Made by a program: the position numbers and the translations under genes
Notes under the pieces: generated by a model
Told to the model about the DNA's origin: nothing
The model's input: only the letters and a program-made list of their open reading frames with translations
Database searches by the model: none
Source: Paraspadella gotoi
Taxonomy: Eukaryota; Animalia; Chaetognatha
Length of the DNA stretch: 64,000 nucleotides
Direction of reading: 5' to 3'
Assembly (NCBI GenBank): GCA_051294375.1
Contig: JBJCIZ010000744.1
Coordinates: forward strand, 1,602,262-1,666,261
In this document: positions 1 through 64,000 of the stretch, piece after piece
Position numbering within the stretch: the stretch's first letter is position 1
How the letters are laid out: each line of letters starts with the position of its first letter

Positions 1-669
1 ACTTTCCCAGTTTTTTTTTTTAACTGCTTTTCATTCCCCCTTTTTACAGTTTCTTTTATCCTTGGAATGAATTTTTAGCCCCGATCTCTTATTATAAAAA
101 AACAATTTCCTCTTGGTTAAATTATTATTTTATAGTAAAGGTTTCGTTCTCACATTTTGTCTCGATATATATATGGCTGGTCCATCAATTCCTTTTTTTT
201 TTATTTGTCGCGATAAAAGTAACTTAAGTACGACGTAGTTGATTATCCAAAAAGTCTCGATCAAGCTATTAGCTTACAAAAGATAAACCTTTATAAATTA
301 TCTTTATTGTTGATTGAGAAGAAGGTCCATTTCCCGCGGTGATTGGCTGTGTGCATTGTGCATTGTGCAGATTAAAGTTTTCCTATTTTCCTCTTCCAGC
401 ACGTTTTCACTCATTGGACCTGGAGTCTCTTTTCAGACGTCGTCGAGATTTTCAAACCTTACGAACTCAAAGGCGTGACATCGTCTCCCTTTCTCTCTCG
501 CTTCAACTCTGCTACTAACAAATGTTTATTTTTACATTTAATATTACTGAAAACAAATTTCCCCCTTTTTTTTCAGAGCCAGATATAGTAAAGATAAACA
601 TTTTATTGGTCAAATCAAACTCTAAGAGACGGTTGAACGACAACGGATAAAACGACGACAGCGACGACA

Positions 670-3600
670 ATGTCGGAGAAGACGACGACGCAATTGGCGA
701 TCGTGGCCGAGACGACGATCCCCTTCACAGCCTTTCGATGTCGTTGGGTTCCCTCTTCGGCCAGGTGGAGAAAGAGTTGGTGGGAGGGAAGGGGATGGAT
801 GAAATCCGCGCTACCAATAATAAAATTAATCAATTCGTTTAAATAAATAAGGTATCTAGCCAATGACTTTTGGACAGGCTATGGTCGTTTACTGCCTCCA
901 ATCACGCTTAAAAGATAATAACGTAGCAGGACCCCCACAAGCTTTCAATTAAGACTCTCTCTCTCAGTCTTCCCTATTTCTATTGTATTGGAAGCTCTTT
1001 CGGGGCGAGCCGGGATTGCAACGATCAATTGGTAGGGAGAAATAAAGAGGCTGTTATGGCAACGGAGGGACATGTGTGATACCTGGGTTGTGAGGCATCT
1101 CCCGACAGCTGGCGCTCAGGGCTTTGGACCTGCAGTGACCCCACCCCATGTCACTGGCGTGTTTATGCCGACACCATCACGCTTTAACCAGCGTGACCGT
1201 GAGGGGATTGAACCCGGAACTCACGGTTGGTGAACGAGTTTCACACTGTCGCGAAAAGGGGGAAGTTGGAATACACTGCCGCACAAAAAAAAGCGACTGG
1301 TTAGCTCTTAATACACCTTTATTTTTTTTTTCAATTAAAAAAAATATATAAGAGAACTATAGCTCTTTTATAGAGCTATAGATTGGCGGAATAAAAATTA
1401 AAATTAGCAACACAGGAAACGCTTGGTCTCGTTTGACTTTTCTGCCTTTTCTTCTTTTTTCAGAAAAGGCAGAAAAGCCAAAGGAGACAAACCTGCGTTG
1501 TTAGTTTAGCAAAACTTTAAAGTCAGAATGTCAAAACCGAACCTGAGGAAAAAAACTATTTCCATGGGTTAACAAGGTAATGCTTTCGAGTCGTCTTTCG
1601 TTTCTTCCAACCCCCCCCCAAAAAAAAAAAATTCTACAAAGAATGTGATTGTGGTTGTATTTTCGTTTTTTCCTCTTCCAAAAGTAGTTTTATATGGCGG
1701 AGTCGCAGACATGAGTTTTGGTAGTCCCATTTGAGAAACGGACCAGAATGATTAATTTTCGAATACACGTATGTTGCACTGGAATGGGTTGGAAATGGTT
1801 TTCGTAATTAATCGAGAAAACATTTTAAATTAAGTAACTCGTCTTTAATTTCAACGTGACTGGAACTCTACGCACTTCTATTTCTCGCTGGAAGTTCCCC
1901 CCCCCCATGTTATTTTAAAATTGCTATTTTGTTAGTATTTCCACATCCATTATCGTGATTTTATTACAATAATTAAATCTGTTCGAATTTTTAACGATTT
2001 AAAATCATTCGTCTTTTTTTTTTTTTTTTTTCCATAAATGTTTGATTTTCATTTTCAAGAGTCTTTTTCTTTTTGGTTGAATGTTGAAACGCACTGTTTT
2101 TAAATCTCAATGATGGCGTCCGGTGCAGTTCGAAGAGTCTTCAACCAAACCGTCAAACTTCATATGGAAATGACGACTCAGTTGGAGCTCAAGGTGAGTG
2201 GAAGGGTGTGGGGTAGGAGGGAGGAAGAGCGGTGGGGCGGGGCGGGAGAAAGATTGGGACGAAGAGAACGTGGAGGGGTATGTTTGTTAAAGGGCAAACT
2301 TTGTGTCACGAGCCGATGACCAGTTGCAGACCAAAGTGGCAGCGTCGAAAGTCTCCGCGTTGCTTGCGTCCCACGGTACGTCAACAGTTTCACTAGAGAG
2401 AGAGAGGGATTGGGAGGAAGGTCGGGCAAATGAAGATTGAGGTTTATCTGGGAGGGAACTTGAAGAGAAGAAAGTTACTGGCCCAATTGCATAAGGCGTT
2501 CGTCGGGTGATGACACAATAACATATAATTGACAGACAACATTATCATTTCATTGTAAATAAATGACATGAATTAAGATAAAAGAGTTGAGCGAGAGGAG
2601 AGAAATTTTGAAGAAAATCGTGGGTTGGAATTTGAGTGTGCAAAATGTTTATTAAATGTTTATTAAAAATGTTTATTAAAAATGTTATTAAAAATGTTTA
2701 TTAAAAAAATAAGGGACGGAATAAGAGTTGCGAGAGAGAAGAGTGAAGTCAGAAGTGTTGGGTAGGAGAAAGTAGAGAGAAAGAGTGAAGTCAAAAGAGT
2801 GTTGTTGAGTGTTGGACAGAAGTGTTGAATAGGAGAGAGTTCACTTTATCCCCTCCCCCCTTTTCCACCCCTACCTTTTCCACCCTTTCTCCTCATTACC
2901 CCTCTCCCACCTCCTCCCCCTTTTCCCCCCCCCTTCCTTCCCCCCTTCCTTCCCCCCCCCATCCCCGATCAGCGAGTTGATCTAAAACCGGTGAAGCAAA
3001 TCCTCGTCGCCTACGATCCGTGGAAATCGGATTGCGCTTCGGCTCAAACAGTTTTTTTTACAACATCAGCCTCGACGAAGGTGATTACTTCATTCATGAG
3101 TTTATTATTACTGTTATTACTATTTTTTTATTTTATTATTTATTTTTTTAAATTATTAATTATTAAAGACAAACTGTAAAACGCTGATGAAGGCTTGAAA
3201 AACAAGTCGAAACATGTCTGTTTTTATATAAATAAAATTCGTTGCAAACCCAAAAACTTTGTCAATCTCTAAAGATTAAGATAATGGAAGGACCAATCCT
3301 GTTAATATAGGTTCAAGTGGATATTTAACTAGCGACTTACTTAATGGTTTGAAGGTTACTTGGCTGGCTTCTTGGTAAGACTAATGAACGAGAGTTAGGC
3401 TTGCAATGTATTCAAGTATAGATCTGTGAGCTAGCAAGGGCATAGTGGTCCAAACTACTCCATCCCACTCTCTTTTTCTCTTTCTCCCTCTCTCTCCCAA
3501 GTCCGCGAAACGAACCCGGCGGCGAGCATCCGCACCGAGGTCAAATCCGACCAATCGGACCCGACGGTCCGCGTCACCTTCAACGACGGCGCCATCGTTA

Positions 3601-6600
3601 CTTACCAGACGCGACTCTTGGGTCTCCACGATATCCTCTATCATCTCAACGCCACCATCCACGCGAAGAAGAGTGGCGACGCCGCCCGAGAGCCGACTGC
3701 CGGGAAATGAGAGATCGAGAGAGAGAGAGAAATGTGGGAATTGAGTCTGAATTAATGCTCCTTTGAAGTCGTCGTCTAGTTGTTGCCTTCGTCGTTGTTT
3801 TCTTTGTTGTCGTCGTTGCCGTCGTCGTATCTATCGTTGTCGTCGTCGTCGTTTTCTTCCTCTTGTTCGTCGTCTGCTTCGTTGTCGTCTGCTTCGTTGT
3901 CGTCGTCTGCTTCATTGTTATCATCTCACTTGTTGTCGTCTGCTTTGTTATCGTCTACGTCGTTGTCGTCTGCTTTGTTATCGTCTACGTCGTTGTCGTC
4001 TGCTTCGTTGTCATCGTCTGCTTCGTTGTCGTCGTCTGCTTCGTTATCATTTTTCCTCTTCTCCAAATTTGGTATTTTCCTGATCACACAAACGTGAATA
4101 GAATAGAATAATTGATTTAAGTTTATTATTATTGTTTTGCCGAGATCGTTACTTATGTTGAAAGTCTATTATCAATCTGATTCTTGATGTGCTTTCACAT
4201 CATGATCCTTGAGTAAGATTTTCGGGCTTTAGAAATATATATATATATATCTGTTATTAATATTATTTAACCGTTTTGATAATTGATAATTTGACAATTT
4301 TTTTTGACATCCAGATTTTCTAATTTTAGATTTTGCTATGCCGAGTCGGCTCAAGCGTTTCTCTCCAAATTCGATGTCTCAATATTATTAACATATTGCG
4401 TCTCAAGTTTCACTGCGCTGAAATGGTGGATGTTAAAAAGAATTTTCCGTTAATTGAAATTTTATCAATTTTATTTATATATGACTTGTAAATTTCGATT
4501 AGTCACTCGAGAAAGTCGTCCTTGGAGTGAAAAGATTATTGGTTTTCTCAAACGGTCGCTTAGGTTTTAGGAAAAACTGTTGCAGCTTTATTTAAAGGAA
4601 AAGAAAAGAGTCGCTAAAATCTTATTTTGTCCTAACCTTTTGGTTGAATTCTCAAAACACAGAAGTAATGTCGTTTAAAATGACACGGAGAACTTCATAA
4701 AAAAAAAAAACTCTACTAAATGCCAGCCTGATATTGTCATCAGATAATGCGATACTGACATCAAATGCTTTACCAGCTTTCCAAGCTTTCAAACCTCTGC
4801 AAAGCATAAACGTCTTTTAAAACTCCTTACCCACTCCAATCACCTCTCGCCGCAACCATGTCGGGCCAATGCCGCTCCTGCGCCCGCTCCTTCGGCTTCT
4901 TCAACAAAGAACGCGGCTGCAGCAACTGCGGCTTCTCCTTTTGCGGCAAATGCTGCGAGAAGAAGACGTTCGTCCCGAAACGCGGATCCCGTGGAATCGT
5001 TTGCGACGGATGCTCGGCCTCATTGTCTCAACATCCGAAGAGCGAGTCGAAGATCGGAGAGAGGATTTCTCCGCCTAAGAATCTGTTGAAAAGAGAGAAT
5101 GAGTTGACTCGACCCGTGGGGGCTGCGGCGCCGGCGCCTGCGGCAGAAGCTAACGTCAGTCGCGCGACGCCGCGTCGCGACGAGTGGACGAAAGGTTTGG
5201 GACCGGAAGACCTAGAACTCAAACGTCGACTGGAGAGACTGAAAGAGTCGAAACCGACGGGCGCCTCCGGAACGACGGCGCCGCCGGGGCCGGCCGAGCG
5301 CGAAGATCCTCGGCGTCATCTTCCGCCGGCGGAGACGCGCAGTAGAGCGGAGCAGGCGGACGAGCTGCTGCGGCGGGCGAAGGACGAGGCGGAGATCGAC
5401 GCGAAGAGAATCGATCCGGTTGAAGACGTTGAGCGGAGATTGAGGCGGTTGAGAGGGGAAGACGCTGCAGTGCCGGGACCAGGAGCTGCGGAGGTGGAAC
5501 CGTCGCCGGAAGACGTTTTGAAGAAACTCGCCGACGCCGAGAGCGGAAAGGCCGTCGCCAGAAATGAAGATGAAGATTTCTCGGAAATGAGTCGGACGAT
5601 GGCGTCGAAGGCGGAAGAGGAGGAGGAGGAGGCGAAGAAGAGCGTGAAAGAGATGAAGGGAGACGAGGAGGTGAAGAAGTTGATGGAGGAAGCGAGAAGG
5701 ATGAGGAAGAAGGAGGAGGAGGAGGAGGAAGAAGACGAGGAGAAAGAGGCGGACGATATCGTGGATCGAGTTTTGGCCGAATTGAAACTTGAAGAGAATT
5801 TGGAGGAGCTGGAAGAGCCGGGTGGCGGCGGCGGCAGCGGCAGCGGCGGCGGCGTGGATTTCGTGAATCCTTTTCGAAAGACGCAGCGTCAAGTGGCGCG
5901 GGTGGCGGCGATGGAGGACGAAGAGGCAGAGGAGTTGCCTTGGTAAGTTAAAAAGGAAATGGGTGGGAATGGAATTATGGTTGGGTTGGGTTATTGAAGT
6001 CGACGGAATTCCACATCCCTGCCGTTTCCTCTTTTCGCTCAACATTCCTCATCCGTCTCTCTTTCTCTCTTTCTCGTTCCTTTTATTTTCATTTTTTACT
6101 ATCCTTCTTTCTCCCGTTTTTTATTGCCTTTTTAATACCTTCTCCCTCTTCCTTTTACTTTCTTTTCTCCCTTCCTAACTCTCTTCCCACTAACTTACCC
6201 TCTCCATTTTCCTCACACAACCCAAGGTGCGTGATCTGCAACGAGGACGCCCGCCTTCGCTGCCCCGACTGCGACGACGACCTCTACTGCGCTCGATGCT
6301 TCCGTGAATGTCACTCGGACGATCCTCATTCGCCCGTCGAGTTTAGAAGAGGAAGATAACCCCTTTCCCACTACCCCCCCCCCCCCGCCTTTGCTTTTTA
6401 CCCGTAGTAAAAGACGTGGACCTTAATAATGGGGTTATTATTAAGGACTGTTTACATGTTTCTTTTCTGTCACCGAGTATTTATAGATGTTACAATGCGA
6501 AATACTAAAAATTGCCGAATTTAGTCACAAAGGGCCTTTTTCCATCGTCAACCCTATTTGCTCGTATTCCCCACCCCACCCGGTCTTCCCATTATTGACA

Positions 6601-9600
6601 AAGTGATACTTTTCACAATGATTTTTTTAAATTTTTCATTTTGGAAAAAAAAATGAATTTTTTAATCGTTTTCGCGGTTTTTTCGATTTTATTTAGTGAA
6701 GATAAGATAAGTGAATTCACGGGTGGAATTTTGTGATGGAAACCGACGCGGACGGATTCGTGAAAGTGAAAAAATCGAGATCGAAAAATCGAGGAAAAAT
6801 AATTCACCGTCAGATCGAGATTCACGACGACGACGACGACCCGATCGATCCTTTCTTCGACTCTAAACTTCTCTCCTCTTCTCTCTCTCTCTCCACGGGT
6901 CCGCTCGCCAGCTGCGTCTTCTCTCTTCTCTCTCTCTTCCCTTTTCGCCGCCTCGTCTGCTACGGCGTCGGCCGCGTCTCCCGCTGCCGCATCGCGCGGA
7001 CTCAACTCGCTCTCTTCCTCTTGATGAAGGATCGAGCCCGAATTCCTGCGCTACTCTACGATCCGGCGCTGTCCGCCGCGGAAGCGGAGGCCGTTCGGCG
7101 ACGCGGCGTCGACGTGCTCGAGACGAACGAAGAGTGTCGACGTAACGTGGCCGGAGAGACGACGCTCTTCTTCATGCCGCACTGCGATCGGCCCATGTAC
7201 GAGAATCTCCTCTGGGCCAATTGGAATCCCGAGGATCTCCAGCGGGTCGTCGTTCTCGGCAACGCCTTTGGCCGAGTTTTGGAGCGGACGCCGGGAACGG
7301 TGCTGGAAGAAGAGACGCCGCTTTTGGCCAAATCGGCGCGGGTGTTGGAGGAGGCTCCGTTAGAGGCGGATCCCGGCGTCGACGACGACGTCTTCAACGA
7401 TTGCGGCGTCGTCTTCTTTCCCGCGGAAAAGATCAAATCTGTGGAGGCGGAGTTTTGGCGGCGACGAGATTGGACGCCGGATTGTACGCCAAAGGAGTTG
7501 AGGGGAGGAACGGTTTCTGGGTGATAAAAAGGGAGAGAGAGATAGAGAGCGAGACGTAGACAAGAATAGAGATAGAGACCCGCGCTGCGAAACTTTTGAT
7601 TTCTTTGACGGGGTTCATCGATTTCCAAGAAAATGTCCGTCGTCACTCTGCAATTGGGTCAATGCGGAAACCAGATGGGGTTTCATCTCTTCGACAGCTT
7701 GGCTGGATCTGCTGGACCTGCTGGGGCTGAAGGAGAATCCGCCCCCAAAATTCCGGTGAAAATCCGTGAAAATTTCCGCGAGGAAATCGTGGAGAAATTT
7801 TTTCACGAGAGGGAGAATTCGCCTTTGATGGCCCGCGCGGTTTTGATCGATATGGAGACAAAGGTTGGTTAAATGTTAATTTGTTAATTATTGTTGTTGA
7901 ATGATGAAAAAATTATTTATTGAACCTTTTTTCTTTTTTGAAACTTTCATTTGCATGTTGCAGTTGTTACTCTCTCTCTCTCTCTCTCTCCCTCCCTCCC
8001 TTATAAGGTAATCGACGGGATACTCGAAGAATCCCGTCGTCGCCTCTCCGCCTCCAACTGGCGCTTCGACCCTTCCTCTCGCTTCTCCCGCAAGACCGGC
8101 TCCGGCAACAACTGGGCCAACGGGTTCGCCCACTTCGGCGCCGCCTGTCGCGACCAAATCGAAGAGCTCGTCCGAAGAGAGACGGAAATCTGCGATCGAC
8201 TCGACGGATTCCTGTTGCTGATGTCGCTGGCCGGCGGGACAGGGTCGGGACTCGGCGCCGCCGTCGCCGCGACTCTGCGGGACAGTTTCAGCGGCGGCGG
8301 CGGCCGCGAAAAGACCTCCGTCTGTCAGGCGGTCTGGCCGCACTCGGCCGGAGAGGTGCTGTTGCAGAATTACAACACGTTGCTGTCGGTCGCTCATTTG
8401 CATCAGGTCTGTGCAGAAGGGGGTGGACTGATAAAGGAATCGGGAGTGTGATTAATCATTAAAGCACGTTAATCCCAAACTATTTGAACGATGAATCAAT
8501 AACTTTCGTCAATTTCTTGATTCATGAATCCCGTCCTCGAATTTGTTATAAATTGAGGATTATTCTACATTTGAAATAAAAGAAATTAATATTTAACCAA
8601 TAACCATTTATTGATAGATTATTAATGCGCCCTTTACCATCAATCAGTCCTCCGACGCCGTCACCCTCCACTTCAACGACACTCTCCAACACGTCTGCAA
8701 GAATCGTCTTCGTCTTCAACGCGTCGACTTCTCCGACATGAACGGCCTCATCGCTCACCAGTTATCCTCCGTCCTCGCTCCCTCTTGGCGGCTGCCCGAC
8801 ACCGACGGTCGCCCGACCAACCGCTTGACCGACCTGGTCTCATCCCTGACTCCACATCCGGGTCACCGTCTCCTCCGTGTCTTCTCCGTCCCAATCATGT
8901 CTCCCGACTGTCTGGACTTTTCCCGCGACCGTTGGTCCGTCCTGACGCGGCGACTGCGGCGAATGCTGCTGGCCGACTCGGCCGTCGACGAAGGGTTGGA
9001 CCGTGGCTTCGAAGAGCGGGCGGAGATTCGCTCGGTGGCCAATTTGTTGCATCTTCGTGGAGACGGTCTCGACGAAAGGTTGGGCGGAGTTGGAAGAGGA
9101 AGAGGAGACTCTTCCGAGCCTCCGGACCTTAACTCTTTACGCGACTCGAACATCTACGCCTCGTGGACGCCCGCGGAGGATCGCCTGACGGCCTTCGCTT
9201 CCCCGATGAGGCACGGGGGCTACGAGAAGAGCGCCACGCTGGTCTCCAACTCTAGCGGAGTCTGGCGTCCGCTCGACGGCCTCGTGGAGAAGGCTTGGAG
9301 GATGTTCGGAGTTCGAGCTTATCTTCATCAGTACGAAGCCTTTGGGTTCGAACGGGAGGATTTTTTGGACTCATTCGCCGCCGTCGAACAGATTGTGGGG
9401 AATTATAAGAGTTTGTGAAGGTTGTGGTTGTGGTCCCTAATTTCAAATAGCTATCTAAGACTAAGTTTATTATGAAACGATTGTCCAAATTCAAAATTTT
9501 TACAAACTCTGCTTTGAAAATTTTCTTTTTTTTTTATCCGTTTAGTCAAGATAAATTCGTAGCATAGAAAGATGTGTATGTAAAGAGCCAGTCGACGTCT

Positions 9601-12600
9601 ATAATAAGATTAATAAATTTATAATAAAAGATAAATTCGTCTCGTTAGACAAGGAACTCTACGATATGCAAATGGTTTTCTTAGAGGATCAACTCTTTAC
9701 TAAAGAGATCACATGCGTTTAGCTTCACATGCGTTTAGCTTCTTGCCTTATACTGACCCATTGTTTTATTTATGTTTTAGTGTATTTTTAAAACATGTTC
9801 TTCGTCTTTTAAAAAAAACCTCAACTTCTACCACAACTCTCCGAACTATGGCCTCCACCGCCGTCGTGGTCGGCGTCTCCCTCGCCGCCGTCGGACTCGC
9901 CGGTCGCGCGCTCTCTCGTCGTCTCCCGGAACTAGAGAAGAACCTCTCCCTACACGCCAAGCGCCTCGCCGAGAGCGCTCCTTCAAAATACTATCGCGGC
10001 GGTTTCGAGCCTCAAATGTCTCGTCGAGAGGCCAGCCTCGTTTTGGGCATCAGTCCGTCGGCCAGCGAGAGGAAGATCAAAGAGGCGCATCGGAGGATCA
10101 TGTTGGCCAATCATCCCGACAAGGGAGGTTCGCCTTATTTGGCCACTAAGATCAACGAGGCCAAAGATAAACTCGAAGCCGGGCGGAGTTGAAAGAATGG
10201 GTTAATATGTTCATTGGAGGATCGCTTCAGTCTGGTCAGGCCCGTCAGGGAGAGAGACGACGTTATTCTCTCTTCCAAGAGGTCAATCACGATGTGGTAC
10301 ATAGTTAATGTTAATTGTTATATCTATGAAAGTTATCTCTGTAAATCGAGTAATGAAAGGATATTTAAATCCATTTATTTTAATTGCTTTGCTTTACTCT
10401 GTGAAAAAAAAGCTCGTTCGAATGGGACTACTTAAAATAGCTCATGTACTGCGACATCCGAATTTTTTTTAACAAAATGTACAATTGTTGTCCCTTTTCA
10501 TTGTTTTCTCATAACCAAAAAATCTATTTAATATACTGAGTCATGATAGTTTCAGTTTTCAGTTTTATCATAATGGAATACTTTAACGAGAGTCCCGGAG
10601 TCTGGGAGAATTTCTAATCCGTTTTTGCGATTGGATGAGAGAAAAAAAAACTATTTGGGTTGAAACTCTTTTACTCCAATCAAAGATTCAAGCCTCTTAC
10701 TTTTAATGATCTTCATGAGGGAAATGATTCCTGTCACCGCAGAATTGTCGTATTTCAAGGTTGTTACTTGGTTATATAGAATTTATATCAAACATTTTAA
10801 TTTAAAGGGGAATTAAAAAGTAGTGACCATTGGTATATATTCCATCAACGGACAGTGTCCGACGGTTTCCTCGTGTATCCAACTAATAAATTTTTGAATC
10901 TTAACCTCGACGAATCTAATTTCAATTGAATCCTCAAATTCCATTCTTCCATTTTTTTTTCCCTCAAAGATTCGTCGCCGTCGGCGCCGCTCCATCCGGT
11001 TCCGGATCTCTCGGCGTCTTTTCTCTCTCTTCCGGCGCCGTGGATACGGTATCGACGACGACGACTACGACGCCGTTGAGATGCTGCAGTTTCGGGGCGA
11101 CGCCGCTGACGGAGCGTCGGTTGGCCACCGGTGAGGAGGGGAATAAAGGCTTTCTCCAAATATGTTAATCGTCATCATTAAATACTTTATTTTTTTTAAT
11201 AATACGTAATATTCTCTCTTTTCCTCCAGGCGACTTTTCCGGAACCCTTCAACTCTGGGATTTGGAATCCCTCAACTCTCCCGTCAAATCGATGAAGGCG
11301 CACGAAGACGTCGTCAACAGCGTCGATGGCGTAGGAGGAGGAGGATCATCGAGACGGTTGGTCACCGGTAAGTACAGTCAGGTTGAGTTAATCTCATTTG
11401 CATATTGTCGTCTTTGAATTTGTGTGGATAAATATCTATTCATTTACCTTAAAGGCTTAATATTGTTATTTCCTCTCGGCAAATTATTGTTTGTATTAAG
11501 TTCACTTATCAGTAATCCAATTGAAGCTCTAAATATCATAAACTCCTCATACCATATCAACTTATTACACTTGTCGTTTCTGCCCAATCTTCTCTCTTCA
11601 ATTCGTCACCCCAGGTAGTCGCGACGGTCGAGTTAAACTCTGGGATCCTCGCCTCAGTTCGTCGTCGACGTCAGCGGCGATCGTCGTCTCGGCGTCAGAA
11701 GGAAGCGGACGAGATTGTTGGAGCGTCGCTTTCGGAGATGGAGGCGACGTCGTTGCCGCCGGGTGGGTGAAAGAAAAAGGGAGGGCTGAGGGCCGAAGTT
11801 GTGGGTGAGGTCAGAGAGAAACTGCCCAGCGGCGATATAAATATTCTATGGCAACAGCCGGGTTGCCTGTGATGCCCATTGGGATGGGGCATCTCACTGT
11901 TGGCTTTGGGGGCTTCCGACCCTCAGTGACGCCTCCAGTCACTGGCGCGGTTACCCTAGGACGGTCTCGCTTTGCCAACGCAGAGGGAAGTCATTAGGAC
12001 TGTGGATGGAACACTACGCCTGGGATGGTGTGTTCCCCCTCTGAGCCAATGGATTTGGCTGACGGATGGTGGACGTGAGGCGGTGTGAATATACCGCCAC
12101 AATTCCTTTATTTTTTTTTCGGTATCTGTATTGTTATTTGTATTTATATTTTTGTAAATTGTTTTATTTATTAAATATATTTATTTATATTATTTAACTT
12201 TATTAAATATATTTATTTATATTATTTAACTTTGCAGTTACGACAACGGAGACGTAAAGATCTACGATCTTCGATCCGTCGCCGTCGCGTGGGAAACAAA
12301 TATTCAATCCGGAGTTTGTTCTTTGGGTATTAAAATAATTTTACTATGAATTAAACACGTTGAGATTGGTTAATGGTTATACAGATATATAAATGATTGT
12401 GGGTCCAAGGCCTTCTTCCGTCTCGCAAGATAATAACCGCAAGATAATAACCAGTCACTGCAAGCTTTCTCAATTAATTTCCTTTTGTTCTTTTAAGTCT
12501 TCTTTTTACTTTTATTAGGTTTGTCTCATTTATGCTATACTAAAATCCACCAACCGTTCATCAGCGGCCATTGGTTCAGGAGGCTAGTCATTGGCTTCCC

Positions 12601-14354
12601 AACCCTTGGATCTTGCTATGTCATTATCTTGTAAGAGGGGATGGAGGCTTCAACCCACTATAGCCCCTTAATCACTTCATTAGTCGTACAAATATAAATA
12701 TTGTTTAGTAATTTATCCATTTATTTATCGACTTTACCTCAAATTTCATTTCTATTTGTTAATATTAATAATATTAATTAAATACTCTTTTGCTCAGACT
12801 TCGATTCGCGAGAGACGAAGAGCGAAAAGTTGATCGCGTCGTCCGTCGGAGCAAAGTTCTTCGTCGTAGATCTTCTCGACTCTGGTGAGTGAGTGTGTGT
12901 GAGTGAGAGAGAGAGGGAGAGATTGTGAGTGTGTGTGTGTATGTGAGAGAGAGGGAGAGATTGTGAGTCGAACGTCGGAGTAAAGTTCTTCGTTGTAGAT
13001 CTTCTTGACTCTGGTGAGTGAGTGTGTGTGTGTGAGAGAAGAGAGGGAGAGATTGTGAGTGTGTGTGTGTATGTGAGAGAGAGGGAGAGATTGTGAGTCG
13101 AACGTCGGAGCAAAGTTCTTCGTCGTAGATCTTCTCGACTCTGGTGAGTGAGTGTGTGTGAGTGAGAGAGAGAGGGAGAGATTGTGAGTGTGTGTGTGTA
13201 TGTGAGAGAGAGGGAGAGATTGTGAGTCGAACGTCAGAGTAAAGTTCTTCGTCGTAGATCTTCTTGACTCTGGTGAGTGAGTGTGTGTGTGTGTGGAGAG
13301 AGAGAGAGAGGAGAGATTGTGAGTGATGTGTGTGTATGTGAGAGAGAGAGAGGGAGAGATTGTGATTGAGTGAGTGTATGTGAGAGAGAGGGAGAGATTG
13401 TGAGTGTGTGTGTGTGTATGTTAGAGAGAGAGATTGTGAATGAGTGTGTGTATGTGAGAGAGGGAGAGATTGTAAGTGAGTTTGTGTATGAGAGAGGGAG
13501 AGATTGTGAGTGTGTGAGAGGGGAGAGAGATTGTGTGTGTGTATGTGAGAGAGAGGGAGAGATTGTGTGGTGTGTGTATGTGAGAGAGAGAGAGAGGGAG
13601 AGATTGTGAGTGTGTGTGTATGTGAGAGAGAGAGAGGGAGAGATTGTGAGTGAGTGTGTGTATGTGAGAGAGAGAGAGGGAGAGAGATTGTGAGTATGTT
13701 AGCTAGCGAGTTAGTGAATGACTAAATCAATGGGTGAATGAAAAGCTGTCCCACTCATTCTTCTCAATCGTCTCTCTCACTCTTCCGCCCCTTCTCTCTT
13801 TCGACCACAAGCCTTTGCCACATCCTCTGAAGGCGCCCACAAGTCGACAATCTGGTGCGCGACTCACTCCCCACAAGCGGCGCGCCTCTTCGTCACTTCC
13901 GGTGGAAACGGCGCCGTTAATCTATGGCGCCACGTGGACGACGCCGGGGAGAGGGTGAGAATATTATCTTCGAAGTGAACGAATTAGCAATGATAAAATA
14001 ATGATAATAGTTGCTAAATCAAAGATAGTGCCAACTGTGAGTCTATGTCTCGCTGAAGTATCTTCCCTCCTTCGCCCTACCTTCCACCCCCAATCTAACC
14101 CCTTCCACCCCCACATCTAACCTCCAACCCCACACCCTTCCACCCCCATCTAAACCCCTTCCACCCCCACTCTAAACCCTTCCACCCCCACATCTAAACC
14201 TTCACAGCCCTTCCTCCTCGCTTCCGCCCCCGTCTCTTCCGACGCCCTCTGCGACTTCTCTTGGCATCCTGACAAACTCGGACTCGGCGTCGTCGCCTCC
14301 TTCGATCGACGCCTGCGAATCCTGGCGGCGCCGAAGTTGGAACGATTCGCTTGA
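670..14354 (+). CDS. WDR92: WD repeat protein 92 (dynein axonemal assembly factor 10), 8 exons
   Basis: Exons ~670-764, 10970-11130, 11230-11367, 11615-11762, 12238-12326, 12798-12884, 13812-13954, 14208-14354 join in frame through GT-AG sites. Peptides [32 protein letters not shown]|[84 protein letters not shown] match WDR92 as I recall it. The exon 1 to exon 2 link is inferred from homology and phase (AG|A = Arg). Confidence 0.88.
1108..1192 (-). ncRNA. Type-P5 twister ribozyme fold, family B variant, downstream of a B-box
   Basis: Minus strand GCUGG UUAAA GCGU GA UGG UGUCGGCA U^AA ACAC GC CAGUGAC..GUCACUG C AGG U CCA AAGC CCU GAGCG CCAGC, preceded by GGTTCAATCCC. Confidence 0.75.
2110..3710 (+). 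CDS. MRPL53: Mitochondrial ribosomal protein mL53, 3 exons, apparent 1-nt frameshift in a T8 run
   Basis: Exons 2110-2193, 2973-3080, 3502-3710. [16 protein letters not shown] and [30 protein letters not shown] resemble arthropod mRpL53. Phase fits only if T8 at 3052-3059 is T9 or T6. Confidence 0.78.
3178..3224 (+). ncRNA. Minimal type-I hammerhead ribozyme (Penelope-like), sense in MRPL53 intron 2
   Basis: AAAACG CUGAUGA A GGCUUG-AAAAA-CAAGUC GAA ACAUGU C^ UGUUUU; stem III is the palindrome ACAUGU; AATAAA follows. Confidence 0.78.
3770..4050. repeat. About 18-bp CGTTGTCGTCGTCTGCTT minisatellite
   Basis: Visible tandem degenerate units. Confidence 0.85.
4858..6359 (+). CDS. ZFYVE19: FYVE zinc-finger protein 19 (abscission/NoCut checkpoint regulator), 2 exons
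   Basis: N-terminal FYVE-like [28 protein letters not shown]; exon 4858-5942 joins exon 6227-6359 to give ELPW|[29 protein letters not shown], the typical C-terminal Cys domain. Confidence 0.9.
6736..7524 (+). CDS. SRRD: SRR1-domain protein, single exon
   Basis: Motifs [56 protein letters not shown]. Confidence 0.88.
   Translation: METDADGFVKVKKSRSKNRGKIIHRQIEIHDDDDDPIDPFFDSKLLSSSLSLSTGPLASCVFSLLSLFPFRRLVCYGVGRVSRCRIARTQLALFLLMKDRARIPALLYDPALSAAEAEAVRRRGVDVLETNEECRRNVAGETTLFFMPHCDRPMYENLLWANWNPEDLQRVVVLGNAFGRVLERTPGTVLEEETPLLAKSARVLEEAPLEADPGVDDDVFNDCGVVFFPAEKIKSVEAEFWRRRDWTPDCTPKELRGGTVSG
7633..9418 (+). CDS. TUBD1: Tubulin delta chain, 3 exons
   Basis: Exons 7633-7863, 8008-8406, 8648-9418. 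[76 protein letters not shown] are delta-type motifs. Confidence 0.92.
9848..10192 (+). CDS. DNAJC19: Mitochondrial import J-protein TIM14/PAM18, single exon
   Basis: [47 protein letters not shown] (HPD J-domain), with an N-terminal hydrophobic segment. Confidence 0.93.
   Translation: MASTAVVVGVSLAAVGLAGRALSRRLPELEKNLSLHAKRLAESAPSKYYRGGFEPQMSRREASLVLGISPSASERKIKEAHRRIMLANHPDKGGSPYLATKINEAKDKLEAGRS
11899..11979 (-). ncRNA. Type-P5 twister ribozyme fold, family B, antisense in a WDR92 intron
   Basis: Minus strand GUUGGC AAA GCGA GA CCG UCCUAGGG U^AA CCGC GC CAGUGAC-UGGAGGC-GUCACUG A GGG U CGG AAGC CCC CAAA GCCAAC. Confidence 0.8.
12844..13697 (+). repeat. About four 129-bp tandem units containing a WDR92 exon end and donor, followed by a GA/GT-rich minisatellite
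   Basis: Units start at 12844, 12973, 13103 and 13232 and alternate between two variants. Confidence 0.9.
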
Positions 14355-14738
14355 AATAAAATCCCGTGGATCGAACGACGTTTGGATTATTGTGGCCCCG
14401 AATATATATAAAAAAAGGACATTTGGGAGATTTAGGGATTATAGCGCCAAAGATTCGACTGTGGATTGGCGTGAGACGAACGTCGAGAGCAATTTGTTAA
14501 TGTTATCGATCTTTCGCTACGAAAAGGATTGAGAGAAGATGGACGGGTCGATATTCTCAGAATCGCATTGAATACAAAGTTGGTTAACCAAACTGCCTTT
14601 CGTTCTTTTTCCACGAGTTACAAATGTTGTCGTTTTTTTTCTTCAATTTTTGGAAATTCTTATTTTTTGTTAATTCTGGTTTTTTTTTCAGAATTTCAAC
14701 AAAAATAATCTTAAAGTTAAACATCATTTTTTGACGAG

Positions 14739-17077
14739 ATGCCCTCTGATTTTCGTAAGTAAAAATAACTTCGTTGAGATAAACTTTTTAATTTTGATGG
14801 TCTTTTACAGGGGTGGGACCCTATATCGAAACAAAACTTAACGTCTGAACGATTTGAGATACAATAATATAATGAGTGTCAAAAGTTTTTTCTGGCTTTT
14901 TTCTTTTATATACAATGAAACAAAATACATTTTTAAGCAACCCATTTAAGCATTGCGGATGTTTTCAAAACGCGGGCATTGTATGTGATTAAAGCCATAC
15001 TTATTAAATTTTTCAGTGGTCGTTTCTGGACATGACAGTGTCAATGTCACTGTCATGTCTTATCTTCAATTGACCTGATTTTAAGCTTTTCATCACTATC
15101 CAAATTAAACTTATTCATTTATCATTTAATATCAGCCCAAAAAAATTAAATAAATTTTCAAATAAGTTTTCAAAAATTTTTCTTCCAAACCGCGCGGAGA
15201 AAACCGAGCAGTTGCCTTTGCTGCACCAAAAAAATCATATTAAAGAATTTCAAAAAGTGGCTTACAACCCGCAGCGGTATAACTCGTGGTTACAGCGTGG
15301 TCTAGAGCTTTGGTACTGTCGGCAGCCCCGAACATTTTGGCAAGTTATGCGGTCCATTCCACGTTTTCTATGACAACCAAGAGAATCGAACCATGGTTGC
15401 ACATTGGGATAGTGCATTATTTCACTAAGGCACTGCTGATAAAGCCACCAGAGTCTATTTAAAAGCTTTATATGTTTTTATCTCGCCAGACGGGCTTAAG
15501 CCAGTCTTGGGCGTAGATAACCATTTAGTATTGCTTTTTTGTGCCGTCGTCGTCACGTTGTTTTAACATGCTCAAGTGTGCAACCACAGGAAGCTAGAAA
15601 TTTAGATGTGGCTTCTCATCGTTGAGGTCTTTTAAATTGTTATGTTTATTCATTCGCCGACCCGGATTTTGCGGTCGGTTATTATCGCTTTTGCGCAGAA
15701 GTGGCATAGTCGTCGTCGTCGTTGTTGTCGGCGTTCCAAATTATAGATCGCCTTTTTGATGATTAAATTTGGGTGTATGAAGCTGAAAATTTATATACAG
15801 CTTCTCATCATCGATGTCCTTAAAATTGAGTCAGGACAGTTATTAAATATGTTTTGTTTACGTTTTATCAAAATAAACAAATTTTCTCTTTTAATTTTAT
15901 ATTTATTTCTCTCTCTCTTTTCTCTTTTAATTATATGTCTCTTGCCTTCTCTCTTTTTCCTAGTCACTGATTCTGCTGCTGCCTTTTGAGTCTGCAGCTG
16001 GCTCTGAAGGGGCTTATTCTTTTTCTCTCTTTTCTCCTGTTGCTTCTGCTGCTGCCTTTTGAGTCTGCAGGGGCTCTCTCTTTTTCTCTCTTTTCTCCTG
16101 CTGCTTCTGCTGCTGCTTTTTGAGTCTGCAGCTGGCTCTGCAGGGGCTCTCTCTTTTTCTCTCTTTTCTCCTGCTGCTTCTGCTGCTGCCTTTTGATTTT
16201 TTTTTTCTCTCACTGCGTTTTTATTAAAAAAAAAAAAAAAAATTAGGATTGAACTCTTAAAATTATGCATCGCATTCGTGCATGTTATGGCTGCATCTGC
16301 TGTTTTTTATTGTTTTTTTTTCAGAAACTGTAATTTTAATTTTCCTCGGTACTTTTTTTAATTGACAATTGAAAAAATAAAATTTTTCTTTCTGTTTATA
16401 AATTAATTTTCTTTTCTCTTTTTTTTTTTTTTTTCGTATCAAAATTTATCGTCAATCCCGATTTTTCTTATGCGATTGCGACGATCCTTATGCTTTTAAG
16501 ATTTTTTTTTTTCGCTTCTTAATCTTATGAGCGATTTATATAAAAATTTCGCTACGCAAAAATTTAAAAAAAGATACTGGTAAGGGTATAAACATTTTTA
16601 AAGTGTATGATCGAGCTGGATATAAAGTTTAGATGGAATCGTGCGAGTGGAAATGAGTTCAAATGGAAAAAACATAAGTCACTTTTATTTGAACCTTTTG
16701 AATAATTTTAATCCATAATTAATCAAATTAATCATAATTGGATGGATAGATAGAGATTAAATTTTGTGTGTGGGTAGGAAAGTGTGTGATATAGCACGTT
16801 ATAAAGTTTCGCTGGAATCGAGGAGTGGAAATGAGTTTGCATGAAAAAAACCAAAGTCAAGTTGACTTGATTTTTTATTATTTATGCTTACTCATGAATT
16901 TTTTAATTAAATGAAAAAATGATGCATGATAAAAGAATGATGCATGATAAAAGAATGATGCATGATGAAAGAATGATGCATGATGAAAAAATGAAGCAAG
17001 TTGAAAAAATGAAGCAAGTGGAAAAAAAAAGTTAAAAAAATTATTTGTACTTTATTTGTAATTATTACTACTATAGT

Positions 17078-17114
<37 letters not shown>

Positions 17115-18617
17115 TATTTACCGCCTAATTATCGCGGGCAGGTCCGACATTGTTTGCTTAAACTTGTTTAAATATATGTCGCTCTCCCTTTCTCTCTCAT
17201 TTAATTATATGTTGCTCTCGCTCTCTCTCTTTTTTTTCGTCGCTGCTGCTTCTACTGATTCGTTCAAAAACGAGTTAAGCTCCACAGCGGCTGTCCAGCG
17301 GCTGTTCAGCTTCTCTCTCTCTTTTTTTTTCTTTCTCTCTCTCTCTCCCTCTCTGTTTTTCTTTCTCTCACTCATACACGCATTTGTATATTTTATTTAC
17401 GATGAATGATTCATCGCGTCAATGAATGACTATCATCGTATCAATGAATGGTTATCATCGTATCAATGAATGACTATCATTGCATCAATGAATGATTATC
17501 ATCACATCAATGAAAAATTATCATAATTATCATCGCATCAATCATTTGGTTATCATCGCATCAATCATTTGGTTATCATCGCATCAATCCTTTGGTTATC
17601 ATCGCATCAATCCTTTGGTTATCATCGCATCAATCCTTTGGTTATCATCGCATCAATCCTTTGGTTATCATTGCATCAATAATTGGTTATCATCGTATCA
17701 ATAATCAATTACATCAATCTATTACATCAATCAATCAATTATTATTACATCAATCAATAACTATTACATCAATAATTCGTTATCGCATCAATCATTTGTT
17801 TTTTTTGTTGTTGTTTTTTTTATTAATTTTCTTTGATAGCGACGTCTGGCGAGATCACTATAAGTCATTTTCTCATTTTAGTATTGTATCAAAAAGAAAT
17901 AAGTTTCTCACTTTAATGCATTCTATTTTACATTTCTCGGGACGCGGGGCATCTCATTAACCGGCGTAAGGGCTGCGGACGCTCACTGATCATGTCATTG
18001 GCATGTTTATCGTTTAAACTAGTCCTGTCCCAATTAATTAGTTTCGGGGATCGAACTGCCACTTGCCCGAAAACCAACAAGTTTAAATTTATTAATATCT
18101 CTTAACATTTGTTTAAAAAAATGTAAAAAAAACTGTACAAAAATTACCTTTTTTTCAAACCAAATTTCCAAATTTATTTTTACAATTTTCTTACGTGATG
18201 ATTACTTTTATTGCTTTTTTTGTAGCTGTCGTCGATGAAAGCAAACAATTCTGGTTAACTCTCTTCGGAAGTCTTTTTTTCTTCTTCCTCTTTCTCCTGG
18301 TAAAAATGTGGCGGACGAGATCAAATGAAATGGAAAATGAAAAACTTAAAATTCAGAGCCTCATGGATGAAAAAGAAAATTATGAAAGTGAGCTTACGCG
18401 CCTGACGAGAGAAAAAGCGTTCTATGTATGTATATTTCAGAGAGAGAGAAATGTTATAAAAGATTTTGAAAGCCAAGTGTCTCACCTAATAGCTGAGAAG
18501 GAAGACTATAAAAAAGTAATAGCTTCACTAAAAACAGAAAAAGTATCTTACGAATACATCCTTGCTTGGCTGTGGAAAGCAAAAGAAGACTTAGAAAACC
18601 AAATTGCAAGCCTGATG

Positions 18618-18650
<33 letters not shown>

Positions 18651-19199
18651 TATGATGAGAGACTGAAAGGGGAAATAGAAGATTATAAAAGACAAAAGGA
18701 AGACTATGAAAAGGTAATAGCAGATCTAAAGACAAAAAAAGAATCCGATGAATTCGTCATTGCTAGGCTATTACTAGCAAAAGAAGCCTCAGAAAACCAA
18801 GTATTGCGCCTGACTAGAGGAAATGAAAACCACAAAGGACGCATATCACGCCTTTTAAGAAAAAAACAAACCGATGAAAGCCAAATAACGAATCTCATGA
18901 ACGAGAAAGTAAAAGATAAAGCCCGGGTGGACTCTCTGCTAAAGGAGAAAGAGGGTGTTAAAAACCAATTATCAGGCATAATGAAAGAGAAAGAAAAAGG
19001 TGAGAGGGAAATTGCTCGACTGACTTTGGCCAATGATCAGCTTGAGCAAGAGAAACTCTGTTCCATCTGCCAAGAGAAATGCAAAGACGCCGTGTTCGAT
19101 TGCGGTCACATGACCTGCATGATTTGCGCATCCAAACTGAAAAACTGTCACATTTGCCGACAAGGCATCAAAAACATCAAGCTAATTTATATCGATTGA
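14739..19199 (+). CDS. Transmembrane, coiled-coil, C3HC4 RING (IAP-like) putative E3 ligase
   Basis: ORF 18195-19199 ends in CSICQEKCKDAVFDCGHMTCMICASKLKNCHICR. A probable 16-nt first exon ATGCCCTCTGATTTTC|gtaagt (14739-14754) is phase-compatible with the acceptor ttttttgtag| at 18225, giving MPSDFPVVDESK. The in-frame ATG at 18198 is an alternative start. Confidence 0.75.
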
Positions 19200-20100
19200 A
19201 ACTAGAAAATCATTTACATTTTTAAAGCCCTGAATATTATGCAGATAAACTCAAGTTTAATGTTTGTATTTTAATGATTCTTGTTTATTGAACATGGTTA
19301 TCAATTAAGGTAATCGATAAAATCAATGTAAAAACCGCTTATTAATGTGTATTTTACTTCTTTTTCAATTTTATTTGATGTTCATTTTAGAACAGGTTGC
19401 TATGATGACGTTTTCAAAGCTGGAGAATCGGAGATACTTTTGTCAGGAACAAACTTCAGTAAAATAAAACAAGCAAACAATGTCGGATCTGCCGACGATA
19501 GCGTAATCAGCTAACCAGATGGGATATCCGATGAATGTGACAAGAAAATTCATAAATAAACAGAGAGAGAGAAAAACATAACTAATCATAACTAGATCAT
19601 AACATTATAAATCATAACAGATTTCTCAATTAATCAATTAAAAAAATTATCAATCAATCATTTAATCAAATTTACAATCAAACAATCAATCAATAAGAGA
19701 GATATAGTTTTATAGAGAGAGAGAAACTTTTAAAAATTCGAATAAATGTGTCTTTTGGTTTTCTAATTTAAACTCTTTTCTACTCCTACGATTCCATCAA
19801 AAATTTATATCCAGCTTAATCACATACTTTCTTACCCACACACAAAATTTCATTCCAATTATCTATCCAATTTTTAATAAATATAATAATTATGAGTAAA
19901 CTCATTTCCACTCGCACGATTCCATCAAAACTTTACATCCAGCTCAATCACACACTTTCCTACTCACACACAAAATTTCATTCTAATCCAACCATCCAAT
20001 CACGAGTAATTAGAGATTATTGATAAGGTGAGACGGACTTTCAGACAGACGGACGGATGGACATTGGACAGAAATCAATTTTTTTGCATAATTTATCATA
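15476..20100. mobile_element. Non-autonomous Helentron/DINE-1-like repeat fragments in inverted orientation around the RING exon
   Basis: 16600-16840 matches 19770-20000 inverted; 17137-17168 matches 19467-19493 inverted and 21688-21718 direct; GACA/GACG microsatellite at ~20040-20070. The family assignment is an inference. Confidence 0.45.
17420..17800. repeat. 22-bp TTATCATCGCATCAATCCTTTGG-type minisatellite
   Basis: Visible tandem units. Confidence 0.85.
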
Positions 20101-20219
20101 ATTCCAGGTTCTGATATGATATAAATGATTTACCGACGGACCGACATAGTGATAAGCTGATAAGCAAATCCGACTAAAAAAGTAATAAATATTATAAGAA
20201 GCATAAGCTCAATTACATA

Positions 20220-21459
20220 CAGATCTGGTCAAAAAAACTTAGAACCCCTTACTATTCGATTGTCTGTTGGCCTATAAATTAAAATTTGGGTTCATTTGAA
20301 AGCCAAGACAAAGATCTTTCATTCTGTCTTCATTTTGTCTTACAATGTCTTTTTTTGGAAAAAAAATAAAAAATTTCATCTTTGTTTTTTTTTTTTGTTT
20401 TTTGTTTTTTTTTCAAGATATAGGATCGCCAAACGGTTGCATTTCTCTCTTACAGCCGTCAGCAGAGTTGTCAACAAATATGAAGCAACTGGAGACCGGT
20501 CAAAATTTCAAATTTTTTTTTTTAAATTCTGAGAACAGATTCAGATTCCTCGTTAAAAGTTGATAAAAGAAAATATAAATCTTTTTAAAAAATTATAGTA
20601 GGTTAAAATTATAAAAAACTATATTTTTAAGCTCAAAATTGAAAATCGGTGTCTTAAATATATTTTTTTATATTTTTAACCAATGAAAGAATTTTTAAAA
20701 AAGAATTATACTCTCTTATATCAACTTTTTGCAAGGAATTTAAATCCGATCTTACAATTCAAAAATTTGCATTTTAGCTTATTATATACTTATTATTATA
20801 TATAAATATAGCTCACTGTGGCCACTAATATATGAAATTAAAAAATAAATTTATTAAAGTATTTTTATTGGTTTTTATTTTTATGTTTTATATGCTAAAT
20901 TTTAATTTTCTAAAATTTTATCATTTTCACATCACTCTAATGTCCATAAAGAGCAAGGACGATGACCTGGAAAGTCTCGCAATTCAAGACCGTAAGGCTT
21001 CTGCTCACCAGTTGAGAAAAAAATTGACAGAAGAAAGAGGAATTGTCGCCAGTCATTCAACAGTGAATAGGTGGCTTTTTATAGAGGATAGCTCCTGGAT
21101 ACAAAGCCAAAGCCACTCAAAAATGTTATTAGGAAAACGGGATCAAGATGCTTCAAGGTTGGCCCGGAAACTAACCTGACTGCAACATAATCAAAAATAT
21201 CTGGTCAAGGATGAAAAAGGAATTTTTGCAGTTGACAAAATAAAGAAAATTGTAAAACGCATTTGGCGGGAGCTGAACCCTTCATATTTGTGCAGCCTCT
21301 ACGACTCTCTCCGTTGTCGCATGGAAGCGGTGCTGGAAGCAAATGGTGGTCAAATAACATATTAATTAACTGAGTTCTAAAAAGTATTGTTTTCCTTCAA
21401 ATAACGAAATAAAATGCTTTTATCATAACTATTTAATTTTTTTTTGACCAGGTTACCTG
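20220..21459 (+). mobile_element. Decayed Tc1/mariner transposon
   Basis: Terminal inverted matches (ta)CAGATCTGGTCAAAAAAA and TTTTTTTGACCAGGTTACCTG. Transposase remnants RIAKRLHFSLTAVSRVVNKYEATG, DRKASAHQLRKKL..SHSTVNRWL and WRELNPSYLCSLYDSLRCRMEAVLEANGGQITY*. An AT-rich inverted insert lies at ~20520-20760. Confidence 0.8.
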
Positions 21460-22286
21460 AAACTTAGTCTTCTCTTCCTTACAAACTTAAACAGTATATT
21501 AACAGTCTTTTATAGCAATATGACAATCAATTATTATACTACTCTTAATATAAATATGTTACGGTATTATTATTTAAATTTTTTATCATTGGCGGTAAGC
21601 AGCTGATCAGATAATTAATTTAGTTAGTGAGAGTTGTTGCAGTTTAAATATTAAGTTAATTATTTAATCACCGCTAATGATCGTAAGCAGATCCGGCATT
21701 GTTTGTTCAAACTTGTTTTTATTTTATACTCGATCGTTATTCGTTAATCGTTATCGTTCTTTTTCTTCTCACATGAATTTTGTCCGCCAGATGGCGACGA
21801 CGTCGCGGAGACGAGGGAAATTGCGATCCTCGACTCTGCCGCTCCGACGGAAAAAACAAAACGGAAAAAGAAAATAATAACAAAACAAAACAATAAAACC
21901 AAAAAAAATCAAGAATGTTTTTTTTGTCTGAAAAGAGTAACAGTTGAATTTTAAAGGCGGAAATGTTTTAATTTAATTTAAGAAGAACAAAAAGCAACTC
22001 ACAAAGTTGTAAATGCAACAAAGAAAATATATGGCATTCAATTTAAATTCATTTGAAACGGTCGAAAAAATCGAAGCCCGGATAATAACATTTGATAATA
22101 AATTACCAAAAAAAAAAAAAACTAGATCAACAGTATCTCGTACCTCTGGCATTCTCAACACCGAAAAAGAATTTAACAAACATACATACTCAACGCGAAG
22201 AAGGAACTCCGCCACCTATATGACTATTTAACAAATAATTATTTATACATTACAAACATTGTTATGAAAAAAGTTGTTTTTTAAAA

Positions 22287-24937
22287 ATGTGTTCTAAACG
22301 CGAATCGGAATCGACGAAGCGTTTGATCTTCAGTCGATGCTTCATGAACCGATTGGCGCCGCCCGACGCCGCCTACGTCCCCACCGAGTTCGAACATCTC
22401 GCCAACATCTTCTCCCATGGATTCTGCGTCGTCCCGGCGCTAGCGGGGATGCTGCATCTGTTAAGGATGTCGGGTACTAGTACTGGTTGCTGTTTTTTAA
22501 TTATGTTAATATAGTTTTTGTTATTAATAAAAAAAAACATCAAACGAATGCGATTGTAATTTTTTGTTATTTGAATTCTTCAAATTTAAGAATTTAATTT
22601 AATTTAATTTAATTTCCTCAAATTATTTACATTTTGGAAGGTTGATTTTGGTAATAAGAAACATTTCATAGACTCCTTATTTAAACACTAATTAAATATT
22701 AATTAAACATTAATTATTCGTCTCTATCTTCCTTCGTCTTCCTCTCACAACTCCCCCTTCATCAACAGGCTCTTCCTCTTCCCCCCTTCACTTCGAAGCG
22801 GCCTTCGTCTACGGCGTCGCCCTCGTCGGCCTCTTCTCTGTCTCCACCGCCTTTCACGCCCTCAGTTATCACAGGGGATACAAGACTCACTACGGGAAGG
22901 TGAGATCACCGCCGTCAGAGGGACTCGTTAATTCGGGGGGGGGGAGGAGAGATTCCATTTTTTTTGCTCCATTTGACGACTAAGTTTAGGAGGTGTTGGG
23001 GGTGGTTCAGTTTAGGGTTAGGTTTTTTTTTTTCTGAAATAAAAGAAACAATTTAACAGTTAAAGCGATAAAAAGATAAAAACGATAAAATTTAGGTGAG
23101 TGAGCTCATGACTTATAATTTTTATTTTCTCCACTAATCATTTTTTCGCTCATTTTTGATTATATTTTTTTCTGATAAGAACTTCTATTTTAATTTTTTT
23201 TTTACCTCAATTTTTTTTTTTTTTCCACTTTCCGTTTTACTTCTTTTTTCTTTCTTTTTATTTTTCTGTCCCCTTCTCCTTCTTCTTCTCTCTTCATTTT
23301 CCTTCTCTTCTTCTCATTTTCTTCTTCCTACTCTTTTAATTTCTTTCTCTCCTTCCTATCCTTCCTCCAGGATCATCCTCTATCCAATCTCCTTCTCTCC
23401 CGCTGGATTTCTCCCGCCCTCACGGAACGCCTTCAAGAGGCGTTTCACATTGGCGACCGCGCCGTCATTTACTTCTTCATCGCCGCGTCCTACACGCCTT
23501 GGCTAATACTTAGAGAGGTTTTAATATACTTATGAAATTGGTACAACCAATATAAAAATTATCCATTCATTTAATAAATAAGCTATCTTGCCCCTGACTT
23601 TGGACAGGCTTTGGTGGTTTAAGGCCTCCATCACTCTTACAAGATAATGACATAGCAGGTCCCTGCAAGCTTTATATATTAACTGTTATAAAAATTGTTA
23701 TAATAAATGCTAAATTGCTATTATAATGCAAGCAATCCCATGGCTTGTGGCATAGCGGCATAGCGGGTCTTCTTGCTCGAATGAGTTAAATTTGCAATTC
23801 TATAACGGAATTGATATTTGGAATGAGTTGAATCTTGACTTTCTAAAGTAGATAATCGCAGACCGCAATTCTAGTCTTCCTTCGCTTCTACATATTGTCT
23901 GGAAAAAAAAAATGGCAGAAGTTACTAAATGATTTAGTTTCAGCATGACTATTAATTATTCCTAATTTAAACCCATCGTCTAAATTTGCTTTTTGAAGTT
24001 AATAAACGACAAGCTCACAACCGCTTTATGCAAATGAGTTTTAAATCCTAAAAATAAATTGTGTTTGTTATTACTTCTGCCCCCTGTCGCCACCCTCTAC
24101 CAAACAGGTGGGCGAGGTCGGCGCTTCCATGCGTTGGATGATCTGGGTCCTCGCCGCCGTCGGCACCGCTTATCAGTATTGCTTCCACGAGCGGTTCAAA
24201 TGGTAATACCTTTTTCAATTTACCCTTCTTCCCCGGCCCTCTCAATCTCTCGCTTTTCTCAACCTCACCCAGGCTGGACACCCTGATCTACCTGGGAGTG
24301 GCCGTTCTTCCCGCTCTCGTTCTTACCCTCTTCATGACGCCGCCCGATGGGCTGGAGGAACTCGCTTGCGGCGGCATCGTTTACATTTTAGGCAAGCTTC
24401 TCCTTTTCTCTAAAAAAACAGATTTAAAGATATTTGAGTTCTTTTTCTTTTTTAATATACTTACACTACATTGTCATTAAAGTTCATTTTTATGACAATC
24501 TCGTCGATAAAATCATCTACATTTCGATGTGATCACGTCACTGTTATACTAAGTCATGTCATTAATTTCGGCATGTCGCTAACGTAAAATTAAATTGTTT
24601 CAACCAATATAAAAATTCATTATTAATTAAGCTATCTTACCCCTGACATAGGACAGGCCTGCTTCCTTTTCACAAAATAATAACATAGCAGGACCCTGAA
24701 TGTCATTTTACTCTCATTATACTCCGTTCCTTAAAGTTGGTAATAAATATTAGTTTTTTAAAAAAAGAACAACATTTTTCATAAGGCGTGATCTTCTTCA
24801 AATGCGACGGCCGCATCCCCTGCGCACACGCCATCTGGCACCTGTTCGTTTTCGTCGGCGCATCTGTTCACTACTATGCCGTTTGTCGGCACCTGTTGAC
24901 TCTGGCCTCGCCACCCGGCTCCGTGGAGACTCCTTGA
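22287..24937 (+). CDS. MMD: Monocyte-to-macrophage differentiation factor (PAQR / haemolysin-III family), 6 exons
   Basis: Exons ~22287-22473, 22769-22899, 23371-23517, 24108-24202, 24273-24391, 24786-24937. Motifs [68 protein letters not shown]. The last intron is GC-AG. Confidence 0.92.
23584..23646 (-). ncRNA. Type-P5 twister ribozyme fold, family A, intact, antisense in an MMD intron
   Basis: 63 nt identical to the reverse complement of 60088-60150; the surrounding element spans ~23530-23673. Confidence 0.82.
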
Positions 24938-26593
24938 GAATCCGAGCTAAGAAACCGTTCATAATATATTCTTGACAAAAGTTGTAAGAAATGTCTTAAT
25001 TTTCTTATCATACGACGCTTGAACGCCGTGTTCTGCTTCGCGGGGATTTATTGGTTTTGAGGCCACGTTCGACCTCCGGTTTCTTTCTCTACTATAACCC
25101 GATTATTTTAATCCAAAAAGCTTTTTCTTTTTTATCGTGGGTAAGTTCGCTGCGCTTTTTTTTTTTTTTGTTGACTTCCTGTCGTTCGTCGTCCTCAATT
25201 TTATGTTTTGGTAAGGGGCCTCGCCTCGCCTCGCCTCGCCTCCCCCCCTCAACTCTTAACTCACCTGATTGACCGACCGACCAGGATTTAATTCCTATCC
25301 TCGATTTTTTTTAGAATCGATCAATACTACATAGTTTAAGATTAATCGATACTTGGTTTATCGTTCTTGTTCATAAACGTAAAGGATATGAATAGCAATT
25401 ATTGCATAGCTTTTAGATTTATTTATATATGTCGTATTTATTGTTTTCTACGTGTTTGTTTGTTTGGTTTTTTTTTTTTCAAACCCGTAATTCGTACGAC
25501 GTCGAAATTCCCTTCTAATTCGACTTTGAAACCTTTGCGATCTTTCTCTTGCTCCTCTCCCCTTCTTTCAGCTCAGAATAGTATTAAATTTGTTAATAAA
25601 ATAATTTGATATTTATTTTATTTTCCATTTTACCGACGACGTCTTTTCTCGGCCTGTTTTTCGATGTGGCAACGTAGTTTACTCTTTTCTCGCATAATAT
25701 TTTTTAGTTTTCAATTTAGATTTATTTTTAGGTCGATTTAGTTAATTATTTTTTTTTTAGTGTAGATTCTAAGAGAGACTCCTTGCCCCTTGGTTTAATG
25801 TAGAAAACAGGCTTGGAACTGAGATAAAAAATACTCTACTAAAATTTAGTTTACATAGTAGACTTGATAATAGTTAATAATATTTATTTAGTAATTAATA
25901 AAAAAGAAGATAAAAAAATATTTTTTTACCTATGTTTAATTTAAAGCTTCCTATGTCAAAGTAACAAAATAACGCAGAAAAGCAAAAAAGTAACAAAATA
26001 ACGCAGAAAAGCAAAAAAAGTATAAATTTAAAAAAAAAATTAGTATTTAATCGATTAAATAAATAAATGAATGCTTTTCTCCTCTCCAACGCACAAAGCC
26101 TAAATTTCTTGCCCTCCCTCTCATTCTCTCTCCTTTTGCTTTCGTTGCTAAACCGATTTTTATCAATGTTTATCAATTTTTATCAATGTTTACTTCTCTT
26201 CCATCAGAAAAATGCTCAGTTTTTTTTGTTGTTTTCTTTACAATTTATTTTACAATAAAAATACGTAAAGAAAATTTTCCAATCCTTTTTTTTATCTTCC
26301 CCACCCAAAAAAAAAAAGCTCAGATGTTTTTTTTGTATTTCGTTCACAGTGAAAACTAATTCCTTTTGTCTCGTGATTCTTTCTTTCACAAGATTCAGAA
26401 AATAAATAAAAAGCAAACCAAATGGCTAATTGTTAAGTTTATTTTAAATTTCATGTCTCATTTAGGAGAAGGAAGGGATGAAATAGAAATAAACAAGTTT
26501 GAATAAAAAGAAGATTTGAAAAACAAATCTTAAAAAAACCAAATCGGTAAGAATCAAAAAAGGAGAGAGATAGAGACACAGTCGACGAATGAG

Positions 26594-29500
26594 ATGGAGT
26601 TGTCCTCCGCCGCGTCTCCCGCTCCAACCGCTCCAACCGCTCCAACCGCTCCAACTCCAGCGTTGCTCCTCGACATGGTCCACTCGGCGATCCGCTCGAC
26701 GCTGGAGAGACTTGGGCTCCTCGACGACGTGGAGGTCGTCGCCGACCCAGTTGACGAGAAGATTCTGGTCACTTTGAAGGCGAGTGTCACGTGACAAATG
26801 TGCTCTCCTTTCTTTCTTCACCTTTTTATTTCTTACAATCATTTAAATTTGTATCTTTGTGGACTAAAATCCACCAACCGTTCATCAGCGGCCATTGGTG
26901 CCGGAGGCAAGTCATTCGCCTCCCAACCCAAAGGTCCGGGGTTCTAGCCCGGTGGTCGTCTGGCAGTTAAGAGGGACGGGGCGCTTAACCCGCCTGTAAC
27001 ATGGTGTTACAGCCTGATCCGAAGCTCAGGGACTGCTTATATTGAACGGTTCTGTCACTAACTCATAACAATAATTACTGTCTCTTCAGTCTTCTAGTTT
27101 TCTGAATTTGCAAATATTTGTTTCGTATCATTTGGAATTGACAGATAAAGTCAGAAATTTGCTTTTAATTATCCTCATATGGCAATGGGAGGAATGCCTG
27201 TGATACCCGGGGCGCGGGATAGCTCACCATCTGGCGTAGGGGCTGCGGACCCTCAGTGACTGTTTCCCGTTACTGGCATGTTTAGACCGGCTCCGTCACA
27301 TTTAAGGAATTGAACCTGGGACGCACGGCTGTAACGAGATGATTTGGCCTGCTCAGCCATTGAGATGAGGCTGCCACACCCAACAAATTTCTCTTTCTCT
27401 TTTCCTCTTTAAAGTTTCACATCTGAGTTTCCTTGGTCGCTTATTAAATGCCTCACTTAGTGATTTCACACTCCAGTTTTTCTTTTTTTGTCACTGTTAC
27501 ACTTGTAACAAGATATTATTTATGTAGCTCGATATATGTACAAATTCCAAAACTTAAGATAAAAAAGATAAATAGTTTTAAAATACCCAAAATCTTTTCT
27601 CTTTTTAAGCTCAATGTAATAAAATTCTTTACTCAGTCGACCTCCGCTCGCTCAGTCAAGATCGAACGCGAGTCTGCTAACAACAACAACAACTCCGTCG
27701 AGGGACTCGGGCTTCCTCGGCGCCGCGACGCCGCTCCGAATTCCGGCGTCGACGCCACTTTTGAAAAAGATCGGAAGGTCTCCTCGTTAAAAGACTCATT
27801 ACGGATCGTCGGTGTCAACCCTGATGTTCCAAACGACGTCGATGTCAAGTCTAGTCTTCCAAACGTCGTGAAAGAAAAAGCCAAAGGAAAGATCTCTAGT
27901 CTCAAGGTGGAATCCAACGCTGCGGCCGACGACGACAACGACGACAACTTTGTGGGCGAAATCGATTTTTTCGACGACGACGACATCGAACGCTTCTCCG
28001 CAGCCGACGCTTCAGCCGACGCCGTACCCGCAGCCGTACCCGCAGCCTCCGCCGCAGCGATGTCGCCGGTCGTGCGCCTGGAGCGGCTGACGCCGTCCGC
28101 TTGGCTAGTGGGCGTGGCCGCCTCTGAAGCGGCGAGAACGCCGGAACAAACGATAACGACTTTGGAGGCGGAAACGAGACAGATCTCTGCAGTAGGTTAT
28201 TACTATCTGTTATTCGGGTTGGACGTTGGAAAATGAATCCATTTACTACTTAATGGATTATCCATCCAATATTTATATTTATAAGGAGCTTTCAAATATA
28301 ATTCTGAACACGGAACTGATTTATTTCGTTTTGTTAAAAAAATGAAAGGTTTTATATTTAAGCACTTTCAAAAAAGAATTAATAAATAGGCTATATAACT
28401 TTTATAACCGTAATAGATATTTTTCGATAAATAAAAGTCAATCTCAAATTTTTTGTTCAGATTCCCCTCTTTCATCACAACCTGCACCTCCTCCACCTCC
28501 TCCTCCACCGACAACTTCGCACCCTCATCAAATCAAACGCTCCGTCGGACGCCCTCGCAAAGATGCCACACCCACTCCGACTTTGCTCCCCCAGCCTTTC
28601 AAACGTACCCTCGGACGCCCGCGTAAGGACGCCCCTCGTCCGCCGCCGCCGCCGCCGAAGGTCTACCTCTGCGCCGAGTGTGACTTTTCCTCACCCAAAC
28701 GTAGCCTCGTCACTCTGCACCGGAAAGATCGTCACAAGACGTTGGACGCATTGGTGAAGGACCGACTGGAGGTCGTCCCCAAACCGGTCGACAAGACCCC
28801 GAGGTTTCTCTGCTCTCAGTGTTCTTACATGACGTGAGTTGGGTGCGTTTTTCGAAGAAAATGGGTTGGCTGGGGTTGTGTTCAAGGGGCGACTAAGTTT
28901 CGTGTGGTGTGGGAAAGAAGAAAAAGAAGTAACTGAGAACTAGGTCTACATTTTTTTTCAGTTGATAAGCTTTCCTATTTCTTTGTCAAAAAAATGGATT
29001 TTTTTTCTTACCTTATTGATAAGATTAAATTAAAATGATAGAATAAAATCTGAAACGGGTAATCCACTTAAACTTAGTCTTTGACCTTCCAAACAGTAAC
29101 AGATCCAGGTATTTCAAAGCCCACTTGGCCAAACACGCTGGAGAATATCTCTACAAATGTCCTTCTTGCGATTTTGGAACTCGATCCAAAGAAAGTTTAA
29201 GGACTCATAAAATTTCGATACACACGGAAGAGAAAAGGTGATTACGTGGTAGTACAACTTGAAGCTGCCTCACTCGCTAGTCGGTGAGATACTCCGCGCC
29301 CTGCGTATCACCGTCAATCCAACCGTTGTCATAATTTGCTATTAAGACTAAAAAGGCTAACAGATTTTAAATAAGGAAAATGAACTGTAGTTTCCTCTTC
29401 CAATAGATTCAAATGTAACTACTGCGACTTCGCTTGCAAACTACCCGCCGGTTTGAAGATGCACCTCAAGCGCATTCATTTCGACGACAGGGGAAAAAAA

Positions 29501-32021
29501 TTTAGCTGCCATCTCTGCGAATACCGTACCATGGAAAAGTGCAATCTCAAGGTTATGATTTATGAAATAAATTAATACTTGTCAAATTGAATCTGTTAAA
29601 ATAAAATATTATTTATTATATAATAAATATTATATTATAATATATAAAAAGCTAATCACTCAGAGAGGGTTTGTTTGAAATTCTTATGGATCCTGCTATG
29701 TTATTATCTTGTAAAAGGGATAAAGTCCTGAACCCAGCAATTCCTTGTCATTGTCTAAAGTCAAGGTCAAGATGTCGACGTTCACCCCGCCTATAAACAT
29801 GACTCTTTCAGTCGTGACACGTTGGCTCATTGAGTAATGAGTAATCCCATCAGCTCATGACAATTAGGTACTGGGATCAATACCCAAAGGTACCTACCCT
29901 GCGGGAAGCTTGAGGGCGGCCGTAACCTGCCTTGGGGGGCATGGAAAACTTTTAAGCTTGGTTTCAAGCCCAAGACCTATTCCATTGCTGCCGAGGGGCA
30001 AAGAAGATTTGAATACTATTTACTAAATATTAGTTTAGTGTTTTACTGTTTAGCCTACTTAGCGCCTTCATCACACTAATGTGGCGGTATATTCACACTG
30101 CCTCACGACCACCATCGTTCAACAAGATCCATTTGCTCAGAGGGGAAACACACCATCCCAGGCGTTGTGTTCCCTCTGAGTTCCCTCTGAGTTGGAAAAG
30201 CGAGACTGTCTGAGGGTAACCGCGCCAGTGACTGGAGGCGTCACTGAGGGTCGGAAGCCCCCAAAGCCAACAGTGAGATGCCCCATCCCAATGGGCATCA
30301 CAGGCAACCCGGTTGTTGCCGTACTGGGTAACATCGGACTCACTTAGTGTAGGTACCATTGGGGATCGATCCGAGTACCTAATGGTCAAGAGAGGATGAC
30401 AATACTCAATGAGCCACCGGGTCACGACTAAAAGTCATGTTTATAGGCGGGGTGACCTTGGCACAATGCCCGACTATACTGCTTTCGTTTATTCAATAAG
30501 TTATAATTCGAGTTTCACAAATATCTGTGTCGTGACTGATGTTCAAACATTTCAGTATCAGGATGTCTAAGAGTCCAAAGGTCTTTTGCTTCGGGGACAG
30601 AGGCGTCACTATTATTAGTGAATTGGCTACTAAATTCGCTAGGCTATCAATGAAAAATTACCACTCATTCGTCATTTTGGTTTTTCCCCTCATTCACAGG
30701 TTCACCTCAGAATTCACGGTGATCGTGAGTTCAAATGCGATCGATGTCCCAAAGAATTTTACAACATGAAAGAACTTCGTCGCCACCTCCTATTTCACGA
30801 GGGGAAGCACAAGGTGCATCCCTGTCTCGAGTGCGACGCCAGGTTTCAGGTGCCCGAAGGATTCTGGTCATTGCTTGACCCAATGGTCAGTTGTCGCTGT
30901 CACATTAAATGGTCAAATTATGGTTGCTTCTATGTCAATATTTTGCTGCGTGGTACTGATTGTGACCCGAATTCGGTTCTTTTGTTTCGTATTTGTTCTG
31001 ATACTGTGTTCGGAACCTTTCCTTTTTGGCGACGTGCGAGTTTGGCGGGATGAGACTGACAAATAGACAAGCGATAGTGTCAATTTTACAACTATCTTGA
31101 TCCTGTTAATATGTCAACTGTTTACAATTGTCATTGTCAGAGAGAATGATTTTCTACATACAAAGTCCTACACCGAGTTGTGAGTACCGTTATGTATCAA
31201 AATGGCTCAACTTTCATTGGGATTATTTTTATTATATATTTCAAGGCCAAAAGCATGCTTCGCCGACACATGTGGGTCCACACCGGAAAAAAGAACTTCA
31301 CCTGCTACGTTTGCGGCGCCGGTTTTTCTTGCACGATCAAATTCCAGCGGCATTTCCGGAAGAAGCATCCGGATAAGATGCCCTTTTTCTGTCCGACTTG
31401 TAACTTTTCAACCGAAATGTTCTGGTAATGTTGAGCATTGTTTAAAAATCTATGTTTGGCGTTGTTTTGTTCGTATATATATCTTTTCAATCTCATTTGC
31501 ATATTGTCGTATTTACTTTATCGGGTATATTTGCTTTATCTTTTATAGGCGATGAGTCATAAGCTATTTTTAGGCTGTCTTTTTTTGTGTATGATTTTTT
31601 TTCGATTCACTATCAATATTTACTCTATACAATTCTTAATTTACTTAAATTAAATTTTGGGGGTTTTAAAGTATGTCTTAAAGTGTTTCGGTTTTCTGCC
31701 GCTTTTATATTCCTCGCTCTAACGCCTTTCGGTAGTACCGTCACGTTTTGCCAAGAATATTTTTAAGTGGGGTTTTATCAACCCTGTTTTCAAGTCACCT
31801 GGTACCATCTCTCTATATTTAAATATTTATCCGTCTTCCAGAACTTTTATTCCCCCCCCTCTTTCCCCCCTTCACACCGCAGTACCTTCACTGCCCACCA
31901 AGCGAGCGCGGAGCATCTCGAGGCTGCCGCCGCGGCTGGCGCGGAGCCGACGTCTACGATCTCTCCAAGAATCTCTTCGCCAGGAGTTTTGCGTCTGCGG
32001 AGGAGATCAGGGGGATGTTGA
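26594..32021 (+). CDS. AT-hook plus multi-C2H2 zinc-finger protein (paralog 1), about 8 coding exons
   Basis: GRPRK AT-hooks at ~28545-28630 and tandem C2H2 fingers (CAECDFS..H, CPSCDF..H, CNYCDF..H, CDRCPK..H, CYVCG..H). Exon 1 ends at a GC donor (26780). Confidence 0.8.
26865..27088 (+). mobile_element. tRNA-derived SINE-like element carrying a twister (family C)
   Basis: 73-nt tRNA-like module at 26888-26960 (acceptor GCGGCCA/TGGTCGT, T-arm CCGGG..CCCGG). Other copies: 12541-12605 (+, head only) and ~47825-47941 (-, ribozyme core deleted). Confidence 0.72.
26963..27036 (+). ncRNA. Type-P5 twister ribozyme fold, family C, sense in intron 1 of zinc-finger paralog 1
   Basis: GCAGU(P5) UAA GAGG GA CGG GGCGCU U^AA CCC GC CUGUAAC-AUGGU-GUUACAG(P3) C CUGA U CCG AAGC UCAG GG ACUGC. 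Predicted cut between 26986 and 26987. Confidence 0.82.
27231..27301 (-). ncRNA. Twister core, family B variant, 5' strand of P5 lost, tRNA-like head upstream
   Basis: Minus strand AUGU GA CGG AGCCGGUC U^AA ACAU GC CAGUAAC..GUCACUG A GGG U CCG CAGC CCC. A-box-like TGGCTGAGCAGG and B-box GGTTCAATTCC lie at ~27305-27360. Confidence 0.68.
29903..29983 (+). ncRNA. Degenerate type-P5 twister, family D
   Basis: AGG G[A+T1' missing] CGGCCG UAA CCU GC CUUGGGGG..CUUUUAAG C UUGG U UUC AAGC CCAA. It follows a tRNA-like head (29782-29897) that is repeated inverted at 30340-30457. Confidence 0.5.
30191..30271 (+). ncRNA. Type-P5 twister ribozyme fold, family B, sense in a zinc-finger gene intron
   Basis: Near-identical to 11899-11979. 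T1' is CUG (G-U wobble) and the P1 palindrome is altered to UCUGAGGG. Element spans ~30080-30320. Confidence 0.72.
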
Positions 32022-32626
32022 GAGCGAAGGGAGGAGGAGGAGAATAAGGCCAACCCGATAAGTATATCCTTCAAGACGCAATCTTGAAACGTCGACCGAG
32101 CGGCAAAGAGCTCACCTCGACGATCCTTTCCCCTCACCCTCGGGCGGTGGAGTGAATCAATGTCTCTTAGAGCTGTCTAAGGGTAGTCGTGAGAGCGGGT
32201 ACACCGGCGGCATGAGATAAAGAGCGAATGTAATCCAGAGCGGATAAGGAAATGGACATTGGACAACCTCCTCAATGAACACTTTTCAGGAACGTTATCT
32301 TTTTAGTTTATATTATTTATTTTAGTTGTATTGTTAAATTCGCTGCGGAATTTTTTGTTACTGTTATTATTTTCCTCGGTTTTATTCTTCAGTTATGAAC
32401 ATTTGACTCAAAATGATGAACGTTCATCTCAAAATGAAGAGATTAGGAATCGTCATTATCGACCAACGTTGAGACACTCGTCCCCACTTCCCCCTCTGGC
32501 CACGCCCACCACCCACCCTGCCTCTCCGCTCTAATATCAAAAAGAGGGAAAAATAGTCAGAATTCCGTCCCTTTGTTCTACCAACGCTCGGTCCCTTTCT
32601 ATCGATCTGCAAACTTGGCTCCGCCA

Positions 32627-35600
32627 ATGCAGCTCCTGGACGTTGTCCTCTCGGCGATCCGCTCGGCGCTGGAGCGACTACGACTCCTCGACGATGTGGA
32701 GGTCGTCGCCGACGAGGAGAGGATCGTCGTCAGTCTGAAGGTTTGGACGCGGGTGGGGGGGGAGGGAGGGATTTAGGGGTGAGGATAAGTTTTCAACTTA
32801 CCCGTCATCTACGGAATAGACCGATCGACGGACTTGGTTGCAAAGTGATCGGTCGGACTCTTGGCGAATCATCGGTCAGCCAACGAATCACGGACTTGAT
32901 CCCGATTCCAGACCGATTGATGACCGACAGACCGATCAATGACCATCATAGATTCTCAATTAAGATTAAAATTAAGATTAAGATTTAAATAATTATTAAA
33001 TAATCTTTAAATAATTATTGAATTCTTAAATATTTTTTATCGCCTTTGTCATCGTGTCGTCATTACCTTTAGGATTGTCCGTCGTTAATAAAACTATTGT
33101 CAACCTTAAACTTATTAATACCCTCGTTATTTGACCAAAACGTCAACGCAGTCGAAGTAGATTCTTTCGTTCCCTAAAACACTTGTGTTAAAACGTTAGA
33201 GCGCGGTCAAAGTTTATCATTTCTCCCGAATCTCGTAAAAAAAAGGATGGGGTATCTCACCATTTGGTGTCGGGGCTTTAGACCCTCAAAAGCGACCCTT
33301 ACCACTGGCGCTTTCACGCCGGTACTGCCATTCTTTGCCAACTGACTGACTGACTGACTTAGCCTAAGTCTTAGGATAAGTCGGGGAGGTGGAGGTTGGA
33401 GGTGAGGCCGTGTGAATATACCGACAACGAGAGCATTTTTTTTGCCGATTAACTGATCAATAGTTGGTTACCTTTTTTAAAAAAATATTTAGTTAATTTT
33501 TAATCTTATTGTTTAAAACAAAATCTCTCTCTCTCAAGACTTCCTACGCCGTCGTAAAGACCGAATTCGACGCCGCCAATCCCGCCTTCTCCTCAACTGC
33601 CGCCGACGAGCGCCGACGTCAAAAACTATGCGCCAAACTCGACCCCGCCAGTAGAGACGGAGAACGGCGTCGAAAAGACGCCGCCGTCGACGTCTTTCTC
33701 AAAACCTTTGAAAATTCCTTTCCCGAACTCGACAGAGTCGGTTACGATGACGACGACGATAACGACGACGACGACAGAGGAATCCGCTTCTTCGACGACG
33801 ACGATCACGCGATGCGATTTTTCGCGGCGCCGTTGAACGGAGCGTCGGTGGGCGTGGCGACGTCGAGCGACGCGGCGGCGCCGGCGGAAAAAGCGGCGTG
33901 GAACGACGTCTCGGCGGAATCGAGAATCGAGGAAGGGACGACGGAAACGAAGCCGATGATCGGTGAGTCGAGGACTGTCAGAGATAGATTCTTAGAATGA
34001 GATTTAATTCCTCAATCTCATTAGCATATAGTAGTAAATTATTTCGAGTCCCATTGATTCATGTTTCCTTTTTTTATTAGGCATATTTTTTTTTATTTTA
34101 TAATGCTTTTTTTATAGTATTGTTTAGTAGCTTAATTGATTCAGAGATGATTTTGTGATCGTTGATGATATATCGGTAATTGATAAATGATCGTTGATTG
34201 ATAATTAAGTATTATTGATTGATTATTGTTGAACATTGATACTCGTTGATTGATTAGGCTAATGATCGTTATTGACCGTTGATGATTAACGATCATTAAT
34301 TGATGATAATGATGATGATGATAAAGACTAATAACTAATTCTCCCAGTCAAAACGGAACCCGTCGAGGAATCCCCGTCCATCCCTGCGCCGCCTTCGAAA
34401 CGGCCCGTCGGTCGCCCGCGAAAGCGCCGGGCTCTCTGCCCGCCGTTCGCCCCGCCCCTCCATCCGCCCAACGTCCCCTCCATCGCCCCAAGATCTACCT
34501 CTGCTCCGAATGCGATTTCGCCGCTCAAAAACGCCGCCTCTTGATTCAGCACCGCAAAGAATTTCACGGCGCCGCGGGCGTCGTGGACGATGCTGCTGCT
34601 GCAGCCGCTGGCGACGAAGCCGCAGCCGCGCAGGACGCGGCTCCGCGGCGGCGTGGAAGGCCGCGGAAAAAAGCGAAGGATCGGGGCGGGACGGCGGGGG
34701 CGGAGAGGGCCGGGCCGAAGCCGATCGACAAGACTCCGAGATTCCTCTGCTCACAGTGCTCTTATTCCACGTGGGTTGTTATTGTTGTTGTTGACAAAAG
34801 CTGAAAAATAAATCTCGTTAAGAACAGAAATATGATATAAAAGTACAGAAATATTTTAGTTAATTAATTAATTAATTAATTAACTCCCCGCCTCCCTCCC
34901 TCCCCACAACTCAAGTTATCTCCGTGGGCGATTCAACGACCACGTGGCTCTCCACACTGGAGAACTTCCCCACAAGTGCCCACTCTGCGATTATCGGTGT
35001 CGACGACGGAATAATTTGAGGACTCACCACATCTCCAAACACACCAACGAGAAGAGGTAAGGCCTTTTATTTTTTTTGATTCGTTATCAAGTAATTTAGG
35101 TTATTTGTTAAAGTTGTAATAGTTGATCATTTGTTAGGGGAGGAGGTCCTAGATGATAATGCTCAAGAAAATATGAATGAATCGATTCATTGAAAAAAGA
35201 AAAGCGAATGGAATCGAATTAGGAGAGAAGGAGAGAGAACTTTAGTTTACATTTGTATATAAATAATTCTACTTTAAAATAATTCCAAATAGGATAAAAT
35301 TTTGCGACCGGCTTTTTTGAACAAAACCATTTTTTTTAGCTTTTTCTTTCTTACATAGTAATACTCTAGAACTCCACTTTTTAATTATTAATATTAATCA
35401 ATAACATATTATTTATTATTATTATCAAGATACAAGTGCGACTATTGCGATTACTCGGCCAAACTCTCCGCCGGATTAAAGATGCACATGAGACGAATTC
35501 ATTCTGGCGAAAGAGAAAAGAATTTTTGCTGTCATCTCTGCGATTACAGGACGACGGAGAACAGCACGCTCAAGGTTAGGGGTTCCAGGTCTGGGTTTTG

Positions 35601-37177
35601 GGTCCGGTTGAGGATCGAGAAAGAAAACGTTGGCTGTTATCTTTGGAACTACGGGACTACGAAGATTGGTCCACGTAGCTAGGCGATCCCACTACACAAC
35701 TCTATTAAAATCATTTTGCATTACAATAAAATTGTAATCATTTTGCATTACAATAAAATTGTAATTGGGATTTTCTTTCGTTCAATCTTCCCTCCCCCCT
35801 CCAGGTCCACTTGATAACCCACGGCGAGCGTCCCTTTCAGTGCGAACGCTGCCCCAAACAGTTCATCACCAACTCTGCCCTCACGCGGCACAAGTTGTAT
35901 CACGACGGGCAGCACAAGCGATTCTCTTGTCCAGAGTGCGAGACCAAATTTCAGGTTTGACAATTTTTTTAAAAAAACATCTTTTTGATTTTTTAAGAAA
36001 ATTGACCTTTGTCATGCACTTGGTAATCCGTCGTTTATTTTGTTTTACTAGAATTAGGCTTTCTTTGACATTCTTCTATAGACATACGTTTTTTAATCTC
36101 ATTTGCATTTAGTAGTGATCGTAGACGACGCTCGTTCGATTTTATGAGTTAGCTTATTTTTTTTTTTTTTTTGCCTTTGCGTCTTTGACCTTAAAGATGT
36201 CAGCGTTGTGATGTATCGATAAGCCGCTTGGGGTGCGACTCCTTAAATTATATACCAAGTACGGTATGAACAAAAACTGTTCGTTTTGATCATTATGTAC
36301 CAATAAAATCGTTGTTGTAAACAAATTCAAACTTCTTCTACTAAGAAAACTGAAAAAAAATTTCACTTATTCTCATCCTTTCTTTACGTAGGTCTACTTT
36401 TATCTCGAAACGATTAATTAGTTTATCTTTGATGTCTTATCCATGGGAGGGGATGACAAAGTTGTCTTATCTCTTCTTTAACCTCTTTCTATTCTCTGTA
36501 TTGCTAAATATAATATATAAAGTTTCCCCCCACCCCCCTCCCCCCCCAGGCCAAGTTCATGCTTCGCCAGCACATGTGGGTTCACACGGGATTGAAAAAC
36601 TACAGCTGCTACATCTGCGGAGTCGGCTTTTCCTGTCGGGAAAAGTTTAAGAAGCATTTCCTCAAACATCCGGGAAAGCTGCCTTACTTTTGCTCCACTT
36701 GCGACTTTTCCACCGACGACTTTAGGTAGAATTAGATAAATTACTATTTATTAATGAATATTCGATTATTATCGATTGCATTTCTATTATTACTATTTAT
36801 ATAATTTCCATTAAAAATAATGATAATACCAATCAACCCAGAAACAGAGGCTTTTGACATACTGAGTTAATCAACTGTAAGTGTACAAGTCTTGTTTGAA
36901 AGCTTTGGCCTTTGCCCATAACCCACTATAGCCTTTGAAACGTCTGGAGGTAATAATTTTTTGTATTTGTTATACCTTTAACAATATTTAAAATTATTAT
37001 TAAATTAACATTCCGTGGAAAAACATTTATAATATTTTTTTTCCAATGACAGATCCTTCAAGAACCACGAGTCGAGCATCGAACACTTGGAAGCGGCGAC
37101 TGCAGCGTCTGCGGCGGCGGCGGGGGAGATCCGTGCTGTGGCGGCTACTGCGACGTCTTCCTCGGGATTAAAGGGCT

Positions 37178-37209
<32 letters not shown>

Positions 37210-37245
37210 AGTAGCGGCGCCGAAGTCGATGAGAGTTATCGTTAA
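32627..37245 (+). CDS. AT-hook plus multi-C2H2 zinc-finger protein (paralog 2, tandem duplicate)
   Basis: Same exon layout and shared peptides with paralog 1 (KPIDKTPRFLCSQCSY, MLRQHMWVHTG, EHLEAA); GRPRK hooks. Confidence 0.8.
33039..33148. repeat. Dispersed intronic repeat with an inverted copy at ~42529-42670
   Basis: TAATAAAACTATTGTCAACC and ACCCTCGTTATTTGAC..AAACGTCAACG are shared in opposite orientation. Confidence 0.75.
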
Positions 37246-38712
37246 CAAAAAAGACTAATTTTAGGAAGGATTGACTAAGTCTCATTTCCTCTTTTATTTC
37301 ATAAATGCACCTCGAGATTTATCTTTTTTTCTACATTCCACCTTTTTTTGTTTTTTTTCTGAAAGAAGGAGAAAGCAAACAAATAATTACGGGAATGGTT
37401 GCAAAAACAATAAACGTGAACAAAAGCTTTTTATTGGTTAAAGGGTTTTACTACAAATTTATTGTATTTATTTTTATTTAGTCTTATTTGGTGTCAAGTT
37501 ATTTAGTTTTTTAGTTAATTATTTTTTTCTTGTTGTCACATTTTGCTTTGTGTCCGTTTTTCGGGCACTGAATTCGGATAACCCCAAAAAAAAAAACATT
37601 GTATTTTTATTGTTGTCCTTTCTACTCTGGTCTACAATGGTGTTTACTAGTATGAAAAATTCGCCTTTTTTTTAGCTAATTTCGATAAATCCGTTGTTAA
37701 ATTAAAACGATTTCAATTTAATTGTTAATTAGGAATAAAAACTTTTGCGCGGATGATCTTCTGTTTCTCTCTTCCGATCGAAGAAACTTTTTTTTTTTGA
37801 ATTTTCGCGGGAAAAAAAAGAGAGAAAAAAAAAACTACAAATCTGTCGATCGTCGTTGTCGTTGTTGTTATTCCTCGGATCGACGAGAGGAAAGATCGAT
37901 ACGAGAACTTGTTGTCGTCGTCGTCGTCGTCGTCGTCGTCGTCCGAGAGCAGACGACATTTCCTTTCCGGGTCTCTCCCCTCGGCCCTCCTAGATTTCAA
38001 TTTTCAATAGGATTTATTTTTTTCTTCCCGTTTTAATCAATAAATTTTTTTTTTTTGAATAATTTTCTTCTCGGATTTTGAGTCTCGTTTTTATTTTGGG
38101 CTTTGTGAGTTTTTTTTGATATGAAGNNNNNNNNNNTCACGAAAAGTTGATAAAAGAAAATAAAACTCTTTTTAGAAAATTATTTCATTAAGTGAATCAA
38201 AATCCTAAAAAACTATTATTGTTATCCTATATTATAGGCTATAATTAAATTTTAGTATAAAAAATATAGTTGAGGAATTCGAATCTGCTTTCAAAACTAA
38301 GAAAACATTATTTTAAAATTTTAACATTTTCTATGGTAAGTACTATGTATAAATATGAGCGTATGCGAAAATTGAGAAATTTAAAAAATATTTTTTTATA
38401 TATCAATGTTCTTGAGTCCAAGACTGTTCATGATTAACTATTCGAATTTTGATCTGCAATTTTCACTTCGCCTTAATAGAGAGAGTCTGAGTGATTGAGA
38501 GTATCATTAAGTGTGAGAGGTTGAAAGAAAGACAGAAACAGAGAAAAAAAGATAAACGGGAGACAAAGAATACAAGTTTTAATCTTTATTTCCGTTTTCT
38601 TTGACCGCTTATCATTTTACGTCCTTAGTCATCAGTTCCATTTTAAATCAAAACAAATTCACTAAAAAAAAAAACAAAACAAAGAAAACAAAAACTCAAC
38701 AGGAAAAATAAA

Positions 38713-41188
38713 ATGGCAGTTCCGTCTCTCCGCGCGGAGATCGGTTCCGACTGCTACTCGGCCATGCACTGTCACGCCCTCTCCACGGATCGCGAGGAGG
38801 TCATGGGTCTTTTGCTCGGGGTCATCGAGGGACCCAAGGTCAAAGTCCTCATGTCGATGGCGTTGATTCGATCCGACAAGAGAAAGGACAGGGTGGAGAT
38901 CCCGCCAGAGGTCATGGGTCAAGTCTCCACCAAAGTGGAGCGGAGGGCGGAAGAGATTGGGCTCGCCGGGAAGCTGCAGGTTGTGGGGCAATGTGGGGGG
39001 GGGGGTTAAAACTAAGTTGTGGCGGGGGAGAGTTAGGGTATTAAATTAAAAATATAGACTTATGCTTAGTATTTTGGGATTATTTTCATTGCGTTAATAA
39101 TTAGGAGAAGTGAGAAAGTGAGAGCTATTTTTTGGCAAATATTTAAAAGACAGAGAGAGAGAGAGTGAAAAAAAAAGAGAGAGAGATAAAAGGAGAAATG
39201 GAAAGTGGTGAAGACAGCCGAGTCTGAATCTGAGTCTGAATCTGCACCGATCGCCTCAATTTTTCTGAATTCGTGTTGAACAAAAAAAGGTTTATTAATA
39301 ATGTTAATAATATTAATCCAAATCAGTTTCTAGCTTATACTTAATAAATTAAAATTAAATTTAATTGTAGCCAAAAGGGAAATAAAAGAGGACTCTATAT
39401 AGTAAATATATATATATATACATACTATATATCTTTCCCGCCCCAGGTCGTGGGTTGGTATCACAGTCACCCACACATAACGTCTCTTCCTTCCCACGTT
39501 GACCTCGGAACTCAGGCCAACTACCAGATGTTGGATCGAAGTTTCATCGGCCTCATTTTCTCTGTTTTTAACGAGAGCAAAGGTATCAAGATTCTCATTT
39601 ATTATTGATAGATGCATAACGTTATCTGCTCTTAAAAAATATTTGAATAATCAATGTAATTTCCAAGTTTTAGTCTCATAACAAGCCCTAATTAGCGGCA
39701 TTGTCGCCGTATAACAACATCGTCGCCATGTAACTCTATTCTCTTCAATCTAACGGCATTCCCAAAAAAATTACGGCATTCTCTACAATCTAACGGCATT
39801 CCCACCAAAATTACGGCATTCTCTACAATCTAACGGCATTCCCACCAAAATTACGGCATTCTCTACAATCTAACGGCATTCCCACCAAAATGACGGCATT
39901 CTCTACAATCTAACGGCATATTCCTCAACTCTTCCTTCAGCTAACGTCGCGGTGGACGAGTTGTGTTGCTTTCAATCTCGACGCGATGATTCCGGCCTCC
40001 GACGTCAGGTCGTCCCTTTCGACGTCTTCCCCACCGCTCTCCTCTTGAAGGAGGAAGGTTAATAATACTTATTTAAATATAATAATAAAGAAATACTATT
40101 AAAAATGCTATATTGATAATATATTTACAAAATCATTGTTAAAAAAAAATAGTAAAATAAACCTGGTAAGAAAACAGTATTTCAAGAGATGAGAAATAAT
40201 CTAATCTACTACATTATGTAAATGTTATTAAAGAAATCAATCTCGTTTGAAATGAATAAACATAACATTATCTTTTTATTCAATAATTGACTTTGGACAA
40301 GCTATAGTGGGTTTAGGCCTCCATCCCACTCACAAGACAATAACATGGCAGGACCCTGTAATCAAGACCATTTTAATCAAGACTCGCTCACAGTGCTTGG
40401 CCCTCCTGGCTCCCTTTTAATGAAGTGGTATCGAATTTGTAAATGTTTCAATTGTATAAGAGGACCACTCCCTTAAGGAATAGTTATATAAGAATCGTGT
40501 TTCATTAAACTGCATTTATGAAAAGGCGTGGATTCCCTTGTGACGGCCCAAGCCCTCGGCGCCGTCCCAGCCTTCCTCGATCTCTACATCCACGAAGAGA
40601 AAGGCGCCTTTGACAAGGCCGACGGGATTGGAGACGGGAGCGGTGATGGACAGATCGGGCCCAAGACGGACCGGAGGTATCTCATCCCCGCCACATAGTT
40701 TTTGACTCTCTTTGGCTCTCTTCTCCAAATGCGCTTTATTTTAGTTTCGTGACTTTTAGTTTCTTAATCCCGGAACCTTATTTTTTAACCCTTACCCTAA
40801 TCTTTAACCCTAATCTTTAATTTAATTTTTAATCCTAAAAACTCATCTAATTTCGAATTCTCTTCCTTTCTTCTCTCTATCTCCCGCCCTTACCTTCCCC
40901 TCTTTATTTTCTCCCCTTCCTCCCTCGCCACTCTCCCTCTCCCTCCCAATTTTCTTCACCTCTTTCCCCCCCCCTTTTTCCCCTCCTCCCAGCTTCTTCC
41001 GCTTCGTCCACAACGCCGCCCACTTCTCTCTCGCCGTCGGCGGAATCGCCGAGACTCTCTACGTCTCCTACGCGTCGGGGCTGCGGCGTCGTCGGGCCAC
41101 GGCGGAGAATAGGATCGAGGCGCTGCAGGGATACCTGCGGCAGCTGCGGGAGAGAGTCGAGAACAGACCCGTCGCGGGTCATTCCTGA
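38713..41188 (+). CDS. BRCC3: Lys-63-specific deubiquitinase BRCC36 (JAMM/MPN+), 5 exons
   Basis: HALSTDREEVMGLLLG, RSDKRKDRVEI, VVGWYHSHPHITSLPSHVDLGTQANYQMLDRSFIGLIFSVF. Confidence 0.93.
39738..39920. repeat. 40-bp minisatellite, about 4.5 copies, in a BRCC36 intron
   Basis: ATTCTCTACAATCTAACGGCATTCCCACCAAAATTACGGC in tandem. Confidence 0.9.
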
Positions 41189-41562
41189 CACGCCGGGGAA
41201 TCGGGGGGAAAATCGCCGAACTGCGATGCAGAGTTTTCATGCCATCGATTCATTGTTATTTTTCATATATTCTATTGTCAAAGAAAGTTTTTTTTTGACA
41301 AAAAAAAATTTTGTACGCCCAAATATTCTTTTATTCTGGTCCATTTTCGATCTATTCTGTTTCCATTATTTATTAATACCATCGAACGCGTTATTCCTTC
41401 AATTGTAGTAATCCATAGTTTTGAAATTTTATATCTAGTTGTTAGTTCGTAACTAGGAAAAAAAAACCTTTTTTTCGACTTTACCGAGTTTCTTGGCGGA
41501 ATTATCATTTGTCGGACGACTTTTGCCGGGATTCTCGGAAAGAGAAAAAGACTTGAGTAAAA

Positions 41563-42903
41563 ATGTCGGAGCCGGGAATGCCGATGGATTGGCGGTCACC
41601 GGCGAACAGAGAGGCCGTCCGGAAGAAAATCGCTGAAGCCATGCAGAGCGCGGGATCGCCTCCGCAGGTGAGGGGAGGGGAAGGGGAGGGGACTTGAGGG
41701 AAGGAAAAAGCGAAGGTATGTCTCTGCGGAGATTCGGAGAGGGAGACCTGACAAAAATATAACCAGTCTTGATTGAAAGCTTGCAGGGACCTGCTATGTC
41801 ATTATCCTGTAAGAGTGATTGAGGCCTTAAACCACCAAAGTTATGGGCAAGATAGCTTATTCATTAATTGAAAGGATACTTTTACATTGGTTGTACCAAT
41901 TTCATAAAAAAATGAAATATTTAGAGATAGAACTTGGACTTTTCCGACGTTGGTCATTCTCCTCATACCCTAAAATTGGGGTCAGTTTTGTTATTCTCTC
42001 CTTAAAATTCCGATTTTTCCACTCCTCCCCCCAAACGTTCCAGTCTCACTCTCCAGAATCAATGGAGGAGCAGATGTTCATGCGATCAAAGACTCCGGAG
42101 GAATACATGAACTTCGTGGCGAGGTTGTTGAGGTTGCTGCACGAGCGGAACCAGAGGAACCAAGCGCAAATGGCCAATCAGGGTGAATTGTAGAGACCGG
42201 GGGGGGGGGAAAGGGGGGGAAAGCTTTTGAGATAATAATTCGGTTAACGAGGTTCCTTTAGGTTCATTTTACTTCCATTAGCAAGTAAAGAAATCATTTT
42301 GAAATGTTGTAATCTGTATTTTTTTCTACTATACACCTTACATGAATTATCGTGCTTCTAATTGTGCTCCTCATCAATCATTAATTCATCAATTCAAATT
42401 TATTCATTTACTCAAGGTAGGCCATAGCTATAATTTAAATGCTAATGTATACGGCGTTAAAATAATATATCATGAGCATAGAGTATAGTGAGGGTACAAG
42501 CCTAATTATAATTATTATATTTTTATATCGTTGACGTTTAGTCAAATAACGAGGGTAAATAATAAGTGGCAAAGTATTTGGTTGACAATAGTTTTATTAA
42601 TGACGTACAATGATTAGGGTGATGACATAGGTAACGATGACACGATAACAAAGGCTAAGACAAAGGCGATGACAATATTAAACAGTTCAATAATTATTTG
42701 AAGAAGGGTTCTTCTAGTAACAAAATTCAATGACTCGTAAAAACGTTTAATAATGAGCGAGCTTTCTTCAAGAGGTACGACTGAAAGGCCGGTCACAAAA
42801 AATGACCAAGAAATGTTTTAGTTGTCGAATCACGGCCAAAATCATGAAAGAGAGAGGAGAGAGAAATGACCTCAAAAAGGTCACCGATCACCAGGCGAAT
42901 TTT

Positions 42904-42968
<65 letters not shown>

Positions 42969-45621
42969 CTTACCGCCCTTTCTCTCTTCAATCTCTCTCG
43001 CTCTCTTCATTCTCTCATTTCTTTTCTCGCATCTGTTTATAATCGTCAATATATGTATATATATAATATATATATGTGTATATATAATATATATACATAT
43101 CTGTGTCTCTACAACTTATTATTATTGATTTTTTTTTAATGTCATTAATCAATATTTCGCCCCCCAAGGTCCGTCTACCCAAATGCGTCCAGACTCTACT
43201 CCGATCGGCGCCCTGCAGATGATGACCTGCCAACCCGGAGCCGGCACCGGAGCAACGCCGCCGCAGAACATGCCGCCGCAGTTTCAGGGCGGAGTGGGTC
43301 AGGCGGGTCCGGGCATGATGATGGGAAGCGGTGGTCAGCCGGGCATGATGCAGACCGGCGGGCAGGTGAGGGTTAAAAGGGTGATGGGGTGAACATTTCA
43401 AGTAGATACTATATAGTATAGTATAGTATAATGTATAGGGATTGATGATTAAGGAAGTACCAAGCAGCATAAATTCAGTTTACTATCCCTCTTAACTATG
43501 GGCCAAGCCACAATCTAATTATATAATAATAACATGACATAATAACATTAATATATTTAAATATTATAAAATACTGAGAAAAGTATTTCCCAATTTTCAT
43601 AATATCACAAGATAGCTTATTTATTAAATTATTAAATAATTTATTTTATTGGTTGTCCCATTTTTCATCTCATCCAAACCTTAATCCCCCGCGCGCTCCA
43701 TTGCTTCATCTCCTAATCTCCCCCCCCCCATCTTCCCCCCATCTTCCCCCCCCAATCTTCCCCCCCCCTTCAAGCCCTCTTCGGCTCCTGGTCAACCCGT
43801 CGTCCCCGCGGCGTCACCGTCGGTCCCCCTCGCGGTCCCTCTCAGTCCAACCTGACCCCTCAACAGCAGATGTATCAGCAGCGAATGTCGCAGCAGCGGC
43901 TGGCCATGCATCATCGCGCATTGGCGGCGCAGCAACAGCAGCAACAGTCCCAGCAACAGCAACAGCAGCGGGACGGCGGAGCAGCGGGGATGATGACGAT
44001 GCATCCCTCGTCGACGGCGCAGTCGATGCAGGTGCGAGATGCGGGATTGGTCTGACGGCGTGGGTCGGACATATAGAGAGACTCGAGGCTAATATAATTA
44101 GTTATTATTCGATTATTAGCTAATTAACTCGTAAATGTATTTAATTGAAGACGTTTTGCGGATTACAACAGTCATTCCTCATTTCACAGTCTCGTCCCCC
44201 TTATCCCTCTTCCGCGGCGACGATGTCTTCCAGCGGCGGCGGCCCCGGAGGCCCCGCCCCGACCGTCGCGATTTCCTCTTGCGGGATTCCCATGAGTTCC
44301 TTGTCGACCGCGGTGCATTCGCCGTCGGGCGGCGCCGCGGCGGCCGTCGGTGGCGCCCCGATCTCCCATCAAATGATTCGATCCCCGGCCAATTACAATC
44401 ATTTCCTTCCGTCGCCCACTGGAGGCGCCGTCCAGGGACCCGGGAGCAATTTGGGGAAGATGATGCACTCGCCGGCCTCGTCGGGGTTTCAAGGTGTTTG
44501 AAGGATGTCGTCGAGTCTTTGGACAGAGATTATGTGTGATTGTATGAGTCCGTGTGTGGGAGTGCGGAGGGCGCTTGAAACTAATTTAGTAGGAGAGGCT
44601 GAGGGCAAATATTGTAGGGCATCATTCAATAATTGTAATTGGACAGTTATTAGGAAACCCGTTTTTATTATGCTTTTAATTCAGTAAAAAAGGGAAAACT
44701 ATTAAAACTAAACGATAAAAAGACGCACTTATTTTCCGTTAACACCATAACCAATTCAGGTCCGCCTTCAGTGGGATCCACCTCCGCCGGTCCGCCCTCA
44801 GTAGAGAAGCCCTCCAATGCTCCGTCGCCCGGAAATCCGCTGAGCACGCCGCGGCAACCCTCGGTCGCCTCGCCGGCGCCGGACGTGGACCCTCAGTGTC
44901 AGCAGAAGCTGCAGGAGCTTGCCGCAGCTTACATGGAGCCTCTGAGGTTGGTCTCATTTAAGAGGTAGATTATTAATCTTGCAACTCGGACCTCCATTTG
45001 ATTCCCTCCCGTCTCAAAAAGAAAATGGATCTACCTTCGCGAAAGCAGCGAGACAGAATCGGACGCGAAGAAGCAAAAGGAGCTCTCTAAGATGCGAACT
45101 CTCCTCCGCCTCCTCGAGGACAAGAATCCGCAAAAGTCGACGACCATCAATCTCCTCGTCCTTCAAAAATGCGAGAACGTCCTCCACAACATGCTCCACA
45201 ATCCCAAGGCTGCCGCGGGCGGCGGCGGCGGAGCGGCGGCTCTGGCTGCCTCGCGCCCGCCGCCCGTCGTCGACCCGACTCCGCCGGCCAAGGATCAGCA
45301 GTTGGGTCAGAGTTTGTTGGAAGCGTTGGTCGAGGGATTCAAGAAGCCGGGAGGAGGGGCCAAAGGGGCTTCGGCCAATCACAGGTCAGAGGTAGTGAGG
45401 GAGGATGGAGAGGGAAGAGAAGTCGGGGATTATGCTGAAAAAAGTTATTATAAGTACATTTTTACAATTGCATTAACAAAGTTTGATTTTATTTTGCAAC
45501 GAATTTTATTTTAAAAGAGCAGACATGTTTCGGCTCACAATACGAGCCTTCATCAGCGCACATGAGTTATGAACTTGATACAAGTTTTTAGTTAAAGTCA
45601 AATGTAATTATTTATTTATTT

Positions 45622-45695
<74 letters not shown>

Positions 45696-46548
45696 TTTAA
45701 CTAAAAACTTGTATCAAGTTCATAACTCATGTGCGCTGATGAAGGCTCGTATTGTGAGCCGAAACATGTCTGCTCTTTTAAAATAAAATTCGTTGCAAAA
45801 TAAAATCAAACTTTGTTAATCTCTCAAACAACGAAAAAGAAAGGATAATTACCATGAATACAATTGCATTGAATATGTGTATGGATACGTAAAGTATATT
45901 TTAAATTTAACCAAAATAAAAAATACCCTCAAACTACTAAATTTAATTTCGATATGCTCTCAATTTGCCGTTTGTGAAATAACGACAATATGCAAATGAT
46001 ATTAAGGAATCTTATAAAGTTTTAGATATATCGAATCGATTTTCGACATTATTATGTTTCCTTCCCGAATTACTGCAGAGATTAATTAATTAGTGCGTCA
46101 AAGTGAGGAATTATCCACGCGATTTAAAATATTCATCGAAAGTTCTCGTGATAAAATTTTAAGGCTAAGCGCGACCTTCGGTCCCGCGGCGGCCAACCTT
46201 CTCGGTCCGCGACCTCGAGCCCCGAGTCCTCCGCTCGCCAAGAGACTAAAATTGGAGGAGGAGGAGAAGCAGAAGGCGAAGAAACGATGCAAAGTTCCAC
46301 ACGTTTTGCAGGTCAGTCTGTCTGTCACACCAAGTGGGGGGATACAGGGTGAAGACTCAGGACTGAGATGGTAATGGAGATTTTGTGAGGAGTGGTTTTC
46401 AGATATTTTATATTTTGCCTACTTTTTTACGTTTCGATTATTTAATTATTTTATCAGTTAACCATTTAATCAGTTAACCATCAAAAAGAAAGAAAAATAT
46501 AAAAGCAACGATTTATTTGCTGAGCGTGGCCTCCCAGGCCACAGAGAC

Positions 46549-46579
<31 letters not shown>

Positions 46580-47152
46580 TATATGAACATCTCCAGCTCC
46601 CACTTCTGACATTTCCCTCCCAACCCAAACCAAAAGGGGGAACTGGCTCGTCTTCCTCTCCGGTTTCGCGTCCGCCGGGAACCTTCCGCCCATTCCGGCG
46701 CCGACGTTCTCCGCCTTCTCTGTTGCCTTGACGACGCCCGTCTGCCCGCCACGCCGCCCATCGTCGTCCGCGTGCCGGGCAAGTATCCCGAGGCCTCGCC
46801 CGCCTGGGACGTCGAAGCGTCACGGGATCTGGAGGTGAGGGAGAGAGAGGGCGACTGTTTTGGTTTTATGTTTTGTTTGAGCTTGTTTTTTGTTTCTTTT
46901 TCTGTATTTTTTGTGGTTTTTTTTGGTGTTTTTTTATAATATTAGATTTAAAAAAATAATCAAAAGTAAGATGAAATATTGGATAATATGAGATAGTGAA
47001 GTTTATTTCCCTCTCAGGCCACGCCCTTTCTCCGCGAGACGAAGCGTAATTTCTCGGATCGTCTCTCCAAGATGCCAGAACTTCACTCCCTCTCTTCGCT
47101 ACTAGATCTTTGGGAGATGTCCGTCCGACACTCCTGCGCCGCTCTGGGATAG
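41563..47152 (+). CDS. MED15: Mediator subunit 15, about 10 exons
   Basis: KIX-like N-terminus DWRSPANREAVRKKIAEAM..MEEQMFMRSKTPEEYMNFVARLL; Q/P/G-rich middle; LQKCENVL; VPHVLQ|GELARL; CCLDDARLPATPPIVVRVPGKYP; LLDLWEMSVRHSC. Confidence 0.88.
45517..45561 (-). ncRNA. Minimal type-I hammerhead ribozyme, inverted copy
   Basis: Exact reverse complement of 45731-45775. Confidence 0.8.
45731..45775 (+). ncRNA. Minimal type-I hammerhead ribozyme, sense in a MED15 intron
   Basis: GUGCG CUGAUGA A GGCUCG-UAUUG-UGAGCC GAA ACAUGU C^ UGCUC; predicted cut after 45770. Confidence 0.8.
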
Positions 47153-47450
47153 AGAGAGAGAGAGAGAAAAAGACTGTCAAACAGAGACTTAAAGACAGAG
47201 ACAGTGAAAAAGTCGCTCGCATTGATATTCAGTCCTTGACGCGTTTTCGTTACAAATTTTAGATTATTAAATTCTTCCTTCATATTCGAATTTTGATTTT
47301 TCTTATTTTTTCGTATTTATTATTTTTTTTCTCGCTCAAACTTTCAGATTTACAATTTTATAGAAATTAGAATAAAAAAAAACGATTCGAGTGTTTCTTC
47401 CGAAGCCATCACCAGTTCCGATGTTCGCCTCCACGAAGCTCTAGACTTTG

Positions 47451-47525
<75 letters not shown>

Positions 47526-47539
47526 CCTCCCTCCCCAAA

Positions 47540-49998
47540 ATGTCGTCCGTCTCGGTCGCGGTGGAGGCGGCGGCGGTGGCGCTCTCTTTCCATCCCATCT
47601 CCGTCTCGTCGAATTGCGGCGACGTCTGGTTGGCGTTTGGGCGTCGATTTCAAAGACCCGCTATCTACTTTCTCGTCTTTGGCGCCGGAGTAGAGGTGAT
47701 TTGAAAATGGAGGAGTTGGGGTGGGATGGGGGGTCGTTGATGTGTAGCCGATTTATTTGCGAAATATTCATCTATCTCATTTGTAATTTGTCGCTTTTTG
47801 ATTAAGGTTTGATAAATTTTCAATTGAAGAGACAGTAATGATTGTTGTTAGTGACAGAACCGTTTAATATAAGCAGTCCCTGAGCTTCGGATCACTGCTA
47901 GGCGACCACCGGGTTATAACCCCGGACATTTGGGTTGGGAGCTAAATAATCTTGAGGGGTATTGAAGGCGTGAGGAAATAGAGGGAAAATAATAGTATAT
48001 TTCGCGAAGAGTAAAAACTAGAGAATGTATCGCTAGACACAAAATATACCGAGGAGGAATAAAGAGAAAGGAGAATTGGACGGCAAGCTGAATCCTCCTC
48101 TGACAATTAATGATTTAATTATCATAATTAGAAAAACAAAAAGTTTAACTCCCCTTTTCGCCAGGCGATCGAATCAGGCCTGAGTCCCCTCTCTCGTCTC
48201 GGGCTCGGCGTCGTCGCCCTCAGTCCGCCCAATAGGCTTGGCGCGGCGCTGTGGGACTGGCGCTGCGAGCGACGCACCGAACGTCTCTTGGTCATCGCCG
48301 ACGCGGGGGTGAGTCGGAAGAAGGGATGATGTTGATTGATGGCGATAATAGTGATGACGACGACGACGCTGCTGCTGACAACTAAAATGATAAGTTTTAG
48401 GGCTAAGGCTTTTTTGAGTTCGTATTTTATTCGGAAGTCGTATCTCGTTGAAGTTAATTTTTATCGTCCAGTTAATAAAGAACTAAAAGGATCTTGATTT
48501 AAGTCGACTCCGTCGCTCTCTACCCTTTCTGCCCCTGATGATCGGGGTTTTACAAAATGCAAATAAGATCGATGAATTCCGACGAGAGTTTATGCCCCAA
48601 CTCCCTCGCCAAGGTGTGTCGTTGGATCAACGGCGACCGCATCGGCGCCGAACCGGACGACCTCGTGGAGGCGATGCTGCGCCGCGACTTCGCCGACTTC
48701 GACTCCGTGCGGACGCTGCTGGACGAGCTGCTGCGGAGGAGGGACGAGAAGGAGAGGGACGGAGGAGAAAGGGAGGGAGGAAGAAGAAGAAGAGGAGGAG
48801 GAGGAGGGGGGGAGAGGGAAGGGGGACACTTTGAGGTAAAACAAAATTATCAGGATGTTTGAGATTTTTAAAATTTACTTTCAGTTTAAATTCTTTTAAA
48901 ATTGGTAAAACCAATACAAAAAAATTAATCATTTACTTTCAAGAAATAACTAACTTGCCCCTGGCTTTGATTTATTCGATATAATGTTAAATGATTTTAA
49001 AGGACCCTCGAGTACTTTAGGAGGCAATAAGTAAGATTGTTAGAGAGGCTTTAAGTTTAACCACTCCATTACCTTTCTTGTGTTTGTTGTTCAAATTAGT
49101 TGATTACGGTTAGAATTCAGCACTACGTAAATAATTTTATTATCCTTGCTGATTCTAGAAATCTTACTAATCTTTGCTAAAGATTCTGATTGTAGTTCTA
49201 AAAATTTTGAACATTGTTCTCATAATTTCACTCCTCGTCTTTCTCCTCAGATCTACGACGAAGGAGGAATAGAATCTGAATACTGTTTCCTCGAAGGTTA
49301 TCAGGCGGGACGCGAATCTGGCGACAGGCGAGACAGACGGGACAGCAGGCGGGACAGGAACGAACGTGACGCCTGGGACAGAGGAGGTCCAAAGGGAAAC
49401 GGGATAGTTGATTATGACAATTTACATACTATTTTAATGTATAATTCGATTTCCAGACTTTTCCCCAACTCTCCGTCATCCTCTCCTCCCGGCGCCGTTT
49501 TCCGACGACGCCGGATCGGCGGCGCCGCGATTCGACGATCGTCGCCCAGATTGGTACGACCGTCGGTCCTTTGTCGGTCCGTCGACCGACGTTCCCGGTT
49601 CCATCGACGAGGGTCGGTATTTTGTCGGTCGATCCTTTTCGTCGCGATACGGGGACTCGTATCATCGGCCGTCGGGAAAGTCGAAGACGTCGGGCAGGAG
49701 GACGACAAAGTTCGTCAACGGGAAGACGAAGTTGAGGAGACCGACGTCGAAAAAGAAGACGGGGCCGACTAAGAAACCGCCGACGACGAATTCCTCGACG
49801 AAGACGACGAACTCTGGGACGAAGACGACGAACTCTACGACGAACTCTACGACGAATTTTGCGGCGAAATCCGCGGCGAAGACGAAGTCGGCTTTGAGGA
49901 GGGCGAAGTTGGCGACGAAGAGGAAGAAGATGAAGGAAGAGGCGAAGATCGCGGAGGCGAGGGTCGTGGAGGAAATGGAGCAGAGGGAGATGATTTAG
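47540..49998 (+). CDS. Uncharacterised protein, about 5 exons, basic low-complexity C-terminus
   Basis: GC-rich segments ~47540-47695, 48165-48308, 48614-48835, 49251-49296, 49457-49998 join in frame through GT-AG sites. No family recognised. Confidence 0.5.
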
Positions 49999-50830
49999 AA
50001 GGGAGGAAAGGAAAGGGGAGGAAAGGAAAAGGAGAGAGATTATTTAGAATGAAGGAAAGGAAAGAGAGAGGAAATGAAAAGGAGAGAGATTATTTAGAAA
50101 GCGGGGAGGAAAAGAGGAAAGAGAGGAAAGAAATTAGAAGAAAAGAAGAATTAGGGGGAAAGAAANNNNNNNNNNAGAATGTGAGGATCTGGGAGGAAAA
50201 ATAAGGAAAAGGAGGAAACAACGGGGGTTGTAGGGAAAAGAGTTTGAGAAGTAAGAAAGGAAAAGAGAATTGAGTGAAAGATTAAGACGGCAAGACGGAA
50301 GGAAAGGAAAAGGGGAAAAAAGGAAAGGGAAAAGGAAAAAAGGAAAAGTGTTGGGCAGGGTTGGCAGGAAAGATGAGATCAGACGAGAGGCTATGTAGGG
50401 GAGAAAGTAGAAGCGCGGAGTCGGGTTGAGAGATAAAGAGTGCGATGGCATTTGTTATAATGTTTACTTTTAGTTGATTATTTTTCCCCCCGAGGTTTGA
50501 GGTTGCAAACTTAGCCTCGGTCAATGATTCGATGCGCCCCATTATTGTTGATCATTCTCGTTCTGGTCATTTCGGTCTTTTTCATCTCCATTCGTTTATT
50601 TTCAGTTTTAATTTTCGGAAAGAAAGAAAAATCGATCATAAGAATCCCCAAATTCTATGATTGGAAACGAGAACTAAAAAAAAAAACCCCAATATTTTCT
50701 CGAAAGAAAAGCAAATTTAATTAAAATCAGGTTTTTCATTTAAAACTCAAAGTCCAAAAACAGGTTATTCGAAATAAAATAAAAAGCCCAGCAACCGAGG
50801 GGAAAAAAGTTTAAAAAAAAAACGACTTAA

Positions 50831-53036
<2,206 letters not shown>

Positions 53037-55600
53037 GGCGAAGGAGGAAGAGGAAAAATATGGAGAAAATGGCGGGAAAAAATGGCGGGAAGAATGAGGT
53101 TTGAATGAGATACTCTAGTAGTAAAAGGAGAAGAAAAATCACTCATTGTTTGAAAACTAGGGGAGAGAGAGAGAGAGAGAGAGAGAGGGAGGAACGATGG
53201 TTATTTAGTGTGGGCCCATGCCATGGGAAAGTTGGGGGGGTTGGTTAAAATTGGTAAATTCGTGTTTGGGAAATGGAGATACGCAATTTCCGCGTGAATG
53301 AACTCACTGATGATTAGAAGCTGGGAAATTGGGCATAATGAATGATTGCTTGATAATAATTAGTGATGAAGATTCGAATATTTTGCGATTCTATTATCTA
53401 CGAACGTGGGCGTGTGATTGTGATTGTTTGATCGAATAAATGAGTGATTGAATTGATAAGCGACTGAATGATGGTATAAATGAGGGATTGTGTGATTGTT
53501 TGAATGATTGATTGAATGTGAGGAAAAAATAAATGTAAACCCAACTGCCAATCGCGCGTCTTGGGGCAGTTTTTCGCCCTCAACTAAATAGGATGTCGGG
53601 TGCGCCTTTGACATCAGCTACTTGCGATATCCGTGTCAGCTCTTGTCAATCTCTGGCTTCTCTCATAACAAAAAAAAAAAGATATTATGCCATCGGCAAT
53701 GGTGGGGATTTTTTTCCTATTTCTTGCGGTTTAAGATTTCTTTCTTTATTTTCGTTTGCGGAATCGGATGCGTTGGCTTCTTTTTTTCCATTGGTTGCTG
53801 GGGGTATTATATTATGCTAAACCTCTGGTTCTGTTTTCCGTCACGGTTATTTGTAACTTCTTAGTGTATTAAAGTTTTGTGATAAGTAATACGCTTTCTT
53901 CATTGTAGGGATTGTGAGTGAAAATACTATAATGGTGATGAAGAAATAAGTCGCGACTGCCTCTTTAATTATGCCCGGTTTTTTTTTGGTTTTTTTTTTT
54001 TTTTTTTTTTTTTTTAACACAATGTCGCTGGACGCTTGTTAGTTGTTACTTTTATGTTATTTCGTTTAAAAAAAAAAACAATTTAGTCATTAACGCTGAA
54101 AAAAAAACTTTATTACTTTTAAAAATTGCATCGCAGTTTTAATAATTGATTATTTTCGTTATATATCTTCCCTCGGTTCGATTTTGCATGATGGATAATA
54201 TATGTATCTACTGGGGAGACTGGGTTTCGTTGTACAATTTACAATATTGTACATTTTACTGTAACGAACGGAATCATAATTGAAAGCTCGGAAACTATGA
54301 TTTAAATCACATTTTTTTCCCCTTTTTTTTTTTCAAGCACTCTATTTTGCCATCTGAGGAGGAGGTTACGGGGAACGTAACTCCCCCTTAATTATTACTT
54401 CGCCTTATATAACTTAAATTAAAAAAATATTTCCTATATATTGTCTTTAAATTTTGGTTGACATAAGTTTATTTCCGTCGACCATTTTATTTAATTATGC
54501 TCCCGTTCCCTTTTTTTTAGTTCGCGTTAGAGAATGTCTTTTGTTTCGCTTTTACAGTATCTTAATATTTTATATACATTTCATTTAGTGCGGCATCTAC
54601 TCTTTATGCGATACAGATTTGTTTCCGGACATTTTTTTTCTTTAAAAAACTCAGGATTTTGTCAAGATTTGTTAATATTCGTGAGATGATGAATAAATTA
54701 TATGACTATATTTTATTATATTTCTATGATAAATACTGTAATTGCTTCTGTACTCTCTAGTATCACTGCGTTTCAACTGTAGTAGTTTTATTCTGATTTA
54801 GTATTATCGTTTTCGGCGATTTAGCTTAATATGTTTTTTAAAGAAAGAAAGCGACTCGGGTAAAACAAAACCAAACAAAAATTACTTAAAATATCGGCGA
54901 ACGAATGTAGTATTTTAATCGTAGTATTTTTTTTTTCGATAAAAAAAAAATTGGTTATACATTTTTTTAAAAAGTCTCCGCGGATTTTCATCCTTCTAGT
55001 CGTTGGTTTTTGTTATTTGTCACTTCAATGGCCGAGAATGACAAAATTAATAGATAATATTAATGATAAAATATCCTTTTCCTCGATTGTAGATCCTCTT
55101 TAGCTGAGAACTCGATTTTGTTATTTAAAAAAAACCAAAAAAAAAAAAAGCAAACTTGTGTAATTGTGTAACCGGTTCATATTTCTTTTTGTTGGTGATT
55201 TTTTTTTTGGGGGGGAAACAATTTATTATTACAAAGTATGTATCACTATTTTCTTTTTAAAAAAGAATAAACTTTTTTTTTAAAGAGAGATATTTAACGA
55301 GCTTAAAAGTGTAAATTCTAGTTTTTTAAATTATATCTTTATTCCTATACATTCTCGCACAATCGGTTCTTCGCCGTCGAAATTGTAAAATCAATTTTCT
55401 TTATATGAATAAATAGATTTTGTTAAAAGGAATAAAATGGCGAGAGACGCGTCGAGGACTTATTAAAAGACTGAAGGTGAAGAAACGACGATTGCGTCTC
55501 GAATGATAAACTGCGTCGAACATTAATCCATCCATCCATCCCAACCATCCCATCCATCAATCCATCGATCCATCCATCCATCCATCCGATTTTGTTGACG

Positions 55601-58600
55601 ATGGAGGAAGATGAGGAGATCGAAACGGAGATAAAACATCGCGGGTGAGTTCGAGATACAGGAAATGACATGACATGACGTGGCGGGCGGCCGCATGAGT
55701 TTTTTTTCCCCCTCTTTATCGCGTTAATCCATCCTTTCTTTCACTGTCTCCTTTCTTCCCTTTTCTCCTCTCTCCTCTCTCCACTTTCTTTTCCGCTCCA
55801 CCTCCCCTCTCCTTCGCTTTCATTCTTCCTCTCTCCCTCCCCATCCTTTTTCCTTCTCCATTTCCTCCCACATCCTCCCTCTTTTTCCTCTCCTCCGCCT
55901 TACCTTCCTCCTTTCCCTCTTCTCCGCTCTACCTCCCCTTTTCTTCTTTTTTTTTCTTCTTCCTCTCTCCTCTTCCCATCCTATCTCCCTCTTCCTCTCT
56001 TCTTTCCTAATCTCCTCTTCTCTCCTTTCCCCTCCTCTCTACATCCTGTCTCATTATCCCCCTTCCCCTCCCCTCCCTTCTCCTCCCCTCATTGCCCCCC
56101 CCCCAGCTCCCCCCGCGACGTCCCCCGCCCTTTCCCCTGTGACGCCTGCGGTGGCCTGTTCAAACGCCTCAATCACTACGCGGATCACCTGACTCGATTC
56201 CCCGACGGCGCCTGTCGACCGACGAATCCAGGATCCTCTGCCCGATTTGTCGGCGGAGCTTCTGCGCCAAGGAAGATTTGGCTCGTCACGTCTGCTGGTT
56301 GGTTGCTTGCTTGGTTGTCGTAACGTCGTTGCTTGATTCGTCGTCGTTGGTTAGTTGTCGATGACTGGTCGTCGTCGTTGGTTGATAGCTTGCTTGGTTG
56401 TCGTCGATGATTGGTCGTCGTCGTTGACTGGTCGTCGTTGGTTGGTTGCTTGCTTAGTTGTCGTCGATGATTGGTCGTCGTCGTTGACGACCCCCCCCTA
56501 ATTTCTTCAGCCCCGTACAAATTCCACCCGCGAAGAAGACGATGAAGAGGAAATCCCCGTCCGTCACACGAAATCCACCCAAGCCTTGTGAGTTGTCATT
56601 CATTCATTCGTTCCTTCATTCAGTTCTTTCATTCATTCTACTTCTCTTCTGCAGTCGTCACCGGCCCGTCGTCGTCGTCGTCGCGCGACTGGTCGGCCAA
56701 GTACAAAGGGTGAGGACTTTTGCATTTGAGAGTTTTCTTCCATTTTTCATTTGGACTAATTTAATGAATTAATTTAATTGCGTTAATTAATTAATTAATT
56801 AATTGTGTTTTGGTTTCCTTTTCTTTCTTCAGCCCAGTTTCATCTTTTCGCGAGATACGGATGAAGGAAAGTGGACCTGCGGTGAGAGAGAGAGAGAGAG
56901 AGACACAGAGACAAACAAACAACCAACCAACCAACCAACCAACCAACCAACAAAAAATGAAAAAGAAAGAGAGAGTGACATCAAGAAAGAAAGAGAAACG
57001 GCAAAAAAAAAAGGAAGAAGAAAAAAAAATGCCAATCATCAATTTCTTTCATGTCCTCATTATTTTTTTTCTCTCTCAGATGAGCGAAACCCCGACGTCT
57101 CCGATCGCCACCCTCGCGACACCCGCCACCTCCGCCACCCTCACCACATTCTCCGCCCCCCATGTCGTCGTGAGCGACTCTGGCGCCGGCGCTTACACCT
57201 TGATCGATCTCGACACGGCCGAGACGAGGGTCCTGGAAAATGAGGAAGGTGAAATGACTCCTCATTTGTCGCCGTCGTTTTAGTCGTCCCTATACATCGC
57301 CGATATCGTTGTCGCTCTTGCTCGGATTGTCGTTATTGTTGCCGTTGTTTTAGTCATTCCTATACATCGCCAATATCGTTGTCGCTCTTGATCGGATTGT
57401 CGTTATTGTCGCCGTCATTTTAGTCATTCCTATACATCACCGATATCGTTGTCGCTCTTGCTCGGATCGTCGTTATTATCACCGTCGTTTTAGTCATCCC
57501 TATACATCGTCGATATCGTTGTCGCTCTTGCTCGGATTGTCGTTATTGTCGACGGTCTTTGTTGCAGGGATTTATCCTCGATGCCATTGCCCTTTTTGTC
57601 TTCATTGCTTAAGTCGTCGTCGTCGTTAATGAAACAACGAACTTAACTGAACCTTATCGGAACCTTAACGGAACCTTAACTGTATCTTAACTGAATCTAC
57701 TGCGGAGATCGAAAACGAATCCAGATTTTCTCATTCAGATTCGTCGCAAAGTGAACAACTTCCTTCTTCGTCCGATTCGCGAGAGTCGAGAGCGACGGGT
57801 CTTCCAAAAATCAAGTGCCCTGGTATAAATCTTTGGTATAAATCTTTGGTATAAATCCCTGGTATAAATCTTTTGAGAAAGAATTAGATTTAAATGTAAA
57901 TGTACTTAGTCGGTTTATCTGGCATTTAAAATTCCTTTCGTTATTATTTGAATAAATATAGATTTGTGATACCCATCATGAAGTTATTTTTTACGAATTA
58001 CCCGACTTTAATTGGGTTTAAGTGATGAATTGAAGCTTAGTTTATATAAATCAGATTGCCAAACTCGATGCGAATCCGCCGCCGAATTTTTCTCTCACTC
58101 ATGCGTCGCCTTTGCTCAGCATCAACAGCAAAATACGGGTCAGTTTATCATCATTATTATTATTATTATACATAGTATAGTAAATATTTAAGAACGATGA
58201 AAGGGCTTTTTAATGTTTAGTCTCAACCGTTTTTCTCTTCTTCTTTTGGCGCAGATTTCGGGAACGTTTTAGACTTGACCTTTCAAACATCGCGAAGGTC
58301 AGTTGACAATATTAATTTACAAATATTTAATATTAATTACGTAAAATTATGTACTAAAACGATCGAACATCTCTCAGTCACATTTGCATGGATTGCGGAG
58401 AGACCTTCTCCGAACTTCAAGGCCTCATCGGGCACGCCCTCAATCAACACGGCCACCTTCTCATCGGGTTCCCTTCCGGGCTCAAGGCTTTGACCGGAAC
58501 GGCTCAGTCTGGGGAGCTGGCGCCGGGCCAAGGGGCCGTGCCCATCCAGCCTCTGCCTTCGACGGGATTCGCGTCGTCTTCGGTCGCGGTAAGAGATTAG
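55601..58600 (+). CDS. Dispersed C2H2/C2HC zinc-finger protein, multi-exon (internal exon bounds uncertain)
   Basis: RPFPCDACGGLFKRLNHYADHL (from 56107), IKCP|DCQTRCESAAEFFSHSC, HICMDCGETFSELQGLIGHALNQH (from 58378). Confidence 0.6.
57267..57551. repeat. About 70-bp minisatellite, 4 copies
   Basis: TGTCGCCGTCGTTTTAGTC..CCTATACATCGCCGATATCGTTGTCGCTCTTGCTCGGATTGTCGTTAT in tandem. Confidence 0.9.
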
Positions 58601-59278
58601 AAGAATAGTTGGAGATTAGAATATTTTTAGTAATATTTTTTTTATTTTTAATTATTTTGGTAATAAGCTTCTTACAGAGAAGCGAAGCCGGTGTTTTCTA
58701 TCAGCGCAATGTCGTATTGACAGTGGGAAAGTAAAAAGTGCATTTATGATAGGCCTATGGCTATTAGGGACTATTTTAAGATTTATGAATCGTGCAGTTT
58801 TTTATGATGCAATTGATCTTTCCGATTCGATGCTCTTTTCTTTGTCGATCTCTCAATTCACACGTGCCCATATTCTTCAATGTCCCTCTTTCGGGAAACC
58901 GACGAACTTGTGATTTTCTTTTGTCGTCGAGTCCCATTGTGTTATTGTGTTATTGTACTTTCGTCCATGAATGAATCTCCCAGATTTTTATTTTCATAAT
59001 GAAATATTTGGATGAAAACTAAAAATTTGATACAAGAGATTTAAAAAATGCCAAATGCCAATTAACCTTTGCTTTTTTTTTTTTTGCAATAAAGAAAAAA
59101 GCGGATGTGATCCTTTTTTTATTCACAAACTGTCGCTCCGTTTTTGTTTACATTCGTCGTTCAATTTTTCAACGCTTTTTTAGTGTCGAAAAAAATAACC
59201 AACACCCCGTGACATTCTTTTTGTCTACGTCCGAGAGTCTCTCTCTCTCTCTCCCTCTCTCTCTCACACACTTCGACC

Positions 59279-60514
59279 ATGCCCCGCGTCCGCTACATCG
59301 GGCGCGACCCGATCTACTTTGGCAAAACTCTCTTCGACATCTGCGCCCGATTGGCGGGCAACGGCGTTGGACGGGTCGTCACTCGGGCCTGCGCGCAGGG
59401 GGAACCCAAAGGCGGAAAGATTTTCAGGTGCGACAATAATCTTATTTGGATATTGTCGTAATTTGGTTTATGCTTAAAGATTTAGATTTCTTTCCCTTTA
59501 TGAATACATCTAAGATTTGAAACTTGACAAAGAGGTGCAATGGTTTTTCTAAACTATAAACAAATGCAATTAAAGATTTTGAATTCCACATCTTGTCTCT
59601 TCGTGTCGTTCCATGTTTTTCCCTGTCCAAACTCAGAATCACCGACTGCGCCTACGACTTGACTCCCAGCGGCGAAGCGGCCAAGTTCCGCGTCGGTCGA
59701 GCCTTTGGTTTGGAACTTGGTAAGTTATGGTTGTTGTCCTTGTCGTCTTTATTCAAGCTGATCTCGCTTGGTCATTCGTGTATCTCGTTTGAATAGATCG
59801 CCGATAAACTCAAAAAACCATGAGTACCGCCTAAATGCTAAAAATCTCGGTTCACTTTGTGATTACATTCTTTTATGAAATTGGTACTACCAATATAAAA
59901 ATTATCCATTCATTTAATAAATGAGCTATCTTTCCCCTGGCTTTGGTGGTTTAAGGCCTCCATCACTCTTACAAGATATTGACGTAGCAGGTCCCTGCAA
60001 TCTTTCAATCAAGACTGTCTCACAGTCTCGTTTACTCACTCCCAGAGAACCTGGCTTCCCTATCAATGAAGCTGTCTAATATGTCATTATCTTGTAAGAG
60101 TGATGGAGGCCTTAAACCACCAAAGCCTGTCCAAAGTCAGGGGCAAGATAGCTTATTTATTAAATGAATGGATAATTTTTATATTGGTTGTACCAATTTC
60201 ATTTCAAAGAAAGTTTCAATTTTTGAAAAGACCACTCTCTTAAGTACATTATTTGTTGATTATAAAATATTTGTACAAGTTTCAATAATAAAACCTTTCC
60301 CCCCCCAATCGCGTCTTCATCTTCAGGCCCCAACGGCCTCGTGGATCGCCCCGTGGAGATCGTCGACGCGGACCTCGACGATTGGAGACTCGTTCGCCGC
60401 AAAGACGAAGACGAATTCGTCGCTGAGATCGAAAAACTCAAGAAAATTCACCCCAAAGTTTATTCGGCGTCGACGCCGCCGCCTGTGCTGGAGATGGCGT
60501 TGAAGCGAAAGTAG
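59279..60514 (+). CDS. MRPS34: Mitochondrial ribosomal protein mS34, 3 exons
   Basis: Exons 59279-59427, 59637-59719, 60327-60514. YIGR...FGKTLFDI..L...GVGRVVTR and DWRLVRRKDE..F resemble arthropod mRpS34. Confidence 0.8.
59875..60202. mobile_element. Head-to-head inverted pair of family A repeats
   Basis: Left copy (twister on -, P4/L4 deleted) and right copy (twister on +, intact). Further family A copies at ~812-957, 12405-12475, 12610-12665, 24590-24700, 29688-29773, 40287-40395, 41764-41905, 62810-62955. Confidence 0.8.
60088..60150 (+). ncRNA. Type-P5 twister ribozyme fold, family A, intact, sense in MRPS34 intron 2
   Basis: UAUCUUG(P5) UAA GAGU(P2') GA UGG(T1') AGGCCU(P1) U^AA ACC(P2) AC(T2) CAAAG(P3) C CUG(P4) U CCA(T1) AAGU(T2') CAG(P4') GGG CAAGAUA(P5'). 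Predicted cut between 60113 and 60114. Confidence 0.82.
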
Positions 60515-60733
60515 AGAGACGGACGAACGGATAAACAACTTATTTAAAAATCCTTTTTCTTTTTTATTATTTTTGTCCTGTTGTTTTTTTTCTTACAGGT
60601 TTTAAGTATTTTTTAGTTTCCCCGGGGAACAAAAAGAAAATTCGTATTTCTAGTAGTAATCGCCGAAAGAAAAACCCAGGAAAAAAAAACTAACTAAATT
60701 ATAAATAAACTAAATTAAAAATAAATAAAATAA

Positions 60734-63546
<2,813 letters not shown>

Positions 63547-64000
63547 AGACACGATGGAGTCGATCCCATCTTGACGTCATGTCAAAAAACACTCTGGAAT
63601 CTTTGACGAAAGGACACGAAAATGACATATATATATATATATATCGACGAATTTACGTATTAATAAAAATAAGAATATATTTGACAAAGTCGCACAAAGA
63701 AAAAACCTGGAAATGACATTCATATCGACTCATTGATGAAAACAACTTTACAAATTGATATTCGTATTTATTAGTAATAAAATATCGAATCAAAATAATC
63801 CATATATCCCATTTGTCATGACAGTTGACAATGACCTCAAACTACAAAAAATAACATTTCGACCAACTAATTGAGAAAATAAGAAAAATCACAAATGACA
63901 CTTTGACACGTGGACGAACTGACCACAACCATATCGAAATGACGACGAAAACCAGACTTCATGCATCGTTTTCCGTGCAAGACTCTTATTAATTTCAATT

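Follow-up and report, generated by a model that had tools for sequence, protein, structure and literature searches.

Why should a self-cleaving ribozyme carry, in the place where a hairpin normally forms stem P1, a short palindrome that has no loop? The window analysed here, a 64-kb stretch of DNA from the chaetognath Paraspadella gotoi, raises this question, as it holds several families of short repeats with twister-like cores in which only a few self-complementary nucleotides separate T1' from the cut site. An answer requires establishing whether the cores belong to the twister class, what kind of repeat carries them, and whether the palindrome is better understood within one RNA or between two.

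Twister cores of type P5

The window was scanned with descriptors for type-P5 and type-P1 layouts, six block-shuffled windows serving as the null. The top six matches, at scores of 29-31, fall in family C, in the B-variant, twice in family A, and in family B at 11.9 kb and at 30.2 kb (Table 1). The shuffled windows returned 0.17 matches per run at a score of 29 and none at 30 or above, and type-P1 layouts in the window scored no higher than the shuffles. The score of family E lies within the noise band, and it is flanking homology that ties this family to B and to the B-variant. U^AA at the cut site, a G-A ahead of T1' and an L4 of the form U-NNN-AAGY are all present in A, B, the B-variant and C, with E departing from the L4 pattern by one change. 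The ends of the RNA lie within P5, which has 6-8 pairs in the same four families. Both pseudoknots covary between cores in the descriptor scan, T1 appearing as CCA/UGG, CCG/CGG and CGG/CCG, and T2 as GC/GC and AC/GU; in alignment A1, T1 is paired in 90.5% of cells and T2 in 100%. Pairing in P2 involves three of four positions in B and the B-variant and all four in E; in A and C the strand is shortened to 3 nt, with two positions paired and a C-A mismatch. P2 flaws are tolerated in type-P1 twisters (PMC11662667). Family D retains U^AA, the G-A and L4 but has no P2 pair at all: its strands are unpaired in register, the descriptor scan missed it, and we rejected it as a complete twister.

At its own cut-off, Rfam returned no match in the window. 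When matches at E<=10 were admitted, the Twister-P5 model (RF02684) recognized the A copies only, at 25.8 bits against a cut-off of 37.6, leaving C and E unmatched by this model, and the B-variant gave a weak match to twister-P1. MAFFT did not bring the cores of all families together into register. Judged by sequence, type-P5 twister cores with covarying pseudoknots are present in five of the families, namely A, B, the B-variant, C and E, and cleavage is predicted for them.

Table 1. Predicted ribozymes and their host repeats in the window, with descriptor scores
Feature	Position (strand)	Linker	Predicted cut	Score	Remarks
Family A type-P5 twister, intact	60088..60150 (+)	60107-60112, AGGCCU	U60113/A60114	30	3-nt P2 strand
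Family A, second copy	23584..23646 (-)	23622-23627, AGGCCU	23621/23620	30	
Family A copy without P4/L4 core	59875..60075 (-)				inverted mate (tail-out) of the 60 kb copy; retains more of the element's 5' region
Decayed family A core	40287..40325 (-)	kept		25	cut-site U changed, P5 lost; alignment A2
Family B element, 255 nt	11847..12101 (-)	11954-11961	11953/11952	30	twister 11899-11979; ends set by the 30 kb copy
Second family B copy	30080..30323 (+)	30209-30216			sense between zinc-finger exons
B-variant element	1056..1284 (-)	1166-1173	1165/1164	31	twister 1108-1192; B-box-like head 1214
Family E element	27178..27385 (-)	27285-27292, A-GCCGGU-C		26	decayed twister 27232-27312 (L4 change, weak P5); B-box-like head 27316
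Family C type-P5 twister, intact	26963..27036 (+)	26980-26985, GGCGCU	26986/26987	31	3-nt P2 strand
Family C tRNA-like head	26893..26955 (+), left end approximate				B-box-like T-loop at 26940; motif scan
Family D twister-like relic	29900..29975 (+)	29917-29922, CGGCCG			P3, P4, L4 and palindromic linker present
Minimal type I hammerhead	3178..3224 (+)				ACAUGU stem III; comparison case
Tail-out inverted repeat pair	45472..45820				minimal ACAUGU hammerhead in each; 131-nt arms, 99% complementary

The host repeats

A B-box-like motif stands at most 70 nt upstream of four of the eight cores, compared with 3% in the background, and is found in none of family A. ARAGORN called no tRNA, no convincing target-site duplication was seen at nine inserts, and no reverse transcriptase or endonuclease domain was found among the 127 reading frames of the window that were scanned. 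Several of the families would be SINE-like repeats with a tRNA-like head ahead of the ribozyme, as in the Schistosoma hammerhead SINE. We do not class them as retrozymes: the ribozyme is a twister and the units are solitary, no tandem copies of the twister repeats being present in the 64-kb window. The B element at 11.9 kb lies antisense between WD40-like exons (weak Pfam WD40 matches on the flanking exons). Relatedness of B, the B-variant and E is evident from their common flanks, so that the earlier note, in writing that the families had converged, put the matter too strongly.

Family A is very abundant in the public runs, the other families being known from the window, and its copies at 23.6 kb and 60 kb agree over 123 nt at 100% identity. 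In host-strand RNA, 32 of the 43 bases that make up the core of the 60 kb copy are predicted to be paired with the neighbouring inverted copy. In four public runs the A palindrome is the majority sequence and positions 60099-60142 are without any variant at or above 3%; a comparison of variants in the core with those in the tail was not significant (p 0.07, with five tail positions entered and six listed). Among ten copies in the window the linker is identical in six, wobble-compatible in one and decayed in three. Few of the 13,821 contigs of public run X1 loop back at the 3' end of the A element, with five at the best-supported joint among the joints listed.

A palindrome in place of the P1 hairpin

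The six linker strings quoted in the earlier note were recovered at or beside the places it gave, with the letters as it had them. Its assertion that every family carries a palindromic twister stands for A, B, the B-variant, C and E; it falls for D, which fails the twister test, and it meets a counter-example in the 30 kb copy of B, where a G opposite an A breaks the centre pair and makes the family state of B uncertain. In the five families with a paired P2 and T1, the linker is 6-8 nt long, has no loop and is self-complementary in 5/5, for which within-linker shuffling gives a joint chance of 1.8e-4. The linker letters differ from one family to the next, and the centre pair is Watson-Crick in all five (GC, CG, UA, CG, CG), so that the innermost pair, which is beyond the reach of any hairpin, differs between families as well. 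Family consensus was checked for A through the four public runs, and for B, the B-variant, C, D and E by comparison within the window. In an alignment of seven copies related to B, decayed ones included, 84% of cells retain pairing at the three inner positions of the linker, about as many as in the accepted helices (71-100%), and two of the three inner linker columns have changes on both sides.

Such a palindrome could be a neutral relic. Symmetric loss of a hairpin tip gives a loop-less palindrome, perfect by construction; the deletion would have occurred once or twice, and the repeats would have spread regardless of their ribozyme, as the many copies in the window that are decayed or without a core might suggest. 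This account would, however, require either that symmetric deletions happened separately or that related families afterwards acquired compensatory changes, at as many as three pairs. It also sits poorly with G60143A, the commonest variant of A close to the core (3.5-23% of depth across the four runs), by which the terminal U-G of P5 becomes U-A and the fold is retained. We consider it very improbable.

Outside the window, type-P5 twisters of phages supply a control. Of 116 loci, 88 yielded a total of 38 distinct linkers, and each of these is a hairpin of 15-26 nt, at -8.3 kcal/mol or lower in 38/38, and 0/38 is loop-less. A search of metagenomes for type-P5 twisters with a short P1, covering 46 of 64 parts, yielded 117 loci and 122 parses, of which 4 pass; the sole one retained (L149) has a 4-nt CGCG linker and a 7-bp P4. 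L194 was rejected as having an ordinary 4-bp hairpin, and visual inspection led us to dismiss L169 and L204, which lie in coding-like DNA, as matches due to chance, even though L204 has a self-complementary 8-nt linker; L215 has a similar look but reads as type P1. One of 81 loci in prokaryote genomes passes, with an ordinary 12-nt hairpin, and two family-shaped patterns gave 2 and 1 chance matches in viral contigs; all these patterns fix much of the core, which makes absence elsewhere a weak argument.

The alternative that has to be weighed against these data is a minimal twister acting as a monomer, its linker a P1 reduced to 1-3 pairs around a 2-4-nt loop, or to no pairs at all. Every copy would then cut alone, and the complementary centre would be owed to chance and shared descent. 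The test that bears on it is that of the centre pair, the one that a 2-nt-loop hairpin cannot explain: p is 0.007 by composition and about 0.03 at the phage rate, since 10 of 25 even-length phage linkers also have a complementary centre. That about four lineages are informative, that phages reach this rate and that the 30 kb copy of B lacks the pair all help the monomer; yet seven of the ten phage matches come from a single lineage, and the three distinct centre pairs of the window (GC, CG and UA) are all Watson-Crick, with changes on both sides between related families. A change from CG to UA might have been ascribed to the decay of methylated C, but the window shows no CpG depletion (observed/expected 1.23), so this is not the default explanation. 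As to catalysis, a twister without P1 cuts at almost wild-type rate (PMC5408937), and in natural type-P1 twisters the length, stability and flaws of P1 did not track cleavage (PMC11662667). General helix geometry suggests that a linker of 6-8 nt should bridge T1' to the cut site, and the copies in the window are solitary. A monomer remains at odds with the fold models described below, in which no intramolecular P1 is stable. We hold it to be possible, on the doubtful side.

One RNA or two?

In nearest-neighbour calculations on named folds, with both pseudoknots ignored, closing P1 within one RNA costs energy in 4/4 cores, and the swapped RNA pair is favoured by 11.7-13.7 kcal/mol. With a P1 that forms no stable intramolecular hairpin, the cores of the window constitute a variant of type P5. 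Free folding is more reserved: the full linker duplex is part of the best dimer fold in two of five families (A and the B-variant), is partial in E, and is absent in B and C. When linkers were shuffled, dimers as low as the real one were counted in 2/60 cases for the B-variant, 9/60 for A, 21/59 for C, 23/60 for E and 45/60 for B, so that the real linker is clearly better in the B-variant only.

We would give an even chance to the proposal that, in these SINE-like families, the loop-less P1 palindrome pairs two RNAs into a double twister, for which easier cleavage than in a lone copy is predicted. Retention of the palindrome as a means of joining two RNAs, an idea already put forward in the earlier note, draws support from the five loop-less families out of five, the differing innermost pairs, the 84% retention and the absence of any loop-less linker from the phage controls. 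By analogy with the double hammerhead, one RNA would contribute its 5' half, with the P5 strand, P2', the catalytic G and T1', and its partner the 3' half, with U^AA, P2, T2, P3, P4 and L4. In a version of this idea, the two RNAs would kiss loop to loop and exchange no strands. Since P1 is not essential to twisters, lone copies probably retain some activity, and the dimer would more likely enhance cleavage than switch it on and off. The element would probably profit in that a transcript on its own lasts until it is reverse-transcribed, paired or multimeric transcripts being trimmed to unit length.

The stricter form of the proposal, dimer-gated cleavage, is weakened by the dispensable P1 (PMC5408937; PMC11662667), by the lack of any tandem array in the window and by the full dimer duplex appearing in A and the B-variant only. 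It would make these repeats natural dimer-gated twisters, SINE-like, near-silent as lone intronic copies and cutting only when two RNAs swap halves through the P1 palindrome: a counterpart of retrozymes with a concentration switch, in which the double-hammerhead trick is played on an unrelated catalytic fold. Taken jointly, these statements are tentative, and we rather doubt that they hold in full.

Pairing between RNAs may also have nothing to do with cleavage. Six-base palindromes drive the dimers of retroviral RNAs, and the palindrome of the twister repeats could likewise serve, for example, reverse transcription or template switching, catalysis being independent or lost. Genomic copies of A have a fixed 3' end at 60202, ragged 5' ends and an intact passage across the cut site, and were therefore copied from uncut or re-joined RNA; the short P2 with its C-A mismatch in A and C could weaken catalysis. 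This reading leaves unexplained why the palindrome sits exactly at P1, beside the scissile bond, in every family, and the conserved catalytic G, U^AA, T1 and T2, with their covariation, argue for selected catalysis. We find it unlikely.

If pairing does control cleavage by the double twister, the dimer solution of minimal hammerheads would have been arrived at by a second, unrelated ribozyme fold. This would point to a general rule for the ribozymes of short retroelements, by which the lone transcript is spared until copied; it would also give a biological role to the "dispensable" P1 of twisters, and provide a compact self-cleaver that senses concentration. Even without gating, type-P5 twisters are likely under-counted in animal repeats, as the cores fall below the Rfam cut-off although one family is very abundant.

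Comparison with known systems

With the type-P5 twister (RF02684, clan CL00120) the window cores share strand order, U^AA, the catalytic G-A, T1 and T2, P2, P4 and L4. They depart from its consensus, as from the 38 phage examples with their 15-26-nt P1 hairpin, by a loop-less P1 of 6-8 nt; all fall below the model's cut-off, and A and C have the 3-nt P2 strand. Literature searches found no description of a dimeric twister. The T-variant twisters of Perere-3 in Schistosoma mansoni (PMC8501958) are also twisters with a weak P1 in animal retroelements, but these are of type P1 and lie at the 5' end of an element coding for reverse transcriptase, the target site providing one half of their P1, whereas the window cores are internal, belong to type P5 and have both halves of P1 in their own sequence.

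As repeats, they resemble the Schistosoma SINEs of the Sm-alpha type, in which a Pol III promoter is followed by a hammerhead (PMC6765202): short, non-coding and, in family A, high in copy number, with a candidate promoter-like head directly 5' of an internal ribozyme in several families. Metazoan non-LTR retrozymes (PMC7229834; bioRxiv 10.64898/2026.07.22.740005) are likewise short, non-coding, high-copy repeats with an internal ribozyme; the word "twister" is absent from the 2026 preprint. What separates the window repeats from both is a twister in place of the hammerhead and the solitary units seen in the window.

A parallel in design is the minimal type I hammerhead of Penelope-like elements, newt satellite 2 and axolotl retrozymes, of which, as the earlier note correctly reported, three with ACAUGU are present in the window. 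The dimer design is established for the hammerheads of Penelope elements and axolotl retrozymes (PMC6765202; PMC7229834); these elements are often tandem and the gain upon dimerization has been measured, whereas the window twisters are solitary and their gain is predicted. The catalytic fold is another one, and the hammerhead needs its stem III where the twister does not need P1. In both, the helix at the cut site is a short palindrome within a mobile repeat, and in both the palindrome replaces the helix in the one permutation where a loop caps it.

Twister cores and their reality

The twister cores in the window are real. Rfam at its cut-offs has no match there; with relaxed thresholds, Twister-P5 reaches 25.8 bits at both 60099-60141 and 23593-23635 (its cut-off is 37.6). 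Type P5 is the permutation whose P1 is capped and whose strand ends lie in P5, its topology being that of a type I hammerhead with a capped stem III. In the Rfam consensus P1 has at least three pairs around 14 further positions, and the window copy has none of those positions. A descriptor scan with type-P5 and type-P1 layouts returned six matches scoring 29-31 (C, B-variant, two copies of A and two of B), when six block-shuffled windows gave 0.17 matches per run at score 29 and none above. Across families, the T1 pseudoknot changes on both sides (CCA/UGG, CCG/CGG, CGG/CCG), and so does T2 (GC/GC versus AC/GU). In an alignment (A1) of seven mutually related copies, drawn from B, B-variant, E and their relics, 83.7% of 208 cells pair in the named structure; sliding it by 1-3 columns lowers this to 26-48%, and none of 500 shuffles attained its covariation score. 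Because this structure was derived from the same sequences, both controls lean in its favour.

Individual families depart from the standard core. E is decayed (descriptor score 26), yet homologous to the B group. D, missed by the scan, has P3, P4, L4 and the palindrome, with P2 out of register; the missing P2 may reflect the loss of one short G-rich repeat. In A and C the P2 strand is 3 nt long and includes a C-A mismatch, a further deviation. Linker length follows the P2 strand, 6 nt going with 3 nt (A, C, D) and 8 nt with 4 nt (B, B-variant, E). Some A and C copies carry internal deletions that take part of the core and keep both flanks.

Window coordinates of the twister families and associated features, with P1 linkers
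Feature	Position (strand)	Core in linker/P2 length comparison	Linker
A	60088-60150 (+); 23584-23646 (-)	60088-60150	AGGCCU
B	11847-12101 (-); 30080-30323 (+)	11899-11979	UCCUAGGG (11.9 kb copy)
B-variant	1056-1284 (-)	1108-1192	UGUCGGCA
C	26963-27036 (+)	26963-27036	GGCGCU
D	29900-29975 (+)		CGGCCG
E	27178-27385 (-)	27232-27312	AGCCGGUC
A and C copies with internal deletions	59885-60017 (-); 41764-41905 (+); 47825-47941 (-)		
Starts of longest A copies	40380-40400 (-); 60060-60075 (-)		
Twister inverted pair	59875-60202		
Hammerhead inverted pair	45472-45820		
Protein-domain matches	3435-63543 (+)		

Palindromic linkers

The earlier note saw a self-complementary P1 in every twister family. The observation is real and goes beyond chance, with two exceptions, the incomplete D core and one broken B copy. 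Any hairpin is palindromic in its outer part and one strand cannot pair its own centre, so the information sits in the centre of the linker, the segment between T1' and the U^AA cut site. There, the pair is Watson-Crick in all six family linkers, in three different forms. For the five linkers with paired P2 and T1, the joint chance that all inner positions pair is 1.8e-4 by letter shuffling within linkers; a stricter test of the centre only, over four lineages, gives p 0.007 by composition and about 0.03 at the phage-control rate (10 of 25 even-length linkers, seven of the ten from one lineage). In A1 the inner three linker pairs are formed in 84% of cells and show changes on both sides at two columns; for P2, P4, T1 and P3 the paired share is 71%, 82%, 90.5% and 92%. 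The innermost pair forms in five of the seven copies (CG in three, UA in two). The two copies lacking it include the B copy at 30 kb; over 147 nt this matches the copy at 11.9 kb to 95%, so that the two B copies disagree on the family state. CpG is not depleted in the window (observed/expected 1.23), which weakens methyl-C decay as the origin of the CG-to-UA change.

Five families were compared within the window, and A also in four public runs (three samples at most, their depth giving no copy number) aligned to 60040-60220, with 13,821, 12,905, 4,684 and 938 contigs placed. No alternative letter reaches 3% in 60099-60142, and the A palindrome is therefore the majority sequence; the commonest variant nearby, G60143A, replaces the U-G pair at the end of P5 by U-A. 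A copies end sharply at 60202, followed by unrelated AT-rich flanks. A few contigs loop back from there into the element (five at the best-supported joint among those listed, in run X1): tandem A units exist and look rare. Among the ten A copies of the window the linker is exact in six, kept by wobble in one and decayed in three.

As a control, viral sequences were searched with the canonical type-P5 pattern, allowing linkers of 4-30 nt. Of the 116 loci obtained, 88 (P2 4/4 and T1 paired) were used and 28 dropped; the 38 distinct viral linkers span 15-26 nt, each a hairpin of -8.3 kcal/mol or lower, none loop-less. Limited to 4-13-nt linkers, the pattern kept 4 of 122 metagenome parses (46 of 64 parts scanned) and, of 81 from prokaryote genomes, one. 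One metagenome locus (L149, 288-350 (+)) is by its sequence a convincing type-P5 core; its P4 has 7 bp, its P5 4 bp, and its linker is the 4-nt palindrome CGCG, which makes it a single independent case of the loop-less design. The other passing loci were discarded as ordinary small hairpins or chance matches. Four further metagenome loci (L120, L135, L197, L218) hold twister-like cores of type P1, similar to those of plants.

Would two RNAs share their active sites?

If two linkers paired, each active site would be a composite, one RNA giving its 5' half and its partner the 3' half. Calculated on the named folds, with both pseudoknots and kinetics ignored, an intramolecular P1 comes at an energy cost in each of four cores, and the swapped arrangement has an advantage of 11.7-13.7 kcal/mol. 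Under free folding, A and B-variant show the complete linker duplex in their best dimer fold, E shows half of the duplex, and B and C show none, with a clear advantage over shuffled linkers for B-variant only. Pairing of the palindrome for some other purpose appears improbable, and a neutral relic very improbable. The case for a double twister cutting better than a monomer is evenly balanced, and strict dimer gating, a subset of that reading, would be rather unlikely.

The main objection comes from a twister without P1, which cuts at almost the wild-type rate (PMC5408937). A large test of natural twisters points the same way, cleavage not tracking P1 length, stability or flaws (PMC11662667; type P1 only, 5' strand free). 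Both speak for a plain monomeric minimal twister, which we hold to be doubtful; for Schistosoma T-variants, activity is reported to depend on the composition of P1 (PMC8501958). The dimer mentioned in PMC5408937 is a crystal artefact. The intact 60 kb A copy, which lies in an intron in sense orientation and is flanked by two MRP-S34-like exons (weak matches to Pfam), does not support the earlier suggestion that lone intronic monomers stay quiet, because 32 of its 43 core bases are predicted to pair with its inverted partner.

Element architecture and host setting

The host repeats measure about 200-330 nt, with some 100-150 nt between their 5' end and the twister. A B-box-like motif precedes the catalytic G by 19-36 nt in four of the eight cores examined (those of C, B-variant and E and of a relic at 18 kb); at random places the rate is 3%. 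ARAGORN called no tRNA, and family A lacks the motif. With such putative heads the layout would be that of a Schistosoma SINE-like element (PMC6765202), a Pol III promoter and then a hammerhead, the twister standing where the hammerhead does. Target-site duplications were looked for at nine inserts of the window and no convincing one was found. Two tail-out inverted pairs were seen, one of A copies at 59.9/60.1 kb and one of hammerhead repeats at 45.5/45.7 kb. Such pairs are a mark of Penelope-type insertion, and their sharing by a twister and a hammerhead family hints at the same insertion machinery. The 5' and 3' RNA ends of the B-type elements can pair if G-U wobbles are allowed; downstream of the twister comes a conserved module of two hairpins. 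At their start the longest A copies resemble the 3' end of the element itself, which could be terminal redundancy left by a template that was tandem or circular.

The window is gene-dense and eukaryotic, probably from an invertebrate animal, with FYVE, SRR1, DnaJ, RING, C2H2 zinc-finger, JAB, Med15, Ras, MRP-S34 and PRMT domains. All protein-domain matches in scanned frames lie on the + strand (more than ten genes, several close-set near 4.8-10.2 kb), an order that may reflect an operon-like, trans-spliced arrangement.

Comparison with known systems

The full texts searched yielded neither a natural dimeric twister nor a tRNA-headed twister SINE, although short-P1 examples may exist in subscription literature or in the first twister alignments; the available parts of PMC10085705, bioRxiv 2022.07.19.500677 and bioRxiv 10.64898/2026.07.22.740005 contain nothing on either. 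The three minimal ACAUGU hammerheads noticed earlier in the window are confirmed. Hammerheads of Penelope-like elements are established to act as dimers by way of a palindromic stem III (PMC6765202, citing Lunse et al.), and in axolotl retrozymes the measured cleavage was 6% and 22% for monomers and far higher for dimers (PMC7229834). The window elements, whose cleavage is predicted from sequence, share the design of these double-hammerhead retroelements; by design they would work like them, and they are at most candidate members of a dimer-acting class.

Follow-up and report, generated by a model that had tools for sequence, protein, structure and literature searches.

A putative leader-resolved operon in the first coding intron of WDR92 of the chaetognath Paraspadella gotoi, bracketed by a complementary pair predicted to form an RNA clamp

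Base pairing between intron halves guides the joining of split introns in Giardia. In C. elegans, flanking complementary elements at the cholinergic locus are reported to favour the long splice (a finding credited to Mathews et al. in 2015), and Morton and Blumenthal reportedly described in 2011 an "alternative operon" in which the trans-spliced exos-4.1 lies in an intron of rnp-4 and processing is either-or. The cholinergic locus (VAChT/ChAT; unc-17/cha-1) is described as expressing its genes through alternative splicing of a single precursor that has a shared first exon (PMC2776167). Trans-spliced split genes have been reported for mod(mdg4), lola and eri-6/7 (PMC4824033). Human long-range intronic pairs, up to 10 kb apart, are reported to loop out processing sites, and Fig. 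7 of the same paper hypothesizes that pairing keeps a pre-mRNA with a broken backbone together, letting splicing finish (PMC8052449). Among chaetognaths, 18% of genes are reported to lie in leader-resolved operons (PMC12460157) of as many as nine genes each (PMC2481426, PMC12460157).

We analyzed a stretch of 64,000 nt of P. gotoi DNA, called the window throughout. A preliminary description had placed a WDR92 exon 1 at 670-764, in phase with exon 2 at 10970, and five plus-strand genes in the ~10.2-kb intron between them, an intron said to be free of N gaps. All of this was borne out. The WDR92 features are as follows.

577-764, plus strand: WDR92 exon 1, transcribed part; CDS 670-764 (95 nt, ATG at 670), donor CAG/gtggag; from homology and an RNA contig
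765-10969, plus strand: WDR92 intron 1, 10205 nt, inferred from homology of the flanking exons
10970-11130, 11230-11367, 11615-11762, 12238-12326, 12798-12884, 13812-13954, 14208-14354, plus strand: WDR92 exons 2-8, from homology

Exon 1 supplies 31 codons plus 2 nt, that is 32 codons, which fits the start of exon 2 at residue 33 (exon 2 matches human WDR92 residues 33-85; PDB 3i2n, E 0.008). With 670-764 joined to 10970, the reading frame is open over eight exons, every intron running GT..AG, and the encoded 335-aa WDR92 scores 319.6 bits (E 2.4e-99) with a WDR92 HMM built from 92 of 123 proteins (those of 340-370 aa with a Met start; P0003 was left out). In a six-frame scan of the window's 2486 stop-free segments with this HMM, the top eight matches corresponded to the WDR92 exons, one each and in the right order; exon 1 reached 13.8 bits (i-E 0.0026) and the best non-WDR92 segment 2.9. 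We then scored 99 candidate first exons in 1-10950 (ATG-opened, stop-free, phase-matched, GT-ending). With 670-764 the score was 68.0 bits vs. 36.5 for exon 2 alone (+31.5), and the other 98 candidates reached at most 41.0 (+4.5; mean 36.9, sd 1.6). A different first exon near 10.2-10.9 kb, which the preliminary description had considered, found no homology support, the best of six candidates within 10194-10950 scoring 40.8. The genome offers no in-frame Met upstream of exon 2, and if the exon 1 start is not counted, the earliest WDR92 Met is residue 107. Judged by homology, 670-764 is the sole WDR92 N-terminal exon among the 99 candidates in 1-10950, and the split of WDR92 is confirmed, with five whole genes between host coding exons 1 and 2. 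The intron would also be outsized, at 10205 nt vs. 99-927 nt for the 11 other modelled introns within 2-14 kb. Exon 1 alone matched nothing in PDB or Pfam. A homologue search with exon 4 gave no match and a full-library search with exon 2 gave four distant ones (42-48%), a close relative being absent; thus these searches yielded no homologous protein crossing the 764/10970 junction.

The five nested genes were identified by profile matches.

2060-3710, plus strand: MRPL53, CDS 2110-2193, 2973-3080, 3502-3710; 661-nt RNA contig; Pfam PF10780
4858-6359, plus strand: ZFYVE19/ANCHR, exons 4858-5942, 6227-6359; FYVE 1e-6, ANCHR B-box 3e-12
6736-7524, plus strand: SRRD, single exon; SRR1 6e-36
7633-9418, plus strand: delta-type tubulin (TUBD1), exons 7633-7863, 8008-8406, 8648-9418; PF00091
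9848-10192, plus strand: DNAJC19/Tim14, single exon; DnaJ 3.5e-7, yeast Tim14 1.7e-21
4314 (ZFYVE19), 6696 (SRRD), 9780 or 9545 (DNAJC19), plus strand: candidate leader acceptors, pyrimidine-rich AG

The PF10780 match of MRPL53 (E 5e-5) falls slightly short of the cut-off. The closest named atlas clusters of the tubulin are delta-tubulin (0.95 and 0.91); against NCBIfam it had no match and against PDB only weak alpha/beta matches. In the window, a frameshift interrupts MRPL53 exon 2; at 3048 and again at 3052 the RNA contig is one letter shorter, which suggests homopolymer-type assembly errors. As expected of close same-strand operon genes, all five lie on the plus strand and three of the spacers measure 108-429 nt. 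In order, the spacers are 1147 (MRPL53-ZFYVE19), 376, 108 (SRRD-tubulin) and 429 nt, measured stop-to-start with UTR ends left out and hence inexact against the 250-bp criterion of PMC12460157. No pyrimidine-rich AG passed our filter in the 108 nt between the SRRD stop and the tubulin start. The 1147-nt spacer and the tubulin's want of a clear acceptor speak against an operon with a clamp. Poly(A) hexamers were uninformative, three of the six spacers containing none. Metagenome scans returned no tubulin loci, 23 DNAJC19-like loci of which none (0/23) lay near WDR92 or another nested gene, and no corresponding locus from a related chaetognath.

Could the arrangement be an artefact of assembly, or does WDR92 use another first exon, so that 670-764 is not linked to 10970 or stems from another WDR92 copy? 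We regard this as very unlikely. The small indel errors at 3048 and 3052 and the frequency of tandem gene duplicates in a chaetognath genome (PMC12460157) lend it some weight, as does the high-copy repeat at 1054-1239, since none of the contigs listed in the mapping over 1-3100 bridges this repeat or the whole block. However, the nested block is free of N runs (the window's only ones are at 38127-38136 and 50166-50175), the window holds no further WDR92 exons after 764 and no alternative exon 1 before 10970, and a chance misjoin would hardly bring in just the one lacking exon, 10 kb upstream, with both strand and phase correct. In two samples, moreover, DNA contigs cross from exon 1 into the intron (193-1083; 571-850), and others span the MRPL53 acceptor (1929-2701; 2041-2550).

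Transcript evidence comes from contigs, not reads, mapped over window positions 1-3100. It amounts to one data set, runs X7 and X8 giving near-identical tables; these runs, which are not recorded as RNA, were taken as such because both MRPL53 introns are absent from their contig. In the 661-nt MRPL53 contig, the loose end behind 3080 is the sequence from 3502 on, and directly ahead of 2060 stands a non-genomic 5′ loose end, TTGTTTAAA. Of the 26 chaetognath leader forms given in PMC2481426 Table 3, 25 end in these nine letters. The window contains the nine letters four times, never upstream of 2060, and the genomic AG acceptor ttttcaag immediately precedes the MRPL53 start. MRPL53 mRNA is trans-spliced to a chaetognath-type leader at 2060. 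The suggestion of the preliminary description that the nested mRNAs derive from a shared precursor thereby gains direct support (PMC2481426 Table 3). The leader was observed on one of the five nested genes, MRPL53, the mapped region ending at 3100.

The same leader is probably spliced to WDR92 exon 1 at 577. An acceptor, tttttttcag, ends at 576, and RNA contig 10 (X7) matches 567-764 from its fifth letter with three differing letters, exactly the number by which the leader end differs from genomic 567-576. This contig stops exactly at 764, and the unspliced RNA contig 11 starts at 735; their 30-letter overlap marks a branch point at the donor. The depth remainder in bin 729-832 fits one extra unlisted contig, confined to 735-764. 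The bins at 2060 and 2973 have no such surplus, so the partner of exon 1 would lie beyond 3100, a placement obtained by arithmetic from contig depth. Cis-splicing of MRPL53 onto WDR92 exon 1 was not found: the MRPL53 contig opens with leader letters, not with exon 1, and the depth at 2060 leaves no exon 1 branch. This result concerns MRPL53 only.

An alternative that we consider rather unlikely is that the nested genes are their own transcription unit with a promoter in 765-2059, the leader replacing a short outron, and that WDR92 arises by independent read-through, with or without a clamp. The 1345 nt from the donor to the MRPL53 start give space for a promoter, the MRPL53 leader signals an unpaired acceptor and not a common promoter, and flatworms and tunicates are described as having internal promoters that feed trans-splicing (PMC12582326). 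On the other hand, contigs of the RNA runs span exon 1 and the intron up to 1906 (735-1096, 1092-1221, 1210-1906), with none among those listed over 1907-2059, part of which is a skipped repeat. Carry-over of genomic DNA into the RNA library is possible, so that the cover of 765-1906 is no proof of a precursor. Open-chromatin elements are reported to be fewer at trans-spliced chaetognath genes (PMC12460157), and even with a separate unit WDR92 precursors must still traverse five genes, which leaves the processing problem in place.

Besides the nested genes, the intron holds the following elements.

799-961, no strand assigned: dispersed repeat with five further window copies (71-80% identity), carrying AATAAA at 819 and 842
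1054-1239, no strand assigned: high-copy repeat, summed contig depth ~40000 in DNA runs
1401-1507, plus strand: local hairpin of pre-miRNA-like shape, -51.9 kcal/mol, z -8.6, 0/200 shuffles
1698-1741, plus strand: E1, complementary to E2; 933 nt past the WDR92 donor, 318 nt ahead of the MRPL53 leader acceptor
10414-10460, plus strand: E2, complementary to E1; 221 nt past the DNAJC19 stop, 509 nt ahead of the exon 2 acceptor

The hairpin folds equally well on either strand; against Rfam it matched no family at the gathering score and gave sub-threshold miRNA-model matches only.

The complementary pair E1/E2, which brackets the five nested genes, is newly found here. It was discovered by duplex folding and is predicted to form 39 pairs (19 GC, 16 AU, 4 GU) at -57.5 kcal/mol. 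When the whole 5′ gene-free part was compared with dinucleotide-shuffled versions of the 3′ part, none of 2000 reached the E1/E2 score with GU-aware scoring and one of 1000 did so with Watson-Crick scoring, schemes that were picked after the pair had been seen. E1 and E2 were reciprocal best partners among 88 and 90 real stretches (runners-up -40.7 and -37.9) and headed the list of 171 non-coding region pairs within 1-15600. They also came out on top among 1934 tile pairs taken from the window after masking of repeats and exons, with a score of 63 vs. 60 for the next, a gtc/gac-rich match, the tiles that hold them having ~3.4 times the average unmasked area. With exons unmasked, 24 of the 1934 tile pairs reached the E1/E2 score, and the 12 listed were long, loose and GC-rich. 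The pair was missing from the 25 longest of 363 pairs of an ungapped repeat finder and from the 14 unique-arm BLAST matches listed. E1/E2 complementarity exceeds chance and flanks the region to be looped. The helix would be 9.5 kcal/mol stabler on the transcribed strand than on the other, and the predicted pairing of E1 with E2 would make an RNA clamp.

It is also conceivable, if improbable, that the nested operon is real and E1/E2 has no role in RNA, having arisen by chance or surviving from terminal inverted repeats of the event that moved the block, with the exons joined by polymerase tethering or simple skipping. Splicing is reported to proceed on a discontinuous transcript through exon tethering (Dye et al. 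2006, cited in PMC5126111), and inverted copies of dispersed repeats are frequent in the window, which has 88 inverted matches scoring at least 36, many of them between such repeats. Yet the DNA depth over 1665-1768, which contains E1, is that of a single local contig in both DNA runs, that is, single-copy, whereas both adjoining repeats have raised depth. The match is restricted to ~45 nt, with no target-site duplication visible by eye at its outer ends; the two Watson-Crick mismatches in the alignment can form GU pairs on the transcribed strand, and the pair is positioned exactly as a loop-out requires.

The explanation that we consider probable is a leader-resolved operon nested in the WDR92 coding intron, with an E1/E2 RNA clamp looping the five genes out. 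Its observed basis consists of the gene layout, the WDR92 homology of exon 1, the leader sequence found on MRPL53, the RNA contig stopping at 764 and the E1/E2 complementarity. A single polymerase would run from upstream of 577 through 14354, and exon 1 would receive the leader at 577. The five nested genes, likely an operon on the same precursor as WDR92, would be given the leader in the remaining four cases as in MRPL53. In vivo, E1-E2 pairing would loop them out and cut the splice-site distance from 10.2 kb to about 1.4 kb (933 + 509 nt), so that the donor at 764 could reach the acceptor at 10969 and the 764^10970 splice would yield WDR92 mRNA. A single precursor may give both WDR92 and the nested mRNAs, or each precursor may follow just one of these fates. 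The pair, absent from the preliminary description, offers a mechanism for two of the options named there, the long cis splice and the joining of two RNA pieces. We put the latter forward tentatively, as a possibility with the odds against it: leader trans-splicing and 3′-end formation would cut the intron into five mRNAs during transcription, and WDR92 mRNA would be joined from two pieces, leader-exon 1-E1 and E2-exons 2-8, which the 39-pair helix would keep together. If so, each precursor would yield six mRNAs, and RNA-splinted splicing across a broken backbone would occur in nature. The DNAJC19 3′ end would then be expected upstream of 10414, and if pieces swap between molecules, some WDR92 mRNAs would carry mixed alleles.

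Same-strand nested genes are described as common in leader-using animals, in accounts that leave the joint expression of host and guests unexplained as far as their available text goes (PMC8527503, PMC10282587). The WDR92 locus supplies a testable device, one strong predicted helix around a five-gene block, and the hypothesis of PMC8052449 Fig. 7 becomes testable where cutting of the intron is the normal fate. There is also a warning for the annotation of operon-rich genomes, in which such first exons are dropped and nested operons missed.

The exos-4.1/rnp-4 arrangement also has an upstream same-strand host, but reportedly with one nested gene, short distances and no long-range helix. A literature search that covered few subscription papers found no multi-gene leader-resolved operon in a coding intron and no clamp around one. 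The locus resembles chaetognath leader operons in its leader 3′ end and its close same-strand housekeeping genes; those reported in the available parts of PMC2481426 and PMC12460157 are linear rows of whole genes, whereas here the operon sits between host exons. The word "nested" has no occurrence in the main text and three supplement PDFs of PMC12460157, whose operon list may include this locus. Same-strand nested intronic genes of leader-using animals are likewise described in the ctenophore Hormiphora (PMC8527503) and the glass sponge Aphrocallistes (PMC10282587), in accounts whose available text gives no mechanism, no leader-linked nested operon and no RNA clamp. Similar to the cholinergic locus, a same-strand gene lies within the host's first intron (PMC2776167), but there one nested gene shares a cis-spliced first exon, and here five unrelated genes, with leader(s), accompany an unshared coding first exon. 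If WDR92 mRNA were joined from two pieces, it would resemble mod(mdg4), lola and eri-6/7, in which one mRNA comes from separate RNAs; their pieces are separate transcription units, while here collinear exons would be split after transcription by operon processing (PMC4824033). Finally, what human pairs loop out are exons or poly(A) sites of their own gene, with quoted validated examples near -16 to -20 kcal/mol (PMC8052449), whereas the loop here would hold five whole genes, closed by a helix predicted at -57.5 kcal/mol.

The WDR92 model, which joins 670-764 to an exon starting at 10970 and to six more, encodes 335 aa without a stop, and all of its introns are GT..AG. Using an HMM built from 92 of the 123 WDR92-family proteins fetched, we obtained 319.6 bits for this model, and when 2486 six-frame segments from the window were scanned, the eight top matches were the eight WDR92 exons, in order. 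The alignment of exon 2 with human WDR92 begins at residue 33, and exon 1 supplies 32 codons. When 99 possible first exons in 1-10950 were compared, 670-764 added 31.5 bits on top of exon 2 and none of the 98 others exceeded 4.5 bits; the first in-frame Met of a hypothetical mRNA beginning at exon 2 would be residue 107. The HMM, the exon order and the comparison of candidates thus bear out the preliminary description, which took 670-764 to be the missing N-terminal exon. The layout it described, five same-strand genes inside intron 1, was likewise confirmed in the sequence: MRPL53, ZFYVE19, SRRD, a delta-type tubulin gene and DNAJC19 all lie on the + strand between exons 1 and 2, and this interval contains no N gap. 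A misassembly, in favor of which none of the sequencing contigs listed spans the repeat at 1054-1239, or an exon 1 derived from a paralogue, is highly improbable.

Four public sequencing runs were compared with 1-3100. Since the tables of X7 and X8 are near-identical, they were taken as a single RNA data set; the other two runs, X3 and X9, show the behavior of DNA. One RNA contig of 661 nt, in which both MRPL53 introns are skipped, begins at 2060, directly behind a genomic acceptor, and its 5′ end consists of nine non-genomic letters, TTGTTTAAA. Of the 26 leader forms known from chaetognaths (Table 3 in PMC2481426), 25 have these letters as their 3′ end, and it was from this leader only that the DNA was assigned to the phylum. 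Relative to this contig, the window carries single-letter insertions at 3048 and 3052 that frameshift MRPL53 exon 2; the frame is restored in the RNA, which points to assembly errors. Another RNA contig, of 202 nt, matches 567-764 from its fifth letter on with three differing letters, none listed in the interior. Because exactly three mismatches separate 567-576 from the leader's final ten letters, WDR92 exon 1 likely receives the leader at 577. This contig stops at donor 764. An unspliced RNA contig shares 30 letters with it and extends to 1096, the remaining bin depth fits one additional contig restricted to 735-764, and bins at both MRPL53 acceptors leave no remainder for an additional contig. 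By this contig-depth arithmetic, as distinct from an observed junction, donor 764 appears to be in use with a partner past 3100. An RNA-run contig over 1-540 halts 36 nt ahead of the WDR92 acceptor at 576; it would be either WDR92 outron or a 3′ end belonging to an upstream cistron.

The intron has a gene-free 5′ part (765-2040) and a gene-free 3′ part (10193-10950), and folding one with the other yielded a single strong duplex, between elements E1 (1698-1741) and E2 (10414-10460). Its 39 pairs form three helices, of 20, 15 and 4 pairs, at -57.5 kcal/mol. Under scoring adjusted after the pair was already known, its score against the whole 5′ part was matched by none of 2000 dinucleotide shuffles of the 3′ part (GU-aware) and by 1 of 1000 (Watson-Crick). 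When 88 and 90 real stretches were compared, E1 and E2 proved mutually best partners, with margins of 17 and 20 kcal/mol, and they rank first of 171 pairs of non-coding regions in 1-15600. With repeats, low-complexity DNA and exons read by eye masked, they also rank first of 1934 tile pairs (63 vs. 60 for the second-best), in tiles holding ~3.4 times the mean unmasked area; with exons unmasked, 24 of the 1934 attain their score. Inverted repeat copies are frequent across the window. DNA depth at 1665-1768, around E1, equals that of the one local contig in each of the two DNA runs, whereas repeats at 799-961 and 1054-1239 increase it; E1 therefore seems not to be a dispersed repeat and does not look like one of the inverted repeat copies. 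Because the non-Watson-Crick positions are GU, the helix is 9.5 kcal/mol stabler on the transcribed strand, which lends modest support to selection at the RNA level. With E1 and E2 paired, 933 + 509 nt would separate the splice sites, and the remaining 11 introns modelled measure 99-927 nt. That E1 and E2 are without function is, in our judgment, distinctly unlikely.

We take the five-gene block for an operon that sits within a coding intron. Its precursor would initiate upstream of 577 and be leader-capped there, and the five mRNAs would be freed by leader addition. Such shared processing had been suggested in the preliminary description, whose interpretation is supported in part and extended here; the leader was seen on MRPL53 at 2060, and leaders on the other nested genes are predicted from spacing, candidate acceptors and operon prevalence in the phylum (excerpts of PMC12460157). 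An internal promoter driving the nested genes is rather unlikely. In the nested operon, E1 would be made first and await E2, 8.7 kb on, and the helix would then draw donor 764 to acceptor 10969. The precursor might remain intact, with the 10.2-kb lariat spliced out, or else be cut up for the nested genes. Alternatively, cutting would always occur and the helix would splint two WDR92-bearing pieces. As a splint requires, E1 precedes the first nested acceptor and E2 follows the last nested stop, and structure-held rescue of splicing has been proposed for human introns (Fig. 7, part of PMC8052449). We regard this joining of cleaved pieces as possible but doubtful. The position of the DNAJC19 poly(A) site would determine whether E2 remains with exon 2. 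A pyrimidine-rich AG occurs at 10279, between the DNAJC19 stop and E2, and a leader added there would cap the piece bearing E2 and WDR92 exons 2-8.

Several other features of the locus were observed. The SRRD stop and tubulin ATG are separated by merely 108 purine-rich nt (7525-7632) containing no pyrimidine-rich acceptor; the two genes possibly share a dicistronic mRNA or use a weak acceptor directly ahead of the ATG. The MRPL53 3′ region (3780-4050) is a gtc-rich tandem tract, loosely complementary (70-79%) to gac-rich WDR92 exon 1 at 637-692, probably for compositional reasons. Intron 6 of WDR92 contains three further tandem copies of the 3′ half of exon 6, donor included (12798-13270). Between the WDR92 donor and E1, a very stable hairpin (1401-1507; z -8.6) of pre-miRNA-like shape, whose only observed variant (1458, run X9) falls in the loop, may represent a miRNA, a site at which the precursor is cut, or a foldback relic. 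All genes that could be identified in 1-64000 are on the + strand, several a few hundred bases apart, and these closely spaced genes are further candidate operons.

Additional features of the window
18.1-19.2 kb, +, RING protein (Pfam)
20829-21360, Tc1/mariner-type transposase remnant (HTH_Tnp_Tc3_2, weak)
22341-24937, multi-exon gene, presumably MMD/PAQR-like; the two pieces scanned without a Pfam match
26.6-37.2 kb, +, two C2H2 zinc-finger genes (Pfam)
38.7 kb, +, JAB/BRCC36-like (Pfam)
41.6-47.2 kb, +, MED15 (Pfam)
47540-49998, multi-exon gene read by eye; three pieces without a Pfam match
50.9-53.0 kb, +, CDC42-like (Pfam)
55602-58735, multi-exon gene read by eye; weak C2H2 finger
59.3 kb, +, MRPS34 (Pfam)
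60.7-63.5 kb, +, PRMT (Pfam)

The component parts, namely leader operons, nested genes and long-range intronic pairs, are already known individually. Related systems include the C. elegans alternative operon, the complementary elements of unc-17/cha-1 and the split introns of Giardia. Our literature search, whose coverage ended short of the PMC12460157 operon list that possibly names this locus, found no account of the combination, and nothing on nested operons appeared in the portions seen of PMC1657053, PMC3409270 and the CORAL preprint. Leader operons occur in chaetognaths (PMC2481426, PMC12460157), and long-range intronic pairs (PMC8052449) and the cholinergic locus (figure legend in PMC2776167) are related known parts. 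Parallel nested genes are described in a ctenophore (PMC8527503), and a glass sponge has nested genes as well (PMC10282587); in the sections consulted, same-strand nesting is under-represented across animals (PMC2330155) and is treated as unremarkable by FlyBase (PMC4528330).
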